Virus record (IMG/VR): IMGVR_UViG_3300020048_000007
Coordinates: 32,001 to 96,000 of that record
Strand: one strand, 5' to 3'
Length of the DNA stretch: 64,000 nt
Source of the DNA: a virus
Taxonomy: Duplodnaviria; Caudoviricetes
Shown: one piece after another, positions 1 through 64,000 of the stretch
Position numbering within the stretch: position 1 is the stretch's first letter
Layout: every line of letters begins with the position of its first letter
Notes under the pieces: generated by a model
The model's input: the letters and a program-made list of their open reading frames with translations, nothing else
Database searches by the model: none
Told to the model about the DNA's origin: nothing
Made by a program: the position numbers and the translations under genes

Positions 1-1
1 T

Positions 2-1054
2 CAAGTTACCAATATTAGCTGGAGACCAGCCTTCAGAAGCAACACCACCAAGAACACCACCATCTTGGTAACGAGAACCCTTCATGGCTTTCATGCCGCC
101 GCGATTCTTTGGCTTGGCTGGCCAATCATGTCCAACTGATTTCTGATAACCGTCTTCTGGCTTACCTACCGAACTCTTGTGTGAACCTTGTGGTCCGCCG
201 TCAACACCATTATCATCGACATCCGACATGGCGACGTTGCGTGTTTTCTTGCGCGGCCATTGTTCGCCGTGGCTGGTTAATTCTGATTCAGCGTTGTGGT
301 CAATTCTGCCTAGTGATGGGGCTTGGACGCCTTTGCCACCCTTTTTCTGCATTTTACCATCGCCGGGCTTGTAATTTCCTGCTGCGAAATCAGGCGAGTA
401 TTCTCTAACCAGTCTTCTACGGCTCATAGCATTCTCCAGTTTAGTCTTCTTGGTGATTTTCTTTTTGCTCTTTCGAGTATCAGTTCCGAAGGCTACTGGT
501 GCTAGAGCTATGGCCGCTGTACCAGTGAATGACTCACTGTGGGTAGCACCGTAGTCTAGTCCATCACCCCGATAGTCATTATTATATTTGTCGGGACGCA
601 CAGTGCCCCTGTAATTAGCCCCAGCAGGAGGAACCACATCCTCAGAGTCAAAATCAAGCTCAAACTCATCATCAGCAAGAAGATCCTTACTGGCATCCAT
701 ATTGGCATAAGGCTTCGTGCTACCGGACATGTTAGTGAGAGAATCACCAACGTTCCGAGCAGAATCACCTCTCGAAGCCACAAGTTGCGGCGGGCTAGGC
801 TGATTAGTCATCCTATTATATGTCGGCTCATCGGCCATAATAGACGTACCAACAGGTCCAAATTCAACATCTTCAGCCATTTCAATAACGTCTCTGGCTA
901 ATTCGTTCAAAGTCTCTTCTTCTTTTTTACGGTCTTTAGAAGATCTTCTAATCTGCTCAATATTATTCATCTTATTAATTCGATAGTCGACATCCTTCAT
1001 TTTAGGAATCTGACTATCGACTTTAGTCACCTTACGAATTGTCTTACGTGCCAT
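2..1054 (-). CDS. Partial low-complexity protein (runs off window start); candidate internal head/scaffold protein
   Basis: Not in the ORF track. Hand translation from ATG at 1054 (MARKTIRKVTKVDSQIPK...) stays open to position 2. AGGAGG lies upstream. Charged, Gly/Pro-rich sequence with L-x-E motifs (TLNEL, KLENA). Confidence 0.75.
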   Translation of the reverse strand, partial: MARKTIRKVTKVDSQIPKMKDVDYRINKMNNIEQIRRSSKDRKKEEETLNELARDVIEMAEDVEFGPVGTSIMADEPTYNRMTNQPSPPQLVASRGDSARNVGDSLTNMSGSTKPYANMDASKDLLADDEFELDFDSEDVVPPAGANYRGTVRPDKYNNDYRGDGLDYGATHSESFTGTAAIALAPVAFGTDTRKSKKKITKKTKLENAMSRRRLVREYSPDFAAGNYKPGDGKMQKKGGKGVQAPSLGRIDHNAESELTSHGEQWPRKKTRNVAMSDVDDNGVDGGPQGSHKSSVGKPEDGYQKSVGHDWPAKPKNRGGMKAMKGSRYQDGGVLGGVASEGWSPANIGNL

Positions 1055-1565
1055 CAGTGGGCCTCCTGTTACCCTTATATTTAGATAAAATCCAATTCTT
1101 CTCAGATATCTCATCGACCAAATGTGAGTCAGACTTAGATAAAAACTCGACAAAAGCAAACCCATCTGTTAACAGGTATTCACACACGAGCTTGTCAGCA
1201 CAAAAATCGCGGACCTGATTCTCCAAACCAGCACCAGAAAAAGACTTCCTACGCGGTATTGTTACAATCTTGCCAGAGAAATAACTCAAAAGCTCATTAA
1301 TCACTACCTTATCAAACCCAGATTTATCAAGTAACATATAAGGAAAATTCCTTTGCAAGAATTCCCTCAGCCTCTCAGCACCGGATGGCTTAGACATCAC
1401 CTCAGCCAAAACAGCTTCCATCAATCTACGATTGTCAGAACAGCCTTTATTCGCTTTAAGCCTTTCAAGAAAACCGCGATAAATAACCACATCAAAACTC
1501 GACAGCCATGACTGCCATACATGAGAAGTACTCAGACCGCAAAATGAAGAAGTATCGATTTTCAT
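1044..1565 (-). CDS. Hypothetical protein
   Basis: 173-aa ORF overlapping both neighbours in a co-directional run. Confidence 0.7.
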   Translation of the reverse strand: MKIDTSSFCGLSTSHVWQSWLSSFDVVIYRGFLERLKANKGCSDNRRLMEAVLAEVMSKPSGAERLREFLQRNFPYMLLDKSGFDKVVINELLSYFSGKIVTIPRRKSFSGAGLENQVRDFCADKLVCEYLLTDGFAFVEFLSKSDSHLVDEISEKNWILSKYKGNRRPTDGT

Positions 1566-3550
1566 GATGGGAATAACACCGCGTCAAATTGGGCGTTGCC
1601 AGTAAGACGGTACATCTCACCTTTTTTGATCATATCTTTAACAACCGAATTGATTGACTCATCATATTTAAAGTTAAAATCACCAGTAAGCAGTAATTTA
1701 ATGCCATTAAAAGTAGGGAACGCGAATGCTACCTTGCCGAAAGGTTTAAAAATATTATAGCACTCACAGCTGGCATCGTCTATAGAGATTATGGCATAAT
1801 CCTGGCCCATTAAATTCACAATACAGCCATCACAGTCTAGCTTCTTCCATGATTTTTCATGCTTCTTTGCATCAGCATAAGGCATAGTGCAATAGCCTGC
1901 TACTACCTTCTGAATATCAATTACCTGCTCGGGCACTATCTCAATAGAAACGTGACCAGACGATATTAGACCAGGTTCAATTGGCAACCACCACTCCGTA
2001 ACACCACCATCATGCTTAAAACTAACCGCTAGACCCTCATATACATCACGTGAATCAGCAGGATCGGTGAATTCGCCTTTATATAGGAAAGAACTATATT
2101 TCTTCCGACTGTTAGACATGTATGTGAAGCGGACATTAGAGCGGAAAGTCTTACCGACTTTAGACCTGGCAACTCTTATGGAAGCCTCATACTTACCATT
2201 GGGTAGCTCGATTTTCACGCTAGTTAATACGCTATTACTGTAAGCTGCATCGATATTAACGGGATATGAGATGGAGTTGGTGGCTTTCTCTGCCGCAAAC
2301 GTGATAAGCTCACCACCTCCATCAGGTCGTGTGACTATGCCAGTATTAACAGGTGGAAGCCCACCACTACTGCTACTAAATGTCGTTCCACTACTAGTTC
2401 CATAATTGGGAGCTGTGGGGAAAGTATCGGTACCGGAACATGCAGGTGTGAAACTATAACCAAGCTCTTGCAAAGACTTAGTGCCTTTAACCTTAGACGC
2501 ATCAGCATCATCTTTGTTATGAAGAGTAATCTTAGACTTACCAAGAGCTGATGCTGCGACACTTTCCATATGCCGCCTATTGTCTACATTCTTAGTAAGA
2601 GAAATGCATTTTTCTAAAGCACATCCAAGAGCGGCTTTCTGGGTGTCGAACATATCGGACATATTTTTAACCCAAGCAGTCACTACAGCTTCGTAACTTG
2701 CCTTCAGCGCAGTAACCTGGGTTGTAAAATGGCTAAAAATACTGTCAAGCATCTGATCAATATCAACATAGTTTATCTTATTAGATCCAGTACTTGTATC
2801 GAATGCCAGAATCCAAGGGCTTTGACTACTTGCTGTCGCTAATTGCTGAGCAGCCAGAGCCCCCACAGCTTGCCTCGTAAACGATAAGACCTTTTTGTTT
2901 TCATCAAGAGGATCAGTGATCAATTTAGCGCCAGTTAGAACAGTATTGAGCCCGATATTTGGCGAAGCAGAGTAAGTCTCCTGCGTAGCGCTATAAATGC
3001 AAGGAACCCCCTTCCCGGGCAACCCTGTGTCTCCCGGAGGTCCAGAAAAGATAGAAGGCTGACCAGCAGGGCCAACGGGTCCAATATCACCATCAGGGCC
3101 AGCAGGCCCAAAAAATTCTACACTGCCAAGCGCAGTCATTTCAGCTAAAAACGACTCCAGATCAATACTAAAATCAATGCCATACGTAAAACTATGGATT
3201 TTAAAGTCAAAATCCTGAGAAATATTATCACCGAACTCATCAATATTTTGGGCATTCAACTTGGACTTAATCACCAAATTGTCATCACCAGACTCTAGCT
3301 GGATGAAACCCCGGTCATAAACGCAATCACCCACAGTTAGGGTCGACTGAGGTGGCGGTATTAGCATCCTAGATAGCTTGCGATAATCCGAAGCAGATAG
3401 AGCTCCCGAGGTCCTATTAGTAGCAGTCTGAAGAGGGATACGCCCAGTGAGGGTCTGAATCCAAGTTCTCAGAGTAGCTTCATACGTATACAATGTACCG
3501 TCCGGTGAAAGAAAGCTCTGCCCGTCAGTTGGATTTTCTGGAAAAATCAT
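1562..3550 (-). CDS. Collagen-like fibre/virion structural protein
   Basis: Likely start MIFPENPTDGQ at 3550 (ATGA overlap with the upstream stop; ORF track starts 3565). The N-terminal FP-x-NPT-x-GQ...YTY...W motif is typical of phage fibre proteins. G-X-Y triplets (GPAGPDGDIGPVGPAG). Confidence 0.7.
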   Translation of the reverse strand: MIFPENPTDGQSFLSPDGTLYTYEATLRTWIQTLTGRIPLQTATNRTSGALSASDYRKLSRMLIPPPQSTLTVGDCVYDRGFIQLESGDDNLVIKSKLNAQNIDEFGDNISQDFDFKIHSFTYGIDFSIDLESFLAEMTALGSVEFFGPAGPDGDIGPVGPAGQPSIFSGPPGDTGLPGKGVPCIYSATQETYSASPNIGLNTVLTGAKLITDPLDENKKVLSFTRQAVGALAAQQLATASSQSPWILAFDTSTGSNKINYVDIDQMLDSIFSHFTTQVTALKASYEAVVTAWVKNMSDMFDTQKAALGCALEKCISLTKNVDNRRHMESVAASALGKSKITLHNKDDADASKVKGTKSLQELGYSFTPACSGTDTFPTAPNYGTSSGTTFSSSSGGLPPVNTGIVTRPDGGGELITFAAEKATNSISYPVNIDAAYSNSVLTSVKIELPNGKYEASIRVARSKVGKTFRSNVRFTYMSNSRKKYSSFLYKGEFTDPADSRDVYEGLAVSFKHDGGVTEWWLPIEPGLISSGHVSIEIVPEQVIDIQKVVAGYCTMPYADAKKHEKSWKKLDCDGCIVNLMGQDYAIISIDDASCECYNIFKPFGKVAFAFPTFNGIKLLLTGDFNFKYDESINSVVKDMIKKGEMYRLTGNAQFDAVLFPS

Positions 3551-6500
3551 ATCATAACACTCCATACTCTTTTGCCAACGACCATGTGAGATGCTTCCTT
3601 ACCAGATGACGCTTGCATAGCATGAATATAGTCCGCATCAGTAGCCATCGCCAATAAGGGCGACGCAGCAGGAGGAGAGACCGCAGGAGGTGACACCGCA
3701 GGAGGTGATACTGCTGGAGGAGAGACCGCAGGAGGAGAGACCGCAGGAGGTGAGACCGCAGGAGGTGAGACTGCAGGAGGTGATACCGCAGGAGGTGATA
3801 CCGCAGGTGGTGAGGCTGCTGGTGGCGAAGCTGCTGGTGGCGAAGCTGCGGGTGGTGAGGCTGCGGGTGGTGAGGCTGCTGGCGGCGAAGCTGCGGGTGG
3901 TGAGGCTGCAGGCGGTGAGGCTGCTGGCGGCGAAGCTGCGGGTGGTGAGGCTGCAGGCGGAGATATGGCGGGTGGTGAAATAGCGGGCGGTAGAGCCGCA
4001 GGTGGCGCTGCTGCTGGCGGTGCTGCAGCAGGAGGTGATGCAGCGGGTGGTGAAACACTTGAGGACGAAGATGAGGAAGCAGATGATGAGGACGGAGTAC
4101 CACCGCAACCGAGGAATGTAATCGCGTACTGCACTGACGGAGCCCTGAATTCACACATAGTGAGCTCATTAGCGATATTGCTAAGAATATCTCTTGCTTT
4201 GCCATCCAAAGAATTAATGTAATCTTTTACCTGCAAACCCCATTTCTCATCGATCTGAGCTAATAGTGTCTTGTACTTATCCGCATATCCTTGAAGCATC
4301 TCAGACAGTTTCATGGTGGCATTAACTTCCACCGTATTAGATGCAGGACCTTTTGGTACTCTGGCAACAAATGGGTCTGTCGGAGAAGTGTCAATATTGG
4401 GATTGATAATAGTAATATTAAAGCAACTATCTAAAGTGATTGCTCTATTTAATCTGGATGCGATAATCCTGTTTGGCGCGACGTTTAAAACATTTAATGG
4501 TGCCTTCGTCAAGACGAGTTTACAGCCATTATCGCCATTGTTTACGATTTGTATGTCAACTATGGCTTCATTTGTTAGGCCACTACCGTCGACATAGTTT
4601 ACACCGCTTACTTTGCAAATCCCATCAGCTGGTTCGCCTTGCAAGCCGATAAGACCTTTTGGTCCATCACTAAAACCATCAGGGCCAGCAGGGCCTGCCG
4701 GACCAGTCTGACCTTTTGTCCCAGTCGGGCCTGGGTTATAGAATAAAAATCCTTTTTTGTATGCATCACTAATCCTAAAGTCAATATATTCGGTCTGTGT
4801 CTCTTGGTTTAACCCATTTGTGACACATCCATTTCTTCCGGTAATAGTTATACTGTTACTGACTATTTTGATATCGCCAGAAATCACACCATGCGGGTTG
4901 TCACGAGATTTTAATTTTTCCCTATTGTCTATTAAGATACCGAACCCACCAGGGGCGGCTGGTACCCGATCTATGGCAGTCTTCTCAGCTCCGCTAATGA
5001 GACCGCAATTATCTGCGGACGCGAGTACACCATCAGCTGTTGTCCCCGTCCGCACCCATTCCTTCAGAGAGCTGTAGTAAACCCACCGAACACCACCGTA
5101 ATCTATTCTGGTATCGACGTATTCGCTCAAACTGTTTGGTACAAGCTCAGTCCTCAGACTACTACAATCTAGATAGCTTGCACCATTAACAAGAGCTGCA
5201 CCATCAGGCCCCACTGATAGAGGTAAAACACCAAAACACTTGGCATCAGAATCTAATGTGTCATAGTTAATCGGAGCAATATCGATTACCGACCCGCATT
5301 CATAGCTTGGAACATTGGTGATGACTGGAGGGGAGGCAACTACCTGTTTTTCTAGCTGTGTGTATGTTATGATTCTTGGTGACGATGGTGAAGATTCTGA
5401 TGGTATGTCTATGACTTCTTCAGCGACCTGCGCTAAGATATCGTCACCATTAGTTCCTGGCAATGACGGGTTAATAGGTCCCGATTCGGTGTTTGGAAGA
5501 GCGATAGGTAATTGTTTTGGGGGGTCTGGTATGATTATAGGATCTGGTTGAATAACTGGGGGTGGCACGTATGGCGGAACGATCGGCGTGATAACCTGCT
5601 TTGGAGTTCCTGAGCCTCTATTATAAATCGCCAGAACATCATAGCCAGTTATGTCTGTGTCGTAAACTCTGACGTCGTCATAATATGATAAACCTGGCAA
5701 GCTAAATTTAAAGCCAGCAGATCCTAAACGATCGCTATACGTATAAGGTGTTGGATCTGGTCTGCCAAAGTAACCAGTGTTTTTAGAATCTTTGAAACGC
5801 CCAAATCCAAGTGGGGTTCGGTGATCAGTGTCAAGCCACGAAAAATTGGTATTATAAAAATTGATATTGAATTCAGAAAATGGCTTGCCGTCTTTATAGA
5901 TGATTAACCTTTGGTATTGGTGTGAGTAGACCATCGCAAAATGTGAAAAATCAGGGTATACTGCTATCTCCGGGAACGGTATCGTCGTAGGTCCCGGTAA
6001 GTCAAGGACGTAACCCTTATCACTATGCATAATCATACCGAACATACTATACAAATATAGTTCGAATTGATTTCTATTTGTTGTCTGTAGAATACCGTCT
6101 TGATCTACAGTTCTAATTGGGCTAAAATCATTATATCCGACGGCCATCCAAAAGCAGAGAGACGTGTTGCGGTACTTCGAGTTAAATAGGTTAGAATTAG
6201 GCCAATTATTGTAAGCAGTATCGTTAAAATCTGTAATCACGGAATTGGGTGATATGACTACATCTCTATTATCCTTACCAATCCTAAGGCATTCACCTAC
6301 CGCACCGATTTCGAAACTACAACCACTTTTATACAAATTGTACGGCATGCTTGACACTTTGCCGCCATACGTTGCCTTATAGGGCTTCGGATTCACTGAG
6401 TCATATGTAAAATTGCCTCTACCAAATGCTGTTATCTCCTCCGGCGTCTGTGTTATGCCAGAGTCAGAATCAAATTTTAAGTGCCTTCTTGGCTCTATCC

Positions 6501-7332
6501 CTAAACCTTCTAATTTATCCTGTTCTTCGCTAGGATTATTAAAATTGTAGATCTCTTCCGTCGGTTTTGAAGCAGGGATTCTTACGGAGTTGAATTTATC
6601 ATCGTATATTCTTAAATCATCCAGACAACCATTCAACCTTATCTGGTTGATTAATAATGCTCCAAAAGAAAAGTCGATATTAAGGTTTGTGCTAACTAGT
6701 GTCTTTTCATCATTAACACTAACCTCTATATCAGCTTGAGAGCTCGCTTGTGGTTTAGGTTTAACGGTTATTGCTACAAAATACCAGACATCTCTCTCTA
6801 TTTTAGGGCCGAACTGCGTGGATTTGCCGTTATAAGTAAAATTAAAAAAACTCGTCTTGGTGTTTAAAATAACCGCCAGTCCACCACCGTTGCCTAAAAA
6901 CTCAATTCTAGGCACCAAATCACCATAAATTGAAGTCGGTGGCGAATTTGGTGTAGAGCCAGTGGGAAAACCTAGAACATTGTATTCTAAGCTGGAATAT
7001 TTCAGCCAACAAGTTATTCTAGTACCATCTTTTATGCGAGTCACAACAGGGTTAGCGAGCTGGTTAGTGTTCGGGCTCCCGAACTTTAAAGAAGCATAGC
7101 CCTTAAAACATTGCCCAAGCTTACCATCTGTTAAAAATTCACCATCACCCAGTAATGTACAGCCAGAATGTTTCGTGCCATTCCAGTCAGCTACGAGAAA
7201 ACCATCAGGAAACATTTCCGGCTTTGGCAGCGGTTTGCCGTTTTTATCGGTCGCAAATTGGTAAACGTCATCAAGTACTACTACGCTATCATGCAGGTTG
7301 CCATTAAACTTCCAATAATGTAGCAGGCCCAT
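3547..7332 (-). CDS. Large adhesin/fibre-like protein: two LamG/ConA-like domains, Pro-rich linker, collagen segment, SPPA(A/V) tail
   Basis: LamG-type motifs LHYWKFNGNL, WYFVAITV...LDDLRIY and a second HFAMVY...YYDDVRVY. Collagen GPTGTKGQTGPAGPAGPDG. C-terminal pentapeptide repeat. Confidence 0.75.
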   Translation of the reverse strand: MGLLHYWKFNGNLHDSVVVLDDVYQFATDKNGKPLPKPEMFPDGFLVADWNGTKHSGCTLLGDGEFLTDGKLGQCFKGYASLKFGSPNTNQLANPVVTRIKDGTRITCWLKYSSLEYNVLGFPTGSTPNSPPTSIYGDLVPRIEFLGNGGGLAVILNTKTSFFNFTYNGKSTQFGPKIERDVWYFVAITVKPKPQASSQADIEVSVNDEKTLVSTNLNIDFSFGALLINQIRLNGCLDDLRIYDDKFNSVRIPASKPTEEIYNFNNPSEEQDKLEGLGIEPRRHLKFDSDSGITQTPEEITAFGRGNFTYDSVNPKPYKATYGGKVSSMPYNLYKSGCSFEIGAVGECLRIGKDNRDVVISPNSVITDFNDTAYNNWPNSNLFNSKYRNTSLCFWMAVGYNDFSPIRTVDQDGILQTTNRNQFELYLYSMFGMIMHSDKGYVLDLPGPTTIPFPEIAVYPDFSHFAMVYSHQYQRLIIYKDGKPFSEFNINFYNTNFSWLDTDHRTPLGFGRFKDSKNTGYFGRPDPTPYTYSDRLGSAGFKFSLPGLSYYDDVRVYDTDITGYDVLAIYNRGSGTPKQVITPIVPPYVPPPVIQPDPIIIPDPPKQLPIALPNTESGPINPSLPGTNGDDILAQVAEEVIDIPSESSPSSPRIITYTQLEKQVVASPPVITNVPSYECGSVIDIAPINYDTLDSDAKCFGVLPLSVGPDGAALVNGASYLDCSSLRTELVPNSLSEYVDTRIDYGGVRWVYYSSLKEWVRTGTTADGVLASADNCGLISGAEKTAIDRVPAAPGGFGILIDNREKLKSRDNPHGVISGDIKIVSNSITITGRNGCVTNGLNQETQTEYIDFRISDAYKKGFLFYNPGPTGTKGQTGPAGPAGPDGFSDGPKGLIGLQGEPADGICKVSGVNYVDGSGLTNEAIVDIQIVNNGDNGCKLVLTKAPLNVLNVAPNRIIASRLNRAITLDSCFNITIINPNIDTSPTDPFVARVPKGPASNTVEVNATMKLSEMLQGYADKYKTLLAQIDEKWGLQVKDYINSLDGKARDILSNIANELTMCEFRAPSVQYAITFLGCGGTPSSSSASSSSSSSVSPPAASPPAAAPPAAAPPAALPPAISPPAISPPAASPPAASPPAASPPAASPPAASPPAASPPAASPPAASPPAASPPAASPPAVSPPAVSPPAVSPPAVSPPAVSPPAVSPPAVSPPAVSPPAVSPPAASPLLAMATDADYIHAMQASSGKEASHMVVGKRVWSVMI
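3664..4053 (-). repeat. 15-bp coding tandem repeat, 26 units encoding (S/A/L)PPA(A/V/I)
   Basis: Visible directly in the DNA. One block is built from gaggctgctggtggc-like units (SPPAA) and one from gagaccgcaggagg-like units (SPPAV). Confidence 0.95.
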
Positions 7333-7442
7333 TTGGTTTCTCGTAATGGCTAGTGGCTTATTATCTTATCTTTAATTACTGAATATTCAATCATCACAAA
7401 AGCCAATATATCTGGATTAAAATAGATTAGACAAAGGAGACC

Positions 7443-8912
7443 GTGATGCCAGACTTCGTCGCACTTAAAGTAAAAGAAGCAAACCAAGACCAATTACTAA
7501 AGAACCCAAACGTAATCGGCACAGGAATAGGCAACAAAATAATAGATGGCAACAGGCAATCTGCTATCATCGTCTTCGTAGAACAAAAACTGCCAAAAGA
7601 CGAAGTAATAGCAAAATACTCAGCCGAAGAGTTGATACCAAAAACACTACAAGGTATACCCACAAGAATTATAGAAACTGGAAAAATAGTCCCACAAGGA
7701 TTTATGGAAAGAGTAAGACCAATCAGACCGGGGTATAGCTCAGGACACGCAACCATAACAGCAGGGACAATAGGTGGAATATTCAAAGACAAAGACGGTG
7801 ACATAGTCGCGCTATCAAATAACCACGTCTTTGCTGCAGAAAATCGGGCTCTAATAGGTGACCCAATCTACCAGCCAGGACGCATGGACGCACAAGCTGG
7901 CAGCATAATGTTCACAAACTGGGATCAGCCCGTATCTAATAAGCCCTACTTCGGGACACTGAAAAAATTCATGGCCCTAAATAGGTCAAATAACCTACAT
8001 GATTCTGCCATAGCGAAAATACACCCATCATACGTCGACAGTGGTTTAATTGACACAAGATATCCACAGCTTGATAAGCCTCTGGCAGGGATTGCCTCGG
8101 CAGCAATCAACCAAGACGTACAGAAGTGTGGTAGGACGACAGGTCTCACAGCAGGCAAAGTGGTGGCGTTACACGGCTCATTTACCATCGGATATGATTT
8201 TGGGCAAGCGAGGTTTAATGATTGTATAGTGCTGACTGGAATGAGTGCTGGAGGTGATAGCGGGAGCGTTATCATGGATACCAACATGAATGCAGTCGGC
8301 TTACTTTTTGCAGGCAGCGGTAAGGTCACTCTTGCCAGCCCGATTCAGTATGTCATTTCTGAATATGGCTTGACAGTTTACAACGACCAGATAAAATCTC
8401 AATCTGCTGAACATTCCAAAGATTGGACCATGCATTCTGCGAACGGTGTGGTCATCGGCACTCCAGCCACCATGACTGTTAAGTCGAATAATAATTCAGC
8501 ATGTTACGTCGAAAGGAAAATCGGCAGGGCTAATTCGATAAGTGTCAAGATTAACACGATGAACGATAAGGATACTGATTTCGGACCGTCACTCGCCTTA
8601 CTATTTGATGATAATTTCATCAAATTAACATTGGGCTCTGATGGAGTGTCGCTTAGCACCAAGGATTCAATGATAAAATCGGACCTTAAGCCTTTACAGT
8701 CCACCGAGTATATGTTGAGATTGCGCTTGAGGGGCAACGTTTGGAATGCTGATATCCTTGACGATACCGATTGGGTTTCGATCGGGTCAGTATCCATCGC
8801 CGCTGATCCTATTTTGGCCAGGATCGGTAAGCTAGATAAAGCTGCTTCCTGCAGCATGGAGCAGGGAAGCAGCCAAGTATCTTCTTATTATAGTGATTTC
8901 AAGATCAGTTGA
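7443..8912 (+). CDS. Trypsin-like (S1/PA clan) serine protease with N-terminal pro-region and beta-rich C-terminal domain
   Basis: Catalytic triad motifs in order: LSNNHV (His), DSAIA (Asp), GGDSGS (Ser). AAGGAG RBS before GTG/ATG. Confidence 0.85.
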   Translation: MMPDFVALKVKEANQDQLLKNPNVIGTGIGNKIIDGNRQSAIIVFVEQKLPKDEVIAKYSAEELIPKTLQGIPTRIIETGKIVPQGFMERVRPIRPGYSSGHATITAGTIGGIFKDKDGDIVALSNNHVFAAENRALIGDPIYQPGRMDAQAGSIMFTNWDQPVSNKPYFGTLKKFMALNRSNNLHDSAIAKIHPSYVDSGLIDTRYPQLDKPLAGIASAAINQDVQKCGRTTGLTAGKVVALHGSFTIGYDFGQARFNDCIVLTGMSAGGDSGSVIMDTNMNAVGLLFAGSGKVTLASPIQYVISEYGLTVYNDQIKSQSAEHSKDWTMHSANGVVIGTPATMTVKSNNNSACYVERKIGRANSISVKINTMNDKDTDFGPSLALLFDDNFIKLTLGSDGVSLSTKDSMIKSDLKPLQSTEYMLRLRLRGNVWNADILDDTDWVSIGSVSIAADPILARIGKLDKAASCSMEQGSSQVSSYYSDFKIS

Positions 8913-9288
8913 CGATTTCTGCGTCTTCTGTTTCGGTGCCGGTGTCTTTTTCGCCGTAGTGATCGTCTTCACAGACGATCCAACGGTTACTTGACCTTAT
9001 CCACATATCGTCATCGTCACCGTCTTCATCATCATCTTCGCCATCTTCATCGTCTTCATCGTCTTCTTCATCATCATCTTCGTCGTCTTCGTCTTCTTTT
9101 GTACCTAATCCCCATCCGTAGTCCCCGTCATCATCCTCTTCTTCTTCGTCATCTTCATAGTCGTCGTCATCTTCATCGTACTTAAGAATAACGTTACCTA
9201 GTTCTTCTAGGCGTGATACGTCATCGACTAGAAAGTCATAGGTAAATCGAAAAGGATCATGTTGCAACCACTTGGTGATTTTCAGCAT
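8905..9288 (-). CDS. Highly acidic (Asp/Glu-rich) small protein
   Basis: 127 aa with two long D/E tracts separated by YGWGLG. GGAGGGA RBS upstream. Confidence 0.75.
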   Translation of the reverse strand: MLKITKWLQHDPFRFTYDFLVDDVSRLEELGNVILKYDEDDDDYEDDEEEEDDDGDYGWGLGTKEDEDDEDDDEEDDEDDEDGEDDDEDGDDDDMWIRSSNRWIVCEDDHYGEKDTGTETEDAEIVN

Positions 9289-9372
9289 GGCTCGTTCCCT
9301 CCATTCATGACATCCGTATGTTCAACAACTAAATACATCCTGATCCATTAAAATATATTTTGAGGCGAAACA

Positions 9373-9717
9373 ATGTTTGACAACTACGAAGATTTCTTCA
9401 AAAAAAGCGACGCTGATATTGAAGAATTGACATATGGCCAGATGATGCATGCTCTAGCTGGTGAGTCAGGCAGTACCAATCACTCACACACCACGAAAAC
9501 CCATACAGCCACTTCAATTCATCGTACCAATGAGTTGCCGCAAACGGCCAAAGCACAACGCCTAATAGACGGTAACTACTATGAATGGATAGAGGCTGAT
9601 AAAAAATGGATAAAAATCATAGAAGACAGCCCAGAACCACCAGCCCACTGGGAGCCAGGCTTATTCGATGGAGAAATCAGAAAATACATCCCATCAAACC
9701 CTGAGCACAGCCAATAA
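9373..9717 (+). CDS. Hypothetical protein
   Basis: 114-aa ORF with a GAGG RBS; first gene of a plus-strand run. Confidence 0.65.
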   Translation: MFDNYEDFFKKSDADIEELTYGQMMHALAGESGSTNHSHTTKTHTATSIHRTNELPQTAKAQRLIDGNYYEWIEADKKWIKIIEDSPEPPAHWEPGLFDGEIRKYIPSNPEHSQ

Positions 9718-10711
9718 AGACTGCATATATCGCCAGCAAAAAATCGATAAAGACACATACGTATGCAACCACAGAGGCTTCTGCCAAATACAAGACTGCA
9801 TAAACAGCGAACTCCACACACACTACAAAATAATAAAACAAAACATAGCAGCACCCAATAATATAAGCCTAGCAGCAGCGGTCCTAACCAGCAAAAGAAG
9901 AACACCCACCCTAAACAGAACATGCAGATTCCTCAAAGCAGCAGGAATCACAGAAATAGACATATATAACGACTCAGAACGAGAAGAACCACTTGGCATA
10001 TACGGCAACTGGCTTGTGGGTGCAACATCCACTTACATAAAAAGAAGAAAAGACTGGTACCTCATAATCCAAGACGACATATTCATAAGCAACGACACAC
10101 TATCAAGAATATCTAACCTCGACAATACCAAAATATACAGCCTATTCGCCCCGGAAAACATGGCGCCCAAAAACGGACCTGGCTGGTACACCATATCAAG
10201 ATACTACAACGGACCAAACTGCCTGCTAATACCAGCAGCCATACTAGAACAACTTATAACTAGCAAAACCGCACTAAGACACTGCATAGCGAGAAAAAAA
10301 CAACACTCAGCATACGACGACCTAGGAATATTCGAAGAACTAATAGAATCAGAAATACCGATATCATACCACTACCCAAACTTCACCATCCACTGGGCAA
10401 TCAATAGCACGCATAACAAAAAACAATACCACAAAAAAGTGCTGAGTAAAGCAGCGATAGGCACATACATAGCAGACCTTACAGGCATAACGCATACACC
10501 AACAATCAAAAGCACATCAAGATACACACCAGAAGAAATAATAAGCATATACCACGAAAAAGGCAACGTAACCTACCACTGCTCAACAGGAGAAATAAAT
10601 GGAGAATTCACATACGACCCAAAAGCATACTACATAGAGGTAAAAGAAGAAGGCAACAACACAGACCAAGCCATCATGAGCCTAACGGATAGAGTATTTT
10701 GGACCAAATAA
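9668..10711 (+). CDS. Putative GT-A-fold glycosyltransferase
   Basis: LGIYGNW...WYLIIQDDIFIS (hydrophobic strand plus DD metal motif). Located in a glycan-modification cluster. Confidence 0.55.
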   Translation: MEKSENTSHQTLSTANKDCIYRQQKIDKDTYVCNHRGFCQIQDCINSELHTHYKIIKQNIAAPNNISLAAAVLTSKRRTPTLNRTCRFLKAAGITEIDIYNDSEREEPLGIYGNWLVGATSTYIKRRKDWYLIIQDDIFISNDTLSRISNLDNTKIYSLFAPENMAPKNGPGWYTISRYYNGPNCLLIPAAILEQLITSKTALRHCIARKKQHSAYDDLGIFEELIESEIPISYHYPNFTIHWAINSTHNKKQYHKKVLSKAAIGTYIADLTGITHTPTIKSTSRYTPEEIISIYHEKGNVTYHCSTGEINGEFTYDPKAYYIEVKEEGNNTDQAIMSLTDRVFWTK

Positions 10712-11826
10712 CAGCCATACAGCAAAAACTTATAAACTACTCCCATAAATCGGAATACCTACTATATGAACAACCAGACCTAATAAAATCAACGATAAAC
10801 GAGCTCAAAGAAGACTTAATATACTATGCAAAATCACACACCCATGAAGTAGCAGAATACTGTGATAAAACAACACTTAAAAACTGGCAAAACGACTCAG
10901 TAAAATACTTCACAAATTATACTAGTGGTACGACAGGGAAGCCATTCTCATACCGTATATGGAAAGACATTTTTCTTAACATAGAAAAAGATAGCCACTA
11001 CGGGCTCATAAACCGAGAGTTTAAACTACCAAACCATGCTAAAGTCCTATATTTATGCCACAACCTACCCGAGACATCGATTAACCTCATAGACAGTAGA
11101 AAAAGCGATAACGTGATGCTCACGCATGGCTATATGCACACAGTAGACATAGCTCTAAAACACCAACTGTTCTATAACGACATTCACGAGTACATCAAAC
11201 AGATCCATAAGATATGCCAAGAAAAATCATATGATATAATAATGGCCACCAAAGAAATACTTGATCCCATGTGGTGGATGATAGAAAAAAAGAAAATAGA
11301 GCCAAAGCGGCTAGCACCGCTGCTAAGCTGCACAGGTAACTTCACGCCAGTGGATTTAATTAGACAATATCTAGAAGCAGGCATATTCGACAACGCTTGT
11401 GACCATATGAGATGCTGGGACGGCGGAGCATCTTTCTTCACATGCAAAGAAGGCACAAGGCACCTATGCGACAACCTATCACACTGCCAAGTCACACATG
11501 ATTACAAGCTCTTATCAGATGATTACTTTAGCCTACCAAACCCATTCATAAATTACTGGAACGGTGATCATGCACAGTTAATTGACAGCTACGAGAAGTG
11601 CAAATGCGGACGATATTTCAGACCATTTAGGGTGTTTTTAACCGAAGACGCAGGCATAGGATGGTTTCTTAACGAGTTTCCGGATAAATCAATCATCAAA
11701 AGGATTTTAACAAATGGACGCTATCTTAGAGTAGTTATTATCAAACCGCTTGCCAACGAGACTTTCAAACGGCTAGTCAAGGCCGCTTATCCGAGACACT
11801 TAGATATCGTGGTGGAGGAACCTTGA
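10699..11826 (+). CDS. CapK / phenylacetate-CoA-ligase-like adenylate-forming enzyme
   Basis: AMP-binding loop YTSGTTGKP. Also CWDGGASFFTC, PFINYWNGD and CKCGR, matching the PaaK/CapK pattern RY-x-TGD...C-x-CGR. Confidence 0.7.
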   Translation: MDQITAIQQKLINYSHKSEYLLYEQPDLIKSTINELKEDLIYYAKSHTHEVAEYCDKTTLKNWQNDSVKYFTNYTSGTTGKPFSYRIWKDIFLNIEKDSHYGLINREFKLPNHAKVLYLCHNLPETSINLIDSRKSDNVMLTHGYMHTVDIALKHQLFYNDIHEYIKQIHKICQEKSYDIIMATKEILDPMWWMIEKKKIEPKRLAPLLSCTGNFTPVDLIRQYLEAGIFDNACDHMRCWDGGASFFTCKEGTRHLCDNLSHCQVTHDYKLLSDDYFSLPNPFINYWNGDHAQLIDSYEKCKCGRYFRPFRVFLTEDAGIGWFLNEFPDKSIIKRILTNGRYLRVVIIKPLANETFKRLVKAAYPRHLDIVVEEP

Positions 11827-12629
11827 AAGAATTATTGGAATTCACCAAGAAGCTATATGAATTGTCAGACATAAGCAAAGAGATAGCTCAGTTACTTGAA
11901 AAAATCAATCACAAGATACCGCTTCAAGACCCAGCACCAATAAAGATAACCGATGATAAACCAGTAGGTCTCATCGACATACTCGAATGGCCAGCTGCAG
12001 ATAAAGACGCTGTGGAGTACGAGTCCAGCCCATTCTTAAAAGAATTGCTGGAACTTAATGATGGCCCCATTCTGGAACTGATTCCGGATACGCACCAATC
12101 ATTACTGACACACAAGCTTAACAGAACCTACGATTGTATTACCTCAGAGAACCATCCAGGTGACATAGTTAGGCTTTTGAACTGGCCCGATAAAACATAC
12201 GACCTCATAATATTAAACCATTACCTTGAGTTAAATGAATCGCCTATAGAAATATTAAAAAATTGTAAAAAACATCTAAATGAAAAAGGTAAACTATACA
12301 TCATCATACGACCTTGGACGTCCAGCAACGGTGGGTATCAATCAGACTATATGAATAAAGCGTTTCTACACTTATGCTATGATTTAACTCACAATGAAGA
12401 CATAAAGAATAAATTTAAAGATCCACGGGCTGACATCCAGTATCTAAGTGAATCGGCTGGCCTAAATGTCCTTAACAAAAACTTCCATACACTGCCACTA
12501 CCAGACTACATCACCAAAAACGACTCTATATTAAACAGAATAATCAGCAGAACATGGGGCAATATCAGGACAAGGAACGCCTTGTCCATACTAGAAATCG
12601 TTGGTATGGAGGTAGTACTAGGACGATGA
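11823..12629 (+). CDS. Class I SAM-dependent methyltransferase-like protein
   Basis: DKTYDLIILNHYLE...LKNCKKHLNEKGKLYI (motif II/III pattern). Motif I is degenerate. Confidence 0.6.
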   Translation: MKELLEFTKKLYELSDISKEIAQLLEKINHKIPLQDPAPIKITDDKPVGLIDILEWPAADKDAVEYESSPFLKELLELNDGPILELIPDTHQSLLTHKLNRTYDCITSENHPGDIVRLLNWPDKTYDLIILNHYLELNESPIEILKNCKKHLNEKGKLYIIIRPWTSSNGGYQSDYMNKAFLHLCYDLTHNEDIKNKFKDPRADIQYLSESAGLNVLNKNFHTLPLPDYITKNDSILNRIISRTWGNIRTRNALSILEIVGMEVVLGR

Positions 12630-13198
12630 AAATTGACTTGTCGATAATAACATCCACTAGCAGACCAGCCAGTTATCGATCATTCATTTACCAGATGACT
12701 ACGCAGCTTTACAAAGGCATTAATGTAGAGCATATAATAGTGCAGGAAGGATCTAAATTTGACGACTTCTACTCTGCAAATATGTTAAACCTTATATTAA
12801 AAAGACAGCCTCTGCATAATGACTACGGCGCGGCAGCAAAAGACGCTGGCTTATCGATGGCTAATGGCGAGTACGTTTGCTTTTTTGATGATGATAACAT
12901 ATACTATCCTAACGCCGTAAGCACAGTCTATTCGACGGTATTGGGCCACGACATAGGAATTTGCAGAGTCCATTATAAGGATAGTATTATTCCACCACGC
13001 ATCATACGCCCGGGATCGGAAGGAGTCATAGAATCTGGTAAGATAGATTCTATGTGCTTTGCAATTAAAACAGATTTGGCTAAACAATTTAAATGGGCAG
13101 GTGGTGGTAGATTCAGTGATATAAGGTATCTAGAAAAAGTGAAACTTCTCTCATGCGATATTCGATTTAATAATCTTATTATAGGTGAGCATCTTTAG
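12626..13198 (+). CDS. Glycosyltransferase family 2
   Basis: Start at 12626 by ATGA overlap. DLSIITST...KDAGLSMANGEYVCFFDDDNIY is a GT2 signature. Confidence 0.85.
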   Translation: MKIDLSIITSTSRPASYRSFIYQMTTQLYKGINVEHIIVQEGSKFDDFYSANMLNLILKRQPLHNDYGAAAKDAGLSMANGEYVCFFDDDNIYYPNAVSTVYSTVLGHDIGICRVHYKDSIIPPRIIRPGSEGVIESGKIDSMCFAIKTDLAKQFKWAGGGRFSDIRYLEKVKLLSCDIRFNNLIIGEHL

Positions 13199-14373
13199 GT
13201 TTCTGGGTTTAATCCCGGCACGTCTTTTTCAAAGCCGATTACATATTTCTTATTGATTATACGCTTGTAGGCATTATTACCGGCTCTCATTTCTGGTAAT
13301 ATATGAACCGTTCGCTTATTTTGAACGTCAGCCATAGCTGCGTGTATGGCGTAAAAGGCTGATTTATTTCTCTTGCTAGTGGCCATTTCGCAGGTGGCTT
13401 GAGCCATAGCTATCATACACTCGGGCATCCCGGTACGTTCTGTGGCGTAACACGCAGCCATGGCCGAGGTTATAGCGAATGGGTTTCCAGCACAGTCTTC
13501 AAAAGCCGATATCAGCATTCTCCTGCATATGTATGCTGGATCTTCTCCGCTGTTGAGCCAGGCGGCTAGCCAATATATGGCACCATCAGCATCTGAATCC
13601 TGTATGGCGTCTTGGTAGCAGTGAGCCATATTGAAATGTTCGTTACCGGATTTGTCGAACACAACGTGCTTGCTAGGAAAAACCATGTCGACTATTTCTT
13701 CTGTTATTTCATTGTCATCCATCATTATGACCGCTGCTTCCACTGCTGTCACAAGCTTTCTAGCATCACCAGAGCATCTGTTGATGAGTTTAGCAGCAGC
13801 TGCCTTGTTGTATCGTATTATTATATCGTGAGCCTTGTAGTATTCTTTTATTCGGCATAGTAACTTTACCAGATGCTCATTATTTAGGGGCTTTGTCTCT
13901 AATACAAGACTTCTGGATAGGATCGTACTGTTGACTGAGAATTTTGGGTTCTCCGTGGTAGCACCAAAGAGTGTCAAGACCCCTTCTTCTATTACAGGCA
14001 GAAAGGCGTCTTTGACTGATTTGTTAAGCCTGTGTATTTCGTCGACGAATAGGACAGTCTGCTGTGTGTTGTCTGAGGCGGCTTCGTCGATTATTGTTCT
14101 TATTTCTTTTATACTCGTATCTGTAGCATTTATGTTTCGAAAATTCGCGTCTATTTCTCTCGATAGGGCCATGGCAAGGGTAGTCTTGCCGGTTCCCGGT
14201 GGTCCCCATAGAATAGTATTCATAACCCTTTTCTTCAGGGCCATCCTATGGATTGGTCTATTTTCTTCTAATAAGTGCTCCTGCCCTATTATGTCTGCTA
14301 GCTTTGTTGGCCTGAGTATAGCTGCGAGCGGGGGGTATTTAGGCTGCCCTTGGGCCTTTCTGGTCGGTCTCAT
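13195..14373 (-). CDS. rarA: Replication-associated recombination protein A (AAA+ ATPase, RarA/MgsA)
   Basis: LRPTKLADIIGQEHLL, Walker A GPPGTGKTT, Walker B LFVDEIHRLNK, GATTENP, SGDAR, GEDPAYICRRMLISAFED. C-terminus is shorter than usual. Confidence 0.92.
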   Translation of the reverse strand: MRPTRKAQGQPKYPPLAAILRPTKLADIIGQEHLLEENRPIHRMALKKRVMNTILWGPPGTGKTTLAMALSREIDANFRNINATDTSIKEIRTIIDEAASDNTQQTVLFVDEIHRLNKSVKDAFLPVIEEGVLTLFGATTENPKFSVNSTILSRSLVLETKPLNNEHLVKLLCRIKEYYKAHDIIIRYNKAAAAKLINRCSGDARKLVTAVEAAVIMMDDNEITEEIVDMVFPSKHVVFDKSGNEHFNMAHCYQDAIQDSDADGAIYWLAAWLNSGEDPAYICRRMLISAFEDCAGNPFAITSAMAACYATERTGMPECMIAMAQATCEMATSKRNKSAFYAIHAAMADVQNKRTVHILPEMRAGNNAYKRIINKKYVIGFEKDVPGLNPET

Positions 14374-14423
14374 ACTTCTAAAATACTGGCTAGCTAATTA
14401 TGCTTTTAGCGGGACTTAGCCAT

Positions 14424-14777
14424 TTAGATCAGGTCAAAGTTAGGCAATTCTTCTTTTTTAGCAGTCCGTAAGCCATCGCAGATTTTTTCTGCGATTTTCT
14501 TCGCCTCTTCGTTATTCAGCAATGTGCCTCTTTTTAGTGCTGCTAATTTGACTGCTCTTTTTGTGGACGTCATTAGCGGCCTGCTGTAGCCTTGTGCGCC
14601 ATAGTAATTCTTGGACAGCATTTCTTGGCCTTCTTCTGGGTCTTTGGCTCCAGAGCACCCCTGTAATAGTTGGATGGCGCTGGTGATTATCGAAATTATT
14701 GTAAGGATCGGGATAAATTCATATTCCGCTTGCACTTCTTCGCCGATTTCATGCACTACTTTATTGTCAGTTACCAT
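14424..14777 (-). CDS. Hypothetical protein
   Basis: 117-aa ORF coupled to the upstream stop, with a short hydrophobic segment. Confidence 0.6.
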   Translation of the reverse strand: MVTDNKVVHEIGEEVQAEYEFIPILTIISIITSAIQLLQGCSGAKDPEEGQEMLSKNYYGAQGYSRPLMTSTKRAVKLAALKRGTLLNNEEAKKIAEKICDGLRTAKKEELPNFDLI

Positions 14778-15256
14778 GGTAATTTCTTTCCTCCGTCGTA
14801 CGGTTTGGCTAATTCTAGATTCATCAGAGTCGTCTGAACATTAACACCATCGGCTATCACGATTGCATTAATTCTGAAGTATTTATCTCTCTTCAGTTCA
14901 GTTAGCTCTATCTTCTTGGCATCATGGAGAATCTGCTTTAATACTTCGCGTGCTTTAATAGCTAGGGTTTTGACTTCTGGACGTTTGTCCGTTATTTCTG
15001 GTGTGTCTACATGGCTTAATCTTACTAATATGTTTTCCCCTATTATGGCCGGGAATACTGGAACGTCGACGATTATCGTGTCCCCGTCATGGACTCTAAC
15101 CAGTATTACTTCATATGTGCCTGGATATATCTTTCTTGCTTTTTGTGATTCGAATATAGCAGCATTGTTTGGTACTCCTGGCTGGTTTCGGAATATTAAG
15201 CCAGCAACAAGTATAAGAGTAATTATCTTGTATCGTTCTAACATGATCATAATCAT
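14771..15256 (-). CDS. Thermonuclease (SNase-like) with N-terminal hydrophobic segment
   Basis: VRVHDGDTI, VRLSHVDTPEI, DKYFRINA, LAKPYDGG. Start moved to ATG 15256 (alternative 15244). Confidence 0.88.
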   Translation of the reverse strand: MIMIMLERYKIITLILVAGLIFRNQPGVPNNAAIFESQKARKIYPGTYEVILVRVHDGDTIIVDVPVFPAIIGENILVRLSHVDTPEITDKRPEVKTLAIKAREVLKQILHDAKKIELTELKRDKYFRINAIVIADGVNVQTTLMNLELAKPYDGGKKLPW

Positions 15257-15268
15257 TTCTAGACCTCG

Positions 15269-15730
15269 GTGAGAACTATGACACAAGACTCTGTGCTCTT
15301 CCCTAAGAAAGAGACTTCTAAAGAAAAGTTTGTATGGCGGGCAACATATGAAGACGGCACGATCGTAAAACAAAAGGAAGATGGCAAAGAAACGTCTTCC
15401 GACAAATTGGATAGAAAAGGTTTACGAAAATTCGAAATATTCGAAGAGACAGTCCACGGGGACATGACATTATTAAAACTGCAATTAATTCCCGGCGATA
15501 AATTCGCGTTCAGGCGCAGAATGGCTATTAAGGCTTCTTTTGGGTTACTCGCTAGGTATTATGGGGCTGGTATCACACGAGATGGGCATGTTTCGATCCT
15601 ATGGTTAGATGAAGATACCAAGTCTGTCGAACTTACTCGTCATATCGATGGTCGTAATGATGATACCACAGATGAGTATTGGAAACACAATTTCGCCTTT
15701 GCCGAAAATGACGATGTAGAAATATCTTAA
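15269..15730 (+). CDS. Hypothetical protein
   Basis: 153-aa ORF; probable start is ATG 15278. Confidence 0.7.
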   Translation: MRTMTQDSVLFPKKETSKEKFVWRATYEDGTIVKQKEDGKETSSDKLDRKGLRKFEIFEETVHGDMTLLKLQLIPGDKFAFRRRMAIKASFGLLARYYGAGITRDGHVSILWLDEDTKSVELTRHIDGRNDDTTDEYWKHNFAFAENDDVEIS

Positions 15731-15740
15731 GAGGATACTG

Positions 15741-15983
15741 ATGTCTACAGATGAAATATCAGACTACATCCGCACGCAGATTTTCGCTGCGTGCGGAAGA
15801 CCTAAAAACTTTAGCATGATGAAACTGACAAAAGTATCTGACCACTGTTATAGAGTTAACCTATATGTCAAAGACCCAGGAACAATAATGGATATACAGA
15901 AAATAGAAGACAGCTATTTCATCACCATAGACGATGATAATAATATAGTAGACAGCGAACCACCATTAACGCGGCATCTTTAA
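15741..15983 (+). CDS. Hypothetical protein
   Basis: 80-aa ORF with a GAGGA RBS. Confidence 0.65.
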   Translation: MSTDEISDYIRTQIFAACGRPKNFSMMKLTKVSDHCYRVNLYVKDPGTIMDIQKIEDSYFITIDDDNNIVDSEPPLTRHL

Positions 15984-17909
15984 AATCTTCTCTGTGTTTT
16001 TCCAAATCTTCGGAGGCGGGGACTTCTTCTTAACCTCGCCAAAGTTCATTACTTCAGGAATTGTTGCTGGAGCCGGTGCATCTTGAATGGCACGCTGAAT
16101 AACAATTGGAGCGGGCTCTGAAGTTTTTGATTCCGGACCGCGCTTAACGCGAATCGGTGATATGTTAACATTACTGAATATCTGTCTGGGCTTAGGAGGC
16201 TCGATGACCACTGGCTGTAATAGCGGTGCGACACCCGGTGCAGCTAAATCCTGTGCATCAAAACCCGGTGATGCAGAGTGGTCAATGTTGTCTAAGCAAG
16301 CACCCCATATCGCCCTTATGTCTGGCGAGATGTTGTCTCCTACACGGGCTATGATATCGACCTTTGAGCAAGTATTTCTATAATCGACTTGGTGATTATT
16401 AAGTAGCGTGTCTTTCGCAGCAATGTCTAATATACCCCAGCCATTCTTCCTAAGAACTATCCTATTAGTGTGTGTAGCATTTGGCCGCTGTAGATCTACC
16501 GCTAATGGGATAAACTTACCTACAGACTCGGAGCGAAAGGCTTTGAAGACGTTTCTTACTACAGCTTCATTAAATCTCAGGAGCAATGCGGTGGCGTAAT
16601 GAACTGCTGTCTGTGACTTTTTACCAAGCGATGATTGGACACTGTGATCGGCTGCGAATGCTCCTAATATTACACTATTATTATAATGTTCCCGTGAATT
16701 TGGCCGATCGCCCGTAAGTCTTGTGAATGCTGTATGACCTATACTATTGGTTGCAACAAGCTTAAAGCTTAGTATCTGGGAAAGATCATACGAATTTCTT
16801 ACCAAGCCGCCTGTGTCATGTGCTCTCAGTGAGGTCGAAATTTTTAGTCCGCTGGTATTGTGCTGCTTTAGCGGTGTTATAGTCTGGGTTGTCTGTGTCG
16901 TATGGGACAGATTAAAGGTCTGTCGTACGAGACCATCAACCAGATGGGGTCGCAATCCGACTGCACTAAGCCCAGCATCGACATAATGGTAATTCGCTAT
17001 ATTAGCAATCTTTAGTGCGTCAGTATTGGCCGAATTTAAAGGCGTGGCTTTTAGTAAAGAGGCAGATGCGTGGCTTTGAAATAGCTGCTGTTGCAACAGA
17101 TTATTAGTATAGTGATACCTGTTGTTCGCTGCCATCCTGTAAATTAAAACGTTTTGTGATACGCTAAAGAAAGTGTTTAAATTCGCTAAAGTCGCATGCG
17201 ATATAAATCTCACAGATTCTAGCAAAGCGTTAGTATTCAAGCTCTCAGCTATCGTTGCCGTCAGACTACTCTCGGTAATTATAGATCTGTTAAAGCTATC
17301 AAGGAGTAGACCATCAGTATTATGTAATATAGTCTCAACCGATATAAGTGCGGCTATGGTCTGGTGTGATATGGTGACACCTGCTGCACCTATGAAAGCA
17401 ATGGTTTGATGAGTCCTAGTTATAGCCGACTTAAGTAATGAATTAGTAAGATGAGTATCAGTAAATCCAGCTATTAATAATGATCTGGCTTGATGGGAAT
17501 CACTGAATGCCGCTTGAAGTAATGAGTCAGTTAGATGGGTATCAGAGAATCCAGCTCTTAAAACTGACCTAGCCAGATGGGTATTTGTAAGCCCCGCCTT
17601 TAGTAAAGAATTAGCTAAGTGAGTTACAGTTAAACCCGCACCTAGAAGTAAAGAATTAGTAAGATGGGTATCAGAAAATCCCGCACTTAATACTGACCTA
17701 GCCTGATGAGTATTGGTAAGCCCCGCTCTAAGAACTGCCCTTGTCTGGTGGACATCAATTAGACCGGCAATTAAAAACGAAGATGCGTTATGTTGCCTAC
17801 TATCGGTCAATCGAATTAAAGTCTGAGTTAAATGTGTATTAGCGAACGTTCTAACAGCGCCGGACAATGCGGCTAACGGAGCATCAGATATTGGTCCAAA
17901 ACCTAGCAT
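15966..17909 (-). CDS. Putative virion structural protein with His-periodic ~14-aa repeats
   Basis: N-terminus MLGFGPISDAPLAAL (a leader I recognise from phage structural proteins), followed by TH-x-x-x-S-x-L-x-AG-x-x-x repeats. Confidence 0.65.
   Translation of the reverse strand: MLGFGPISDAPLAALSGAVRTFANTHLTQTLIRLTDSRQHNASSFLIAGLIDVHQTRAVLRAGLTNTHQARSVLSAGFSDTHLTNSLLLGAGLTVTHLANSLLKAGLTNTHLARSVLRAGFSDTHLTDSLLQAAFSDSHQARSLLIAGFTDTHLTNSLLKSAITRTHQTIAFIGAAGVTISHQTIAALISVETILHNTDGLLLDSFNRSIITESSLTATIAESLNTNALLESVRFISHATLANLNTFFSVSQNVLIYRMAANNRYHYTNNLLQQQLFQSHASASLLKATPLNSANTDALKIANIANYHYVDAGLSAVGLRPHLVDGLVRQTFNLSHTTQTTQTITPLKQHNTSGLKISTSLRAHDTGGLVRNSYDLSQILSFKLVATNSIGHTAFTRLTGDRPNSREHYNNSVILGAFAADHSVQSSLGKKSQTAVHYATALLLRFNEAVVRNVFKAFRSESVGKFIPLAVDLQRPNATHTNRIVLRKNGWGILDIAAKDTLLNNHQVDYRNTCSKVDIIARVGDNISPDIRAIWGACLDNIDHSASPGFDAQDLAAPGVAPLLQPVVIEPPKPRQIFSNVNISPIRVKRGPESKTSEPAPIVIQRAIQDAPAPATIPEVMNFGEVKKKSPPPKIWKNTEKILKMPR
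17380..17830 (-). repeat. Degenerate ~42-bp coding repeat (THLTNSLLKAGLTN-like)
   Basis: About 10 recognisable units. DNA segments such as agatgggtatcaga and gtaagccccgc recur. Boundaries are approximate. Confidence 0.8.
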
Positions 17910-17940
17910 GCTTCACACTCTTTAAAAGACATAAGGTCTC

Positions 17941-19257
17941 TTAAATATATTCCACCAAAGCAGAACTAGAAGCATCATAAATTGTAGGAGCAATGAAGAC
18001 TTCACCCGCGATATCAGATCCTACTACATCACCTAAACCTGTATAAGGCTTACCCTTAACCAACACCTCAGGTCTCAAAACAGTAATCATCTCCAACGGC
18101 GTTTCCTCATCAAACGGAACGACAAGATCCACAAAATCCAAAGACCTAAGCATCTCCAACCTCCACTCCAAACAATTAACCGGTCGCCCATCACCCTTCA
18201 ATCGTCTTACACTCTCATCAGAATTCACACCGACTACAAGCTTATCGCCTTTTGACTTGGCAAACCTCAAATAGTCAACATGCCCAGCATGAAGAATATC
18301 AAAACAACCATTTGTAAACACTAACTTAAAATCTCGGTCACGCAAAACAGACGGATCATGTATTATTTTGTCAATCACAAAATCATATAGCCTTAAAGGT
18401 TTAATACTCGATCTCTGAACGTACAGACTGGATGCATAAGTCGCTAACTTAGCTGAATCATGAATACCAAACCCTAATAAGACACTATACCCAAAAAAAG
18501 CTAAAAAACAATCGCCAGCGCCAATTATATTTCGCTTAACGACTGGTTCTTGCGGTACTTTAAATAGAATACCATCATCTAACCCAGCCACGCCTTTTTC
18601 GGCCATAGTTATAATAATATTTCTGCAATCAGTGGCCTTGCTGATAACATCAAGCTGCTTTAACAAATCATCAGATCCTGACGCTTCCCTAGCTTCCTTA
18701 GCGTTTAACTTTAAGGCAAAGCAACCACGCCACCGATGAATGTCATTAGGCTTAATATCCACTATCGCATTGCTAAGATGATCTTTAAACCAATCGGCTT
18801 TAAAGAACCCCTTATTATAATCTGAGAACAGATTAACATCGGCTGTAGGAAGCCGTATGAGGCTATCATCAATTTTGGCACCGTGTTCTTCCCGGTCTAT
18901 TCTAAAGATAAACTCACTACCATTATAATACCGCCTTTTTATTGGAGTTAGCGGACTATTAACACAGTTGCTTGTGTCTATCTTGTTCTCTGTATACACA
19001 GAAAATGCCTGGTGAGAAAGAGCACCTACCAAATGTGATTTCAAAGGCAAGTTTTCGAACTGGTACGCCACATTACCAGCGCCACCAGGCATGGATGTGA
19101 CACTTTTTTCTAAAAATGCTGGAAATACAGATTCTGGATTGAATTTTGGTTCTACTTGAATATACTCATCTATCAAACAATCGCCAGCTATATTAATGAC
19201 CTTAGTATTACACAAAGCTCTGGAAATGAAATCATTGGCCAATGTTGAACTTATCAT
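17941..19257 (-). CDS. hldE: Bifunctional heptose-7-phosphate kinase / heptose-1-phosphate nucleotidyltransferase (HldE/RfaE)
   Basis: PfkB-type kinase half (GDCLIDEY, PGGAGNVA, IGAGDCF) fused to a cytidylyltransferase-like half (VFTNGCFDILHAGHVDYL, VVGVNSDESVRRLKG-x-x-RP). Confidence 0.92.
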   Translation of the reverse strand: MISSTLANDFISRALCNTKVINIAGDCLIDEYIQVEPKFNPESVFPAFLEKSVTSMPGGAGNVAYQFENLPLKSHLVGALSHQAFSVYTENKIDTSNCVNSPLTPIKRRYYNGSEFIFRIDREEHGAKIDDSLIRLPTADVNLFSDYNKGFFKADWFKDHLSNAIVDIKPNDIHRWRGCFALKLNAKEAREASGSDDLLKQLDVISKATDCRNIIITMAEKGVAGLDDGILFKVPQEPVVKRNIIGAGDCFLAFFGYSVLLGFGIHDSAKLATYASSLYVQRSSIKPLRLYDFVIDKIIHDPSVLRDRDFKLVFTNGCFDILHAGHVDYLRFAKSKGDKLVVGVNSDESVRRLKGDGRPVNCLEWRLEMLRSLDFVDLVVPFDEETPLEMITVLRPEVLVKGKPYTGLGDVVGSDIAGEVFIAPTIYDASSSALVEYI

Positions 19258-20020
19258 AGTATGAACTCAAGAACGGACCAAGAATCTTATCAGGATGAAC
19301 ACTAATTCTATTTAGCGATGGACGGATGGCATGTAACCCATTTAGACCCCACGCGGCATCCTTTGATTCAGCACAAGCATTTTCGATCTTACCAAAATCG
19401 TGTTCCAAACTACTCAGCCCAAGAAAATCATTAACCTTTGCCATAGTCTCTTGCGGTAAGCCAGTAATATCGTCATAAGACACTAAGAAAATATTACTCC
19501 TATGTTTCCCTAAGCCATAAACCAGACTGTTATAAGGATCAGAAATATAATTCTCCCACAGACACTTAGCCCTAGCCTCAGTTGTGATCGGTATGCGTTT
19601 TTGTGTTAGATAATCATCGATGAAATTATTGCCCTTCTGCTGGTTCATTAAAACTATATATGAGGTTATGACCTCGCTTATTGGCCTATATGTGCAGACG
19701 ATTTTAGGAGAAGGAGTGATGCATGTGGTAGCAGGCCATACATTCCTAGGCCAACCCCTATGCTTATCGACCACTACCGATTCATTAAACTGACCATAAT
19801 ACGTTTCAGCGATAGCCTTATAGATATCAACATCAATAGACTCTTTATAAGTATAGTTATTATTTAACTTACTAAAAGCCTCATTCGTAAAACACAATAA
19901 ATCGAGAACAGGACTAGTTGGAGTAACATACACATTTTCATGCTGTGCTAGGAGTGAGCCAAGCAGAGTCGAACCGCTTCTTGGCAACCCAGACAAGAAA
20001 TGAATAGTTTTTACAGACAT
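19232..20020 (-). CDS. Sulfotransferase family protein
   Basis: 5'-PSB loop FLSGLPRSGSTLL; RPISEVITSY; VSYDDI...KVNDFLGL. Confidence 0.88.
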   Translation of the reverse strand: MSVKTIHFLSGLPRSGSTLLGSLLAQHENVYVTPTSPVLDLLCFTNEAFSKLNNNYTYKESIDVDIYKAIAETYYGQFNESVVVDKHRGWPRNVWPATTCITPSPKIVCTYRPISEVITSYIVLMNQQKGNNFIDDYLTQKRIPITTEARAKCLWENYISDPYNSLVYGLGKHRSNIFLVSYDDITGLPQETMAKVNDFLGLSSLEHDFGKIENACAESKDAAWGLNGLHAIRPSLNRISVHPDKILGPFLSSYYDKFNIGQ

Positions 20021-20718
20021 CTATTATTCACCTTCATCATGTGCGGGTCGTTATACTTCTCAGTCTTTTCAGGACTAGTTGACTCACCAGCCATATCAAC
20101 CGCAAAAATCCCATGCTGAACAATCGGAAAAACATCTATCCTCAGCAACACATCAATACTAGTCACAATACCGAACTTAATAACATGAGTCAGCAATTGC
20201 CTAGCGATCATGGGGTCAACAGCGTAGGCATGCGCCCTGAGCATAAACCGATAATTCGGATTCAATTGTCCGTGAATAGGAATCAGACCCCAATACTTAT
20301 TCTCGACCTGTTCAATACTGCCAAGATACACAATGTTATTAATAGCATTGTGATGAGTATAAGGGTTAACCATCACAGCATCATGCTCAAGAATCACAAT
20401 AGGTTGATCAATCTCAACACACCTGGCCCACAATGACAAATGGCTCAAAACCACAGACACCTCAGTCACAGCAAGGGCTGGGTTAATCTGCTTAATCCAT
20501 TTTAAATATTGTCTATCTCTAGAATGCTCAGGTATTAATATCTCGCCCTTAGTGCCATCGAAGGCATCGTAAACCACGTATTTCATGCCAACTTCTTTAC
20601 AAGAATCTTGGCATTTTTGGGACATGGTTTCGGATAACTCATGCCCCTTCAATGTGATGATGTAAGCGGATTCTACTTCAGTGTTATACTTATATGACAG
20701 CGATTCTTTGAGTATCAT
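20011..20718 (-). CDS. Glycosyltransferase family 25-like
   Basis: AYIITLK...YDAFDG...SHLSLWARC...IVILEHDA...AHAYAV. Confidence 0.8.
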   Translation of the reverse strand: MILKESLSYKYNTEVESAYIITLKGHELSETMSQKCQDSCKEVGMKYVVYDAFDGTKGEILIPEHSRDRQYLKWIKQINPALAVTEVSVVLSHLSLWARCVEIDQPIVILEHDAVMVNPYTHHNAINNIVYLGSIEQVENKYWGLIPIHGQLNPNYRFMLRAHAYAVDPMIARQLLTHVIKFGIVTSIDVLLRIDVFPIVQHGIFAVDMAGESTSPEKTEKYNDPHMMKVNNRCL

Positions 20719-21389
20719 TTATTAGGCTCATATAACTCTGGGATTGTGGTCTTACCCGACAGATCTTGTGCGAAAATTCCATGCTGAACTATTGGGAAAA
20801 TATCAGCCCTAATCATACAATCGACAGGAGTCGTTATCCCGTACTTGATCAGATGGGAGAGCAGATTCCTAGCCACCATAGGATCGACAGCGTAAGCGTG
20901 AGTTTTATAGATATACCGAAAATCTGGCGATATCTGAGCATGAATTGGTATCAAACCGCAATAATTGTTTCTTACCTGCTCATTACTACCAAGATACACA
21001 ATATTATTTAGAGCATTATGATGAGTGTACTTTTGAAGCATCACAGCATCATGTTCTAATATGACTATGGGACGATCAATTTCTACACACTTACACCACA
21101 GAGAATAGTGACTCAGGAGACAGCATACCTCTGGTGGCGTGAGAGTAAAATTGACCATCTTTAGCAATTTCAGATAGTCTTTATCTTTGGAGTGATCAGG
21201 GACAATAATTCTTCCTGATGTCCCGTCGAATGCATCATATATCTGTGCGGATTGACCGACGTCAATGCATGATTCTATACACCTTTGAGCCATCGCTTCT
21301 GATTCTGCATGGCCTTTTAGTGTTATAATGTATGTTGATTCGACCTCTAGGTTATAGTGATAGCTCAGACCTTCGAATACTTCATCCAT
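20715..21389 (-). CDS. Glycosyltransferase family 25-like (tandem paralogue)
   Basis: Same motifs (TYIITLK, CCLLSHYSLW, IVILEHDA, THAYAV). Aligns end to end with 20011-20718. Confidence 0.8.
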   Translation of the reverse strand: MDEVFEGLSYHYNLEVESTYIITLKGHAESEAMAQRCIESCIDVGQSAQIYDAFDGTSGRIIVPDHSKDKDYLKLLKMVNFTLTPPEVCCLLSHYSLWCKCVEIDRPIVILEHDAVMLQKYTHHNALNNIVYLGSNEQVRNNYCGLIPIHAQISPDFRYIYKTHAYAVDPMVARNLLSHLIKYGITTPVDCMIRADIFPIVQHGIFAQDLSGKTTIPELYEPNK

Positions 21390-22848
21390 TTAGCATCTCT
21401 TTTAATTTGGCTATTGGTTCATCCCATACTCTTGGGCATTCCTGTCTCAGTAGTGTCACGTTGTCGCCGTACCATGGGCTTTGGTCTCCTGAGTGGGACC
21501 AGACGTAGTACGCTGAGATTGGGACCAGTATGATCACTTTTTTGCCCATTGACGCGGCAGCGTGGGCTATCGATGTGCAGGATGTGATGATAATGTCTAG
21601 GTTTGCTATCGCACCAAAGAGATCTTCTATCGTCTGCAGCTCTGAGCTTAGGTCAGATATTCCTGGGAAATCTTTTAATTCTTCTAGGCCGTGGTCTCTT
21701 TGGAGGCTATAGTAGTAATAGTCTTTGTTTCCTATAGCTTCGTACAGTTGCTTTATTGGATAGGAGCGGTGCAGGTCGTGGTCGTAGGCTGGGTTCCCTT
21801 GCCATCTGATCCCTATTTTTAGTCTTTTAGGTAGTTTATCTGGCAGCGGGCTAAATCCTGAATAGTAAGTTAACTGTTCCCAAGCATATCCATAAAGTTT
21901 TAGGGACCATTTATCAATGAATGCTTGATCTGCTTTTAGATATGGCCCGTACCAGAGATCTTCATATTGTAAGTCTAAGTATATCGGGAGATGCATGGAG
22001 TAAGTCCATTGCACTCCTGGTATCTTCCTCACTTCCGTTAGGTCGTTTATGACAGTGAAACCGTTGTTTTGGAATAGTTCGGTCAAACCTTTCCGCTCAT
22101 CGTTTGTGGCTTTTCCGTGCCATTTTGCGTACCAATATGGTATGATTCCCCGTTCTTTGAGATGCTTCATGAATCTGATATTGATTATTTCATCACCGAT
22201 TCCTGCTTCTGCATATACGATTAGATGTTTAACATCTGGCGTGCCCTGCCAGAATGGCAAGTCTAAGTCTTGGTTTCTGTTAAATATAGTCTCGGTGTTC
22301 CATAGTTTCATTTTGGCACCGTCTAATATGAAGTGCCTCAGTCCTTCTTGGAATTTGTCTCTATATAGGTAATAAGTACCCAGGTTAAAGTTGATTTTTA
22401 TTCTTGTCTCTTCGGATATGTCTTTGCTTTCTAGCGCTTTGTGTAGTATTTCTTCGGCTTCTGGTTTTCTATTTAATAGGTATAATGAGTATGCTTTTTC
22501 TAGCTGGACTTCTACGTCCTGTGGCATTATACGTTCGTTGCATTTAATATATGTGAGGGCTTTTTCTGGTAGGTTAGCATGGTTATAGACATTAATTAGG
22601 TTGTTTCGTGTGATATATGTGTGTTGTGGGCTTGGTGCCACTACGAGTGCTTTTTCGCCATAATTTATGGCTTCCATGTAATTCTTGAGCTTGAAGTAGC
22701 ATTTTGATATATTGTCGTATTGCGGGAAGTGCCCGGCGTGTTTGGCGAATGTTTCTAGGATTAGGAAGGAGAGATCTGTTCTTCCAAATTTATCTAGCAT
22801 GTATGTGATCGGCTCGAGGTCGTCTACGCCTCTTGGTTGTTCATCCAT
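21382..22848 (-). CDS. TPR-repeat protein with C-terminal GT9-like glycosyltransferase domain
   Basis: Helical TPR-like N-half. YAEAGIGDEIINIRF, IGIRWQGNP-x-x-x-HDLHRS, YYSLQR, LDIIITSCTSIAHAAASMGK (GT9-type D-x-V-I-x-x-D-T-x-x-A-H-x-A-x-A-x-G pattern). Confidence 0.8.
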   Translation of the reverse strand: MDEQPRGVDDLEPITYMLDKFGRTDLSFLILETFAKHAGHFPQYDNISKCYFKLKNYMEAINYGEKALVVAPSPQHTYITRNNLINVYNHANLPEKALTYIKCNERIMPQDVEVQLEKAYSLYLLNRKPEAEEILHKALESKDISEETRIKINFNLGTYYLYRDKFQEGLRHFILDGAKMKLWNTETIFNRNQDLDLPFWQGTPDVKHLIVYAEAGIGDEIINIRFMKHLKERGIIPYWYAKWHGKATNDERKGLTELFQNNGFTVINDLTEVRKIPGVQWTYSMHLPIYLDLQYEDLWYGPYLKADQAFIDKWSLKLYGYAWEQLTYYSGFSPLPDKLPKRLKIGIRWQGNPAYDHDLHRSYPIKQLYEAIGNKDYYYYSLQRDHGLEELKDFPGISDLSSELQTIEDLFGAIANLDIIITSCTSIAHAAASMGKKVIILVPISAYYVWSHSGDQSPWYGDNVTLLRQECPRVWDEPIAKLKEMLNG

Positions 22849-23389
22849 TTTTCACCACCAGTAGCTTTATGAAGACGTCTTTGTATACGTTATTAAACCG
22901 CTTGCTGAGTGTATCGAGCTCTTCGTATTTGCCTTCTGTGGCGAGGTGTTGGAAGTCATCGTCGACTGAGAATGAGTAGTCTGCTACTTCGAAGTCTACG
23001 TTTAATCTGGGGGCGAAGCCGCTGCTACTTTCGTGGTGTTCTTTATGCCAGGTGCAATATTTCTTGCTGAATTGTCTGAGCATGTTTACCGTTATTGGGC
23101 GTCTGTGGGTGGGATCGCCGTAGTAGTTTTCGTGTCTGTGGTGTGGTACCGCTATGTCTATTATGGCACTGTCTTGGCAGACTCGGTATAATTCTTTTAT
23201 GACGTGGAAAAAACCTTCTCCTATGTGTTCTAGGATGTGGTGGGCTCTTATTTCTTCTATGCTGTTGTCTTCGAATGGCCAGGTTTCTGTTTCTAGGTTG
23301 AAGCAGTAGTCTGGTTCTGTTAGTGGGTCGTGGTCTATGTTTTGATAGCCGTCTAGTCTTTTGTAGCCGCCGCCTATGTTTAGCTTCAT
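22841..23389 (-). CDS. SAM-dependent methyltransferase (type 11-like)
   Basis: KLNIGGG...NIDHDP...WPFEDNSIEEIRAHHILEHI...ELYRVC...DPTH. Confidence 0.85.
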   Translation of the reverse strand: MKLNIGGGYKRLDGYQNIDHDPLTEPDYCFNLETETWPFEDNSIEEIRAHHILEHIGEGFFHVIKELYRVCQDSAIIDIAVPHHRHENYYGDPTHRRPITVNMLRQFSKKYCTWHKEHHESSSGFAPRLNVDFEVADYSFSVDDDFQHLATEGKYEELDTLSKRFNNVYKDVFIKLLVVKNG

Positions 23390-23784
23390 CGTTTTTCCTG
23401 TATGAAGTCTTCTGGGCCGTATAGTTCTATTGTTTTATTGTGTCGCATGATTATATACGGGGTGTTGTGTTTATTTGCGAAATTAGTCAGTTCTGATATG
23501 GCTTGTGGGTTTACGTTATTTGTTATTTCTATGGCTCTTAGGAATTGTCCTTTTGTCCATTTTTCTACTGAGATCATGAGTCCTGATTGGTCTGGTCTCA
23601 TCCATTCTGGGAAGAGTTCTTGGGTCCATGCGCATTGGTAGTTTTTACAGACTTGGGGTCTTGCGTTGTATATGAGGCATCCTGAGCATTGGAATGGGCA
23701 CCTGTTGTTTAATATGGTCAGGCCATATACATTTAGCTTTAGGTGGCCGTCGCAACAGGCTGTGCATTCAGAGCATGGTCGCAT
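23386..23784 (-). CDS. YkgJ-like cysteine-cluster (Zn/Fe-S) protein
   Basis: CSECTACC...CPF...CLIYNARPQVCKNYQCAW. Confidence 0.8.
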   Translation of the reverse strand: MRPCSECTACCDGHLKLNVYGLTILNNRCPFQCSGCLIYNARPQVCKNYQCAWTQELFPEWMRPDQSGLMISVEKWTKGQFLRAIEITNNVNPQAISELTNFANKHNTPYIIMRHNKTIELYGPEDFIQEKR

Positions 23785-26106
23785 TCATATAACTACTACA
23801 ATGGCCAATGTATGATCATAGCCTAAAGACACTTGTGTCCATGTATTACTCTTAGTCACAGTCTGAACTGGAGAAGCTCTGTTGGTTGTGGTACCATCAC
23901 CTACTGCTCCGACTGTATTAAAACCCCAACACCATAATGTACCATCAGTTTTTATGGCTCCACAGCGATATCGATTAACAGCAATACTTTTCCAATTTGT
24001 GCCTAATGAAACTGTTTGTACTGGTGAGGATCTGGAAGTTGAAGTATTGTCACCCAATGCGCCAACTAAATTACCGCCCCACATCCAAAGAGTCCCATCA
24101 TTCTTCACTGCTCCTGAATGTATGAAATTGTTCGCTCTGCTACATGCGACTTGCGCCCAATTTGTACCAGCGGCTATGGTCTGAACAGGTGATGACATAG
24201 ACGAAGTAGAATTGTTGCCTAGCTGGCCATTTCCATTTGCACCCCATAGCCATAAAGTGCCGTCCGTTTTTATCCCTCCGGTATAGTTCCTGCCTGCTGA
24301 TGCAGATAACCAAGTCGTTCCTGCGGTAATAGTTTGGACCGGTGAACTCTTGCTGGCTATGGTATTATCACCGAGTTGACCGCTAGTTCCCAAACCCCAG
24401 TTCCATATAGTTCCATCAGTTTTAACAGAAACGATATGCGCCGATCCGCACGAAATGTTTCTCCAATCTATGCCGCCAGTTATGGTCTGAATCGGCGAGC
24501 TTTTATTTATTGTGGTATTATCAGCAATTTGCCCGCTATCATTTGCGCCCCATACCCATAGTGTCCCATCTGTCTTGATAGCAGCGGTAAAACCGTTAAA
24601 GCCAGTGCCACCGCATGCGACCGTTCTCCAATTTGAGCCACCAGTGATAGTCTGAACAGGAGAACTTTTATGCGCTGTCGTATTATCACCTATTTGACCT
24701 GAGTCATTGCGGCCCCAGCACCAAAGTGTACCATCAGACTTGACACCGGCTGAATGTCTATATCCAGCGGATACTGTAACCCATATGTTATCCTTGGATA
24801 CTATTTGTGTTGGTGAAGACACGGCTATTTGATTATTAGTGCCCAATTGTCCATCAGATCCTTGCCCAAACCCGTATACGGTACCATAGTCATTAGCTCT
24901 AAATGGAAACTTTTCCATGTATACGTCGCTTAGGTCAACCAGTGCGGTTGTAAAACTATTGCCTACAGCACCGCTATGGACAGAATTGGAACCCTCACCA
25001 ACATTCTTGAAAAAAACAGACCCGGTGATTTGAGTAGGGTTGGATCTAGCAGTATTAGCATTATCACCTAAATGGCCAGCACCTCCCGCACTGCCCCATG
25101 TAAAAATCCTACCATCATTTTTAAGAGCTCGAACCATACTACTTCCAGCCCACGCGTCGCGCCAATCTTTACTATTTAAACCAGTCTGTACAGGCGAAGA
25201 TTTAGACACGGCAGTATTATCACCCATCTGTCCTAAGATGCCACTACCCCATACCCATAATGAATTGTCAGTCTTAAGAGCCACAGCATTATTCTGCGTT
25301 ATTGAGACTAAGCTCCAATTTGTTCCGCCAGCAACAGTCTGAACAGGTGAAGATCTGCTAACAGTATCATTAGTGCCTAACATGCCTTGAAGGTTATTAC
25401 CCCAGACCCATAATGTACCATCGGTTTTAACGCAAGAAGTAGCACCATAACCAGCAGATACTTTGGACCAATTAGCTCCACCTGCTACTGTCTGGACAGG
25501 AGATGATCTGTTAGTCGAAGTGTTGTCACCGAGGCCACCCCTTGCCCCTGCCCAGTATCCTTGACTACCCCATAACCATAAAGTGCCATCAGTCTTTATT
25601 GCTGCGGTGTGACCATATCCACAAGAGATAGAACTCCAATTACTGCCACCAGCGATTGTCTGGATAGGCGAACTTTTAGCAGCAGTCGTGTTATCACCTA
25701 GTTGACCAGATGCATTATTGCCCCACATCCATAGCGTGCCATCAGTCTTTATGCCTCCACAAAAGTTATACCCAAGCGCTACTGATGACCAGTTGGTGCC
25801 TCCTGCTATTGTTTGGATTGGTGATGATTTTGTAACTGCTGTATTGTCGCCTAATTGACCACTGGTGCCTCTACCCCAGCACCATAATGTGCCATCTGAT
25901 TTTATTGCTGCACTAGAATTGAAAGATGTCACTACGCTTGACCAGTTTGTACCGCCAGTTATTGTCTGGACTGGTGAGGATCTGTTAACTAGTGTGTTAT
26001 CGCCTATTTGGCCGAAGTTATTATAACCCCACATCCATAGTTCGCCGGATGGCAGTTCTGCACCTATTATTGGTCCTTTGTATTGAAATCTATAGCCGCT
26101 TGCCAT
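23785..26106 (-). CDS. RCC1/BLIP-II-repeat protein, about two beta-propellers
   Basis: About 14 repeats of GxLWxWG-x-N-x-x-GQLGDNT...SSPVQT...NW. A central linker separates the two halves. Confidence 0.92.
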   Translation of the reverse strand: MASGYRFQYKGPIIGAELPSGELWMWGYNNFGQIGDNTLVNRSSPVQTITGGTNWSSVVTSFNSSAAIKSDGTLWCWGRGTSGQLGDNTAVTKSSPIQTIAGGTNWSSVALGYNFCGGIKTDGTLWMWGNNASGQLGDNTTAAKSSPIQTIAGGSNWSSISCGYGHTAAIKTDGTLWLWGSQGYWAGARGGLGDNTSTNRSSPVQTVAGGANWSKVSAGYGATSCVKTDGTLWVWGNNLQGMLGTNDTVSRSSPVQTVAGGTNWSLVSITQNNAVALKTDNSLWVWGSGILGQMGDNTAVSKSSPVQTGLNSKDWRDAWAGSSMVRALKNDGRIFTWGSAGGAGHLGDNANTARSNPTQITGSVFFKNVGEGSNSVHSGAVGNSFTTALVDLSDVYMEKFPFRANDYGTVYGFGQGSDGQLGTNNQIAVSSPTQIVSKDNIWVTVSAGYRHSAGVKSDGTLWCWGRNDSGQIGDNTTAHKSSPVQTITGGSNWRTVACGGTGFNGFTAAIKTDGTLWVWGANDSGQIADNTTINKSSPIQTITGGIDWRNISCGSAHIVSVKTDGTIWNWGLGTSGQLGDNTIASKSSPVQTITAGTTWLSASAGRNYTGGIKTDGTLWLWGANGNGQLGNNSTSSMSSPVQTIAAGTNWAQVACSRANNFIHSGAVKNDGTLWMWGGNLVGALGDNTSTSRSSPVQTVSLGTNWKSIAVNRYRCGAIKTDGTLWCWGFNTVGAVGDGTTTNRASPVQTVTKSNTWTQVSLGYDHTLAIVVVI

Positions 26107-26120
26107 TATTCATTTCTCCC

Positions 26121-27347
26121 TTAATAATTTCCATCAGCGATAGCAGCGGTGCACCCTTGTCGGGGCGAGCATGAAGCTTGTCTCCAAGTAGCCCCACCCA
26201 TAATAGTCTGAACCGGTGAGGATCTGTTAACAGTGGAATTACTACCAAGTTGACCAGCAGAGCCAGCACCCCACATCCATAACGTACCGTCAGATTTAAC
26301 ACAAGCAGTATGATTATAACCGGCTGAAACTAGCTTCCAAGTACTTCCTCGCGCTATTGTCTGAATCGGCGAGGATTTGCTGACACCAGAATTATCACCA
26401 AGTACACCAGAACTATTACTGCCCCATAACCATAAGGAACCATCAGTTTTAACACAAGCAGTATGGGCGTTACTGCAAGATGCTTGGGTCCAATTAGTCC
26501 CACCGGCAATAGTCTGTACAGGTGAGGATCTATTGATTATTGAGTTATCACCAAGCCGGCCTGAACCATTAGCGCCCCATAACCATAATGTACCATCAGT
26601 TTTCACACAAGCAGTGTGGGCGGTACCACATGACACTTGTTTCCAAGTAGTCCCCCCAGTAATGGTTTGCACTGGTGAAGATTTACCAGCTACGGTATTA
26701 TCACCAAGCTGGCCGGAACTATTTAAGCCCCAAGTCCATAATGTGCCATCAGATTTAATACAAGCAGTATGGCTATCACCACATGACACTTGTGTCCAAG
26801 TAGTCCCCCCAGTAATAGTCTGAACCGGTGAGGATCTGCTAACAGTGGAATTACTACCAAGTTGACCATTAGAATTACTACCCCACAACCATAATGTCCC
26901 GTCAGTCTTAACAGCAGCAGTATGACTTTGGCCACACGAGACTTGTTTCCAATTCGTACCACCAGCTATAGTCTGCACTGGCGAAAATCTATCAGTTTTA
27001 GTACCATCACCAAGATTACCACCATAACCATTATCACCCCACAACCATAATGTCCCGTCAGTCTTAACAGCAGCAGTATGTCTATATCCACACGAAACTT
27101 GCTTCCAATTCGTACCACCAGCTATAGTCTGAACAGGCGAAGATTTAGAATTCGAAAAAGTACCATCACCAAGTTGGCCATAGGAATTGTTACCCCATAA
27201 CCATAACGCTGGTGTTTTCACACCTGGCGCTAAATTTGGGTAAACATCGATAATATAATCCTTTAAAACCCAACCAGTCGATCCAAAATCAGTATTTAGC
27301 ATCTGATCCCTAAAGCCAGTCATTATAGTCCTATCAACTACTGGCAT
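26121..27347 (-). CDS. RCC1/BLIP-II-repeat protein, one 7-bladed propeller
   Basis: Seven repeats of KTDGTLWLWG...SSPVQTIAGGTNWKQVSCG. Confidence 0.92.
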   Translation of the reverse strand: MPVVDRTIMTGFRDQMLNTDFGSTGWVLKDYIIDVYPNLAPGVKTPALWLWGNNSYGQLGDGTFSNSKSSPVQTIAGGTNWKQVSCGYRHTAAVKTDGTLWLWGDNGYGGNLGDGTKTDRFSPVQTIAGGTNWKQVSCGQSHTAAVKTDGTLWLWGSNSNGQLGSNSTVSRSSPVQTITGGTTWTQVSCGDSHTACIKSDGTLWTWGLNSSGQLGDNTVAGKSSPVQTITGGTTWKQVSCGTAHTACVKTDGTLWLWGANGSGRLGDNSIINRSSPVQTIAGGTNWTQASCSNAHTACVKTDGSLWLWGSNSSGVLGDNSGVSKSSPIQTIARGSTWKLVSAGYNHTACVKSDGTLWMWGAGSAGQLGSNSTVNRSSPVQTIMGGATWRQASCSPRQGCTAAIADGNY

Positions 27348-27348
27348 A

Positions 27349-28038
27349 TCACACCCCCTGAGGTATTACGACAACAGCGTTAATTTCATCTAAAGAAGAG
27401 CAAGCATCAATCTCATTGACCTTAGCTAACTCCCAATCAAAAGCAGACTGAACACTCTTATCAACCTGCGAAAGAATAAACTCAATATCAGCTCTATTCA
27501 AATTCACCCAACCATCCTGCAACTTCCAATTTACGAACTGATCACCCAAAGAAGGCAGTTTAGAAGCCAGTAAAGATCTCGTAGCCTTATCAGTCCTAAT
27601 AGTGATAGTACGACCGACAGGAAGAAAATCGACACCAACAGTCAAACTATCAGGCACATAGGACGGGGGAGAGAAAGGCAGAGATAGTGTTAAATCAACA
27701 TTCTCCTTGTTATAACGCTCAACAGCCACCTCTTGCTTCAAATTACCCTTTGCGATATCAATATTAAGAGGACTGGGATAATAAGTCGCGATTACTTTAT
27801 CCTCTTGAATATCCCATAATGGACCATCAAGATATTGGGTCCTAGGATTGCAATCCTGCCTGATTTCGATGAGTGGTAATATTCTAGTACGGAGATCAAG
27901 AGAAAACGGTACTCTGTCTTGGTCAGACATCATGACCATACCCGCCACACCAAGGTCACGCAACTCAGAATTAATACGCCCAAGATACCATTTATCAAAA
28001 GTTATGGAAATCTGATTCATATAGACAAGAGCATACAT
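27349..28038 (-). CDS. Putative tail-fibre assembly protein (DUF4376-like C-terminus)
   Basis: C-terminal NWKLQDGWVNL...VQSAFDWELAKVNEIDACSSLDEINAV resembles phage fibre chaperones. Position beside the fibre genes fits. Confidence 0.6.
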   Translation of the reverse strand: MYALVYMNQISITFDKWYLGRINSELRDLGVAGMVMMSDQDRVPFSLDLRTRILPLIEIRQDCNPRTQYLDGPLWDIQEDKVIATYYPSPLNIDIAKGNLKQEVAVERYNKENVDLTLSLPFSPPSYVPDSLTVGVDFLPVGRTITIRTDKATRSLLASKLPSLGDQFVNWKLQDGWVNLNRADIEFILSQVDKSVQSAFDWELAKVNEIDACSSLDEINAVVVIPQGV

Positions 28039-28040
28039 TT

Positions 28041-28673
28041 TTAAACTCCTATCTCTTCAAGATCCAAGGCAACCAGAACAGTATCAAGATCACAGACACT
28101 ACCAGTAGCAAAACCGACCATATTAGAATAAACGGCAGTCGAAGTCTCAGCATCACATCTTACATAGAACAGCGTTTGTACACCACTACTCTGAGTACCA
28201 CCAAATAGCTCAAGAGCCAAAAGCTGTGCCTTGGCATCTTCTGTAATAGAGACTACTGCGCCATAGTGTGTTGCTGGTTCCACGCCGGACCCTGATAATG
28301 GTATGTCAAAGCTATTGCCGGGTGCTATTACAGCAGCCATTGCGTTGTATTGGTCTTTAGCTGGCTCTAAGCAGACCATATAGTATAGGTATGGTGTTGA
28401 GCTTTGGCCATCTCCGACTGTGATGTTGCCAGCGGTTGCTTCTATGGCCGCAGCAGCGTCTTGTTTTGCTTTTTCTATTTCGTACAGTTTTACGTGTTGC
28501 GTTATAAACCCACGGATCACACTATTTGCAAAAACAGCTTTGCTTTGCGGATTCGGGATGGTTCCTGTACCGTTTGGGTTGGGTACTGTGTTTTGGTAGC
28601 TGAAGTTAGCAGCGATTGCATCAAATACTCTATCTGAGTCGATGTCTGCTATATAAATTGAAAGCGTTGCCAT
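28041..28673 (-). CDS. Hypothetical protein in fibre operon
   Basis: 210-aa ORF tightly coupled to neighbours. Confidence 0.7.
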   Translation of the reverse strand: MATLSIYIADIDSDRVFDAIAANFSYQNTVPNPNGTGTIPNPQSKAVFANSVIRGFITQHVKLYEIEKAKQDAAAAIEATAGNITVGDGQSSTPYLYYMVCLEPAKDQYNAMAAVIAPGNSFDIPLSGSGVEPATHYGAVVSITEDAKAQLLALELFGGTQSSGVQTLFYVRCDAETSTAVYSNMVGFATGSVCDLDTVLVALDLEEIGV

Positions 28674-28710
28674 GAGCAGCTATTCTCCATTTCCTATTAT
28701 AGATTTGAGA

Positions 28711-30564
28711 TCAACCAGAGAATGTGGTTGCGAAAGTAGTATTATAACCACACTCGACCTGCTTCCAGAGAGACCCACCAGCAAGCGTCTGAATCGGTGA
28801 TGACCTCCTAATTACAGTGTTATCACCAAGCTGGCCAACGCCATTAAAACCCCACACCCACAATGTTCCATCATTCTTTACTGCGGCAGTGTGTTTATAT
28901 CCACACGATACATATTTCCAATTAGTTCCACCAGCAACCGTCTGAACAGGCGAAGACCTATCATTTATAGTATTGTCTCCAAGCTGGCCATAAGCGTTTA
29001 AACCCCATAACCATAAAGAACCGTCGGTCTTTATGCCAGCCATATGGCTCGCTCCAGCAGACACTTTAAACCAATCCATACTCTTTGTAAAAACCTGAAC
29101 CGGTGATGATCTATTCGTGATGCTGTTATCGCCCAGTTGCCCCCAGATGTTATAACCCCATGTCCATAGAGAATAGTCAGTAGCGATAGCAGCAGAACTG
29201 TTGCTCACAGATACGTAGTTCCATCGTTTACCAGTGGTTGTGACTTGGATGGGAGAAGACTTACTGACGACCGTATTATCACCAAGCTGGCCATAAGCGT
29301 TACTACCCCAAAGCCATAAAGTATTATCATCTTTGATACCTGCAGAGGACAAGCTGCCACCTGTGGCTTGTATCCAATTAGCAGCAGTTCCCACTTGAAT
29401 TGGCGAGGACTTATTCACTGACGTATTATCACCAAGCTGGCCACTACTATTTAACCCCCATGTCCAAATAGTATTATCATTTTTAGCAGCCACAGCATGG
29501 GTAGACATAGAAAGATACTTCCAATTAGTTCCACCGGCAACAGTCTGAACTGGAGAAGATCTGTATATAGTCGAAGTGTTTTGTCCAAGCTCACCGGCAG
29601 TATTGTAACCCCATGTCCATAAAGTGCCGTCGGACTTAATACCGCCTGACCTATAAAAACTCCTTGCAGCTTGTTCCCAATTTCCGCCGAAATCCACTGT
29701 CTGAACCGGCGTAGATCTGTTAATTATAGAATTGTCACCTAGCTGGCCGTAATTATTCACCCCAAACACAAATAATTTGCTACCAACATACTGATCTATC
29801 AACCAAGCATCAGTAATGAAAAGATCATTTAATTTGGTACCACCAGCATAAAATGTGCTCTTGCCAGTTCCATATGAAAGCCAGCCGACTGTACCATGAG
29901 ACTTTGTTGTTGCAACAGCGACATCTGAGGTATTACTGGCACCAAAAAGACCCGTTCCGCTCCATTGCAAATCGTTACTAATAATGCCGGTGCCGTATGA
30001 GCCACCAGAATTTAAATTAATAGAAAACCCACCAACTGTATCCGTCACATTATTATTGAATTTCCAGTAATGAGATAATGTTGACGGGTATGGAGAGGTG
30101 AACTCTGTTGGGGCTCCACCATTGTAGATCGTGGTTAGGTTTACTGGGGTCGCATCAGTACCTTGATAAATCTGAACTTCATCAACCGAGTCATAGAAGC
30201 CGATTGTATTAAAGCTCCTAGCGCCCGCCCCACCAGCCCCAATCGCAGTAAACGCTCCAGCATTTACACTATACCTATATCTTGGATTCTGAGCTACGTC
30301 ATCAGCGCACCTTATCGCAAGCATATACCAAGTATCTGCAGTAGCGGCGCTAGCCGTTGTCGGGCCTAAAACAAGAGAACCATTCAAGCCATCCACTACC
30401 CAATTACCAGAGCTGTAGGAAAACGAGATCATGCAGTTAGTATTAGGTGGTGTATTGTCGTCCACCCCGTTATCCAGCTTAAACCCTGATTTAACTCCTA
30501 CTGAACTACGGTATTTGCACCAGGCCACTATCGTCCAGTCGCGCGCTGTTATAATTGCTGGCAT
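28711..30564 (-). CDS. LamG-like domain plus RCC1-repeat propeller protein
   Basis: N-terminal WTIVAWCK...WYMLAI...VDEVQIY...SHYWKFNN, then about 7 RCC1 repeats. Confidence 0.85.
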   Translation of the reverse strand: MPAIITARDWTIVAWCKYRSSVGVKSGFKLDNGVDDNTPPNTNCMISFSYSSGNWVVDGLNGSLVLGPTTASAATADTWYMLAIRCADDVAQNPRYRYSVNAGAFTAIGAGGAGARSFNTIGFYDSVDEVQIYQGTDATPVNLTTIYNGGAPTEFTSPYPSTLSHYWKFNNNVTDTVGGFSINLNSGGSYGTGIISNDLQWSGTGLFGASNTSDVAVATTKSHGTVGWLSYGTGKSTFYAGGTKLNDLFITDAWLIDQYVGSKLFVFGVNNYGQLGDNSIINRSTPVQTVDFGGNWEQAARSFYRSGGIKSDGTLWTWGYNTAGELGQNTSTIYRSSPVQTVAGGTNWKYLSMSTHAVAAKNDNTIWTWGLNSSGQLGDNTSVNKSSPIQVGTAANWIQATGGSLSSAGIKDDNTLWLWGSNAYGQLGDNTVVSKSSPIQVTTTGKRWNYVSVSNSSAAIATDYSLWTWGYNIWGQLGDNSITNRSSPVQVFTKSMDWFKVSAGASHMAGIKTDGSLWLWGLNAYGQLGDNTINDRSSPVQTVAGGTNWKYVSCGYKHTAAVKNDGTLWVWGFNGVGQLGDNTVIRRSSPIQTLAGGSLWKQVECGYNTTFATTFSG

Positions 30565-30567
30565 TTA

Positions 30568-33500
30568 TCATTCTCCTATGAGCTTGTTGTATTTCTCTTC
30601 GAGCTCGTTGTATTTGACGCTTAATTCTTTTATGGCTTCCAAAAGTAAGCTAGCCATATTGCCGTAAGCCAGTGATTTAATACCATCGTGTTCTTTCACA
30701 AGATCTGGTAGCACTTTCTCAACCTCTTGCGCTATAAATCCTAAGCTATGGATACCGGTATCTTTCCAGTCAAATTCAACACCTCGTAGCTTGTTAACTT
30801 TTTCAAGAGCATCTTCAATTGTCGAGATATTTTCCTTTAATCTTTCGTCCGAGTTCGCGATGATATTACCACCAGCTGTGAAATCACCGGTCGCAGGGTT
30901 AAAAGTAAGCTTAGTCGATGAAACATTAGCTGTCGATACAGAACCAGTGGTGGCGTTTGTAAAAATCAGATATCGCGTGGCGGCGGTTGTTGTATCATCT
31001 GCAATTGTTAAGCCGCCTGTGATGTCCGTCAAGAATGCCACTGTCTGACGGGTAGTCGATGGTGTGAAAAAAAGCCTTGTTCCGTTGAATTCCATATTGC
31101 CAGCAGCTGCGGTCGTCATATTCGTGCCGCTGGTAAACCTCAAAGGTCCAGTGGTAGCGTTACCAGCAGCAAGATTGACCACTTTTGACGATAAAGTCTC
31201 AGTACCAGCTAGCGTCGCCAAAGTACCACTCGTCGGGAGAGTAACTGAAGTGATCCCGGTAGCAACAAATGTTCGAGCAAAAGCACCAGAGTGTGTGACG
31301 TTACCAGCCATTGTTAAGGTAAAGCCAGTATTCGCGATCCCTGTGCCGCCGTACTGACCGGGAATCACATTCCCGTTCCAGGTCGTGTTGGTCGACATGG
31401 TTTTATTTGTGAATGATTCGATGCCCGCCAGAGTCGCTAAAGTTCCAGTAGTGGGTAATGTGACCGATGTTGTACCGGTGGCTGTCAATGTACGGGCAAA
31501 CGCCCCAGCGTGAGAAACATTACCAGCCATCGTTAGAGTGAAGCCGGTATTTGCTATGCCAGTACCGCCATATTGACCGGGAATCACATTACCGTTCCAA
31601 GTAGTGTTGGTCGATAATGTTTTATTAGTAAAAGACTCTATGCCAGTTAAAGTAGCGAGAGTACCGGTAGTGGGAAGTGTTACACTAGTATTAGCCGTAG
31701 AGGTTAAGGTCGTAGTGAAAGCACCAGAAGTGGTTAGATTTCCTTCGAGTGACAATTTAGAAGGGTTTGCAGAAATAGCTAGAGTGCTAGTAGAAGAAAT
31801 AGCCGCTGATACCCATTTATAACCTCCAGCTATCGTCTGGACTGGCGAAGATTTGCTAACTGTAGTGTTATCACCAAGCTGCCCGGAGGTGTTTATGCCC
31901 CATGCCCATAATGTCCCATCAGACTCTATCGCTATAGTCGATTTTCCACCCATGAACACACCAGACCAAGATCCTCTGATTATCGTCTGTACAGGTGAAG
32001 ACTTATTAATTGTGGTGTTATCGCCAAGTTGCCCAACATCATTACTTCCCCAAGTCCACAATGTACCATCAGTCTTTATAGCTGCAGTCGATTCAACACC
32101 AAGTCCACTTATTCCACTAGTCTTTGTGACTTTACTCCAATTTGTCCCGCCTGTTGTAATCTGAACCGGAGATGATCTCGATATTATAGTGTTATCACCA
32201 ACAGCCCCAGTACTATTATAACCCCAAGCCCAAAGTGTCCCATCAGTTTTAATAGCTGCAGAAGAATTATAACCACAACTTATTTCTGTCCAAGTATTTC
32301 CGCCAGTTATGGTCTGGACCGGCGAGGACTTAGAAACAGTTGTATTATCTCCTAACGCACCGTGAGTTCCAAGACCCCAAGACCACAATGTGCCGTCAGT
32401 CTTTATAGCACCAATATGATTAACACCACAAGATACCTTACTCCAGTTCGTGCTTCCAGCTATAGTCTGAATCGGGGAGCTTTTTTTAACAACTGTGTTG
32501 TCACCTAACTGACCGGCACCATTAAAGCCCCAGGTCCATAATGTCCCGTCAGTCTTAACAGCAGCAGTATGTTTATATCCACACGAAACTTGCTTCCAAT
32601 TGGTACCGCCAGTTATGGTCTGGACCGGCGAAGATTTTGCAACAATGGTATTATCACCGAGCTGACCATCATTGTTTAAGCCCCAGGTCCATAATGTACC
32701 ATCTTGTTTAATACCGGCAGAAAACTGTTCGCCAGAAGCAACATTCGACCAATTTGTTCTAGAAGTGATTAGCTGTACCGGAGAAGATTTATTAACACTC
32801 GTTCCATCTCCAAGCGTACCACTATTATTTTGTCCCCAACCATAAACAATTCCAATTCCTGACGTCAAATCCAAGAAATTATTTCCCAGAGTGCTTAAAA
32901 AACCTAACCCGTCAGAAAGAGTTTTATTACTTAAAGACTCAATACCGGCTAACGTTGCTAGGGTCCCAGTGGTAGGAAGTGTTACACTAGTATTAGCTGT
33001 GGACGTTAAGGTCGTGGTGAAAGCACCACTAGTAGTAAGATTGCCACCAATAGTAATCGTTTTCCCAGTGTTCGCAATCCCAGTCCCACCGTACTGCCCT
33101 GCTACTACAGTTCCGGTCCAAGTTCCTGTCATCGCACTATCCAGGTAAGCGTTAACTTTCCTAGCACCGGCCACCGAAAAATAAAAATTTGTATTATCGA
33201 ATTCTATAGAACCATTCGCAACAGCAGTGGTGTTAGATCCTGAAGTGAGTACTAAACCTGCAACGGTAGTATTTCCAGCGCCTGTGGTGATATACTTGTT
33301 ACTTAGTGATTCAGTGCCAGCTAATGTGGACAAAGTCCCAGTTGTGGGTAACGTTATTGAAGTGTTAGCAGTAGATGTTAAAGTAGTAGTAAAAGCACCA
33401 CTAGTAGTAAGATTCCCGCCAATAGTAATTGTTTTACCAGTGTTCGCGATCCCAGTACCGCCATACTGTCCGCTAATAACGTTACCGTTATAATCGACAT

Positions 33501-36500
33501 TAGTTGATAGTGTCTTATTCGTTAATATTTCGGACCCAGCTAATGTGGCTAAAGTACCGGTCGTAGGCAGTGTGATTGAAGTGGTGCCAGTAGCGGTCAA
33601 TGTAGTAGCGAAAGCACCACTAGTTATGAGATTTCCGCCTATAGTGATTGTTTTACCTGTATTAGCTATCCCAGTTCCGCCATACTGGCCTGTTATAACG
33701 TTGCCATTATAATCAACATTAGTCGAGAGCGTTTTATTACTGAGCGTTTCGGAACCAGCTAGTGTCGCTAGAGTCCCAGTGACTGGTAGCGTTACACTAG
33801 TGTTAGCGGTGGCAGTTAAAGTAGTAGTAAACGCACCACTAGTGGTAAGATTCCCGCCGATAGTGATTGTTTTACCAGTGTTCGCGATCCCAGTACCGCC
33901 GTATTGACCTGTTACTATATTTCCATTATAATCAACATTAGTCGAAAGTGTTTTGTTAGTTAATGTTTCTGATCCCGCTAACGTCGCGAGAGTCCCAGCC
34001 GTAGGCAAGGTGACTGATGTGGTGCCAGTAGCAGTCAGAGTAGTAGCAAAAGCACCGCTGGTAGTAAAATTTCCACCTATAGTAATTGTCCTGCCAGTAT
34101 TCGCCACACCAGTTCCACCGTATTGCCCAGCTATTACAGCCCCCGCCCAAGTACCGGTCAACGTGCTGTCTGTGTAGGCATTGACCTTCCTGGCACCAGC
34201 AAAAGAAAAATAGAAATTAGTGTTATCAAATTCTATAGAACCATTCGCTACCGCAGTAGTATTAGAGCCAGAAGTTAACACCAACCCAGCAACAGTTGTG
34301 TTGCCCGCACCAGTGGTAATGTACTTGTTGCTTAAGGATTCAGTACCAGCAAGCGTAGCCAGAGTCCCAGTTACTGGCAAAGTGACCGTGGTATTAGCAG
34401 TAGAAGTTAAAGTAGTGGTAAAAGAGCCTGACGTGGTAAGATTACCGCCAATCGTTATGGTTCTACCAGTGTTAGCGACTCCAGTACCACCGTATTGCCC
34501 TGCTATAACATTTCCATTCCAAGTCGTATTAGTTGATAATGTCTTATTAGTGAATGATTCTATACCAGCCAGCGTCGCTAAAGTCCCAGCGATAGGCAAA
34601 GTCACACTGGTGGCTGCGGTGGCAGTTAAAGTCACATCGAAAGCACCAGAAGTCGTTAAATTCCCACCTATAGTAATAGTCTTACCAGTGTTAGCGACTC
34701 CAGTGCCGCCATATAGTCCAGCTATAACATTACCATTCCAAGTCGTGTTGGTCGACAATGTCTTATTAGTGAAGGATTCTATGCCAGCTAGCGTTGCTAA
34801 TGTACCAGTAGTTGGAAGTGTGACGCTAGTATTAGCTGTGGACGTTAAAGTCGTGGTAAAAGCACCAGATGTCGTGAGATTACCACCAATAGTGATCGTC
34901 CTGCCGGTATTAGCGACTCCAGTTCCTCCGTACTGCCCAGCTATCACAGCACCACTCCAAGTACCAGTTAAAGTACTATCTGTGTAGGCATTGACTTTTC
35001 TAGCACCAGCCACTGAGAAATAAAAATTCGTGTTATCAAACTCGATAGAACCATTCGCCACCGCAGTAGTATTGGAACCAGAGGTTAAGACTAACCCAGC
35101 GACTGTAGTGTTACCAGCACCTGTGGTGATATACTTGTTACTTAAGGATTCAATACCAGCCAGTGTTGCTAACGTTCCGGTCGTTGGTAAGGTAACACTG
35201 GTATTAGCAGTAGAAGTTAAAGTAGTAGTGAAAGCCCCGGATGTCGTTAAATTCCCACCTATAGTAATAGTCTTACCAGTGTTAGCGACTCCAGTTCCAC
35301 CATACTGCCCTGTAATGACATTACCGTTCCACGTCGTATTAGTTGAAAATGTCTTGTTAGTTAAAGTCTCAGACCCAGCTAGCGTTGATAAAGTACCAGC
35401 CGTAGGTAACGTTACACTGGTGCTTGCAGTGGCTATCAAGGTAGTGTCGAAAGCGCCAGATGTCGTTAAATTCCCACCTATAGTGATAGTCTTGCCGGTA
35501 TTTGCTACCCCTGTTCCACCATATAGCCCTGCTATCACATTCCCATTCCAAGTCGTATTAGTGGATAGCGTTTTATTAGTAAAAGATTCTATACCAGCTA
35601 ACGTGGCGAGGGTCCCAGCAGTTGGTAACGTAACTGACGTAGTTCCAGTAGCTGTAAAAGTCTGGGCAAAAGCCCCAGCATGTGAAACGTTACCAGCCAT
35701 TGTTAGAGTGAAACCGGTGTTCGCTATGCCCGTGCCGCCGTATTGACCGGGGATGACATTGCCATTCCACGTCGTATTGGTCGACAATGTTTTATTGGTA
35801 AACGATTCAATACCAGCTAGAGTCGCCAAAGTGCCAGCGGTAGGCAATGTAACGCTAGTATTAGCAGTTGAAGTCAGCGTCGTGGTGAAAGCACCAGAAG
35901 TGGTGAGATTTCCACCGATAGTGATCGTTTTCCCAGTATTCGCTATCCCAGTCCCACCGTATTGCCCAGCTATGACAGCCCCAGTCCAAGTACCGGTCAG
36001 TGTGCTGTCTGTGTAAGCATTGACTTTACGAGCACCAGCGACTGAAAAGTAAAAATTAGTATTATCGAACTCGATAGAACCATTCGCTACGGCAGTTGTG
36101 TTAGTGCCTGATGTGAGTATTAATCCGGCGACAGTGGTATTCCCGGCACCTGTGGTAATATACTTATTGCTTAACGACTCAGTTCCAGCTAATGTGGCTA
36201 AAGTACCGGTCGTTGGTAACGTTATGCTAGTATTGGCCGTGGAAGTCAGAGTAGTAGTGAAAGAACCCGAGGTCGTTAAATTACCGCCAATAGTGATTGT
36301 CCTGCCGGTATTCGCGACTCCAGTACCTCCATACTGCCCCGCTATAACATTACCGTTCCAAGTAGTGTTGGTGGAAAATGTTTTATTAGTAAAAGTCTCT
36401 GAACCTGCAAGTGTCGCTAAAGTACCGGCTATCGGTAATGTTATGCTAGTGCCTGCCGTGACTGTTATGGTAGTGTCGAATGAGCCAGAAGTCGTTAAAT

Positions 36501-37386
36501 TTCCACCTATTGTGATAGTCTTACCAGTGTTGGCGACTCCAGTGCCGCCATACTGACCTGCTACGACATTACCATTCCACGTCGTGTTAGTCGATAAGGT
36601 TTTATTAGTGAATGTTTCAGAACCGGCAAGTGTTGCTAATGTACCGGTCGTTGGTAATGTGAGTGAAGTATTGGCAGTAGACGTTAAAGTCGTGGTGAAA
36701 GCGCCAGAGGTAGTGAGGTTACCGCCAATCGTAATTGTTTTACCAGTGTTAGCAATCCCCGTACCACCGTATTGCCCCAGCACAATATTCCCATTATAAT
36801 CAACATTGGTCGACAATGTCTTATTAGTAAAAGTCTCTGAACCTGCGAGTGTCGCTAGAGTACCAGTAGTTGGCAGTGTTACGCTAGTATTAGCAGTAGA
36901 AGTTAAAGTCGTGGTAAAGGCACCAGATGTCGTAAGATTACCACCTATCGTTATAGTCTTACCGGTATTTGCGACCCCAGTACCACCATATTGGCCAGAT
37001 ATCAAATTGCCATTGTAGTCTACGTTTGTTGATAATGTCTTGTTAGTGAGTGTCTGTACGTCCGTCAATGTGGCGTAGTTGACGATCTGATTCGCTGGCA
37101 GCGTTACAAAAACGTTTTTCGTGCCTGTGCTGAATGTTACGACAGTGTTGGAGTTACTGCTTTTTAATACTGTTGTTCTTGTGAAAGTCGTTGGAGCACT
37201 TAAAGTTCCTAGACCTATTTCCCACTCTGTTGTACCTGGGTTCTCGATAACGTAGTAGCAGGTATTGCCTACCCCTATGGTGGCGTTAAATGTTTGATAT
37301 CCAGTCGCGGCCCCGGCTAGCGTAATATTAGTTGCGCCTGTAGTCTCGCTAGTTTCTTTTACTCTATCAGCTATTACCAGGGGCAT
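30568..37386 (-). CDS. Very long Thr/Gly-rich tail fibre with internal RCC1 propeller and C-terminal peptidase-S74 intramolecular chaperone
   Basis: Likely start MPLVIADRVKETS at 37386 (AAGGAGAG RBS; ORF track starts 37422). 18 G(Q/L)YGGTG repeat units. C-terminal NSDERLKENI...VNKLRGVEFDW...GFIAQEVEKVLPDLV...LLEAIKEL is the S74 signature. Confidence 0.92.
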   Translation of the reverse strand: MPLVIADRVKETSETTGATNITLAGAATGYQTFNATIGVGNTCYYVIENPGTTEWEIGLGTLSAPTTFTRTTVLKSSNSNTVVTFSTGTKNVFVTLPANQIVNYATLTDVQTLTNKTLSTNVDYNGNLISGQYGGTGVANTGKTITIGGNLTTSGAFTTTLTSTANTSVTLPTTGTLATLAGSETFTNKTLSTNVDYNGNIVLGQYGGTGIANTGKTITIGGNLTTSGAFTTTLTSTANTSLTLPTTGTLATLAGSETFTNKTLSTNTTWNGNVVAGQYGGTGVANTGKTITIGGNLTTSGSFDTTITVTAGTSITLPIAGTLATLAGSETFTNKTFSTNTTWNGNVIAGQYGGTGVANTGRTITIGGNLTTSGSFTTTLTSTANTSITLPTTGTLATLAGTESLSNKYITTGAGNTTVAGLILTSGTNTTAVANGSIEFDNTNFYFSVAGARKVNAYTDSTLTGTWTGAVIAGQYGGTGIANTGKTITIGGNLTTSGAFTTTLTSTANTSVTLPTAGTLATLAGIESFTNKTLSTNTTWNGNVIPGQYGGTGIANTGFTLTMAGNVSHAGAFAQTFTATGTTSVTLPTAGTLATLAGIESFTNKTLSTNTTWNGNVIAGLYGGTGVANTGKTITIGGNLTTSGAFDTTLIATASTSVTLPTAGTLSTLAGSETLTNKTFSTNTTWNGNVITGQYGGTGVANTGKTITIGGNLTTSGAFTTTLTSTANTSVTLPTTGTLATLAGIESLSNKYITTGAGNTTVAGLVLTSGSNTTAVANGSIEFDNTNFYFSVAGARKVNAYTDSTLTGTWSGAVIAGQYGGTGVANTGRTITIGGNLTTSGAFTTTLTSTANTSVTLPTTGTLATLAGIESFTNKTLSTNTTWNGNVIAGLYGGTGVANTGKTITIGGNLTTSGAFDVTLTATAATSVTLPIAGTLATLAGIESFTNKTLSTNTTWNGNVIAGQYGGTGVANTGRTITIGGNLTTSGSFTTTLTSTANTTVTLPVTGTLATLAGTESLSNKYITTGAGNTTVAGLVLTSGSNTTAVANGSIEFDNTNFYFSFAGARKVNAYTDSTLTGTWAGAVIAGQYGGTGVANTGRTITIGGNFTTSGAFATTLTATGTTSVTLPTAGTLATLAGSETLTNKTLSTNVDYNGNIVTGQYGGTGIANTGKTITIGGNLTTSGAFTTTLTATANTSVTLPVTGTLATLAGSETLSNKTLSTNVDYNGNVITGQYGGTGIANTGKTITIGGNLITSGAFATTLTATGTTSITLPTTGTLATLAGSEILTNKTLSTNVDYNGNVISGQYGGTGIANTGKTITIGGNLTTSGAFTTTLTSTANTSITLPTTGTLSTLAGTESLSNKYITTGAGNTTVAGLVLTSGSNTTAVANGSIEFDNTNFYFSVAGARKVNAYLDSAMTGTWTGTVVAGQYGGTGIANTGKTITIGGNLTTSGAFTTTLTSTANTSVTLPTTGTLATLAGIESLSNKTLSDGLGFLSTLGNNFLDLTSGIGIVYGWGQNNSGTLGDGTSVNKSSPVQLITSRTNWSNVASGEQFSAGIKQDGTLWTWGLNNDGQLGDNTIVAKSSPVQTITGGTNWKQVSCGYKHTAAVKTDGTLWTWGFNGAGQLGDNTVVKKSSPIQTIAGSTNWSKVSCGVNHIGAIKTDGTLWSWGLGTHGALGDNTTVSKSSPVQTITGGNTWTEISCGYNSSAAIKTDGTLWAWGYNSTGAVGDNTIISRSSPVQITTGGTNWSKVTKTSGISGLGVESTAAIKTDGTLWTWGSNDVGQLGDNTTINKSSPVQTIIRGSWSGVFMGGKSTIAIESDGTLWAWGINTSGQLGDNTTVSKSSPVQTIAGGYKWVSAAISSTSTLAISANPSKLSLEGNLTTSGAFTTTLTSTANTSVTLPTTGTLATLTGIESFTNKTLSTNTTWNGNVIPGQYGGTGIANTGFTLTMAGNVSHAGAFARTLTATGTTSVTLPTTGTLATLAGIESFTNKTMSTNTTWNGNVIPGQYGGTGIANTGFTLTMAGNVTHSGAFARTFVATGITSVTLPTSGTLATLAGTETLSSKVVNLAAGNATTGPLRFTSGTNMTTAAAGNMEFNGTRLFFTPSTTRQTVAFLTDITGGLTIADDTTTAATRYLIFTNATTGSVSTANVSSTKLTFNPATGDFTAGGNIIANSDERLKENISTIEDALEKVNKLRGVEFDWKDTGIHSLGFIAQEVEKVLPDLVKEHDGIKSLAYGNMASLLLEAIKELSVKYNELEEKYNKLIGE
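31200..37030 (-). repeat. ~219-bp (73-aa) coding repeat array, interrupted by the RCC1 insert at about 31755-32930
   Basis: Unit GQYGGTGVANTGKTITIGGNLTTSGAFTTTLTSTANTSVTLPTTGTLATLAGSETFTNKTLSTN... Synonymous sites differ between units. Confidence 0.92.
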
Positions 37387-37485
37387 AAAATCTCTCCTTA
37401 GGCTAAGATATATTTGTTGCAAGTAAATATACGGTACCTAAAAATTATAGTCGCTAATGGCTATAGACACATAATAGGATAGAAT

Positions 37486-37794
37486 ATGTATAACCCAGAA
37501 AAACCGACATTTAACGTCTCCGAACCATTCCTAGGTGTCACGAGCGTACAGCTAAACAGACCTATGGTAGACCTACTAATAAACGTGCTGCAAGACCAAG
37601 AAGGCCAACTAGAAAAAGAAGTATGGGCATTAGTCAGAGCTTTAAACGACCCAGCTGGCTGTAGAGAAATGAGAGCCCAACGCAAACGCCTCATCAGACC
37701 AACAAGACCAAGATACAACACAAGATACAACCAATACGAAGAATACGAACAAGACACAGAGATAGACGAAACACAAGACCAACCAAACGAATAA
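37486..37794 (+). CDS. Hypothetical protein
   Basis: 102-aa ORF with an AGGA RBS, divergent from the fibre gene and followed by a terminator. Confidence 0.7.
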   Translation: MYNPEKPTFNVSEPFLGVTSVQLNRPMVDLLINVLQDQEGQLEKEVWALVRALNDPAGCREMRAQRKRLIRPTRPRYNTRYNQYEEYEQDTEIDETQDQPNE

Positions 37795-37798
37795 TCAC

Positions 37799-37826
37799 AA
37801 GGCACGGTGAAAACCGTGCCTTTTCA
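37799..37826. terminator. Bidirectional intrinsic terminator
   Basis: Perfect 10-bp stem AAGGCACGGT-GAAA-ACCGTGCCTT followed by T's, between convergent ORFs. Confidence 0.85.
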
Positions 37827-38321
37827 ATAGACCTTACAGTTATCAACTATAAAATCACCGATATTAGTCTTAATAATAACGTCATAAACATCAGACTCAA
37901 GAGCTATCACCTTCACACCATAATGTGCTGAGTGAATATGTTCAACAAGCTTCTTAATCTCACCATCGACAACGATCTGAGAATTACAGACCGGGCAAAT
38001 TAACTGAACAGTTTCCTCCCACAAATCGTCTAATAAAAAAAGAAACTCTAGATATTCATAAAATTTAGCTTTGTAAACCTCATCGTACGAGAAGCATACT
38101 TGGTCCATCACGACAGAAAAGTAATACCTCTCATCATCAAATCGTTTTATTTCGATAGAACCGAGCTTTACAGTATCATCGTTGATAATATGCACACACT
38201 CACCAGAAAGTCTAAAAGGACCATTCTTCCTTGTGCTAAAAGCTTCAGCTATCCTCTTGATGCGTCTGATCTTACCGCCAGTAGCGATACCCAAAACATC
38301 ATACATCATCATTGTCACCAT
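37824..38321 (-). CDS. Hypothetical protein with C2H2-like motif
   Basis: ICPVC...LVEHIHSAH near the C-terminus. Start is uncertain. Confidence 0.6.
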   Translation of the reverse strand: MVTMMMYDVLGIATGGKIRRIKRIAEAFSTRKNGPFRLSGECVHIINDDTVKLGSIEIKRFDDERYYFSVVMDQVCFSYDEVYKAKFYEYLEFLFLLDDLWEETVQLICPVCNSQIVVDGEIKKLVEHIHSAHYGVKVIALESDVYDVIIKTNIGDFIVDNCKVY

Positions 38322-39204
38322 ATTCCATAAAACGCAAGGACTTCTCTATCTTCCCACAAGCATCAATTAATAACTTGCGAGACTTACTCGATATTTTCTG
38401 CAACACCTTTTTATCCAAAGAGCCTAAAACCTTAACAACATCGGTCGCTTTTTTGTCGGAAGCAGCATCACCTATAAAATCGTCTGGCAAACCATTCTCT
38501 AACCATTGATGTAACCTCTTCCTAAAATCTTTCGCCCTATGGATCATAAACTCACCATCGTCCCTAAGATGGACAAGATATGAATCAGAAAGCTTAAAAT
38601 CGGTATTCTTCTCGATTATCAGACGATATAAGCTCAATTGTATGCTATAATAGTTCAACTCGCAATTATCAAGATCGTTAAATGGTTGAAGAAGCTTCTC
38701 GTAATGGTTATCTATTCGAAATTTACCGGTCTTCCAGTCGAATATGTGCTTTGATTCAGTGCCTTTTATAGTGCATCTAAATATAGCGTCAACTCGACCA
38801 GCGACACCGTATTGTGCATCTCCTACTACGCATTCTTGATACTCAAGTTTAGCTTTTAATTTAGAAGCTAGTCTTTCCCAGACTTTATCAAAAGCGTTCA
38901 TTGCTTCTATGCGGTTGTTTACGGCTCTTGTGATAGGGTCTATTTTATCGACCATTAGGTCTTCTATATATGTGTGCAATCTTGTGCCTCTGTCTCTGCC
39001 CTGTTCTCCTTTCTTTTCCCATTGTTGCAGCACCTCTTCTTGTGTTAACCCATCTCTTTCTGCTACTCTCTTGCTGACTCCTTCTTTGTCGAAGTCTGGT
39101 TTTAATCTTGATACAAGTGTGGTGGCCGAGATGAGGTTTTTATCATCTATTCTGTAGCCGTGGTTTTCAGTGTCTACTATAATGTGTTTGAATGCATTTT
39201 CCAT
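38299..39204 (-). CDS. PD-(D/E)XK family nuclease (phage exonuclease-like)
   Basis: SATTLV...RGTRLHTYIE...QECVV...VAGRVDAI...IFDWKTGK...YSIQLSLYR. Confidence 0.85.
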   Translation of the reverse strand: MENAFKHIIVDTENHGYRIDDKNLISATTLVSRLKPDFDKEGVSKRVAERDGLTQEEVLQQWEKKGEQGRDRGTRLHTYIEDLMVDKIDPITRAVNNRIEAMNAFDKVWERLASKLKAKLEYQECVVGDAQYGVAGRVDAIFRCTIKGTESKHIFDWKTGKFRIDNHYEKLLQPFNDLDNCELNYYSIQLSLYRLIIEKNTDFKLSDSYLVHLRDDGEFMIHRAKDFRKRLHQWLENGLPDDFIGDAASDKKATDVVKVLGSLDKKVLQKISSKSRKLLIDACGKIEKSLRFMEYGDNDDV

Positions 39205-39310
39205 ATAGTTTAAATACTGTTAAGATCTTATGAAGTTGCTTAAAATGACAGAATTAACCGTAAACCTCGCTGATGTATCTCAAAACATATCATGCACAAA
39301 GGAGGGCAAA

Positions 39311-39556
39311 ATGCCTAAGCTACCAAGTCCGCATGTCATAGCAGCGATAGTCGTTCTTAGCTTCGCGGCAATTGCAAATACCGACGCTACTATAAAAGCA
39401 CTCGAACAAGAGCAGAAAATACTTGATGATAAAATATTCGATATTATGAGAAGAACATACATTAGACTCAAGATAGAAAATAAGTTACGAGGTCATCTCA
39501 AAAAAGAGTATGAGTCATTCATTGGGTATGACCTCGTGCTTAATCACCAATCATAG
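39311..39556 (+). CDS. Hypothetical protein
   Basis: Probable start MPKLPSP at 39311 after AAGGAGG (ORF track starts 39230). Confidence 0.55.
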   Translation: MPKLPSPHVIAAIVVLSFAAIANTDATIKALEQEQKILDDKIFDIMRRTYIRLKIENKLRGHLKKEYESFIGYDLVLNHQS

Positions 39557-40224
39557 CTCTCTAACATCATCTTCTTCAAAGATCTGCGAAAGCTTTCGGT
39601 TTTTGGAGAACGACCACGAACCCTATCAGCAAAGCTGCTAAATCTGGCTTGCGAATCGCCTCTCCTTGGTCTGAAAGAAGAAGCTGATGATTGAGCAGGT
39701 GCGGCAGCCAGCTCTGGTTCATCAGAATCATACTGGTCTATCATATCCCACATTGAGTCGTCGTATTCGACACCTTCTGGGTCTTGACCGTACAATTCAG
39801 GCATCGGCCCATATGCTCGTTCGCGTTCTGGGTCCGGCTCTGGCATTGGAGGACCTTGCGGCCATCTCCAACTTTTTGGTTTATCGTCCATCTTCATTTC
39901 TTCGCTACCACGAAGAAAATCAGTATCAGATTCACCTGGGGAGTGGTAGACAGTGCCGGGCACGTCGCGTGCAGTCCTCCATAAATGGGCATTGTTAGGA
40001 TCATCATGCAGATCCTGGATTACTTTACCAACTGCAGCCGGGCTAGCTCCGCCAATGAGCTCAGCAATTTCAGCGTTACTCCACTCACCCGGGTGGTGAA
40101 TAAGAATATCTAAAATCTTTTCCCGAACACCTTTCGTGATATTCTTTCTTGGACCAGCCTCATTTAGATCATAAGACATGGCTTCAGCGATTAAAGCAAT
40201 AATATACGGAGACATATTTGACAT
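39544..40224 (-). CDS. HTH-containing protein; candidate packaged head protein
   Basis: ILDILIHHPGEWSNAEIAELIGGASPAAVGKVIQDL (wHTH-like). L/I-x-E motifs at both termini (LIAE, LNEA, KTESF, MLESY). Confidence 0.65.
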   Translation of the reverse strand: MSNMSPYIIALIAEAMSYDLNEAGPRKNITKGVREKILDILIHHPGEWSNAEIAELIGGASPAAVGKVIQDLHDDPNNAHLWRTARDVPGTVYHSPGESDTDFLRGSEEMKMDDKPKSWRWPQGPPMPEPDPERERAYGPMPELYGQDPEGVEYDDSMWDMIDQYDSDEPELAAAPAQSSASSFRPRRGDSQARFSSFADRVRGRSPKTESFRRSLKKMMLESYDW

Positions 40225-40240
40225 AGCTGACCTCTCTTTC

Positions 40241-40903
40241 TTAACTTATGTTTACGTCCACAAAGCCAAGTTCGTCCAGACAAATAAAAGTTGTGCCATC
40301 TATGGTATGTGACCAATCATTATGATAATGCCCAAAATACCAGAGCGAAGGCTTATGAATTTCAAACATCTTCTGGAGATATATTGAGGTCAAAGTCGCA
40401 AAAGACAGCGGATCAAAACCGAATCCTGTTAGAACCCTATCATCGCCTACCATAGAAGTCAGCATTTTAGGGCACTCGTGCGTTACCATTATATCTGGTT
40501 TAGCTGCTTTGTATGCTTCCAAAGCTTTTTCAAAAACATCTTCTTTTAGCTCTTCATTAAACCAGTAAGTCGGAGGACCACCCCAAGACATAGCCCTAAG
40601 CCTAGATCGTTTGTCTATGGAGAAGCCGCCACGCACAAAAAACAGCCTAACACCACCCAGAACAGCAGACCCGTAATCTTTTGAACCGTCTGAACTGGTT
40701 ATAGCGTGCGGCGTCTGGTAGTAGTCGTCATAGTTATCATGGTTTCCACCCACAAAGACGTGGTTAGATGATGCAAGAGGGGACAGAGGCTCATAATCGA
40801 ACCCCATGTCCCCAACTTGTAGCGAATATTCTGATTCAGATGCGATTTTCAGATATTCACTGTATTTGCCGTGCACATCACCAATAATTCTCAACATGTT
40901 CAC
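40241..40903 (-). CDS. Calcineurin-like metallophosphoesterase
   Basis: GDVHG, GDMG, GNHD, THECP, FGHYH. Confidence 0.88.
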   Translation of the reverse strand: MNMLRIIGDVHGKYSEYLKIASESEYSLQVGDMGFDYEPLSPLASSNHVFVGGNHDNYDDYYQTPHAITSSDGSKDYGSAVLGGVRLFFVRGGFSIDKRSRLRAMSWGGPPTYWFNEELKEDVFEKALEAYKAAKPDIMVTHECPKMLTSMVGDDRVLTGFGFDPLSFATLTSIYLQKMFEIHKPSLWYFGHYHNDWSHTIDGTTFICLDELGFVDVNIS

Positions 40904-40934
40904 CTCAGAGTTATGTTACTCTCTGAAATACATG

Positions 40935-41150
40935 TTAGGCGTTGTAGGCTAGAAACTCCAAATACTTTGCGTTTTTGGGTATCGTCACTTCTTTGGTGAG
41001 GGTGTTGTCAATTGTGCCTATATTGGTTAATGTTGTGCCATATAGGTTTGAGCTCCCTACGATGTACTTTGTTCTATTCTCTTCGCTATTTGGTGGCACT
41101 TGCACGAAACCGTTAATAATTGGGTATTGTCTAAAGATTCTGATAGCCAT
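40935..41150 (-). CDS. Small hypothetical protein
   Basis: 71-aa ORF with an AAGGA RBS. Confidence 0.55.
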   Translation of the reverse strand: MAIRIFRQYPIINGFVQVPPNSEENRTKYIVGSSNLYGTTLTNIGTIDNTLTKEVTIPKNAKYLEFLAYNA

Positions 41151-41221
41151 GGTTCACTATCCTTTCAAGATTTGGGTGAGCTGTTAATTTATATTTTATA
41201 AGCCACAGGCATACTATTCCA

Positions 41222-42742
41222 TCATATCAAGTCATTCCAATTCAGACTACCATAAACATCACCGCCGCCAGCCAAATGTCTCACAGCTAACGTAAGTGTA
41301 TCAGAAGTAGGTGTTTGGTCCCTTCCGATCTGCATATCAAAAATGTAGTCTAAATCCGTGTTAACTGAACCCCTAGCTTGTGTGCTGCTGGTAAAAAACC
41401 CAGATTCCTCAACAACACCACCACTCATTGATGTAGCATTAGCATTATAATCAACATTGCCACCGCTGGAGCTATGGTTAATCCATGAGCCACCGGTTAT
41501 AGTAGCATTGCGAATCAAAGAAAATTCATAGTAAGCACCATTTCCTGTGCCCGAAATATGTATCTGACCAGGTATAACCACCGCATCTTCTCTACCAGTA
41601 GCTAATCTAAGAGAAACAACCGGAGCCCACCCATCAGCAACAGCAGTGCTGGCTATGGCAGTCGTCCTAGTCACTGACCATTGCTTAGTCTTTTGATTAT
41701 ATCCACCTTCTGAAATCGCTGTAGAGCATATTTTTTTCAGTGTAGATGATGAGCCAGTGGTTCCAGTATTCTCAATCTCATATCGTAGTGGCAAGCAGGC
41801 TGTCGTCATGTATGTGGTCAGTTCTATATTATTATGCCTGAAAGTGTGCGCTAATACATATTGGCCATCTACTATGAACCCACATCTAACATTGCCCACC
41901 CCAAGCCATTCTATGTCTATCCAAAATATTTGAGTCTTGTTTATTACCAGGTCAGCTAGAACATCATTATTCCAACTATCCTGCCTAATTCTTCTTGTGA
42001 CGCCCAGACTTTGACTACGTAGCACAAGATAATTGTATTCACCGTCGTTTTCTAAGTATATTCCATTGTTTAGACCGAAGTATCCAACCCGCTGCCTTAA
42101 ATTAGTCTTAGGTGTGTTCATCGCGAAAGTCATGAGTAATAGCAGACTTTTACCGGGCTGGTATGGTATTACTCTTACAGACTCTTGTATCACCTTACTG
42201 CCAGTTGATCCTGTGACGTTTAGATTCACAGCACTCTCTGCGGCGACATAAGTGGCATTGCCACTGCTTGCAGTAACGGTGCTCCATTTGCTATCTTGTT
42301 TATACCTATTCTGGCTGTCGAATATGGTTAGTGGCTGTGATATTCTTTGTCTTCCAAATGAATCAGTAGTTCCAAATGCAGGGGTCGAAATTGCTGTTAT
42401 GCTATTGGTTACTTCTACGGCTATTGGGTCTGTTCCCCCATTTTGGACTATTACTGGGATGGGGTTATTATTATCATTGCTTACTTCTACTAGACCTTCT
42501 ACGGCTATTGGGTCTGTTCCCCCATTTTGGACTATTACTGGGATGGGGTTATTATTATCATTGCTTACTTCTACTAGACCTTCTACGGCTATTGGGTCTG
42601 TTCCCCCATTTTGGACTATTACTGGGATGGGGTTATTATTATCATTGCTTACTTCTACTAGACCTTCTACGGCTATTGGGTTATTGTCATCATTTGCTAT
42701 TTCGACCTCATTCACCACGTTAACATTTCGTAGAAGACTCAT
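41222..42742 (-). CDS. Putative virion structural protein (beta-rich) with N-terminal 28-aa tandem repeat
   Basis: DSFGRQRISQPLTIFDS...YQPGKSL...QRVGYF...FWIDIEWLGVG-x-VRCGF, a pattern I recognise from uncharacterised proteins of large phages. Confidence 0.7.
   Translation of the reverse strand: MSLLRNVNVVNEVEIANDDNNPIAVEGLVEVSNDNNNPIPVIVQNGGTDPIAVEGLVEVSNDNNNPIPVIVQNGGTDPIAVEGLVEVSNDNNNPIPVIVQNGGTDPIAVEVTNSITAISTPAFGTTDSFGRQRISQPLTIFDSQNRYKQDSKWSTVTASSGNATYVAAESAVNLNVTGSTGSKVIQESVRVIPYQPGKSLLLLMTFAMNTPKTNLRQRVGYFGLNNGIYLENDGEYNYLVLRSQSLGVTRRIRQDSWNNDVLADLVINKTQIFWIDIEWLGVGNVRCGFIVDGQYVLAHTFRHNNIELTTYMTTACLPLRYEIENTGTTGSSSTLKKICSTAISEGGYNQKTKQWSVTRTTAIASTAVADGWAPVVSLRLATGREDAVVIPGQIHISGTGNGAYYEFSLIRNATITGGSWINHSSSGGNVDYNANATSMSGGVVEESGFFTSSTQARGSVNTDLDYIFDMQIGRDQTPTSDTLTLAVRHLAGGGDVYGSLNWNDLI
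42412..42681. repeat. Perfect 84-bp tandem repeat, about 3.2 copies
   Basis: ctattgggt recurs at 42421, 42505, 42589 and 42673. The units look identical and encode PIAVEGLVEVSNDNNNPIPVIVQNGGTD. Confidence 0.95.
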
Positions 42743-42757
42743 CTCTTTCCCATCCTA

Positions 42758-43321
42758 TCATATCAAAAAGTATGAACCTGATTTTTTCACTATTGTAAAA
42801 GACTCATAAGGAGTCACGATCGACGGGTTGCCCTCACCATCAATCTGAACATTGAATTGTACAGCGTTGCTAGTAGTGTCTATTTTTTTGACAGTTATAG
42901 TGTTAGAATCGAACATATCACCCAAGTTTATAGAAACACTGCCAGCCGCAGCATCTACTAATAATATAGTGTTATTCGGAAGAGCACTAGAAACCACGTA
43001 GTTTTGTACTACGCTGATAGTGCTACCGGTTTTTTGACCAATGAAGAGCCAGTCTCTGAATTGGTCTAGCTTCGGACCGAACGCTACCGTGGTCGTGATT
43101 TGGTCTAAACGAGCCTGGTCTATATCCAGTTCTAGTAGACCATCTTGAAAAATGGTTCTGAACTCTTCTGTATGATTGTCATTATAAGCCACCCGAACTA
43201 TAAATGAATGCAATATTATATCTTTAATAAAATTCGGTATGCCATAATCATCAGGCACCAATTGTGGCGTGAATTGTTCCTGGAAACCGCGACTATTTGG
43301 AATATCAAAGTTATATGGCAC
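42758..43321 (-). CDS. Hypothetical protein with fibre-like C-terminal beta segment
   Basis: GTG start. C-terminal ILLVDAAAGSVSINL...ITVKKID...QIDG...YESFTI pattern occurs in phage structural proteins. Confidence 0.6.
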   Translation of the reverse strand: MPYNFDIPNSRGFQEQFTPQLVPDDYGIPNFIKDIILHSFIVRVAYNDNHTEEFRTIFQDGLLELDIDQARLDQITTTVAFGPKLDQFRDWLFIGQKTGSTISVVQNYVVSSALPNNTILLVDAAAGSVSINLGDMFDSNTITVKKIDTTSNAVQFNVQIDGEGNPSIVTPYESFTIVKKSGSYFLI

Positions 43322-43324
43322 TTT

Positions 43325-43717
43325 TTAATCCTGTATAAAGTCACTGATATATTTAATTTGTTGCTCAGACAGCATTTTATGCTCATTGACTATTAGTATA
43401 GGCTTGCCATAAAAATTAGCATTTACATGATAATTTTTAATATTTGGCAATAATGATTCGTCTGAACAGTTTTCAACGACAAATTCTGAGATCATATCAA
43501 TCATTTTATCAGGAATGTACTCGTTGTCTCTTCCTTCAGCGAAAATATAATCATCAAAAATTCTGTCAGCGGTCATTTTACCATTCTTGATAACGCATAT
43601 AACCCTATTACCGTTGACCGTATTCGCGATACACAGACCGTACTGCAAGAATGACTCTTTTAACGAGTACAAGTCTCTCCATGTTATACATTTTCTTATG
43701 TATTGAACTATATCCAT
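43325..43717 (-). CDS. Hypothetical protein
   Basis: 130-aa ORF in a co-directional run. Confidence 0.6.
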   Translation of the reverse strand: MDIVQYIRKCITWRDLYSLKESFLQYGLCIANTVNGNRVICVIKNGKMTADRIFDDYIFAEGRDNEYIPDKMIDMISEFVVENCSDESLLPNIKNYHVNANFYGKPILIVNEHKMLSEQQIKYISDFIQD

Positions 43718-43796
43718 TTAACTATATCCACTATGGGCATGTTGATTTTACTCACACACTTAATATTTGATATAACACGGCAGACATGCGTGCCTT

Positions 43797-44018
43797 CTAT
43801 AGATTTTTCACATCTGCAACAGCCACATCAGTGAGTATACTGTTCAGAAGCACTTCATCTCTACAATAATCAACAAGCTCCATAGACGCGGAACCAGGGT
43901 GCTTCTCATCGTATTCCAAGATAAACTTTGGATCTTTTATAGCAATATCAATCAACCGCTTCCCAGAATAGATGCCGTCAGTGACTCTGATAAGGTCGTT
44001 CCTGTGTTTATTAGCCAT
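43797..44018 (-). CDS. Small protein with degenerate DUF3820-like motif
   Basis: DGIYSGKRLIDIAIKDPKFI resembles FGKYKG-x-x-L-x-D-x-x-x-x-DP-x-Y. Confidence 0.5.
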   Translation of the reverse strand: MANKHRNDLIRVTDGIYSGKRLIDIAIKDPKFILEYDEKHPGSASMELVDYCRDEVLLNSILTDVAVADVKNL

Positions 44019-44067
44019 CTCTTAGACCCTTGAAGGTATTAGGTAATCACCAGATATCTATCACTGG

Positions 44068-45021
44068 TCAGTCTCCAGCTCTGTTCAATGCGGCTGGTGA
44101 GGGGTCACTGGTATTATACCAGGCAAGTATCTGATTAAACCCATCTTCACCAATATATGATATCATCTTTTCGACATAAATTCGTTTAGTATCTGTCTCT
44201 GGTAAGGCTTGCCAACCCGCCCCGACATTTTCTATAGTTGATTTTATAGTAGAAGATAGCTTTTCTGGAGCAGCCTTCAGTATCTCTACAGCGTCATCTG
44301 GATATGCCTTGAGCAAATTAATAAGAAGTTTAGGCGTTTCCTTGAAATTTGTTCTAGAGAATATCGGGCGGTATTTATTCCCCAGCTCCTCAGCGTCCTT
44401 ATAAACCTGACAAAAATTAGTCAACAACAGCTCAATGAATTTCTTTGTCAATAAAACGTTATAATAATAAGCCCTAGCCTTAGTAGAAAAAATACTGCGA
44501 CGAGCCTCATTAATAGTAAAAAAGAACAGATTGATGTCTTCTTGGACCTGCTTGCCTTCTTCGGCCTGAGCCTTGGCTGGGTCATTTCTAATCACCGAAA
44601 AATAGTATAGCCTCAATTGTTTGTTTGTGATATTATAGACCTCTTGCACTTTCGGCCCAGGCACCAATCTTTTGATTATCTCTTCTGTGATTTTAAACTC
44701 ATAATTGCTGGGGTCAGACGGCACTTGTGGAAAGCGGGTTAACCCGCTATCTTTGAATTCTTTAGCGTTCGCAAACTTTTTATAAAAATAATTCTTTATT
44801 AAATTTTGCATAGTCGCTTCACCCATTTTGGCGGATGGGTCTATGTTATTATATAATTCAACATAGTTTGATGGTATGCTAATCGGCTTATTTAGTTCAG
44901 AATGTATCTTACCGATATAATACTTAAAATGGCTGCGATCCAGATCAGCCAGGCCATAACCGGGCTCTGGTTTCCTATTAGGATATTCTACAATTGGTTC
45001 ATGTATTGAAGATAGTCTCAT
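44068..45021 (-). CDS. Hypothetical protein; candidate internal head protein
   Basis: 317 aa. N-terminus MRLSSIHEPIVEY has two I-x-E motifs. Confidence 0.7.
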   Translation of the reverse strand: MRLSSIHEPIVEYPNRKPEPGYGLADLDRSHFKYYIGKIHSELNKPISIPSNYVELYNNIDPSAKMGEATMQNLIKNYFYKKFANAKEFKDSGLTRFPQVPSDPSNYEFKITEEIIKRLVPGPKVQEVYNITNKQLRLYYFSVIRNDPAKAQAEEGKQVQEDINLFFFTINEARRSIFSTKARAYYYNVLLTKKFIELLLTNFCQVYKDAEELGNKYRPIFSRTNFKETPKLLINLLKAYPDDAVEILKAAPEKLSSTIKSTIENVGAGWQALPETDTKRIYVEKMISYIGEDGFNQILAWYNTSDPSPAALNRAGD

Positions 45022-45072
45022 TATTATCCCTATAACATCTAGCCGTTCTCATAAATTATATTTGGGACCAAA

Positions 45073-45765
45073 TCAGATTAAGCCATTTTTACGTTCGCGG
45101 TAACGCCTAGTTCTCTCCCGACTATCAGACTTACGACGTTCATATTCAGCTAGTTCTATCCAGACTTCTCTACCATAAGTATTATAATGCCAAAACACTT
45201 TACCATCTATAATAGTCCCACGCTTAACCTTATTATCGACCTTGAGCAGAATTCTGTCCCTCCGTATCCGACACTTCCTAACACATCTACCTGCGGTTTC
45301 TCTGCGAGCTTCGACATGTTTTTTTAAGCCTTCAGGGTCCTTCCAGCACGGTCTGTTGTGCGTATAATATGCAAAAAATAGTCCAGGCTTACTCGGATGT
45401 GGATCTCCAAAATTTAACGGCTCTTTTTTAAGCTTCGCGCACCTAGCTTTATGTCTCTTACGTATTCCGTCTCTTTTTTTCCTTATTAGAAGATATTCAT
45501 TGTAATCTACCCATCGTTCTTTAGAACTTGTCCTCCCAACATAATATAATTTCTTGTGAAAATCATAATACCAAAGGGGCGGGTGCTCCTTCGTATTAAA
45601 AAGCTCTTTGTCCCTAGTCTCATAATCTTTGCAAATCTTAACTTTCTCATTGAATCTCTTTTCATCATACCATAACTGTCTGCCGCCACTGTATGCGAAA
45701 AAGATTCTGCCATCAGCACCGACATCACCTCTCTTAAGAGGCCCATACTTGCTGAATCGTTCCAT
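45073..45765 (-). CDS. Basic protein with 3-4 repeats of a (K)RG(D)...DG-x-x-F-x-x-Y...W motif
   Basis: KRGDVGADGRIFFAY..LW, FGDPHPSKPGLFFAYY..CW, KRGTIIDGKVFWHY..VW, each followed by an Arg/Lys-rich helix. Confidence 0.7.
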   Translation of the reverse strand: MERFSKYGPLKRGDVGADGRIFFAYSGGRQLWYDEKRFNEKVKICKDYETRDKELFNTKEHPPLWYYDFHKKLYYVGRTSSKERWVDYNEYLLIRKKRDGIRKRHKARCAKLKKEPLNFGDPHPSKPGLFFAYYTHNRPCWKDPEGLKKHVEARRETAGRCVRKCRIRRDRILLKVDNKVKRGTIIDGKVFWHYNTYGREVWIELAEYERRKSDSRERTRRYRERKNGLI

Positions 45766-45767
45766 GA

Positions 45768-46007
45768 TTAAGCTCCGTAGTAAATGAACTCATTGCCGTC
45801 AATAATGCGGTCAGCAATATTCATCGCATTCGGGTTAGCATCATGCTTAGCCATAATACGGACCCCATTATTATTGATAAGCAAAGTTAGTTGCCCCTCA
45901 ACATCCGCTAGAGTACAACAATTCGCAGCGGACAACTCAGCCGCACATGCATCTGACACTGATGCTCCCTCCATTTCAAGAGCTAAAATGATCTGTGATT
46001 TAGTCAT
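45768..46007 (-). CDS. Hypothetical protein
   Basis: 79-aa ORF in a tight run. Confidence 0.55.
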   Translation of the reverse strand: MTKSQIILALEMEGASVSDACAAELSAANCCTLADVEGQLTLLINNNGVRIMAKHDANPNAMNIADRIIDGNEFIYYGA

Positions 46008-46049
46008 TGATGCTTAGATTTCCTCTGATAATGGACTTTCTGAACCGAA

Positions 46050-46265
46050 TTATCGTGGTCTAGCAGGCGGATATTTTCGTTCTGGTTGATTAAAGCTATA
46101 AACCAAGCCATCTTTTATAGCCTGTGCCGCTTCCTCTATGGTAGGGTAATAAACAGGCGACATACCGGTTTTCACTACGTACCCATTACCTATTTTCTGA
46201 ATCCTGATTTGTACACTAACATCATTCGGCTCATTGCGCACTACGAATTCTAATTCTGGCATCAT
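46050..46265 (-). CDS. Hypothetical protein
   Basis: 71-aa ORF in a tight run. Confidence 0.6.
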   Translation of the reverse strand: MMPELEFVVRNEPNDVSVQIRIQKIGNGYVVKTGMSPVYYPTIEEAAQAIKDGLVYSFNQPERKYPPARPR

Positions 46266-46736
46266 TCACTCATTCCTGCTAGAGATACCACCGTCTAAAG
46301 CCCACAGCTCAAGTTGTGGGCAATCACTCTGGTTTGCCCAAATCACAACACCATCCTCTTCTATCGAGACCGGCATGTATAAGTTGTCTTCAATGGCCCA
46401 GTAAGCAGCTGAAGCTGCACTCATGACTGATTCGTGATAAGACACATCTGCAGTGCCGCGCTCCATATAATTCAACCGAACATTCTTGGCGACTTCTTCT
46501 GCCTTCTCTATTGGCTTGTATTCATCGAGTACCTTGCCGCATATAGTGCAATAATCTTGTTCTACCGCATCGTCAAACTGCTTTTTAGATGCTACGAGCC
46601 CAAATCTTACTGCGGCATTCAGCCTACGAGCTATGAACTCAGGCCAATTATCACTAACGGAGTCATTCAGCCAATCATCTATCAGATCCTTGTGGATCAA
46701 ATCGGGTGTGATAGTATACTTGTCTTCTATGAGCAT
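46266..46736 (-). CDS. Hypothetical protein
   Basis: 156-aa ORF with one CxxC. Confidence 0.6.
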   Translation of the reverse strand: MLIEDKYTITPDLIHKDLIDDWLNDSVSDNWPEFIARRLNAAVRFGLVASKKQFDDAVEQDYCTICGKVLDEYKPIEKAEEVAKNVRLNYMERGTADVSYHESVMSAASAAYWAIEDNLYMPVSIEEDGVVIWANQSDCPQLELWALDGGISSRNE

Positions 46737-46747
46737 ATCATATATCC

Positions 46748-47029
46748 TTATTCTGGGAAAAATGGCACGTATTCTCTATGATATAATTTGGTGGGCTTTG
46801 CCTTCCAAATTCTGCTTCTAAAATCATATGTGAGAGAGGCTTGTGGCTCATCATATTCAGAATTATGCGGAACGTACACGTAAATCCCAATTGCTTTTGG
46901 ATCGGTTTTTTCCGCAAAATTGACGATAGCCTCCAAATCAGAAGACTTAATCCCGCTAACTGAGTCAAGATAGACATCTAAAAACCCAGTACGGCTGATC
47001 CTATATCCCTCAAAGCCTTCAATAGTCAT
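46748..47029 (-). CDS. Hypothetical protein, paralogue of 49612-49860
   Basis: Start MTIEGFEGYRI by ATGA overlap. Aligns with F-x-GYRI...D/EIYL...DL-x-x-I-x-NFA-x-x-x-DP. Confidence 0.65.
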   Translation of the reverse strand: MTIEGFEGYRISRTGFLDVYLDSVSGIKSSDLEAIVNFAEKTDPKAIGIYVYVPHNSEYDEPQASLTYDFRSRIWKAKPTKLYHREYVPFFPE

Positions 47030-47556
47030 TTTGCTAGCCCTTTCCTGGCTTCTTCTAGTACCCAATTCAAAAGCACAGGGCGATATCCAGTATGTTCAAC
47101 ACATACGTTCACATACCTAAAATCCCTGGCCCCATCACGCATCACATGATTGTGATGTGTATGACCATGGATGTTAAAGCTGAAACGACCAATACAATCA
47201 GGATGAATAGGGATATGTGACATTACGGCTCTCTCATGGACATGCACAGCCCTTATGTCTCTAAAGTATCTGCGATACAGCGATATCCTTTCTGTGTCGT
47301 GATTACCACGAATCAAGACTTTATCGCCATTTAGCTTTTCTAGAATGTGTAGATTCTTGGCTTTTATTGCTACGTCGCCTAGGTGATATACTTTGTCGCA
47401 TGGTCGTACCACACTGTTCCATTGTTCGACCATGAAGTCATCCATCTCTTTGGATGTTTTAAATTCTGGCCTGGCGGCTGAGCCGTCGGCTTTGAGATAT
47501 GTGAGCATTTTCTCATGCCCAAAATGCGTGTCGCTGGTGACGAATATCTGTTTCAT
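47026..47556 (-). CDS. Calcineurin-like phosphoesterase (phage type)
   Basis: TSDTHFGH, YHLGDV, RGNHD, SHIP, NIHGHTH, NVCVE. Confidence 0.9.
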   Translation of the reverse strand: MKQIFVTSDTHFGHEKMLTYLKADGSAARPEFKTSKEMDDFMVEQWNSVVRPCDKVYHLGDVAIKAKNLHILEKLNGDKVLIRGNHDTERISLYRRYFRDIRAVHVHERAVMSHIPIHPDCIGRFSFNIHGHTHHNHVMRDGARDFRYVNVCVEHTGYRPVLLNWVLEEARKGLAK

Positions 47557-47564
47557 ACCACTCT

Positions 47565-47590
47565 ATGGCAAGCACCTGGGTTGGCGTCAA
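47565..47590 (-). promoter_or_regulatory. Putative promoter TTGAC(G/A)CC-N12-TGCCA, copy 1
   Basis: TTGACGCC-aacccagg-TGCTTGCCAT in intergenic DNA just before ATG 47556, with an AT-rich tract upstream. Confidence 0.65.
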
Positions 47591-47648
47591 TTATATTATT
47601 TAGGCAATTAAATTTATATTATAAAACAATTCTGCAGGGAGCTACTAT

Positions 47649-49352
47649 ATGGCTGGCTTTAATAGACGCGATGTGATTAGACTTGAATCGCGTACCAAGG
47701 GTATTCATTGTTTTACTAAGGCTTATGAGTATTTGCTAGAGGCTAAGACTCCATCTATTTCTGAAGATTTTAAGGCTGCATGGCCGAAGGTCCTGGATGC
47801 TATTAAACAGGTTCAGAGGACTGGTCGTGCTCAGGAGCTTTTTATAACTGGTAAGTCTGTTAGCTATAAGAATTATGAGCCTCAGGGTGATATTAAGATG
47901 AAGGTGACAGTCAAGAAGCATGAAGGCGAAGATGAAGGCGCGGTGTATTCGAGAACGACTAGTAACGCACTCTCCGAGCCAGTCAATCACGGTATTATAA
48001 AGGTCGAGAGATTCATTAATCCTGACGCTATATTTCGGGATTTTTATGATAGGTTATCGAAGGCTATGGGCAATACGGAGAAGGTCAGCGCGCTTAAGAA
48101 GGGTTTGATGAATAAGTTGAAGAGGTATGGTGCTCCTGCGTCATGGCTAAAAATTGTACAGAGATATGTCGATACCTTGGTAGACAAGAGCGGATCGAAT
48201 GTGAGCTTTGTGGATATGATCATACGTACTATTGCTGGCTTTAGGATTGATGCGGATAATCTAGATGATGCGATAAGAATGTTAGATATAAAGCTGGCAC
48301 AGGAAGGTGTGTTGGCAAGAGGTGAGATTAAGATATACACGAGGCCAGGCATATCGGATACAGAATATAAATCAATCTTTATACATGAACTTACACATGC
48401 TTTTGATCCTAAAGCTCATTTGCCACATAGAACTCGTGATAAAAACGATAAAAAAGGCTCTGAATATTATTCAATCGACCCGTTGGAGTTAGACGCATCG
48501 TTGAATCAGTTCGGTACTATAGCTAAAGAACTTCCAGATGAGTTTAATTCTGCTGTTAAGAATATCATTAAGAGGGGCCAAATCGGCGACTATACGTCGA
48601 GAGAGTTTGATAAACTGATTTCAAAATATAAAGGTAGGGTTAATGAGTCGACACTATTGCTTTATCAGGAGAATCTGTATCATCTGTACACAAGAATCAA
48701 GAAGTTATCTGATGAAGCAAAGGTCGGCTTGAATCTTTTCAGGACTCGCGATGGTAGTATTGATAAGAGTCAGAATAAGTTCTTCCTAAAGCTAATGAAC
48801 ATTTTGGATGATCCTAAGGAAGCCATGAACAGGTCGCTACAGGATAGGCTCTCTTCTTATAAGGATTCTAAAAAGCGGAATGAGTCCCAGGGGTTTGGGA
48901 ATTCTCCAAATCCTCCTGCACCAGCTCCTCCAGCACCGGTTACTTCAGCACCAGCTCCATCTGCATCCGCCCCTTCGAATAAGGCTACGCCGGGCACTGT
49001 GGATGATTCGTTATTGCAAGAGGTGTTGCGTGACACTTTTGGGCCAACTGGTGGCGCGTATAATTTGGCTAGGATGTGGTATGGTGATAAGCGAATCACA
49101 TCTCAAAATAGGTATCTCAAGGGATATCCTGAAGTGGTAGCTATGTGCAAGAAAATAATTCAGCGTGGCGTTGCTGGTCTGTCTACTGCCGAAGCTAGTC
49201 AGGCCGTTTATCTTGTTGCGCTCCTAATCACTCAGAAGAGTTCTAGTTTTAGTCATAGCCTTAGCATATTGATGAATTCTAAGAATATAGTTATGATTGA
49301 TGATGGTCTGCTGGCAAGGCTCGTGAAGGTCGCTATTGAGATGGAATTTTAA
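47649..49352 (+). CDS. Large protein with HExxH zinc-peptidase-like motif; candidate packaged head protein
   Basis: IFIHELTHAFD...DPLELDA. Several L/I-x-E motifs (LLEAK, ISEDF). Pro/Ala linker. Confidence 0.7.
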   Translation: MAGFNRRDVIRLESRTKGIHCFTKAYEYLLEAKTPSISEDFKAAWPKVLDAIKQVQRTGRAQELFITGKSVSYKNYEPQGDIKMKVTVKKHEGEDEGAVYSRTTSNALSEPVNHGIIKVERFINPDAIFRDFYDRLSKAMGNTEKVSALKKGLMNKLKRYGAPASWLKIVQRYVDTLVDKSGSNVSFVDMIIRTIAGFRIDADNLDDAIRMLDIKLAQEGVLARGEIKIYTRPGISDTEYKSIFIHELTHAFDPKAHLPHRTRDKNDKKGSEYYSIDPLELDASLNQFGTIAKELPDEFNSAVKNIIKRGQIGDYTSREFDKLISKYKGRVNESTLLLYQENLYHLYTRIKKLSDEAKVGLNLFRTRDGSIDKSQNKFFLKLMNILDDPKEAMNRSLQDRLSSYKDSKKRNESQGFGNSPNPPAPAPPAPVTSAPAPSASAPSNKATPGTVDDSLLQEVLRDTFGPTGGAYNLARMWYGDKRITSQNRYLKGYPEVVAMCKKIIQRGVAGLSTAEASQAVYLVALLITQKSSSFSHSLSILMNSKNIVMIDDGLLARLVKVAIEMEF

Positions 49353-49639
49353 TGGCCCTTGTCCATAAGTCTTAACAGTATCTCTCGTTGTTGAGGGGTT
49401 ATGTCATGGTCGTCTATAAATGTTTTTATCTCTTGTATGTGTTCATCCTCGCAGTATACCGTAGTGCTATCGGCTGATGAGGCTGCGTCAAAGAAGCCAA
49501 CTTCGAGCAGAAAGTTTCTTAGCTTGATTGATTTTAGGTTATCTCTTGGCGGGTGACTGAAAAATGTCCCGCTAAGGTCCATTTTGTCTTGGTAGGAGAG
49601 TATATGCTTTTTCAAAATCTTCGCCTGTGGTGTTGCCAT
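49349..49639 (-). CDS. Hypothetical protein
   Basis: 96-aa ORF. Confidence 0.6.
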   Translation of the reverse strand: MATPQAKILKKHILSYQDKMDLSGTFFSHPPRDNLKSIKLRNFLLEVGFFDAASSADSTTVYCEDEHIQEIKTFIDDHDITPQQREILLRLMDKGH

Positions 49640-49860
49640 CTGTTGACGGCGCGGTGGTATATGAGTTCTGGTTCGTCGCTGTCTGCAACGTATATGAAGA
49701 TTGCATACATTTCTGGGTCGGCGCTGTCAGCGAAGTTGATTATGTCGTTTAAGTCAGCTTCCATTATTCCTTGTATGCATCCTAGGTAAATCTCAAAGCT
49801 TCCGTGGCTTTGTATTCTATATCCTAGGAATTTTCCGCAGCTGAGTTTGGGCGTGTTCAT
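49612..49860 (-). CDS. Hypothetical protein, paralogue of 46748-47029
   Basis: FLGYRIQSHGSFEIYL...DLNDIINFADSADP. Confidence 0.65.
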   Translation of the reverse strand: MNTPKLSCGKFLGYRIQSHGSFEIYLGCIQGIMEADLNDIINFADSADPEMYAIFIYVADSDEPELIYHRAVNRWQHHRRRF

Positions 49861-49861
49861 A

Positions 49862-50473
49862 TTACATTCCGTTCATTGATTTATTGTAGCAGTAATCACA
49901 CTCGTTGCGTTTGATGGTTATGTCTCGTTTGCCGCATCTTCTGCAGGTTATCCAGTTGTCTTCTACGGCCTTGGGGAGTGCGTTTTCGTATACAAACATC
50001 GTTGGTGTTCTAAAGTATGCTGGTCCAGTGTACTTTATGTCGTCATTCTGGTCGATTTCTAGGGTGACGCTGAATGTGGTGATTGCTAGTTGGCTGTCGC
50101 TGTCTTGGTCGTATAGGGTTATTTCGAAGTGGTTCGTTTCATGTGATTGACCCAGCACTGTGTCGATGACTTTTCTAGTCCATGTGATTTCGTGTTTTAT
50201 CTTTAGTCCGGAGCCAGACATAGCCTGTTGGGGTGCTTCGTGGTTTTTGATTGTGTTGTCTAGGAATTCTAGTGTCGCTGTCCTGAGAGCGTGAAATTCT
50301 TTTATGTTTTTTACGAATTGTTTGTCTGCTTGGGTCCGTGCTGTTTTAACATCTTCTATAATTATCTCACCGTCTTTTAGCATTTTGCGAAAGTCGTTTT
50401 GCATAAACCCAGAGATGTTTTTAATCTGATGGGCAAGGTTTTGTATTGAATTGTATAGTTGCTTTTGGTTCAT
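49862..50473 (-). CDS. Hypothetical protein with C-terminal Zn-ribbon
   Basis: CRRC...CDYC at the C-terminus. Confidence 0.65.
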   Translation of the reverse strand: MNQKQLYNSIQNLAHQIKNISGFMQNDFRKMLKDGEIIIEDVKTARTQADKQFVKNIKEFHALRTATLEFLDNTIKNHEAPQQAMSGSGLKIKHEITWTRKVIDTVLGQSHETNHFEITLYDQDSDSQLAITTFSVTLEIDQNDDIKYTGPAYFRTPTMFVYENALPKAVEDNWITCRRCGKRDITIKRNECDYCYNKSMNGM

Positions 50474-50575
50474 TATTCGCTTCTTGTGTCAGATATGAGG
50501 CGGGGGGAAAGTTGGGGGAGTTGGTAGCTCGTTCTGGATTCTTGTTGTGTTCGTCATTAGTCATTGCCTTTGGTG

Positions 50576-51093
50576 TCAAGGTTCGATTATACTTCGTTGG
50601 ACTTCTATCCATTCTTGGAATTTGTAGTATTGGGTGTTTATAATGTTCATGGTTTCGGTGTGCCGTTGGTTTAACGTTTTTTTGGCTTCTTCCAGTGATT
50701 GTGTGAGTTGTTTGACGTTTTTGATTGCTTGCGCGTAGTCTAGGACGGCTTTCTGGAGTGCCAAGCTGGTTTGGAGTGGGTCGTGTGGGGGGTCTGGTTC
50801 ATGTTTGGGCATATAGGAATCGCATTTTGGTTGTGGGTCTGGCATTGCGGGCTCCATTGACGGACTCTCTACTTCTTGGTATCCGGTTTTATTGTGCATA
50901 CAGAAATCTATCCCTGCTTCCTTAAGATATTCTTTATTCTTGCCCCACCACACCATGACAGGGTTTGCTCCGTTTAGCTCTTTTCCAGCTTGTTCGGCTA
51001 GTCTTTTGGCTGAGACTTCTGCGGTCAGCTTGCGTTCTTGGTGGGCTCGTTCATCATTCGGACGGATGAACGACTGATTGTCGTTGTTTTCGG

Positions 51094-51097
<4 letters not shown>
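50576..51097 (-). CDS. Hypothetical protein with C-terminal coiled coil
   Basis: 173-aa ORF with an ATGA overlap. Confidence 0.65.
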
Positions 51098-51567
<470 letters not shown>

Positions 51568-51576
51568 GTAGTCTCC

Positions 51577-52134
51577 TCATAGCCCAATACCATTGTCGAG
51601 CCATCTCGCCTCCCCCTTATAAACCACAGCGCGCCATTCGAATGGATAAAGAAAGTTGGTGGGGATGTACTCCTCAACATCTTCCTTTGTTGGAAAGAGG
51701 ATCATTGCACCAAATCTTTTTACCAGTTTTTTATTTTCGATGCGCTCAATCGCCCAAACGATTGGCCTGCTCGCCAATTCGGCTTCAAGCTCGGCAATCT
51801 GCAATGTGCTGCAAATAGGTTTATCATTATCCACCCGAAGCTCATCGATCTCTGTTATGGCTGTGCCACGCTCCCAATGATCCCTTATGTGCTCCAAATA
51901 TTCCCTTATTTGCTCTTCGCATCCAGACATAGCTTTTTCAAGGCTATCATATTCGCTGGTTCCAATGTCGTGCTCGTCAGTCCATAGTTGAGCCCTGTAA
52001 GTAACGCAATCCGCCAAGATAGGCAGATCAGTATAAACACACGGAACATGCATGTTGATCATGGCTGTGATGGTTCCCGACCTCAAACGCCATTCTTCAT
52101 CTCCGTAATAATACCAACGATCAGGAAGTTCCAT
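51577..52134 (-). CDS. Hypothetical protein
   Basis: Probable start MELPDRW at 52134 (TAATG overlap, GGAGG upstream). Confidence 0.6.
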   Translation of the reverse strand: MELPDRWYYYGDEEWRLRSGTITAMINMHVPCVYTDLPILADCVTYRAQLWTDEHDIGTSEYDSLEKAMSGCEEQIREYLEHIRDHWERGTAITEIDELRVDNDKPICSTLQIAELEAELASRPIVWAIERIENKKLVKRFGAMILFPTKEDVEEYIPTNFLYPFEWRAVVYKGEARWLDNGIGL

Positions 52135-52400
52135 TATATCGGCCTCCAGTGTGTGACGGTTCCTGTGTGATTGCTGGCGCACTCGTACTCAATATCATCT
52201 GCGATGTGTTCGTGGATGTTATGAGGGACCATCCAGGATATGCAACCTTTTGGATAGTCTGAATTTAATTCTTCCACACATAGTAGCTGTATCAGGTTAT
52301 AGGGGTGCTCGGTTTTAGCCAACACAACTACGCCAATCGGCGGCCAAGTATCTGGATTGGCGGCAAGCTCGATCCATTTCTGCATCAGATCGGACCCCAT
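52134..52400 (-). CDS. Hypothetical protein
   Basis: Probable start MGSDLMQ at 52400. The upstream part of the listed ORF overlaps a promoter motif and a hairpin. Confidence 0.55.
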   Translation of the reverse strand: MGSDLMQKWIELAANPDTWPPIGVVVLAKTEHPYNLIQLLCVEELNSDYPKGCISWMVPHNIHEHIADDIEYECASNHTGTVTHWRPI

Positions 52401-52474
52401 TGAATCACTCTCGTTCTCATCAGGTTCTCCTGTTGGTGAGTCGGGAGGATCAACCCCCCCCCGACAGATTACTG

Positions 52475-52499
52475 TGGCATGATATTCAAGCGGTGTCAA
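52475..52499 (-). promoter_or_regulatory. Putative promoter TTGAC(G/A)CC-N12-TGCCA, copy 2
   Basis: TTGACACC-gcttgaatatca-TGCCA, with the same spacing as the other two copies. Confidence 0.6.
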
Positions 52500-52507
52500 T
52501 ATTAAAA

Positions 52508-52981
52508 TCAAGCGGTGTCATTGTTCATCTCTATTTGCTGTAGTCGCTTGATCTCGGCTATTAACACAAGGATGGCTGTCGGATTAGCCATCATCAAAAA
52601 CCGATCTGTTGAACTGGATGTAGAATCCGCGACTAAGTCATCGTTTGCATCTCTTATTGTGTTACCGGCTCTCCAAGGGTGCGGGTGGTCTTGTAAAACA
52701 GCCCTGGCAGCTTTTTCGATTTCTTCCAGGTCGAAAGAGTCCATCCGGCAATCAGCCACCCAACGCCCAATCTTAAGGTTAAGCAACCCTTCTCTGAGGT
52801 TACATAGCCTCACTTGTAGATCGTGTTCTAGAGCATAGATGCGGTGCTTGAATGCGTCTGAAGGCGAATTTTGTCGGATTTTTGAGCAGTAGGCGATTTC
52901 GGAATGGGTCGCCTCGATTTGTGCGGCGTACTCCTCTTCAAATGGCATGGACGGATTTACTGGCTGGTACGGAGTGGTCAT
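52508..52981 (-). CDS. Ead/Ea22-like phage protein
   Basis: Probable start MTTPYQP. C-terminal FLMMANPTAILVLIAEIKRLQ resembles the Ea22 motif A-x-NP-x-x-IL-x-L-x-x-E-x-x-RL. Confidence 0.55.
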   Translation of the reverse strand: MTTPYQPVNPSMPFEEEYAAQIEATHSEIAYCSKIRQNSPSDAFKHRIYALEHDLQVRLCNLREGLLNLKIGRWVADCRMDSFDLEEIEKAARAVLQDHPHPWRAGNTIRDANDDLVADSTSSSTDRFLMMANPTAILVLIAEIKRLQQIEMNNDTA

Positions 52982-52982
52982 C

Positions 52983-53258
52983 TTATTGCCCCATTTCTGC
53001 TCGTTGCTTGGCTTCAAGAATATCTGATTTTCTATGGTCGTATATCGTACACGTGTTCCGATAATGCGTGGCAAGGGTTACTTCTACATCATAAGGGACT
53101 CCCCATATGCTACTCCATGTGGTACCTTCTGTCCATTCGTCTATTAGTTCCTGGCATTTGTCATAATGGCCTGGCGTATACGTGCAAATAAACACAGTAC
53201 CATTACGCCGTACAGGATGCGTTCTGAGAGGGTTATTTTTATCTGTCACTCTGAACAT
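52983..53258 (-). CDS. Hypothetical protein
   Basis: 91-aa ORF. Confidence 0.55.
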   Translation of the reverse strand: MFRVTDKNNPLRTHPVRRNGTVFICTYTPGHYDKCQELIDEWTEGTTWSSIWGVPYDVEVTLATHYRNTCTIYDHRKSDILEAKQRAEMGQ

Positions 53259-53841
53259 CTCCCATCTTCTGGGTGCTTATGAAATCACCAGACTTCATCC
53301 ACTTACCGTGCTCTAAAGACAATACATCCTCAGCGGCCTGAATAATAACAAGCGAATGAGTCGCTATTATTATTTGACACTTGCTTTCACTAGCCCTTGT
53401 GACCTCATCCCAGACTTTAAACTGATTTCTTAACGATAAACCGGCCTCAGGCTCATCCAACAAGATCACACTATCCTTCACCTTTTTGAGACAGTCAACC
53501 GTATACATTTTTAAAACCTCACCATGAGACTTAAATCTAGACATGATTGACCCGACATAGCCAATACCAATATCCTCACCGTTAGCCTTAGAGTAAAGCG
53601 TCGGATCAGTGGTCCTGGGATTCATATGCTCTGAATCAAAATAAAATGAATTCACTCCCTTTAAACCAAGAGGAGTTAGCTGCAGATCTAAAAATTTAGC
53701 CTGGGCTTGTAACCCCTTCAATAATGTTGATTTACCACAGCCCTGATCACCGACTATGACCGTTATGTCTCTGAATCTGAATTTTTTACCCTTTTTGAAG
53801 CATCTGTGCTGGCTAGCGATTTTCGCCTGTTCAATGTACAC
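53239..53841 (-). CDS. Stand-alone ABC-type (AAA_21-like) ATPase
   Basis: Walker A GDQGCGKST, SHGE, Walker B ILLDEPE, H-loop ATHS. Probable GTG start at 53841 after GAGGAG. Confidence 0.85.
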   Translation of the reverse strand: MYIEQAKIASQHRCFKKGKKFRFRDITVIVGDQGCGKSTLLKGLQAQAKFLDLQLTPLGLKGVNSFYFDSEHMNPRTTDPTLYSKANGEDIGIGYVGSIMSRFKSHGEVLKMYTVDCLKKVKDSVILLDEPEAGLSLRNQFKVWDEVTRASESKCQIIIATHSLVIIQAAEDVLSLEHGKWMKSGDFISTQKMGDVQSDR

Positions 53842-53884
53842 TAGTGACTCCTCTTCTTGATTGTGTGACTCTAACCAGTCATTA

Positions 53885-53910
53885 ATGGCAAGCAATCAAG
53901 TCGGCGTCAA
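53885..53910 (-). promoter_or_regulatory. Putative promoter TTGAC(G/A)CC-N12-TGCCA, copy 3
   Basis: TTGACGCC-gacttgat-TGCTTGCCAT. The 8-nt and 10-nt boxes are identical to copy 1. Confidence 0.65.
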
Positions 53911-53912
53911 TA

Positions 53913-55592
53913 TCAGACCTTTTCTAATCTGAAACCATAGACCACAATAGTTTCATTATACCCATCATGCTTAATATCACCAGCACCCTGCACTATATCA
54001 ACACCGTGCATATCTATTGACTTATCTAAGATAATATCATAATAAACCCCAGTGCCATCCCCAATAGTAACAAAAGTCATGTCCTTCATTTTCCTGTGGC
54101 AAGCCACGAGACCCCTAAAATCAAGCCAATCACCTTCCCTCCGAAAATGCAATCCATTCGGAATCACATCCTTAAACCACGACCCAAAACGGTCATATTG
54201 CTCCTTAATGTCCGGCTCAAATAGCCACATCTGATACTGAGGCTTCTTAAGAGACTGCTCATGAAGATACCACTTCGGCCTTCCCATGTCTATCTTGAGC
54301 CCGGCCTTCTTAGCTTCCTGAATATAAACCCACGGCCTGTACATCGATTTACAGTGATTCAACGTCGCCTTCCAAAATCTGTGCGGATTATACACCTTCT
54401 GATAAGCCAAAGCCCACACAAGATACGCATAACTTAACGCATGCGACTTGCAAAACGAATACATCTTTATCTGTAAAAGATCTGAGATAATAATATCCAC
54501 ATCTGGATGATGCGATATCTTCTGCTTGAACTCATCGATAATCTTAAAGTTATTCTTAGCAAACGCCCTCCTATAATAATCTGCCCGATCCTCTGAGCAC
54601 CCCAGCAGACCCTGTATCTGTTGTATCGCATCATCCTCAAACACTATCTGAGTTATCTTCCTCTCTTCATTCCACGTATCCAAAAAAGTCTTCTTTCTAC
54701 CTCTAGACGCAGCCGCAGGACGTATTAAAGCCAGAGCAACAGCCAATTCCTGGATATTCTTCGGCTTTACCGCCTTAGCTGCCTTCCTAAACGTCGGAGA
54801 CTCAGCGAATGTGATCCCAGTCACATCCCCTGAAGCAAATAATTCAGCTATCTTAGGATCATTATCAGGATATGAACTCAGAGCCCTCTGATCAATATCA
54901 AGCAGCTGGGCTAAAGCACGATTGCATAATAAGTCAATCTTTAAAATGCCTAGCTCATCCACATCATTTTTATCATAATAAATCTGGTTCCTGCCTATCA
55001 GCAAGTCTCTCGGCACTTCATCTTCAAAGAACACTAGACCACCACAGTGAAGGGAGAAATGAGAGTGCTGGTCCATAAGACACTCAGCTAGCTCTAAGAC
55101 TCTCTCTTCCTTCCCAGGCATTAAATCTTTTACGTTCGCTTTTCTGGGTATCTTAGACTTACATCCAAGTCTACGCATGGCTTCTCTAATAGCCCCGTCT
55201 TTCCTGTAGTGTATCCGGTTGCTTATCCTCGCTACTTTTTTAGGCCATTTATCAAATATTTTTTCTATTATCTCGTCTCTTCTATCGTATGGGAAGTCTA
55301 AATCTATGTCTGGATTATCTGGTCTATGGTCATTCATAAATCGAGCTAATGATATGTTATCTCTTATTGGGTCTATTTCGCTTATGCCCATTAGATAACT
55401 CACTAAGCTACATGACGCTGATCCTCGCGTTATATGGGGTATACCATCAGCGATTTTTATGATGTCGTCTACTTTTTCGAATATGCACGAGAACTTAAAT
55501 TTCTCAATCAGTTCGAATTCTCTACTCAACCTATCATGATATTGCTTTTGAGGAGGTATTGGCCTTTTGAATCGTTCTATGAGATTATGCAT
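53913..55592 (-). CDS. dnaE: Compact DNA polymerase III alpha-subunit (family C) catalytic core lacking the PHP domain
   Basis: RGSASCSLVSYLMGISEIDP, RFMN-x-x-R-x-x-x-PDIDLDF, HCGGLV, KIDLL, YSFCKSHALSYA. Only 559 aa. Confidence 0.88.
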   Translation of the reverse strand: MHNLIERFKRPIPPQKQYHDRLSREFELIEKFKFSCIFEKVDDIIKIADGIPHITRGSASCSLVSYLMGISEIDPIRDNISLARFMNDHRPDNPDIDLDFPYDRRDEIIEKIFDKWPKKVARISNRIHYRKDGAIREAMRRLGCKSKIPRKANVKDLMPGKEERVLELAECLMDQHSHFSLHCGGLVFFEDEVPRDLLIGRNQIYYDKNDVDELGILKIDLLCNRALAQLLDIDQRALSSYPDNDPKIAELFASGDVTGITFAESPTFRKAAKAVKPKNIQELAVALALIRPAAASRGRKKTFLDTWNEERKITQIVFEDDAIQQIQGLLGCSEDRADYYRRAFAKNNFKIIDEFKQKISHHPDVDIIISDLLQIKMYSFCKSHALSYAYLVWALAYQKVYNPHRFWKATLNHCKSMYRPWVYIQEAKKAGLKIDMGRPKWYLHEQSLKKPQYQMWLFEPDIKEQYDRFGSWFKDVIPNGLHFRREGDWLDFRGLVACHRKMKDMTFVTIGDGTGVYYDIILDKSIDMHGVDIVQGAGDIKHDGYNETIVVYGFRLEKV

Positions 55593-55655
55593 GTATTCTC
55601 AGTATTCATATATTTTTCAAGCACCTAAATATATATCTAACGGCAGTATAGTTCA

Positions 55656-55814
55656 CTACCTATTTAACGCAGCTATAAATTGTAATGCAAGTATGATAAT
55701 GAATACTATCGCTATTGGTTGGCCGTTTGATGCCATTGCTACCAATACTAGCACACCAAAAAGGCCAAAAATAGCATTGCCTACCGTCACACCATCTCTA
55801 TAATAGCTGCTCAT
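55656..55814 (-). CDS. Small membrane protein (52 aa, two hydrophobic segments)
   Basis: Hand translation: MSSYYRDGVTVGNAIFGLFGVLVLVAMASNGQPIAIVFIIILALQFIAALNR. AGGAAG upstream. Confidence 0.55.
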   Translation of the reverse strand: MSSYYRDGVTVGNAIFGLFGVLVLVAMASNGQPIAIVFIIILALQFIAALNR

Positions 55815-55865
55815 CGTATCTTCCTATCTATGGTTTTAGGATATTATAACCCAACGGTTTCATTG

Positions 55866-56102
55866 TCATCCATTTCTGTTCCCCATCGCATTGGGTGATA
55901 CCCTGTTAACAATTTTATGGAATTGTCTCCGAGCTTTCCAATGTTGTCCAAAAAAGCACGGGTCATCCCCAGTCATGATATTCGGCCTTGTGCGGAGAGT
56001 ATAGGGCAAGCCCAAGGGATCTTCGTCTTTTTCCTTGACCAACTCTATTGTGATACCATTCACTGTAACAGAGTTGATCATTATCAGGTCATCTTCAAGC
56101 AT
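55866..56102 (-). CDS. Hypothetical protein
   Basis: 78 aa with a GGAGG RBS and an upstream sigma70-like promoter. Confidence 0.65.
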   Translation of the reverse strand: MLEDDLIMINSVTVNGITIELVKEKDEDPLGLPYTLRTRPNIMTGDDPCFFGQHWKARRQFHKIVNRVSPNAMGNRNG

Positions 56103-56118
56103 GAAATTCCTCCCATAT

Positions 56119-56147
56119 ATCTTAATGTTCTTTATTTGATTTGTAAA
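56119..56147 (-). promoter_or_regulatory. Sigma70-like promoter
   Basis: TTTACA-17 nt-TAAGAT upstream of ATG 56102. Confidence 0.65.
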
Positions 56148-56167
56148 TGCTAGGTTGCCTTACCTTC

Positions 56168-56515
56168 CTAATAGTCTGGGCATTGTTTTGTCGCCGGAGA
56201 CCATTTTATACCACCAAGGCATATATGATCTGCCGGATAGGATATTACATACAAGATGCGAGTAGAACACGGTGTGATCACGATCCTTAGAGCCTCGTCA
56301 TCGACCGCCATTGCGGCTTTAATTAGAGATTTAGTCAACGCATTCGGCTCGGTTTTATGCCTTTCTACCTCGCTTCTCGCCGCCTGCTGCAGCTCCTCGA
56401 TTTCCAATAGCCTGTCTTCATCCAGCCCTGAGTGTCCGGACGCTAGCCATTGTAACGCATCGATTTTTAGCCTGCTAAACAGCTCTAATACATCCACTAT
56501 CTGATCTATAGTCAC
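56168..56515 (-). CDS. Hypothetical protein
   Basis: 115-aa ORF with an overlapping junction. Confidence 0.55.
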   Translation of the reverse strand: MTIDQIVDVLELFSRLKIDALQWLASGHSGLDEDRLLEIEELQQAARSEVERHKTEPNALTKSLIKAAMAVDDEALRIVITPCSTRILYVISYPADHICLGGIKWSPATKQCPDY

Positions 56516-56733
56516 GCTCCAGCCCCCATCATCATTTCTGCTCCCCCGTGTAATAGTTCACTTTTTGAATCGTAAACCATAATATGTCCCTCTTTGGTAT
56601 ATTGTAGGATCATGTAAGTCATGCATAATCCGAATTCTTGAAGACTGATAGCATAGATCTTGGCGTCTGCTATACTTCTAAATGTACCATGACAAGCGAT
56701 CTGGCTGGTGTCGTTAAGCGTATACATATCCAC
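56512..56733 (-). CDS. Hypothetical protein
   Basis: 73 aa, GGAG RBS. Confidence 0.55.
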   Translation of the reverse strand: MDMYTLNDTSQIACHGTFRSIADAKIYAISLQEFGLCMTYMILQYTKEGHIMVYDSKSELLHGGAEMMMGAGA

Positions 56734-56766
56734 TGCTCCTCGAAATGAAATGTTGTGTTAGGGTGC

Positions 56767-56931
56767 TCATAGCTCATCTGGCACAGCGTCGATGTATACG
56801 ACGTTCTCAAGGGTATCATACCATACGGAGAGAGCCAGTTCTTCATGGATGGTCTCAAATTCGTACCGTAAAGAAACCGTGGCGCTTTGTTCTAATTGTA
56901 AGAGCTTTTCGATTAGCTCAGCGATAGTCAT
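56767..56931 (-). CDS. Small hypothetical protein (54 aa)
   Basis: Hand translation MTIAELIEKLLQLEQSATVSL... ATGA overlap with the upstream gene. Confidence 0.6.
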   Translation of the reverse strand: MTIAELIEKLLQLEQSATVSLRYEFETIHEELALSVWYDTLENVVYIDAVPDEL

Positions 56932-57365
56932 TGTCTTCTCATTTTGACTGGAGCAGAGATCGGCGGGTCATCATCTACTTCGATAAATTCTTCTTGAAGA
57001 ATTTCTTTAACAGTAGCTTCGTCGATCACGCTAGCCCAAATACGTATATCTTCGAGTGCCTCATCACTTGTGTTAAGATATTTTTTAGGTTTGTCATTTA
57101 TGTTAAAGCGAGGAATGTGTCTATCTGTGCCGTCTGTATACAGAATTGGAAATTCGCCTTCATTCATCTCTTCCACACAAGCCCTTTTAGCATTCTTGAT
57201 GCAGTCGAATTCGCCCAATCGGGTTAAAGTTGTGGGAATGTTGTTGATCTGCCAGACGCGAGCCCCGTAGAATACTTCGTCAATCAGCCAGACCGAAGCC
57301 ATCTTGTCGCCGATTGTAAGCGACCAGCTTCTACCGTCAATTGTTGTCCAGATCATACAATACAA
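56928..57365 (-). CDS. Hypothetical protein
   Basis: 145 aa, GGAGG RBS. Confidence 0.6.
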   Translation of the reverse strand: MYCMIWTTIDGRSWSLTIGDKMASVWLIDEVFYGARVWQINNIPTTLTRLGEFDCIKNAKRACVEEMNEGEFPILYTDGTDRHIPRFNINDKPKKYLNTSDEALEDIRIWASVIDEATVKEILQEEFIEVDDDPPISAPVKMRRQ

Positions 57366-57380
57366 TTCCTCCGCTCTAGA

Positions 57381-57641
57381 TTACCAGTTGTTTTTAGAAT
57401 CCTGAAGCACTATCAACTGCCGCACCAACGCAGGATTAGCCTTGCCGTCAAGAGCCATCATAATCTGAACTAACAAAAAATTCTTTACAGAGTCAGGATT
57501 TTTCTTGCCAGTCTTGAATTCTTCCATCACCTTGGAATTCAACTCTAAAACACCTCTAATCGCTTTTAATATCTGAATTTCATCATTAAGCCTTCCAGTT
57601 TGATTAGGACCGCTCAGATCGATATCCTTGATATCGCTCAT
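57381..57641 (-). CDS. Stand-alone GatB/YqeY C-terminal-tail-like protein
   Basis: AIRGVLELNSKVMEEFKTGKKN...FLLVQIMMALDGKANPALVRQLI matches the GatB tail pattern V-x-x-YK-x-GK...FL-x-GQVMK...GKANP-x-x-V-x-x-LL. Confidence 0.6.
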   Translation of the reverse strand: MSDIKDIDLSGPNQTGRLNDEIQILKAIRGVLELNSKVMEEFKTGKKNPDSVKNFLLVQIMMALDGKANPALVRQLIVLQDSKNNW

Positions 57642-57643
57642 CC

Positions 57644-57853
57644 CTACTCCTCATTTAATTTAGACATAGGAATATAGGTGGTTTCGCACCCACCTTCCTC
57701 ATCGAAAGCCTCGACCGCTATGGCAGGAACACAGTCCCCCATGTAGTCCTCGCACGGCGCAAGATCGCCCAGCCCGCAACCACATTCACCATTGCACAGT
57801 CCGTCAGCACCTAACTGCCTGAGCTGAATTGCTATCATATCAAGAACTCTCAT
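57644..57853 (-). CDS. Small Cys-rich protein
   Basis: DGLCNGECGCGLGDLAPC...DCVP. Confidence 0.6.
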   Translation of the reverse strand: MRVLDMIAIQLRQLGADGLCNGECGCGLGDLAPCEDYMGDCVPAIAVEAFDEEGGCETTYIPMSKLNEE

Positions 57854-57856
57854 TGT

Positions 57857-58093
57857 TTAGTCCCTATCCCCATAGTTCTCAATATCATATTGCTCAGCCT
57901 CATAGTACATCGCCAACTCTATATTCTCCGCCTCTTCTTGGCACGCTAGCATCAATTCATGGCTGCATGGGACTGGTTTCACAGTATGATACATCCACAC
58001 AATATAATGCGGATCTATAATCGACACATCACCAGGCGTCATACCTCTATACTTGCCAAAAGTAAGACAAACCTCATCAATATCCTTAGACAT
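57857..58093 (-). CDS. DUF3820-like small protein
   Basis: LTFGKYRG...DPHYIVW. Confidence 0.65.
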   Translation of the reverse strand: MSKDIDEVCLTFGKYRGMTPGDVSIIDPHYIVWMYHTVKPVPCSHELMLACQEEAENIELAMYYEAEQYDIENYGDRD

Positions 58094-58197
58094 CTATCAC
58101 TCCTATTCTATAACACATAAAATACAAAAGGGCTACTGAAGCAATAATAATAAAAGTAAATATAGCGACATTCCATGCAATTCCATAGGACACTGTG

Positions 58198-58929
58198 ATG
58201 ATAATCGCATACTATCCAATTCACTACGGCTCAGATTACTTAGGTTACAGTATCAAAAGCATATATGACCGAGTTGACCAGATCCATATTTTATATGCAC
58301 AGAACCCCTCACACGGGCATGGCACAAATCTTAAAAACCCAGACACATTCGGTAAATTACTAGAAGCTAGCTCGCAATTCGGAGACCCCCATAATAAAAT
58401 AGTATGGCATCACGGTGAATGGCCATACGAAGGTGCTCAACGAGACACTATTAATAAAATCGCTTCAAAAGTAAACGCAGACATGATATTGGCAGTCGAT
58501 GCAGATGAAATATGGGACGAAAACGTTCTAGACCAGGCAATAACAGACGCATTCCAAAATAACAAAAAATTTAACCTAATCAGAATGTTAACGTTCTGGC
58601 GATGCTTCAATAAAGTAGTAACAGATGAAATGTGCCCAAACAGGATAATTCTACCAAAAGCAGAAGAAGGTACAAATTATCTTACCGGCAGGGTCCACCA
58701 CTTCGGATACGCCAGAACAATCGAAAACATAGAATACAAAATGTCGATCCACGGCCACAAAAACGAATGGCGAAAAGAATGGATAGACATATACAAAAAT
58801 TGGCCCCACTCAAGAAACACAGACCTGCACCCAACATGCGAAAACATGTGGACCGTAGAAGATTTTGATAAAACCACCCTGCCAGATTTCATGCACCAAC
58901 ACCCATACTACGATTTAGAAATAATCTAA
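58198..58929 (+). CDS. Glycosyltransferase family 2-like
   Basis: YLGYSIKSIY...EGAQRD...ILAVDADEIW...VHHFGY. Confidence 0.75.
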   Translation: MIIAYYPIHYGSDYLGYSIKSIYDRVDQIHILYAQNPSHGHGTNLKNPDTFGKLLEASSQFGDPHNKIVWHHGEWPYEGAQRDTINKIASKVNADMILAVDADEIWDENVLDQAITDAFQNNKKFNLIRMLTFWRCFNKVVTDEMCPNRIILPKAEEGTNYLTGRVHHFGYARTIENIEYKMSIHGHKNEWRKEWIDIYKNWPHSRNTDLHPTCENMWTVEDFDKTTLPDFMHQHPYYDLEII

Positions 58930-58938
58930 GAGGTAAAA

Positions 58939-59445
58939 ATGGGCGAGCTAATAATGGGCAAAGGATCATACGGAAGTATAGTGAGACGAGGAGTCCACAA
59001 TAGTATCACAGTTGGTAATTATTGCTCCATAGCAGAAGGATGCATCTGTGACGGCGGTTTCGGCCACAACACCAAATTTGTAACAACATATCCTTTAAAC
59101 GTCAACATGAGAGACTGCAGTCAACTTACCGGACACCCTGTCTGGAAAGGAGACATCATAATAGGTAATGATGTATGGATCGGTGAACATTGTATGCTCA
59201 TGAGCGGAATAAAAATTGGAGATGGAGCAGTAATCGGCGCTAGATCGATAGTCACCAAAGATATACCACCATACACAATAGCGGCAGGCTCCCCAGCCAG
59301 AGTAATCAAAAAACGATTCACCGATGATCAAATAGAAAAGTTGTTAAAAATAAAATGGTGGGACTGGGACGAACAAAAAATAGTCGACAATGCTCACCTG
59401 TTAATGAACACTAATATCGACAATTTCACATCTTTGCACCTCTGA
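58939..59445 (+). CDS. Hexapeptide-repeat O-acetyltransferase (CatB/Vat-like fold)
   Basis: [67 protein letters not shown]. Confidence 0.88.
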
Positions 59446-59455
59446 AAGAAACCAA

Positions 59456-60016
59456 ATGCTAGATTCTGCTAGAAACCTGTCGACGACAACAAGAGAAACT
59501 GTAAGCCAAACAGACCTATCTAAAAACATACATAAAATAGAGAACACTTTTGCTCATTATTATACGGCTTCCCCAGGTGCTGAACATTATAGGCTATTAG
59601 CACATATCAGTTATTTCACTAACGGAACCAATATCCTAGACATCGGAACTTATCTAGGATATTCATCGATAGCATTAAGCCAAAACAATAACAATAAAAT
59701 TATTTCATACGACGTTAACAAACAACACAACCAAGAAGATCACGATAATGTTACTTATCGGATAGGTGATGCTAGAGACTTTGAGGATTTTGAAAACACA
59801 AAAGTGATATTGTTAGATACATATCACGACGGTGTATATGAAGAAAAATTCATAGAACATTTAAGATCGATAAAATGGCATGGGTTACTCATCATGGATG
59901 ATATCCATGAATACCCGCAGTTGAAAGAATTATACGACAAATTGCCAGAAGAAAAATACGACATTACAAATATTGGTCACTGGTCAGGGACTGGTATAGT
60001 ACTATTTCAAAGATAA
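59456..60016 (+). CDS. Class I SAM methyltransferase (Methyltransf_24-like)
   Basis: ILDIGTYLGYSSIAL, ILLDTYH, LLIMDDI. Confidence 0.8.
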   Translation: MLDSARNLSTTTRETVSQTDLSKNIHKIENTFAHYYTASPGAEHYRLLAHISYFTNGTNILDIGTYLGYSSIALSQNNNNKIISYDVNKQHNQEDHDNVTYRIGDARDFEDFENTKVILLDTYHDGVYEEKFIEHLRSIKWHGLLIMDDIHEYPQLKELYDKLPEEKYDITNIGHWSGTGIVLFQR

Positions 60017-60053
60017 ACTAAAACTCCCTTAATCAATTGGATATCGCGATATA

Positions 60054-60692
60054 ATGATAAATCTTGATAGGATCACGGCTGTTTGCTGGGATGGACGGCC
60101 TTTGACACCGGAGCGCTCATCTAGATATCAAGCTATTTTTAAGCATATGTCAAACAAGTTCAAATTTGCTGCGATTAACTTATATATAAATGGTAGCTTT
60201 AACTATGAAGGAGTGAAAGTTACCAACATTAATGAATCTAGCATAAACGATTACAATATATGGTGCCAAACCAAATTAGCTGACTCTTTTAACACTGATT
60301 TTGTTTTAGTATTTCAAGACGATGGCTTCCCAATACATCCTGATAATTGGAAAAACGAGTTTTACGAATATGACTACATAGGTGCGCCATGGCCCTTATA
60401 TATAGGATGGCCAAAAGAAAATTTTCAGGTAGGTAATGGCGGTTTTAGTTTAAGATCGAAGAAAATATGCACAAGAGTACAAAAATTCCCTGTTACAACT
60501 AGCAATGAAGATGCAGTTCTCTGCTCAAATTATAAACCATTGCTGGAGAAAGAGGGCTTTAAATGGGCACCCATAGATGTGGCTAAAAGCTTTGCTATTG
60601 AATTCCCAATAGACGAAAAACATTCATTAGCCAGCGTATTTGGATATCATGGAAATGTGCATAATCATGATATATCTAAGATTATATTTTGA
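60054..60692 (+). CDS. DUF5672-like protein (glycosyltransferase-associated)
   Basis: VLVFQDDGF...FYEYDYIGAPW...VGNGGFSLRS...NEDA...FGYHG. Confidence 0.75.
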   Translation: MINLDRITAVCWDGRPLTPERSSRYQAIFKHMSNKFKFAAINLYINGSFNYEGVKVTNINESSINDYNIWCQTKLADSFNTDFVLVFQDDGFPIHPDNWKNEFYEYDYIGAPWPLYIGWPKENFQVGNGGFSLRSKKICTRVQKFPVTTSNEDAVLCSNYKPLLEKEGFKWAPIDVAKSFAIEFPIDEKHSLASVFGYHGNVHNHDISKIIF

Positions 60693-60767
60693 AGCAGTGT
60701 TTTGATTCTACTAGGCCGAAAAACGTTGTAACAACGGACGATTAAAAATAATATGAGGAGCTAAATA

Positions 60768-61403
60768 ATGAGCATTATGATAGGCATACCTGTAATTTAT
60801 AATGAGACTTGTGTAAGAATATGCTTAGAACACTTAAAAAATCAAAACACCGAATTATTCATAATAGACAACAACTCAGAAGAATCGATCAAAAAACTAA
60901 TCGAACCATATAAAAAAATAGTAAACGCACAAAACGTATACGTGAACCCAGCATGGAACCAAATACTAGAGGAATTCCTTAAAACAGACCATGACCTATT
61001 AGTCATAATGAATAGCGATCTATACCTTAATCACGACGTGATAAAGAAACTAAGCGAACTAGACTTAGATAGAGATAAAACCATAGCATGTCTAAACCTA
61101 GTAGACCTCTTCTATGAATGCGAGAGGCAAATAACCTATGTTAATGGTGGCGTAGCAGGCGTCTTTATCCCTTTAACCCAAAAAATGGCAAGAGAAGTAT
61201 ACCCAATACCGCCAGAACTAAAAATCTGGTACGGTGATAACTGGATATATGAAAAACTCAAAAAAATAGGCTACCAGCTAACAATATTTAACGATTTACA
61301 AGCCCAACACATCTGGAGCAGTAGCGTTGGCGTACTGCCAGAAGCACACCAAGTTATAGAACAGGACCAACTAGCATGGCCGACAGTACAGACACGCATC
61401 TGA
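60768..61403 (+). CDS. Glycosyltransferase family 2-like
   Basis: IGIPVI...FIIDNNS...NVYVNPAWNQ...VIMNSDL...IWYGDNWIY. Confidence 0.75.
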   Translation: MSIMIGIPVIYNETCVRICLEHLKNQNTELFIIDNNSEESIKKLIEPYKKIVNAQNVYVNPAWNQILEEFLKTDHDLLVIMNSDLYLNHDVIKKLSELDLDRDKTIACLNLVDLFYECERQITYVNGGVAGVFIPLTQKMAREVYPIPPELKIWYGDNWIYEKLKKIGYQLTIFNDLQAQHIWSSSVGVLPEAHQVIEQDQLAWPTVQTRI

Positions 61404-61972
61404 CCCGCGACATCATAATCAACAGACTTATCCAACAAAAAGAATACAAATCATACCTAGAAATAGGAATCCAATACAAAGTCAATTGGAACCTTATTAA
61501 ATGCCAAGACATGGTCGGCGTAGAACCGTCAGCAGATGAAATGCATGACGACAGAATAATCAAAGTCACAAGCGATCAATACTTCGCAAACCACACCAAA
61601 ACTTTTGACATTATATTCATAGACGGCGACCATAACGCACCAACCGTAAGCAGAGATCTCGAAAATTCATTCAAAGTTTTAAACGAAGGAGGAACAGTTG
61701 TTCTACATGACACATATCCTCCAGAAGAAGAATTTACACACCCGTACAGATGTGGAACAGTATACGAAGCTGTCTGGCAATTCAGACAAAACCCAGGCTT
61801 CGACATACTCACATACCAACATGACTTCGGAGTCTGCCTTATGAAGAGAGGACAGACTGACAAGACAATACATCCAAAGACAACATACTCGGACTACGTG
61901 AACAACGCTAGAGAAATTATCAACTTAAAAAGCACAAACGAGGAATTTTACAGAGCACTAAAAGAATGGTGA
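61376..61972 (+). CDS. Class I SAM methyltransferase (Methyltransf_24-like)
   Basis: KSYLEIGI, FDIIFIDGDH, LNEGGTVVLHD. Confidence 0.85.
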   Translation: MADSTDTHLTRDIIINRLIQQKEYKSYLEIGIQYKVNWNLIKCQDMVGVEPSADEMHDDRIIKVTSDQYFANHTKTFDIIFIDGDHNAPTVSRDLENSFKVLNEGGTVVLHDTYPPEEEFTHPYRCGTVYEAVWQFRQNPGFDILTYQHDFGVCLMKRGQTDKTIHPKTTYSDYVNNAREIINLKSTNEEFYRALKEW

Positions 61973-61994
61973 TCTTAGGCATCTAACACTCCTA

Positions 61995-62360
61995 TTATAC
62001 TGCATCAGACGCGCACGGTTTATCGCCAAGATATAATTCGTACCGAAAACGGCTAGAATGCGGTTGGTGCGGATACAAAGTATTGCTCATGACACTGAGA
62101 GTACTAAATGTTTCAACATATCCGTCGCTGTACTTTAGTAGCAGTCCCGTTTCAAGGTCGCGTTTGACCCAATATACATTGAACTCGCTTTTGTTAAGTT
62201 TATCGACTTCTCGTGCCGTTGGCCTGATCGTGCCGTTAGCTATATCTAAAATTCTACACATCTGGTAGACCACCATCGCAGCAATCTTAGCCTCGCCATT
62301 TGGCAGAGAGTCAATAAATTCAAGCGGCGTCTTGGCCCCCACAACGATCTTGTCACTCAT
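61995..62360 (-). CDS. Hypothetical protein
   Basis: Probable start MSDKIVV at 62360 after GGAG. Confidence 0.6.
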   Translation of the reverse strand: MSDKIVVGAKTPLEFIDSLPNGEAKIAAMVVYQMCRILDIANGTIRPTAREVDKLNKSEFNVYWVKRDLETGLLLKYSDGYVETFSTLSVMSNTLYPHQPHSSRFRYELYLGDKPCASDAV

Positions 62361-62765
62361 CACATGCTCCATTATTAGCAAGCCTCATCAAATCGGGTTA
62401 GTATGATCTTGTGGGTCACCGCTTCTGTCGCATCTTTAGGTATCCACGTCGCTTCGGCCTCAGACGGCGAAACAAACTCGAAAGAGCGATAAAACCAAGG
62501 GAAATACCATTCGAACAATACCGTCTGATTCACAGTCGCTGAGACTCTATGAGGAGCCGGTACCAGGCCACTTTCAAATTGGGCGAAAAAGCGCGACGCC
62601 GCATCCACAAGCTCAGCAGGTGGAGCAATTGAATCTTCCCCATCAAAATTATTCTCATAATTTCGTATTCTAAGCAATTCAGAGTCAATAATTTCAAGTG
62701 ACGTCATCCTCTTGGCCTCCACAACGATCTTGTCACTCATCACACGCTCCATCATTAGCAAGCCT
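62331..62765. repeat. 55-bp direct repeat (62331-62385 and 62711-62765) covering the translation starts of two adjacent genes
   Basis: 3 mismatches in 55 nt. Weaker similarity continues about 25 nt further into both genes after a 6-nt indel. Confidence 0.9.
62375..62740 (-). CDS. Hypothetical protein
   Basis: Probable start MSDKIVV at 62740 after GGAG. Confidence 0.6.
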   Translation of the reverse strand: MSDKIVVEAKRMTSLEIIDSELLRIRNYENNFDGEDSIAPPAELVDAASRFFAQFESGLVPAPHRVSATVNQTVLFEWYFPWFYRSFEFVSPSEAEATWIPKDATEAVTHKIILTRFDEAC

Positions 62766-63239
62766 AGCCTTACGAGAACGCTCAGAAATCCTCATACGAA
62801 CCTCATCCGACACATTCCTAGCCCTAACACTAGCCTCACAACGCATCTCCTCAGACCAAGCACCCACCAACTTAGAATTCAAACGCTCCCTCAACACACC
62901 ACCATCAAAAACAATATCATACTTCACACAAAGACGCTGAACAGACGCAACAGAGGAATCAAACATCAACGCCAACTCGCCAATAGAATGCTTATCCCTA
63001 TTCTCCCGAATATACCTAATAGTCTCCTCATTATCAAGCTTACTCCTCATCTTAAGAGCACTAGCCTCACTACGAGACCGCTTAAGCCCAAGATGCTTAC
63101 ACAATTTAGCTATAGTACGCTCAGGCTCATAATAATACTCACCAATCTCTGCATGTGTCCAGCCCTCATTAAACAGTTTAATCGTCAGCTGCTTAATCTC
63201 ATCACTGAACCGCTCATGAACTGGAACTGGCGCAGGCAT
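62733..63239 (-). CDS. HTH / NUMOD3-like DNA-binding protein
   Basis: Two HTH-like segments (WTHAEIGEYY...TIAKLC; SIGELALMFDSSVASVQRLC) and the NUMOD3-like VSDEVRMRISE. Confidence 0.6.
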   Translation of the reverse strand: MPAPVPVHERFSDEIKQLTIKLFNEGWTHAEIGEYYYEPERTIAKLCKHLGLKRSRSEASALKMRSKLDNEETIRYIRENRDKHSIGELALMFDSSVASVQRLCVKYDIVFDGGVLRERLNSKLVGAWSEEMRCEASVRARNVSDEVRMRISERSRKARLANDGACDE

Positions 63240-63922
63240 TATATGCTCTCCTGACTCTTGCGAAGGTCGTAATACATATCCAATACCTTCTTCATATCAT
63301 CATTGGTGAACTTCTGCTTGGCTAAATTAGCCCACATGCATACTAATTGCACATTGCCCTCAATATATCCGCGCTTAGAATCAATACGGTCTATCGACAG
63401 AGCCATCAAATCCGACCACTTATGTGCCATTGTTAGCCCGCTAATAGCACATCTACCTTGATTTAATTCATAAAGTCTTCTGATGTATGAAAAAGAGACT
63501 TCAAATTCCACATCTCTCCTTCTTGCTCCTAATCTTTGTTTAGCTGTGCCTTTGCATCTTCGATAAACATAATTCAAAAATATGTCCATAGAAGATTGCC
63601 AATAGTCATTTGAATGCTTTCTAATTTTCTCCCTATTATCTTTATAATATTCTTTCTTGTATTTTAACAGCCTGGCGTTATTTTTGCTATAATAAACATT
63701 GGTATAGCCTTTTGCGCATTTTTTGCATATATTACAATCTTCTTTAAATTCAGAGTCCAGACGAGACACACCACAGCTCCTACAAAGATTCCTATCTATC
63801 AAAGGCTTTCGAGAAACCACAACTGTTTTACAATCCACACAGACCCATCTTTCGGGGGCTTTTTCTCTCAACATTCGTGAGGAACCGCATCGGCAAGTAT
63901 CAGGTCTCTTCAGAGTAGGCAT
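63239..63922 (-). CDS. His-Me finger (HNH-like) homing-type endonuclease with N-terminal Zn-binding motifs
   Basis: GRCAISG...SIDRIDSKRGYIEGNVQLVCMWANLAK. N-terminal CxC/CxxC pairs. Confidence 0.8.
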   Translation of the reverse strand: MPTLKRPDTCRCGSSRMLREKAPERWVCVDCKTVVVSRKPLIDRNLCRSCGVSRLDSEFKEDCNICKKCAKGYTNVYYSKNNARLLKYKKEYYKDNREKIRKHSNDYWQSSMDIFLNYVYRRCKGTAKQRLGARRRDVEFEVSFSYIRRLYELNQGRCAISGLTMAHKWSDLMALSIDRIDSKRGYIEGNVQLVCMWANLAKQKFTNDDMKKVLDMYYDLRKSQESI

Positions 63923-63924
63923 AT

Positions 63925-63999
63925 TTATCCTTCATATTGGCTTATTTGATCTATAACTGTCTGATCCTCTATGATATAAAATACATAGAAACGACAATA
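63925..63999 (-). CDS. Possible 3' end of a gene entering from beyond the window
   Basis: Open frame ...YIIEDQTVIDQISQYEG* ends 2 nt before the next ATG. Too short to be sure. Confidence 0.35.
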   Translation of the reverse strand, partial: YCRFYVFYIIEDQTVIDQISQYEG

Positions 64000-64000
64000 C

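What the first reader, a model, noticed from the sequence alone, without database searches (positions are those of the whole stretch)
1..64000. Kilobase-scale patches of alternating amino/keto (A+C vs G+T) strand skew that ignore gene orientation and flip inside genes
Seen (hand counts on selected 60-nt lines, so these are extremes): plus-strand A+C is 47/60 at 62881-62940 but 15/60 at 50701-50760 and 15/60 at 23281-23340, and all three lie in minus-strand ORFs. Inside the single dnaE gene it is 23/60 at 55261-55320 and 42/60 at 54121-54180. The shifts look largely synonymous (A<->G, C<->T). Established: long single-strand exposure gives C->T and A->G bias on the exposed strand. Inference: local, strand-specific mutational patches, for example from many recombination-primed initiation sites, a deaminase or base modification, or an error-prone polymerase, rather than one origin/terminus skew. 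Several minus-strand genes appear A+C-rich on the coding strand just after their start (dnaE, the PD-(D/E)XK nuclease, the fibre), but 47649-49352 does not fit.
Basis: partly seen in the sequence, partly recalled or inferred. Interest (0 to 1): 0.66.

Follow-up and report, generated by a model that had tools for sequence, protein, structure and literature searches.

The report
Patchy strand skew in giant phage
In this uncultured freshwater giant phage and its close relatives, the freely variable DNA positions switch every 0.4-5 kb, often within a few codons and often at gene starts, between A/C-rich and G/T-rich on one strand; sister phages with the same genes do not show this, so an undescribed, strand-specific DNA process seems to act in fixed domains.

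Summary
All five hand counts are exact. The A+C versus G+T skew (K) is concentrated at synonymous sites. Its per-gene variance at fourfold sites is 7.4 times the binomial expectation, and intergenic DNA shares it.

It follows the physical strand across oppositely oriented neighbours (r=0.51). It also flips inside 52 of 157 genes, to within about 12 codons at the sharpest flips. It is not blind to genes: 69% of sharp low-to-high flips lie within 100 nt of a gene start, and in 72% of genes the first ~100-130 codons are richer in A+C on the coding strand than the rest.

The pattern is lineage-specific:
- Present in close relatives, a 72%-identity relative and an independent complete 356-kb PurZ-bearing phage.
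- Absent from sister phages with orthologous genes, and from T4, phiKZ and phiVC8.
- The dnaE orthologue has the opposite sign in one relative.
- It barely depends on neighbouring bases, so UV dimers and APOBEC-like enzymes are excluded. It is not repeated, so these are not GRINS in the strict sense.

Best reading (about 50%): a domain-wise, strand-asymmetric transition bias tied to transcription and replication architecture. The enzymology is unknown.

The scan has noted similar sawtooth skews in unrelated archaea and bacteria.

The parts
572..3748 (.). Patch with + strand third-position K (K3+) of +0.32 over minus-strand genes, so the coding strand is G+T-rich
   Evidence: segmentation
7291..7916 (.). 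K3+ +0.56. This is the 5' block of plus-strand gene 7443-8912 (coding K3 +0.62 in the first 130 codons, -0.03 in the rest)
9597..10863 (.). K3+ +0.70, a very strong A+C-rich patch. It starts near the start of plus-strand gene 9668-10711 and weakens downstream to +0.25 at 10866-12605
17574..21186 (.). K3+ +0.32 over five minus-strand genes (coding strand G+T-rich). It ends about 200 nt inside gene 20715-21389
21189..23790 (.). K3+ -0.40 to -0.80. Minus-strand genes 21382-22848 (TPR), 22841-23389 (methyltransferase-like) and ORF 23386-23784 are A+C-rich on the coding strand. The patch stops at the ATGA stop/start overlap with the RCC1 gene
25786..26163 (.). K3+ -0.38. This is the 5' block of RCC1-repeat gene 23785-26106
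26166..28248 (.). K3+ +0.42 over minus-strand genes 26121-27347, 27349-28038 and the 3' end of 28041-28673 (coding strand G+T-rich)
28251..28668 (.). K3+ -0.41. This is the 5' block of gene 28041-28673. The flip inside the gene at about 28227 is resolved to 12 codons (K3+ +0.61 to -0.39)
37003..37491 (.). K3+ -0.26. This is the 5' block of the 2284-aa fibre-like gene 30568-37422
37494..38737 (.). K3+ +0.43, spanning a plus-strand ORF and two minus-strand genes
38740..39250 (.). K3+ -0.45. This is the 5' block of gene 38299-39204 (coding K3 +0.49 against -0.25 in the rest)
42320..42707 (.). K3+ -0.46. This is the 5' block of gene 41222-42742, and it holds an 84-nt unit repeated three times
47332..51092 (.). 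K3+ -0.42. One patch covers minus-strand genes 49349-51097 (coding strand A+C-rich) and plus-strand gene 47649-49352 (coding strand G+T-rich). It lies in a region that is variable between relatives
53952..54909 (.). K3+ +0.58. This is the 3' two-thirds of the DnaE-type polymerase gene 53913-55592 (coding K3 -0.44 to -0.64). The sign is reversed in the orthologue of L007
54912..55592 (-). 5' third of the same gene, coding K3 +0.1 to +0.3. This block is weaker in relative L003
57393..59391 (.). K3+ +0.41, running through the divergent junction between minus-strand genes 57381-58093 and plus-strand genes 58195-59445
60824..62739 (.). K3+ +0.40, running through the convergent junction between plus-strand genes 60768-61972 and minus-strand genes 61995-62761
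62741..63141 (.). K3+ +0.91, the most extreme patch. About 93% of the third positions of minus-strand gene 62733-63239 are G or T on the coding strand, while K1 and K2 are near 0. Two relatives show the same

Best explanation
The patches are the footprint of a lineage-specific mutation bias. They are not a product of protein or codon selection.

Shown: within fixed DNA domains of 0.4-5 kb with sharp edges, one strand has a much stronger excess of amino-to-keto transitions (C>T, A>G) than its partner. The log(C/T) and log(A/G) ratios each differ about 7-fold between oppositely skewed patches, so the exposed strand becomes G+T-rich. The bias hardly depends on neighbouring bases, as expected for hydrolytic deamination of DNA that is repeatedly single-stranded or for a polymerase asymmetry.

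Shown: domain polarity is set by the physical strand but is anchored to gene starts. At many gene starts the skew jumps. The next 40-160 codons are A+C-rich on the coding strand, and gene bodies tend to be G+T-rich.

Inferred: if the standard sign holds (leading or displaced strand G+T-rich), gene starts behave as points where forks or exposed tracts converge. Sites 120-480 nt inside genes then behave as points where they diverge. This is expected if DNA synthesis or R-loops start downstream of promoters, as in ColE1, T4 oriF/oriG and mtDNA. The enzyme and the DNA transaction are not identified.
For: Where the skew sits:
- It is strongest at fourfold sites.
- Intergenic DNA shares it (r=0.75).
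- It has the same sign across oppositely oriented neighbours (r=0.51, n=43; r=0.67, n=94 in the complete genome G011).
- The extreme coding-strand classes are mirror images: T .51 G .21 A .15 C .13 against A .45 C .28 T .15 G .12.

Lineage specificity:
- Orthologous genes have K3 of +0.69, +0.42, -0.34 and -0.39 here. They have the same values in a relative with 90% amino-acid identity, but only -0.18 to +0.13 in four sister phages.
- The block-variance ratio is 4.7-7.9 in the clade. It is 0.9-1.6 in six sister loci and 1.2-1.5 in T4, phiKZ and phiVC8.
- The dnaE orthologue of L007 has K3 +0.33, against -0.30 here.

Gene anchoring and sharpness:
- 36 up-jumps against 24 down-jumps. 69% of up-jumps lie within 100 nt of a gene start (16% at random), against 4% of down-jumps, which lie 120-480 nt inside genes.
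- The 5' effect is +0.147±0.025 here and +0.120±0.016 in G011, but 0.002 and 0.011 in non-patchy relatives and reference phages.
- The sharpest flips are resolved to 12-17 codons.

Mutation spectrum:
- The shift in log(C/T) is +1.89 where no dipyrimidine is possible, against +2.07 and +2.19 elsewhere. The shift in log(A/G) is about the same size.
- In + strand A+C-rich patches, polarised third-position changes give G>A .051 against C>T .021, and T>C .051 against A>G .024. The implied equilibrium K is +0.44, against +0.55 observed.
- Patches with a G+T-rich coding strand look maintained in both gene orientations.
Against: - Minus-strand genes with an A+C-rich coding strand show 8 amino-to-keto against 30 keto-to-amino recent changes. 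The implied equilibrium is +0.16, against -0.45 observed. These patches are therefore either decaying relics or held by selection against mutation pressure.
- Counts are small, and terminal-branch singletons mix polymorphism with recombination imports.
- Divergence between relatives is not higher in skewed patches (r=0.08).
- The mean profile around gene starts is one-sided: +0.12 downstream and almost nothing upstream. A symmetric barrier or break model would predict a mirror image.
- Box-like patches with two sharp edges are not what a decaying exposure gradient predicts.
- No promoter motif, deaminase, UDG or RNase H gene was found, and no RNA or replication data could be obtained.
Confidence: 0.5

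Rival explanations
1. Mosaic inheritance. The clade has, or had, a strong uniform strand bias, for example from replication. Patches are modules or gene pieces brought in by recombination from relatives where the same DNA lay in the opposite context. Their skew is then a relic that slowly fades.
For: - Relatives are strongly mosaic, with 72-98% nucleotide identity segment by segment.
- The cassette 58195-61972 and the region around 43400-51870 are present, absent or rearranged between relatives, and the cassette is inverted relative to dnaE in L007.
- Several alignment breakpoints (23784, 26078, 51126, 53959, 57349, 64067) fall at patch edges.
- Edges inside genes are codon-sharp, as recombination joints would be.
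- One patch class is out of equilibrium, 8 against 30.
Against: - Random imports cannot give a fixed polarity relative to gene direction. The first 100 codons are more A+C-rich in 80 of 111 genes here and 102 of 137 in G011, and the effect is absent from sister phages.
- There is no drop in identity at the intragenic flip of dnaE between the window and L003.
- K3 of patches is identical in relatives even at 61-70% third-position identity (r=0.99).
- Other patch classes have substitution rates that maintain the skew.
- A source of extreme skew is still needed.
Confidence: 0.2
2. Selection on nucleic-acid properties. A+C-rich (G+U-poor) 5' coding regions keep the mRNA unstructured. Alternatively, if the DNA carries 2-aminoadenine (Z), selection may keep Z out of the template strand or tune RNA:DNA hybrid stability, because RNA has A rather than Z. 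The gene-body skew would then be ordinary transcription-linked mutation.
For: - The effect is anchored to gene starts and has a fixed polarity.
- The 5' effect is seen across 13 PurZ-bearing loci (+0.076±0.014) but not in other relatives.
- The excess of keto-to-amino singletons in patches with an A+C-rich coding strand is what purifying selection against mutation pressure would give.
- purZ is present in this genome.
Against: - The same patch runs through genes of opposite orientation, so it is A+C-rich for one mRNA and G+T-rich for its neighbour. Of 44 strong segments in the genome, 17 span both orientations.
- Intergenic DNA shares the skew.
- Patches lie deep inside a 4605-aa gene.
- Coding K3 down to -0.86 has no obvious benefit.
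- The dnaE orthologue has the reversed sign.
- The Z-genome phage phiVC8 and 8 of 13 PurZ loci are not patchy.
Confidence: 0.15
3. No special biology: the pattern comes from amino-acid composition, chance, ORFs called on the wrong strand, or assembly artefacts.
For: Skewed DNA opens long ORFs on both strands (for example 62712-63254 + against 62733-63239 -). My gene caller is home-made.
Against: - K1 and K2 are near 0 where K3 is -0.86, which fixes both frame and strand.
- The strand of the methyltransferase-like and dnaE genes is confirmed by homology.
- Shuffles give no change points.
- The same pattern appears in independent metagenome assemblies.
- Controls run through the same pipeline are flat.
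Confidence: 0.02

Closest known systems
[quoted passage not shown]
   Same: - Intense, correlated GC and TA skews (G+T against C+A).
- Both signs occur on one strand within 1 kb, with abrupt changes.
- Strongest at third codon positions, with a mild effect on amino acids.
- The mechanism is unknown.
- The authors also mention single-copy skewed regions.
   Different: GRINS are defined as repeats longer than 500 bp with more than 80% identity, spread by gene conversion. Here the skewed patches are single-copy, and the genome's internal repeats are unskewed. The patches here are also anchored to gene starts, cover about 39% of the window, include intergenic DNA, and occur in a phage.
Replication-associated strand asymmetry of bacteria (leading strand G+T-rich; extreme in Borrelia burgdorferi; review PMC10030826)
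   Same: The same axis (G>C together with T>A on one strand), and it is independent of gene orientation. It is attributed to deamination of single-stranded DNA.
   Different: Bacteria show one or two polarity switches per replicon. Here there are 93 in 231 kb, patches are 0.4-5 kb, many switches sit at gene starts, and the amplitude at fourfold sites (up to ±0.8-0.9) is far higher.
Transcription-associated asymmetry (non-template strand G+T-rich; PMC10030826, PMC2927911)
   Same: Gene bodies here lean towards a G+T-rich coding strand, and recent changes in those patches show C>T and A>G in excess on the coding strand.
   Different: - The 5' blocks and whole small genes have the opposite sign.
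- The sign continues into genes on the other strand.
- Sister phages with the same operons lack the pattern.
Skew jumps at replication origins in yeasts and human 'N-domains' (own knowledge; also named in earlier scan notes)
   Same: Many sharp jumps of strand skew at fixed sites along one chromosome, read as sites where DNA synthesis starts.
   Different: Those domains are 10 kb to Mb in scale, with a linear decline between jumps. Here patches are box-like, at kb scale, in a phage. The sharp jumps at gene starts also have the polarity of a bacterial terminus, not of an origin.
Vertebrate mitochondrial H/L-strand asymmetry (own knowledge)
   Same: A/C against G/T at fourfold sites of comparable strength, caused by time spent single-stranded.
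   Different: Mitochondria have one polarity for the whole molecule and a smooth gradient. They lack alternating sharp-edged patches.

Membership tests
GRINS | Intense, correlated GC and TA skews (mean absolute values >0.15) | tested here: met
   For example 9501-11000 has GC skew -0.20 to -0.27 with AT skew +0.42 to +0.47, and 50001-51000 has +0.22 with -0.41 to -0.45.
GRINS | Skew most marked at third codon positions | tested here: met
   SD of K is 0.27 at position 3 and 0.30 at fourfold sites, against 0.10 and 0.09 at positions 1 and 2.
GRINS | Region >500 bp duplicated at >80% DNA identity elsewhere in the same cluster or genome | tested here: not met
   Self-BLAST of the 231 kb found no repeat at 80% or more. 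The longest repeats (72-76%, in the fibre and RCC1 genes) have K near 0.
Replication (leading/lagging) skew | G>C and T>A on the same strand, independent of gene orientation | tested here: met
   Fourfold composition of the extreme classes. Neighbours of opposite orientation correlate at r=0.51.
Replication (leading/lagging) skew | One or two polarity switches per replicon, at the origin and terminus | tested here: not met
   93 change points in 231 kb, and 35 up-jumps plus 24 down-jumps in the complete genome G011.
Transcription-associated skew | Sign follows the coding strand (non-template strand G+T-rich) | tested here: not met
   Coding-strand K4 runs from -0.77 to +0.76. The 5' blocks have the reverse sign, and the sign persists across orientation switches.
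UV dimer / transcription-coupled repair signature | C>T asymmetry confined to dipyrimidine contexts | tested here: not met
   The shift in log(C/T) is +1.89±0.07 for C/T flanked by purines on both sides, against +2.07 and +2.19 otherwise.
APOBEC-like enzymatic deamination clusters (kataegis) | Preference for a 5' neighbour (TC or CC), and a deaminase gene present | tested here: not met
   Shifts by 5' base are A 2.25, C 2.40, G 1.67 and T 1.85. There is no PF00383 match in the 231 kb held. Other deaminase folds were not searched.
mtDNA-type strand-displacement gradient | Skew changes smoothly with time spent single-stranded | tested here: not met
   Both edges of patches are sharp, with 95% sets of 12-17 codons at the best ones. 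The increments of the smoothed profile are nearly unskewed.
Origin-anchored skew domains (yeast, human N-domains) | Jumps coincide with mapped replication origins | not testable with these tools

The most novel reading that the evidence does not exclude
These PurZ-bearing giant phages may copy or repair their DNA from very many promoter-linked start sites, through R-loop-primed synthesis a few hundred bases inside genes, so that each gene start is a fork meeting point. Because RNA carries A and not Z, RNA:DNA hybrids in Z-DNA would be most stable where the RNA is G+U-rich. Exposure of the displaced strand and keto skew would then reinforce each other and lock DNA into sharp-edged domains of either polarity. 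That would be a new replication architecture for a virus and a new consequence of Z-DNA.
Probability: 0.12. Interest if true: 0.9.

Novelty: new variant of a known kind. Interest (0 to 1): 0.75.

Why it matters
The footprint records which DNA strand is treated differently, place by place, in a virus nobody has grown.

- If mutational, it is a free map of a DNA transaction (initiation, termination, R-loops or resection) with about 90 fixed sites in 231 kb. That number is far above anything known for phage replication. It may also explain similar unexplained skews, namely GRINS and the sawtooth skews this scan noted in archaea and bacteria.
- It distorts codon usage by up to about 7-fold within single genes. 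Codon-based gene finders, host prediction, horizontal-transfer detection and dN/dS tests can therefore be misled in this large freshwater phage clade.
- Patchy and non-patchy sister lineages carry the same genes. The cause could therefore be found by comparative genomics.

Tried and rejected
**Explanations rejected**
- Amino-acid composition: the skew peaks at fourfold sites.
- Chance: shuffles give no change points.
- Wrong-strand ORFs: the phase of the skew and homology fix the strands.
- GRINS repeats: none found at patches.
- UV dimers with transcription-coupled repair, and APOBEC-like context: rejected by the context test.
- Higher mutation rate in patches: no relation between |K3| and divergence.
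- PurZ (Z-DNA) as a sufficient cause: phiVC8 and 8 of 13 PurZ loci are flat.

**Searches that found nothing or were inconclusive**
- A shared promoter motif at flips: k-mer enrichment and inspection of 25 upstream regions found none. The sigma-70 consensus scan was barely above shuffles.
- Phage-encoded deaminase, UDG, UvdE, RNase H, DenV or photolyase: none in the 231 kb held, which is only 64% of the genome.
- Loss of UvdE as the cause. UvdE is present in three non-patchy relatives and absent from all 13 PurZ records and from this genome. The fragments are incomplete and the UV signature is missing, so this was left as a bare correlation.
- Megablast against isolated phages: no match.

No fold or complex prediction was needed.

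Full report
**Source.** The window is bases 32001-96000 of a 231,672-bp IMG/VR virus record, which CheckV estimates to be 64% complete. It has no near match among isolated phages. Genes found include RCC1-repeat proteins, a DnaE-type polymerase piece and a methyltransferase-like protein. purZ lies elsewhere in the genome. Earlier scan notes describe the phage as a freshwater giant phage without its own RNA polymerase.

**The observation.** All five hand counts are exact. K=(A+C-G-T)/length runs from -0.34 to +0.36 in 500-nt windows. I called 225 genes with a self-trained codon model.
- Coding-strand K has an SD of 0.10, 0.09, 0.27 and 0.30 at codon positions 1, 2, 3 and fourfold sites.
- K4 variance is 7.5 times binomial, against 1.75 times for GC4.
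- The two extreme gene classes are mirror images: T .51 G .21 A .15 C .13 against A .45 C .28 T .15 G .12.
- Third-position K on the + strand is autocorrelated out to about 200 codons.
- It segments into 94 pieces with a median of 1.8 kb and K3 from -0.80 to +0.91. Shuffles give no change points.
- About 24.9 kb of the 64-kb window lies in pieces with |K3| of 0.3 or more.
- Against within-gene synonymous shuffles, 52 of 157 genes are heterogeneous at p<0.01, where 1.6 are expected.

**Strand or gene?** The + strand K3 of the 100 codons on each side of a gene junction correlates equally for co-oriented pairs (r=0.51, n=168) and opposite pairs (r=0.51, n=43; convergent pairs 0.76). Intergenic K follows the flanks (r=0.75). 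Of the 44 strongest segments in the genome, 17 span both orientations. In the window these include 47332-51092, 57393-59391 and 60824-62739. The skew therefore belongs to the physical strand.

Genes still matter:
- In 57 of 79 long genes the first 130 codons have a higher coding-strand K3 than the rest. The mean difference is 0.16 (p=2e-6) and holds in both orientations.
- Of 36 sharp low-to-high jumps, 69% lie within 100 nt of a gene start, against 16% at random. Only 4% of the 24 high-to-low jumps do, and they lie 120-480 nt inside genes.
- This jump polarity is unchanged by reverse complementation.
- Read directly, the flip falls at an ATGA stop/start overlap at 23784/23785, and within a few codons inside gene 28041-28673.
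- Change-point sets are as narrow as 12-17 codons.
- Patches also occur deep inside a 4605-aa gene.

**Relatives.** Close relatives (82-98% nucleotide identity, strongly mosaic) carry the same K3 in every patch, even at 61-70% third-position identity (r=0.99). Divergence is unrelated to |K3|.

The pattern is not a property of the genes themselves. The dnaE orthologue in L007 (72% amino-acid identity) has K3 +0.33, against -0.30 here. Orthologues of four window genes have K3 near zero in four sister phages at 50-62% identity.

| Group | 60-codon block variance ratio (observed/binomial) |
|---|---|
| This clade | 4.7-7.9 |
| Six sister loci | 0.9-1.6 |
| T4, phiKZ and the Z-genome phage phiVC8 | 1.2-1.5 |

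The 5' effect is equally lineage-specific:

| Group | 5' effect (first 100 codons minus rest, coding K3) |
|---|---|
| This genome | +0.147±0.025 |
| Patchy relatives | +0.134±0.027 |
| Non-patchy relatives | +0.002±0.013 |
| Reference phages | +0.011±0.015 |

Among 13 PurZ-bearing giant-phage loci, five have block-variance ratios of 1.9-4.1 and eight are flat (1.1-1.5). The complete 355,825-bp genome G011 reproduces the whole pattern:
- block-variance ratio 4.9;
- 35 up-jumps, 54% at gene starts, against 25% at random and 12% for down-jumps;
- 5' effect +0.120±0.016;
- opposite-orientation neighbours correlated at r=0.67.

**Nature of the bias.** Between patches that are A+C-rich and G+T-rich on the coding strand, log(C/T) shifts by +1.89 where no dipyrimidine can form, and by +2.07 and +2.19 otherwise. 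Log(A/G) shifts by a similar amount, and the 5' base matters little. This excludes UV dimers with transcription-coupled repair and TC/CC-specific deaminases. It fits a roughly 7-fold strand asymmetry of transitions.

I polarised third-position singletons among three or more close sequences.
- In + strand A+C-rich patches, G>A runs at .051 against C>T at .021, and T>C at .051 against A>G at .024. The implied equilibrium is +0.44, against +0.55 observed. This departs from a uniform process (chi-square about 13.5).
- Neutral regions imply +0.08, against +0.02 observed.
- Split by gene strand, patches with a G+T-rich coding strand look maintained in both orientations. Minus-strand genes with an A+C-rich coding strand show 8 against 30 changes, so they are out of equilibrium.

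Counts are small, and singletons may include imports and polymorphism.

**Interpretation.** Five features argue for a lineage-specific, domain-wise mutation bias rather than codon or protein selection:
- the synonymous and intergenic location of the skew;
- its coherence on the physical strand;
- the mirror-image composition of the extreme classes;
- its near independence of sequence context;
- its absence from sister lineages, together with the reversed orthologue.

The gene-start anchoring ties the domains to transcription units. With the textbook sign (exposed strand becomes G+T-rich; PMC10030826), gene starts have the polarity of convergence points and intragenic sites the polarity of divergence points. 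Both R-loop-primed synthesis downstream of promoters and 3'-tail exposure after breaks at gene starts would give this polarity. All of this is inference.

Several things weaken the reading:
- The mean profile around gene starts is one-sided.
- Patches are box-shaped.
- One patch class is out of equilibrium.
- No enzyme or motif was found.

Mosaic import surely contributes, but it cannot explain the fixed polarity. Selection on mRNA or on Z-containing templates could explain the 5' blocks, but not patches shared by opposite genes.

**Comparison with what is known.** The closest published description is GRINS (PMC8256042). GRINS show the same G+T/C+A third-position skews with abrupt sign changes and an unknown cause. 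They are defined as repeats, which these patches are not. Surveys of huge phages report only genome-scale GC skew (PMC7162821). The extended 5' effects described for bacterial genes are small and of another kind (PMC12725619). Earlier notes of this scan report similar sawtooth skews in unrelated archaea and bacteria. I did not test those.

**Verdict.** The finding is a real, strong, clade-specific footprint of an unidentified strand-specific DNA process. I rate it a new variant of local skew domains, with interest 0.75.

Noticed in passing
window 42436-42640: An 84-nt unit occurs three times in tandem inside the 5' block of gene 41222-42742. Each copy contains an 11-bp-stem hairpin followed by a T-rich run on the + strand, which is antisense to the gene.
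   Followed up: no
window 58195-61972: A six-gene plus-strand cassette of unknown function is present in L006 and G001 but absent from L003, L004 and L005. In L007 its first three genes lie in the opposite orientation relative to dnaE.
   Followed up: partly
genome 213650-214750 (purZ); records G006-G019: PurZ and UvdE did not co-occur. None of the 13 PurZ-bearing giant-phage records, including a complete one, has UvdE. The UvdE-bearing record G006 (173 kb) has no PurZ match. Non-patchy relatives L030 and L031 carry UvdE.
   Followed up: partly
window 23386-23784, 1044-1565, 12554-13198, 14771-15373, 51094-51567: These are ORFs of 132-214 aa that my codon-usage gene caller skipped. At least 23386-23784 looks real, because it continues the A+C-rich coding patch in frame. 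Strongly skewed genes can be missed by codon-based callers.
   Followed up: partly
window 30568-37422 and 26121-27347: The 2284-aa fibre-like gene has internal repeats of about 1-2 kb at 72-75% identity, and the RCC1 genes repeat at 65-73%. None of these repeats is skewed.
   Followed up: no
L031 8642-9859; L032 6989-8749: A TnpB/Cas12f-like gene sits beside the TPR gene in one sister phage. A Mom-like (PF25680) DNA-modification gene sits in another.
   Followed up: no
G011 15-45 kb and 345-356 kb: In the complete relative the strongest skew lies near the record's ends. K3+ is +0.55 over minus-strand genes, then -0.41 over mostly plus-strand genes, and +0.63 in the last 11 kb. The IMG/VR label says direct terminal repeats, but the first 200 nt did not recur in the record.
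   Followed up: no
whole genome: There is an overall + strand excess of A+C at third positions (about +0.11 to +0.14), while 72% of genes lie on the minus strand. A weak genome-wide strand bias therefore underlies the patches.
   Followed up: partly

What the first reader, a model, noticed from the sequence alone, without database searches (positions are those of the whole stretch)
53913..55592. Minimal 559-aa family-C polymerase: DnaE core with no PHP domain and no obvious HhH motif
Seen: the protein starts at the helix preceding RGSA, keeps all three catalytic Asp positions (PDIDLDF, KIDLL) and the F-x-KSH finger motif, and ends in a short OB-like beta region. No PHP motifs, no intein ends, no adjacent PHP or epsilon gene. 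Established: bacterial DnaE is about 1000-1200 aa, with proofreading from PHP or epsilon. Inference: a stripped, possibly error-prone, repair or priming polymerase rather than the main replicase.
Basis: partly seen in the sequence, partly recalled or inferred. Interest (0 to 1): 0.64.

Follow-up and report, generated by a model that had tools for sequence, protein, structure and literature searches.

The report
Compact PHP-less phage DnaE polymerase
A giant freshwater phage carries, besides its normal two-piece replicative polymerase, a second, half-size bacterial-type (family C) DNA polymerase with no proofreading domain but an intact active site and a sliding-clamp docking motif; it belongs to a large, uncharacterised, virus-only enzyme family.

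Summary
Window 53913-55592 (-) encodes a 559-aa family-C polymerase with a palm, short thumb, fingers and C-terminal OB fold. It has no PHP domain, no beta-binding/HhH domain and no tau-binding tail.

It is not an oddity. More than 1,600 database proteins and at least 569 IMG/VR loci match, mostly 545-600 aa, with invariant catalytic motifs and dN/dS about 0.025. No cultured phage has it.

New here: the fingers-OB linker carries a bacterial beta-clamp-type motif (QMWLF, aa 454-458). Family members have this motif either internally or at the C-terminus, almost never both. It is 80- to 290-fold enriched over the rest of the protein.

A derived clade fused to an N-terminal SF2 helicase lacks the motif and lives in eukaryotic giant viruses. 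The scan had already noted those fusions on other DNA.

In this genome a split, PHP-bearing DnaE lies 90 kb away in the replication module. Thirteen relatives with that split DnaE, two of them complete, lack the short enzyme. So here it is an accessory, non-proofreading, probably clamp-tethered polymerase. Its exact job (primer extension, repair or recombination synthesis) is unresolved.

It is a new variant of a known kind. Iyer et al. 2021 described only a split ultra-minimal phage Pol III alpha, which is a different entity.

The parts
53913..55592 (-). Whole CDS of the 559-aa short DnaE (stop codon 53913-53915)
   Evidence: ORF list; PF07733 + PF17657; AF2 model pLDDT 92.1; fold matches to DnaE1, Taq and E. 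coli Pol III alpha, Z 28-36
55215..55592 (-). Palm, N-terminal part (aa 1-126, boundary approximate). Contains RGSAS (55413-55427), RFMN (55332-55343) and the two catalytic Asp in PDIDLDF (55293-55313)
   Evidence: Motif coordinates; invariant columns R56 G57 S58 P94 D95 D97 D99 in 45 family members; aligned to Taq RGSAA / PDIDTDF. Model residue 1 = E. coli 289 / Taq 307 / Mtb 318
55068..55214 (-). Shortened thumb (aa about 127-175; about 49 aa against about 78 in E. coli alpha). Boundaries are inferred
   Evidence: Helices 131-141, 154-157 and 162-172 lie between palm strands in the model; gaps against Taq 491-593 in the HMMER alignment. Boundaries inferred from motif offsets
54918..55067 (-). 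Palm, C-terminal part (aa about 176-225), with the third catalytic Asp in KIDLL (54927-54941)
   Evidence: K218 and D220 invariant; aligned to Taq LKMDFL; coordinates
54294..54917 (-). Fingers (aa about 226-433; about 208 aa against about 350 in E. coli). Motifs IRPAA (54711-54725), YRRAFAK (54555-54575), FCKSHA (54438-54455)
   Evidence: PF17657 aa 237-360; invariant R291 P292 R341 S379 C381 H384; alignment to Taq up to residue 867
54150..54293 (-). About 48-aa linker that replaces the beta-binding/HhH domain (aa 434-481)
   Evidence: Model 1-558 spans Taq 307-1122 with only 532 aligned residues; no HHH_6 hit; local pLDDT dip to 77 at aa 451-460
54219..54233 (-). QMWLF (aa 454-458): candidate sliding-clamp-binding motif of the bacterial beta type (Q-L-[SD]-L-F-like)
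   Evidence: Position. Strict Q..LF occurs at 5.2 per 1000 residues in family linkers and 18.9 per 1000 in C-terminal tails, against 0.065 per 1000 elsewhere. Internal and C-terminal motifs are mutually exclusive: 42, 37, 1 with both. Absent in 119 of 120 helicase-fused giant-virus forms
53916..54149 (-). C-terminal OB fold (aa 482-559)
   Evidence: All-beta in the model; Z 8.7-9.7 to PriB, SSB, RPA32, Stn1 and Asn/Asp-tRNA synthetase OB domains. Also aligned to the OB region of Taq (to residue 1122) and Mtb DnaE1 (to 1099)

Best explanation
The gene encodes an active, non-proofreading family-C DNA polymerase. It belongs to a large clade found only in viruses. The chain is reduced to palm, short thumb, fingers, a roughly 48-residue linker and an OB fold. 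The linker carries a bacterial-type clamp-binding pentapeptide (QMWLF). With no PHP, HhH or tau-binding parts, the enzyme most likely gains processivity by docking on a sliding clamp, probably the host beta clamp, since no phage clamp was detected. The OB fold would handle single-stranded template. In this phage it is an accessory second polymerase. The core replicase is the split PHP-bearing DnaE in the replication module 90 kb away. Shown here: the fold, the intact and conserved active site, purifying selection, the motif statistics, the presence of a separate replicase, and the absence of the short enzyme from close relatives. Inferred: that it polymerises DNA, that the motif binds the host beta clamp, and its task. 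My preferred task is short-patch synthesis that the replicase does not do well. That could be extension of primers before hand-off, as B. subtilis DnaE does, or gap-filling and recombination-primed synthesis.
For: Fold and domain limits. Family size and conservation: more than 1,671 hits, the top 120 nearly all 545-600 aa and full length; at least 569 IMG/VR loci; invariant catalytic columns. Selection: pN 0.049, pS 0.70, dN/dS about 0.025 against a 91%-identical relative. Clamp motif: enrichment and mutual exclusivity. No beta-type or gp45-type clamp in 17 records. The motif is lost in the helicase-fused clade, which sits in NCLDV-capsid-bearing contigs. Accessory status here: a split PHP-DnaE and a DnaB-like gene lie at 165-180 kb. 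The short enzyme is only remotely like that DnaE and falls in a different clade. Thirteen of 13 relatives with the split DnaE lack the short one, including genomes rated 100% and 98% complete. Other lineages pair it with a different full-size polymerase: PolA in G001/G002 and PolB in the 484-kb LR756508.1. Replisome link elsewhere: primase, DnaB and EndoIII precede the short DnaE in many loci. The B. subtilis DnaE analogue is described in PMC3664799.
Against: There is no biochemical evidence for activity, clamp binding or fidelity. The Q-x-x-L-F motif could bind a divergent phage clamp or another partner, and Pfam may miss such clamps. This record is only about 64% complete. In this genome the gene lies among unknown small ORFs, not next to replication genes. 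Thirty-eight of 118 stand-alone members lack a strict motif, although many show variants at the same site. In 13 other contigs no other polymerase was found, so elsewhere the family may be the main replicase. The role may therefore differ between lineages.
Confidence: 0.6

Rival explanations
1. It is the phage's main replicative polymerase, or one of two co-equal replicases (for example one per strand), rather than an accessory enzyme.
For: In many other loci the short DnaE closes a primase, DnaB-helicase, EndoIII module. Thirteen contigs of 52-138 kb show no PolA, PolB or PHP gene. A clamp motif fits processive synthesis. Iyer et al. suggest strand-specific cooperation for their minimal phage Pol III (PMC7824862).
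Against: This genome has a complete split PHP-DnaE beside a DnaB-like helicase and other replication genes, 90 kb from the short gene. Two essentially complete relatives replicate without any short DnaE. The 13 polymerase-poor contigs are only 8-39% complete.
Confidence: 0.15
2. It is a dedicated translesion or repair polymerase, DnaE2-like or working in base-excision gap filling. It would be used when phage DNA is damaged or attacked.
For: No proofreading domain. An EndoIII/HhH-GPD glycosylase gene lies directly upstream in 14 loci. JGI pipelines label several members 'error-prone DNA polymerase'. The gene is sporadic within this lineage.
Against: No imuA/imuB-like partner was seen among the neighbours. 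DnaE2 keeps a degenerate PHP domain and its C-terminal domains, according to PMC12926913, and this protein does not. The JGI labels are automatic. No fidelity data exist. This reading overlaps the best explanation rather than excluding it.
Confidence: 0.15
3. It is the catalytic half of a second split DnaE. It would borrow the 464-aa PHP-bearing N-part of the genome's split DnaE in trans, so one PHP subunit serves two polymerase cores.
For: The 559-aa protein and the 908-aa C-part both begin at about the same structural point, just after the PHP domain. Split DnaEs with separate PHP pieces exist in cultured phages, for example the 569 + 466 aa pair of Pseudomonas phage PA5.
Against: Fifteen IMG/VR contigs, the 484-kb LR756508.1 and other records with a short DnaE contain no PHP domain at all. 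The short enzyme has its own intact RGSA segment, whereas the 908-aa C-part has a degenerate one that the N-part could supply. The two proteins belong to different clades.
Confidence: 0.07
4. It is a catalytically dead relic or a non-polymerase DNA-binding factor.
For: No direct activity data. Large deletions relative to every characterised C-family enzyme.
Against: All three catalytic Asp and the nucleotide-binding motifs are invariant across 45 diverse members. dN/dS is about 0.025. The fold is predicted with high confidence.
Confidence: 0.03

Closest known systems
Bacterial DnaE1 / Pol III alpha (Taq 2hpi/3e0d, M. tuberculosis 5lew/7pu7, E. coli 2hnh)
   Same: Same palm-thumb-fingers fold (Z 28-36). 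Same catalytic and nucleotide-binding motifs. An OB fold follows the fingers. A clamp-binding-type motif lies between the fingers and the OB fold, where E. coli alpha has its internal beta-binding site (the E. coli position is from my own knowledge).
   Different: No PHP domain, no beta-binding/HhH domain and no tau-binding C-terminal domain. Thumb and fingers are shortened: 559 aa against about 1,150-1,220. Sequence identity is 21-26%. The family is separated from bacterial DnaEs by a long, fully supported branch.
Split ultra-minimal Pol III alpha of group 2.2 jumbo phages (Iyer et al. 2021, PMC7824862)
   Same: Phage-specific and PHP-less. It accompanies another replicative polymerase.
   Different: That form is two separate proteins encoded far apart. 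I found such pieces: an N-piece of 173-196 aa and a C-piece of 188 aa. They co-occur with an unsplit short DnaE in the same contigs, so the two are distinct genes. The pieces lack a thumb, most of the fingers, the linker motif and the OB fold. Group 2.2 cultured phages did not appear in tblastn with our protein.
B. subtilis DnaE (DnaE3 group)
   Same: A second family-C polymerase without its own active proofreading. It works beside a main replicase and acts with primase and helicase to extend primers (PMC3664799; PMC12926913). The short DnaE sits next to primase and DnaB genes in many phage loci.
   Different: DnaE3 keeps an inactive PHP domain and the full C-terminal domains. No functional data exist for the phage enzyme. 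In this genome it is not next to primase or helicase genes.
SF2-helicase / short-DnaE fusions of giant viruses
   Same: The polymerase part is 35-42% identical over up to 99% of our protein and belongs to the same clade.
   Different: An N-terminal helicase of about 410 aa stands where PHP would be. The clamp motif is absent. The hosts are eukaryotic, as shown by the NCLDV capsid in 2 of 2 searchable contigs.
DnaE2 / ImuC error-prone polymerase
   Same: A family-C enzyme without working proofreading. Some family members carry this name from automatic annotation.
   Different: DnaE2 has a degenerate PHP domain and works with ImuA/ImuB (PMC12926913, PMC10421592). No such partners or domain are seen here.

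Membership tests
Family C DNA polymerases (Pol III alpha superfamily) | Pol-beta-like nucleotidyltransferase palm with three catalytic Asp, plus the Pol III alpha finger domain | tested here: met
   PF07733 E 1e-39 and PF17657 E 8e-15. D95, D97 and D220 invariant. Fold Z 28-36 to DnaE1 and PolC structures.
Canonical DnaE (DnaE1/2/3) | N-terminal PHP domain, active or degenerate | tested here: not met
   No PF02811 hit in the protein at E<=1. Model residue 1 aligns to E. coli 289 / Taq 307, after the PHP domain.
Canonical DnaE (DnaE1/2/3) | Beta-binding domain with helix-hairpin-helix motif after the fingers | tested here: not met
   No HHH_6 hit. Only a linker of about 48 aa lies between the fingers and the OB fold.
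Canonical DnaE (DnaE1/2/3) | Internal beta-clamp-binding peptide | tested here: inconclusive
   QMWLF at 454-458 fits the consensus and is statistically supported across the family. Binding was not tested.
Canonical DnaE (DnaE1/2/3) | OB fold in the C-terminal region | tested here: met
   aa 482-559, Z about 9-9.7 to OB proteins, and aligned to the OB region of Taq and Mtb DnaE.
DnaE1 replicase | Tau-binding C-terminal subdomain | tested here: not met
   The protein ends at the OB fold (residue 559). The alignment to Taq stops at 1122 of 1220.
DnaE2 / ImuC mutasome polymerase | imuA-imuB-dnaE2 gene cassette | tested here: inconclusive
   Neighbours in the window and in 84 related loci show no such genes by Pfam. 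No genome-wide search for ImuA/ImuB models was run.
Split minimal phage Pol III alpha (Iyer et al. 2021) | Catalytic module divided into two stand-alone proteins encoded at distant sites | tested here: not met
   Single 559-aa chain. Only 50 short fragments against more than 1,600 full-length members. The true split pieces co-occur as separate genes.
Short stand-alone viral DnaE clade (defined here) | About 545-600 aa, palm to OB, no PHP, and clustering with the clade in a tree rooted on bacterial DnaE | tested here: met
   71% identity to P0004. Inside the clade, which has SH-aLRT 100. Full-length matches.

The most novel reading that the evidence does not exclude
The short DnaE family is a self-sufficient minimal replicative polymerase of huge phages. 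It hijacks the host beta clamp through a movable Q-x-x-L-F peptide. In some marine huge phages it is the only DNA polymerase. It was also the source of the helicase-DnaE enzymes of eukaryotic giant viruses, which dropped the bacterial clamp motif after the host jump.
Probability: 0.3. Interest if true: 0.8.

Novelty: new variant of a known kind. Interest (0 to 1): 0.6.

Why it matters
Every characterised family-C polymerase, and every group in the 2026 survey of bacterial polymerases (PMC12926913), carries a PHP domain. A natural, abundant, strongly conserved enzyme without it gives a minimal working model of this replicase class for structure and enzymology.

The moving clamp motif suggests that huge phages plug a private polymerase into the host's sliding clamp. 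The loss of that motif in the giant-virus helicase fusions would mark a phage-to-eukaryotic-virus gene transfer with a readable functional adaptation.

For this phage, it shows that two unrelated family-C enzymes coexist. That makes division of labour between polymerases testable.

Tried and rejected
Link to the Z-base (PurZ) module: a PurA/PurZ-like gene occurs in only 1 of 16 other records with a short DnaE. Rejected.

Recent duplication of the genome's own split DnaE: the best BLASTP segment is 43 aa at E 5e-5, and the two fall in different clades. Rejected.

PHP-fused close relatives: the 'longer' search returned helicase fusions, none with PHP among the top 120.

Cultured-phage member: tblastn with the whole protein and with each half found only the metagenomic LR756508.1. 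BFVD had nothing above 26% identity.

Cellular origin or host clue: only 6 loci in about 186,000 species genomes, all on short MAG contigs.

Conserved partner genes from other lineages: the 100-aa downstream ORF, EndoIII, the primase and the fused-type helicase have no detectable homologue in this genome. Only a DnaB-like gene at about 167 kb was found.

Phage-encoded clamp: none found with PF00712, PF02768 or PF09116. The gp45 search has no positive control among the control genomes.

Promoter and terminator scan: not above chance.

The single-sequence locus search with the split DnaE N-part found nothing.

The helicase part of the fusions has no PDB sequence match.

Full report
WHAT IS THERE. 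The window is bases 32001-96000 of a 231,672-bp IMG/VR virus record. CheckV rates the record about 64% complete. It is a giant freshwater phage according to earlier notes of this scan. The ORF at 53913-55592 (- strand) encodes 559 aa. Pfam finds the Pol III alpha catalytic domain (PF07733, aa 6-222, E 1e-39) and the finger domain (PF17657, aa 237-360, E 8e-15), and nothing else even at E<=1. PHROGs places it on positions 349-847 of a 1,190-position phage DnaE profile. The best solved relative by sequence is Taq Pol III alpha, residues 388-867.

STRUCTURE. An AlphaFold model built on a 45-member family alignment is of high confidence (pLDDT 92.1, pTM 0.90). It superposes on several solved polymerases:
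- M. tuberculosis DnaE1, residues 318-889: Z 36.3, 455 residues aligned.
- Taq Pol III alpha, residues 307-1122: Z 34.8, 532 residues aligned.
- E. coli alpha, residues 289-835.
- PolC.

The chain therefore starts at the PHP/palm boundary. It keeps the palm, a shortened thumb and shortened fingers. The beta-binding/HhH domain is replaced by a linker of about 48 residues (aa 434-481). The chain ends in an OB fold (aa 482-559; Z about 9-9.7 to PriB, SSB, RPA32 and Asn/Asp-tRNA synthetase OB domains). There is no tau-binding tail.

IT IS A FAMILY, NOT AN ODDITY.
- The protein search returned more than 1,671 hits. The top 120 are nearly all 545-600 aa, full length, at 40-50% identity. Many lie on contigs of 100-300 kb.
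- IMG/VR holds at least 569 loci.
- The invariant columns across 45 diverse members include R56, G57, S58, P94, D95, D97, D99, K218, D220, R291, P292, R341, S379, C381 and H384.
- Against a 91%-identical relative, pN is 0.049 and pS is 0.70. That gives dN/dS of about 0.025, with dS near saturation.
- Only 50 short fragments were found, mostly cut by contig ends.
- No cultured phage carries the family. The only record in the phage collection is the unannotated 484-kb metagenomic LR756508.1. BFVD has nothing above 26% identity.
- Among about 186,000 species genomes, only six loci appeared, all on short MAG contigs.

A CLAMP MOTIF SURVIVES. The linker of our protein carries QMWLF at aa 454-458, in a local pLDDT dip. 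The bacterial beta-clamp-binding consensus is Q-L-[SD]-L-F (my own knowledge). Other members read QLSLF, QLTLF or QLALF at the same column.

Counts among the 118 stand-alone proteins:

| Motif class (strict Q..LF) | Number |
|---|---|
| Internal only | 42 |
| C-terminal tail only | 37 |
| Both | 1 |
| Neither | 38 |

Many of the 38 'neither' cases have variants at the same spot, such as ...TPFLF or QMTLL.

Rates of the strict pattern:

| Region | Hits per 1000 residues |
|---|---|
| Linker, stand-alone forms | 5.2 |
| C-terminal tail, stand-alone forms | 18.9 |
| Rest of the same proteins | 0.065 |
| Linker, helicase-fused forms | 0.18 |

The members with the C-terminal motif form one clade. 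No beta-type or gp45-type clamp gene was detected in 17 records, including this genome and the 484-kb phage. The inference is that the stand-alone enzymes dock on a sliding clamp, most simply the host's. Binding itself is untested.

RELATIVES WITH A HELICASE. The closest longer proteins are not PHP-bearing DnaEs. They are about 980-1,050 aa and 35-42% identical over up to 99% of our protein. They carry an N-terminal SF2 helicase (ResIII + Helicase_C, about 410 aa) where PHP would be. A few also have a Hint-type insertion in the helicase part.

In a tree rooted on bacterial DnaEs:
- Short and fused forms together make one clade (SH-aLRT 100).
- The fused forms are a single clade (SH-aLRT 97) nested among the short ones.

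Earlier notes of this scan, made on other DNA, had placed such fusions in giant viruses of eukaryotes. I tested that. About half of 80 fused-form loci lie on contigs named GVMAG. Both fused-form contigs that could be searched carry an NCLDV capsid gene: one of 428 kb rated 99% complete, and one of 160 kb. None of 17 stand-alone-form records does. So the bacterial-type clamp motif is present in the phage forms and lost in the eukaryotic-virus forms. That fits a bacterial clamp as the partner.

RELATION TO THE PUBLISHED 'MINIMAL POL III'. Iyer et al. 2021 (PMC7824862) described a phage-specific minimal Pol III alpha in T4-like group 2.2 jumbo phages. It is split into two proteins and accompanies a family-B polymerase. 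I found such pieces in several contigs:
- An N-piece of 173-196 aa that ends just after the RGS segment.
- A C-piece of 188 aa that starts MPDVDIDF and carries KIDLL, IIRPAK and KKSHA.

They sit in the same contigs as an unsplit short DnaE, so the two are different genes. Our genome has no such pieces. Weinheimer and Aylward 2022 (PMC9123017) report PF07733 as the signature gene of the marine jumbo-phage cluster PGC_A, without describing the architecture. It may be this family; I did not test that. The 2026 survey of bacterial polymerases builds all its family-C trees on PHP plus polymerase domains (PMC12926913). I found no paper on the unsplit short form.

ROLE IN THIS GENOME. A second DnaE lies at genome positions of about 174-180 kb:
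- A 464-aa N-part, holding the PHP domain and the start of the palm.
- Three small ORFs.
- A 908-aa C-part.

Beside it are a helicase-like gene, an Mre11-like gene, a DnaB-like gene at about 167 kb and a weak PolA-like frame. No PolB or DnaQ was found. The short enzyme is only remotely similar to that DnaE and falls in a different clade.

Thirteen IMG/VR contigs carry a close relative of the split N-part, at 37-68% identity. All 13 lack a short DnaE. Two of them are genomes rated 100% complete (408 kb) and 98% complete (354 kb). The family profile hits only the split pieces themselves, at E 1e-7 to 1e-17. So the split DnaE is the core replicase of this lineage, and the short enzyme is a sporadic addition.

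Its neighbours in the window give no functional clue. They are small unknown ORFs, a 218-aa ABC-type ATPase 17 nt downstream, and a sugar-modification cluster on the other strand.

ROLE ELSEWHERE. Other lineages pair the short enzyme with a different full-size polymerase: a 958-aa PolA in G001 and G002, and PolB frames in LR756508.1. None of these records has a PHP domain. In 37 of 84 loci a DnaB-like helicase is nearby. A common order is primase, DnaB, EndoIII glycosylase, short DnaE. In 22 loci a roughly 100-aa ORF follows directly, often overlapping the stop codon. Thirteen contigs of 52-138 kb show no other polymerase, but they are only 8-39% complete. The family may therefore be the replicase in some lineages and a helper in others.

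VERDICT. The best reading is an active, non-proofreading, clamp-tethered accessory polymerase of a large uncharacterised viral clade. The task I favour, without proof, is short-patch synthesis: primer extension before hand-off, as B. subtilis DnaE does (PMC3664799), or repair and recombination-primed synthesis. Novelty: a new variant of a known kind. Interest: 0.6.

LIMITS. There is no biochemistry. This genome and most related contigs are incomplete.

Noticed in passing
L056:5003-5569 (+); L113:1138-1728 (+); L114:1498-2019 (-): Split ultra-minimal Pol III alpha pieces co-occur with an unsplit short DnaE in marine phage contigs and in phage contigs binned into MAGs. The N-piece is 173-196 aa and ends at the RGS/EFLR segment. 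The C-piece is 188 aa with PDVDIDF, KIDLL, IIRPAK and KKSHA. These match the two-protein form described by Iyer et al. 2021.
   Followed up: partly
window 53239-53895 (-): A 218-aa compact ABC-type ATPase starts 17 nt after the short DnaE stop codon. PADLOC hits AriA, PtuA, GajA and OLD-class ATPases (best E 4e-16), but only at the Walker A and signature/Walker B ends. No nuclease partner is seen. In the 91%-identical relative L006 it lies about 2.6 kb further downstream, with two genes inserted between.
   Followed up: partly
L050:3358-3663 (+), L020:11641-11928 (+), L070:11656-11973 (+): A conserved ORF of about 100 aa follows the short DnaE in 22 loci, often overlapping its stop codon by 1-4 nt, which suggests translational coupling. 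It has no Pfam or PHROG match and no homologue in our genome. It could be a small subunit of the enzyme in those lineages.
   Followed up: partly
genome G000:C1:165108-165827 (-), outside the window; LR756508.1 241534-242250: Short, weak PolA-like frames (404 aa here, 456 aa in the 484-kb phage) occur in both genomes that also carry a short DnaE. This may be a second kind of trimmed polymerase.
   Followed up: no
window 58195-61403 (+): A sugar-modification cluster lies on the opposite strand, upstream of the small-ORF block: a hexapeptide acyltransferase, a methyltransferase-like protein, DUF5672 and a family-2 glycosyltransferase.
   Followed up: no
window 51094-51567 (-): A 157-aa ORF has an N-terminal Cys-rich, zinc-ribbon-like segment followed by a run of eleven Asp residues. 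It has no family match.
   Followed up: no
P0148, P0214 (proteins): Some helicase-fused forms carry a Hint-type (intein / homing-endonuclease-associated) insertion near the Walker A region of the helicase part.
   Followed up: no
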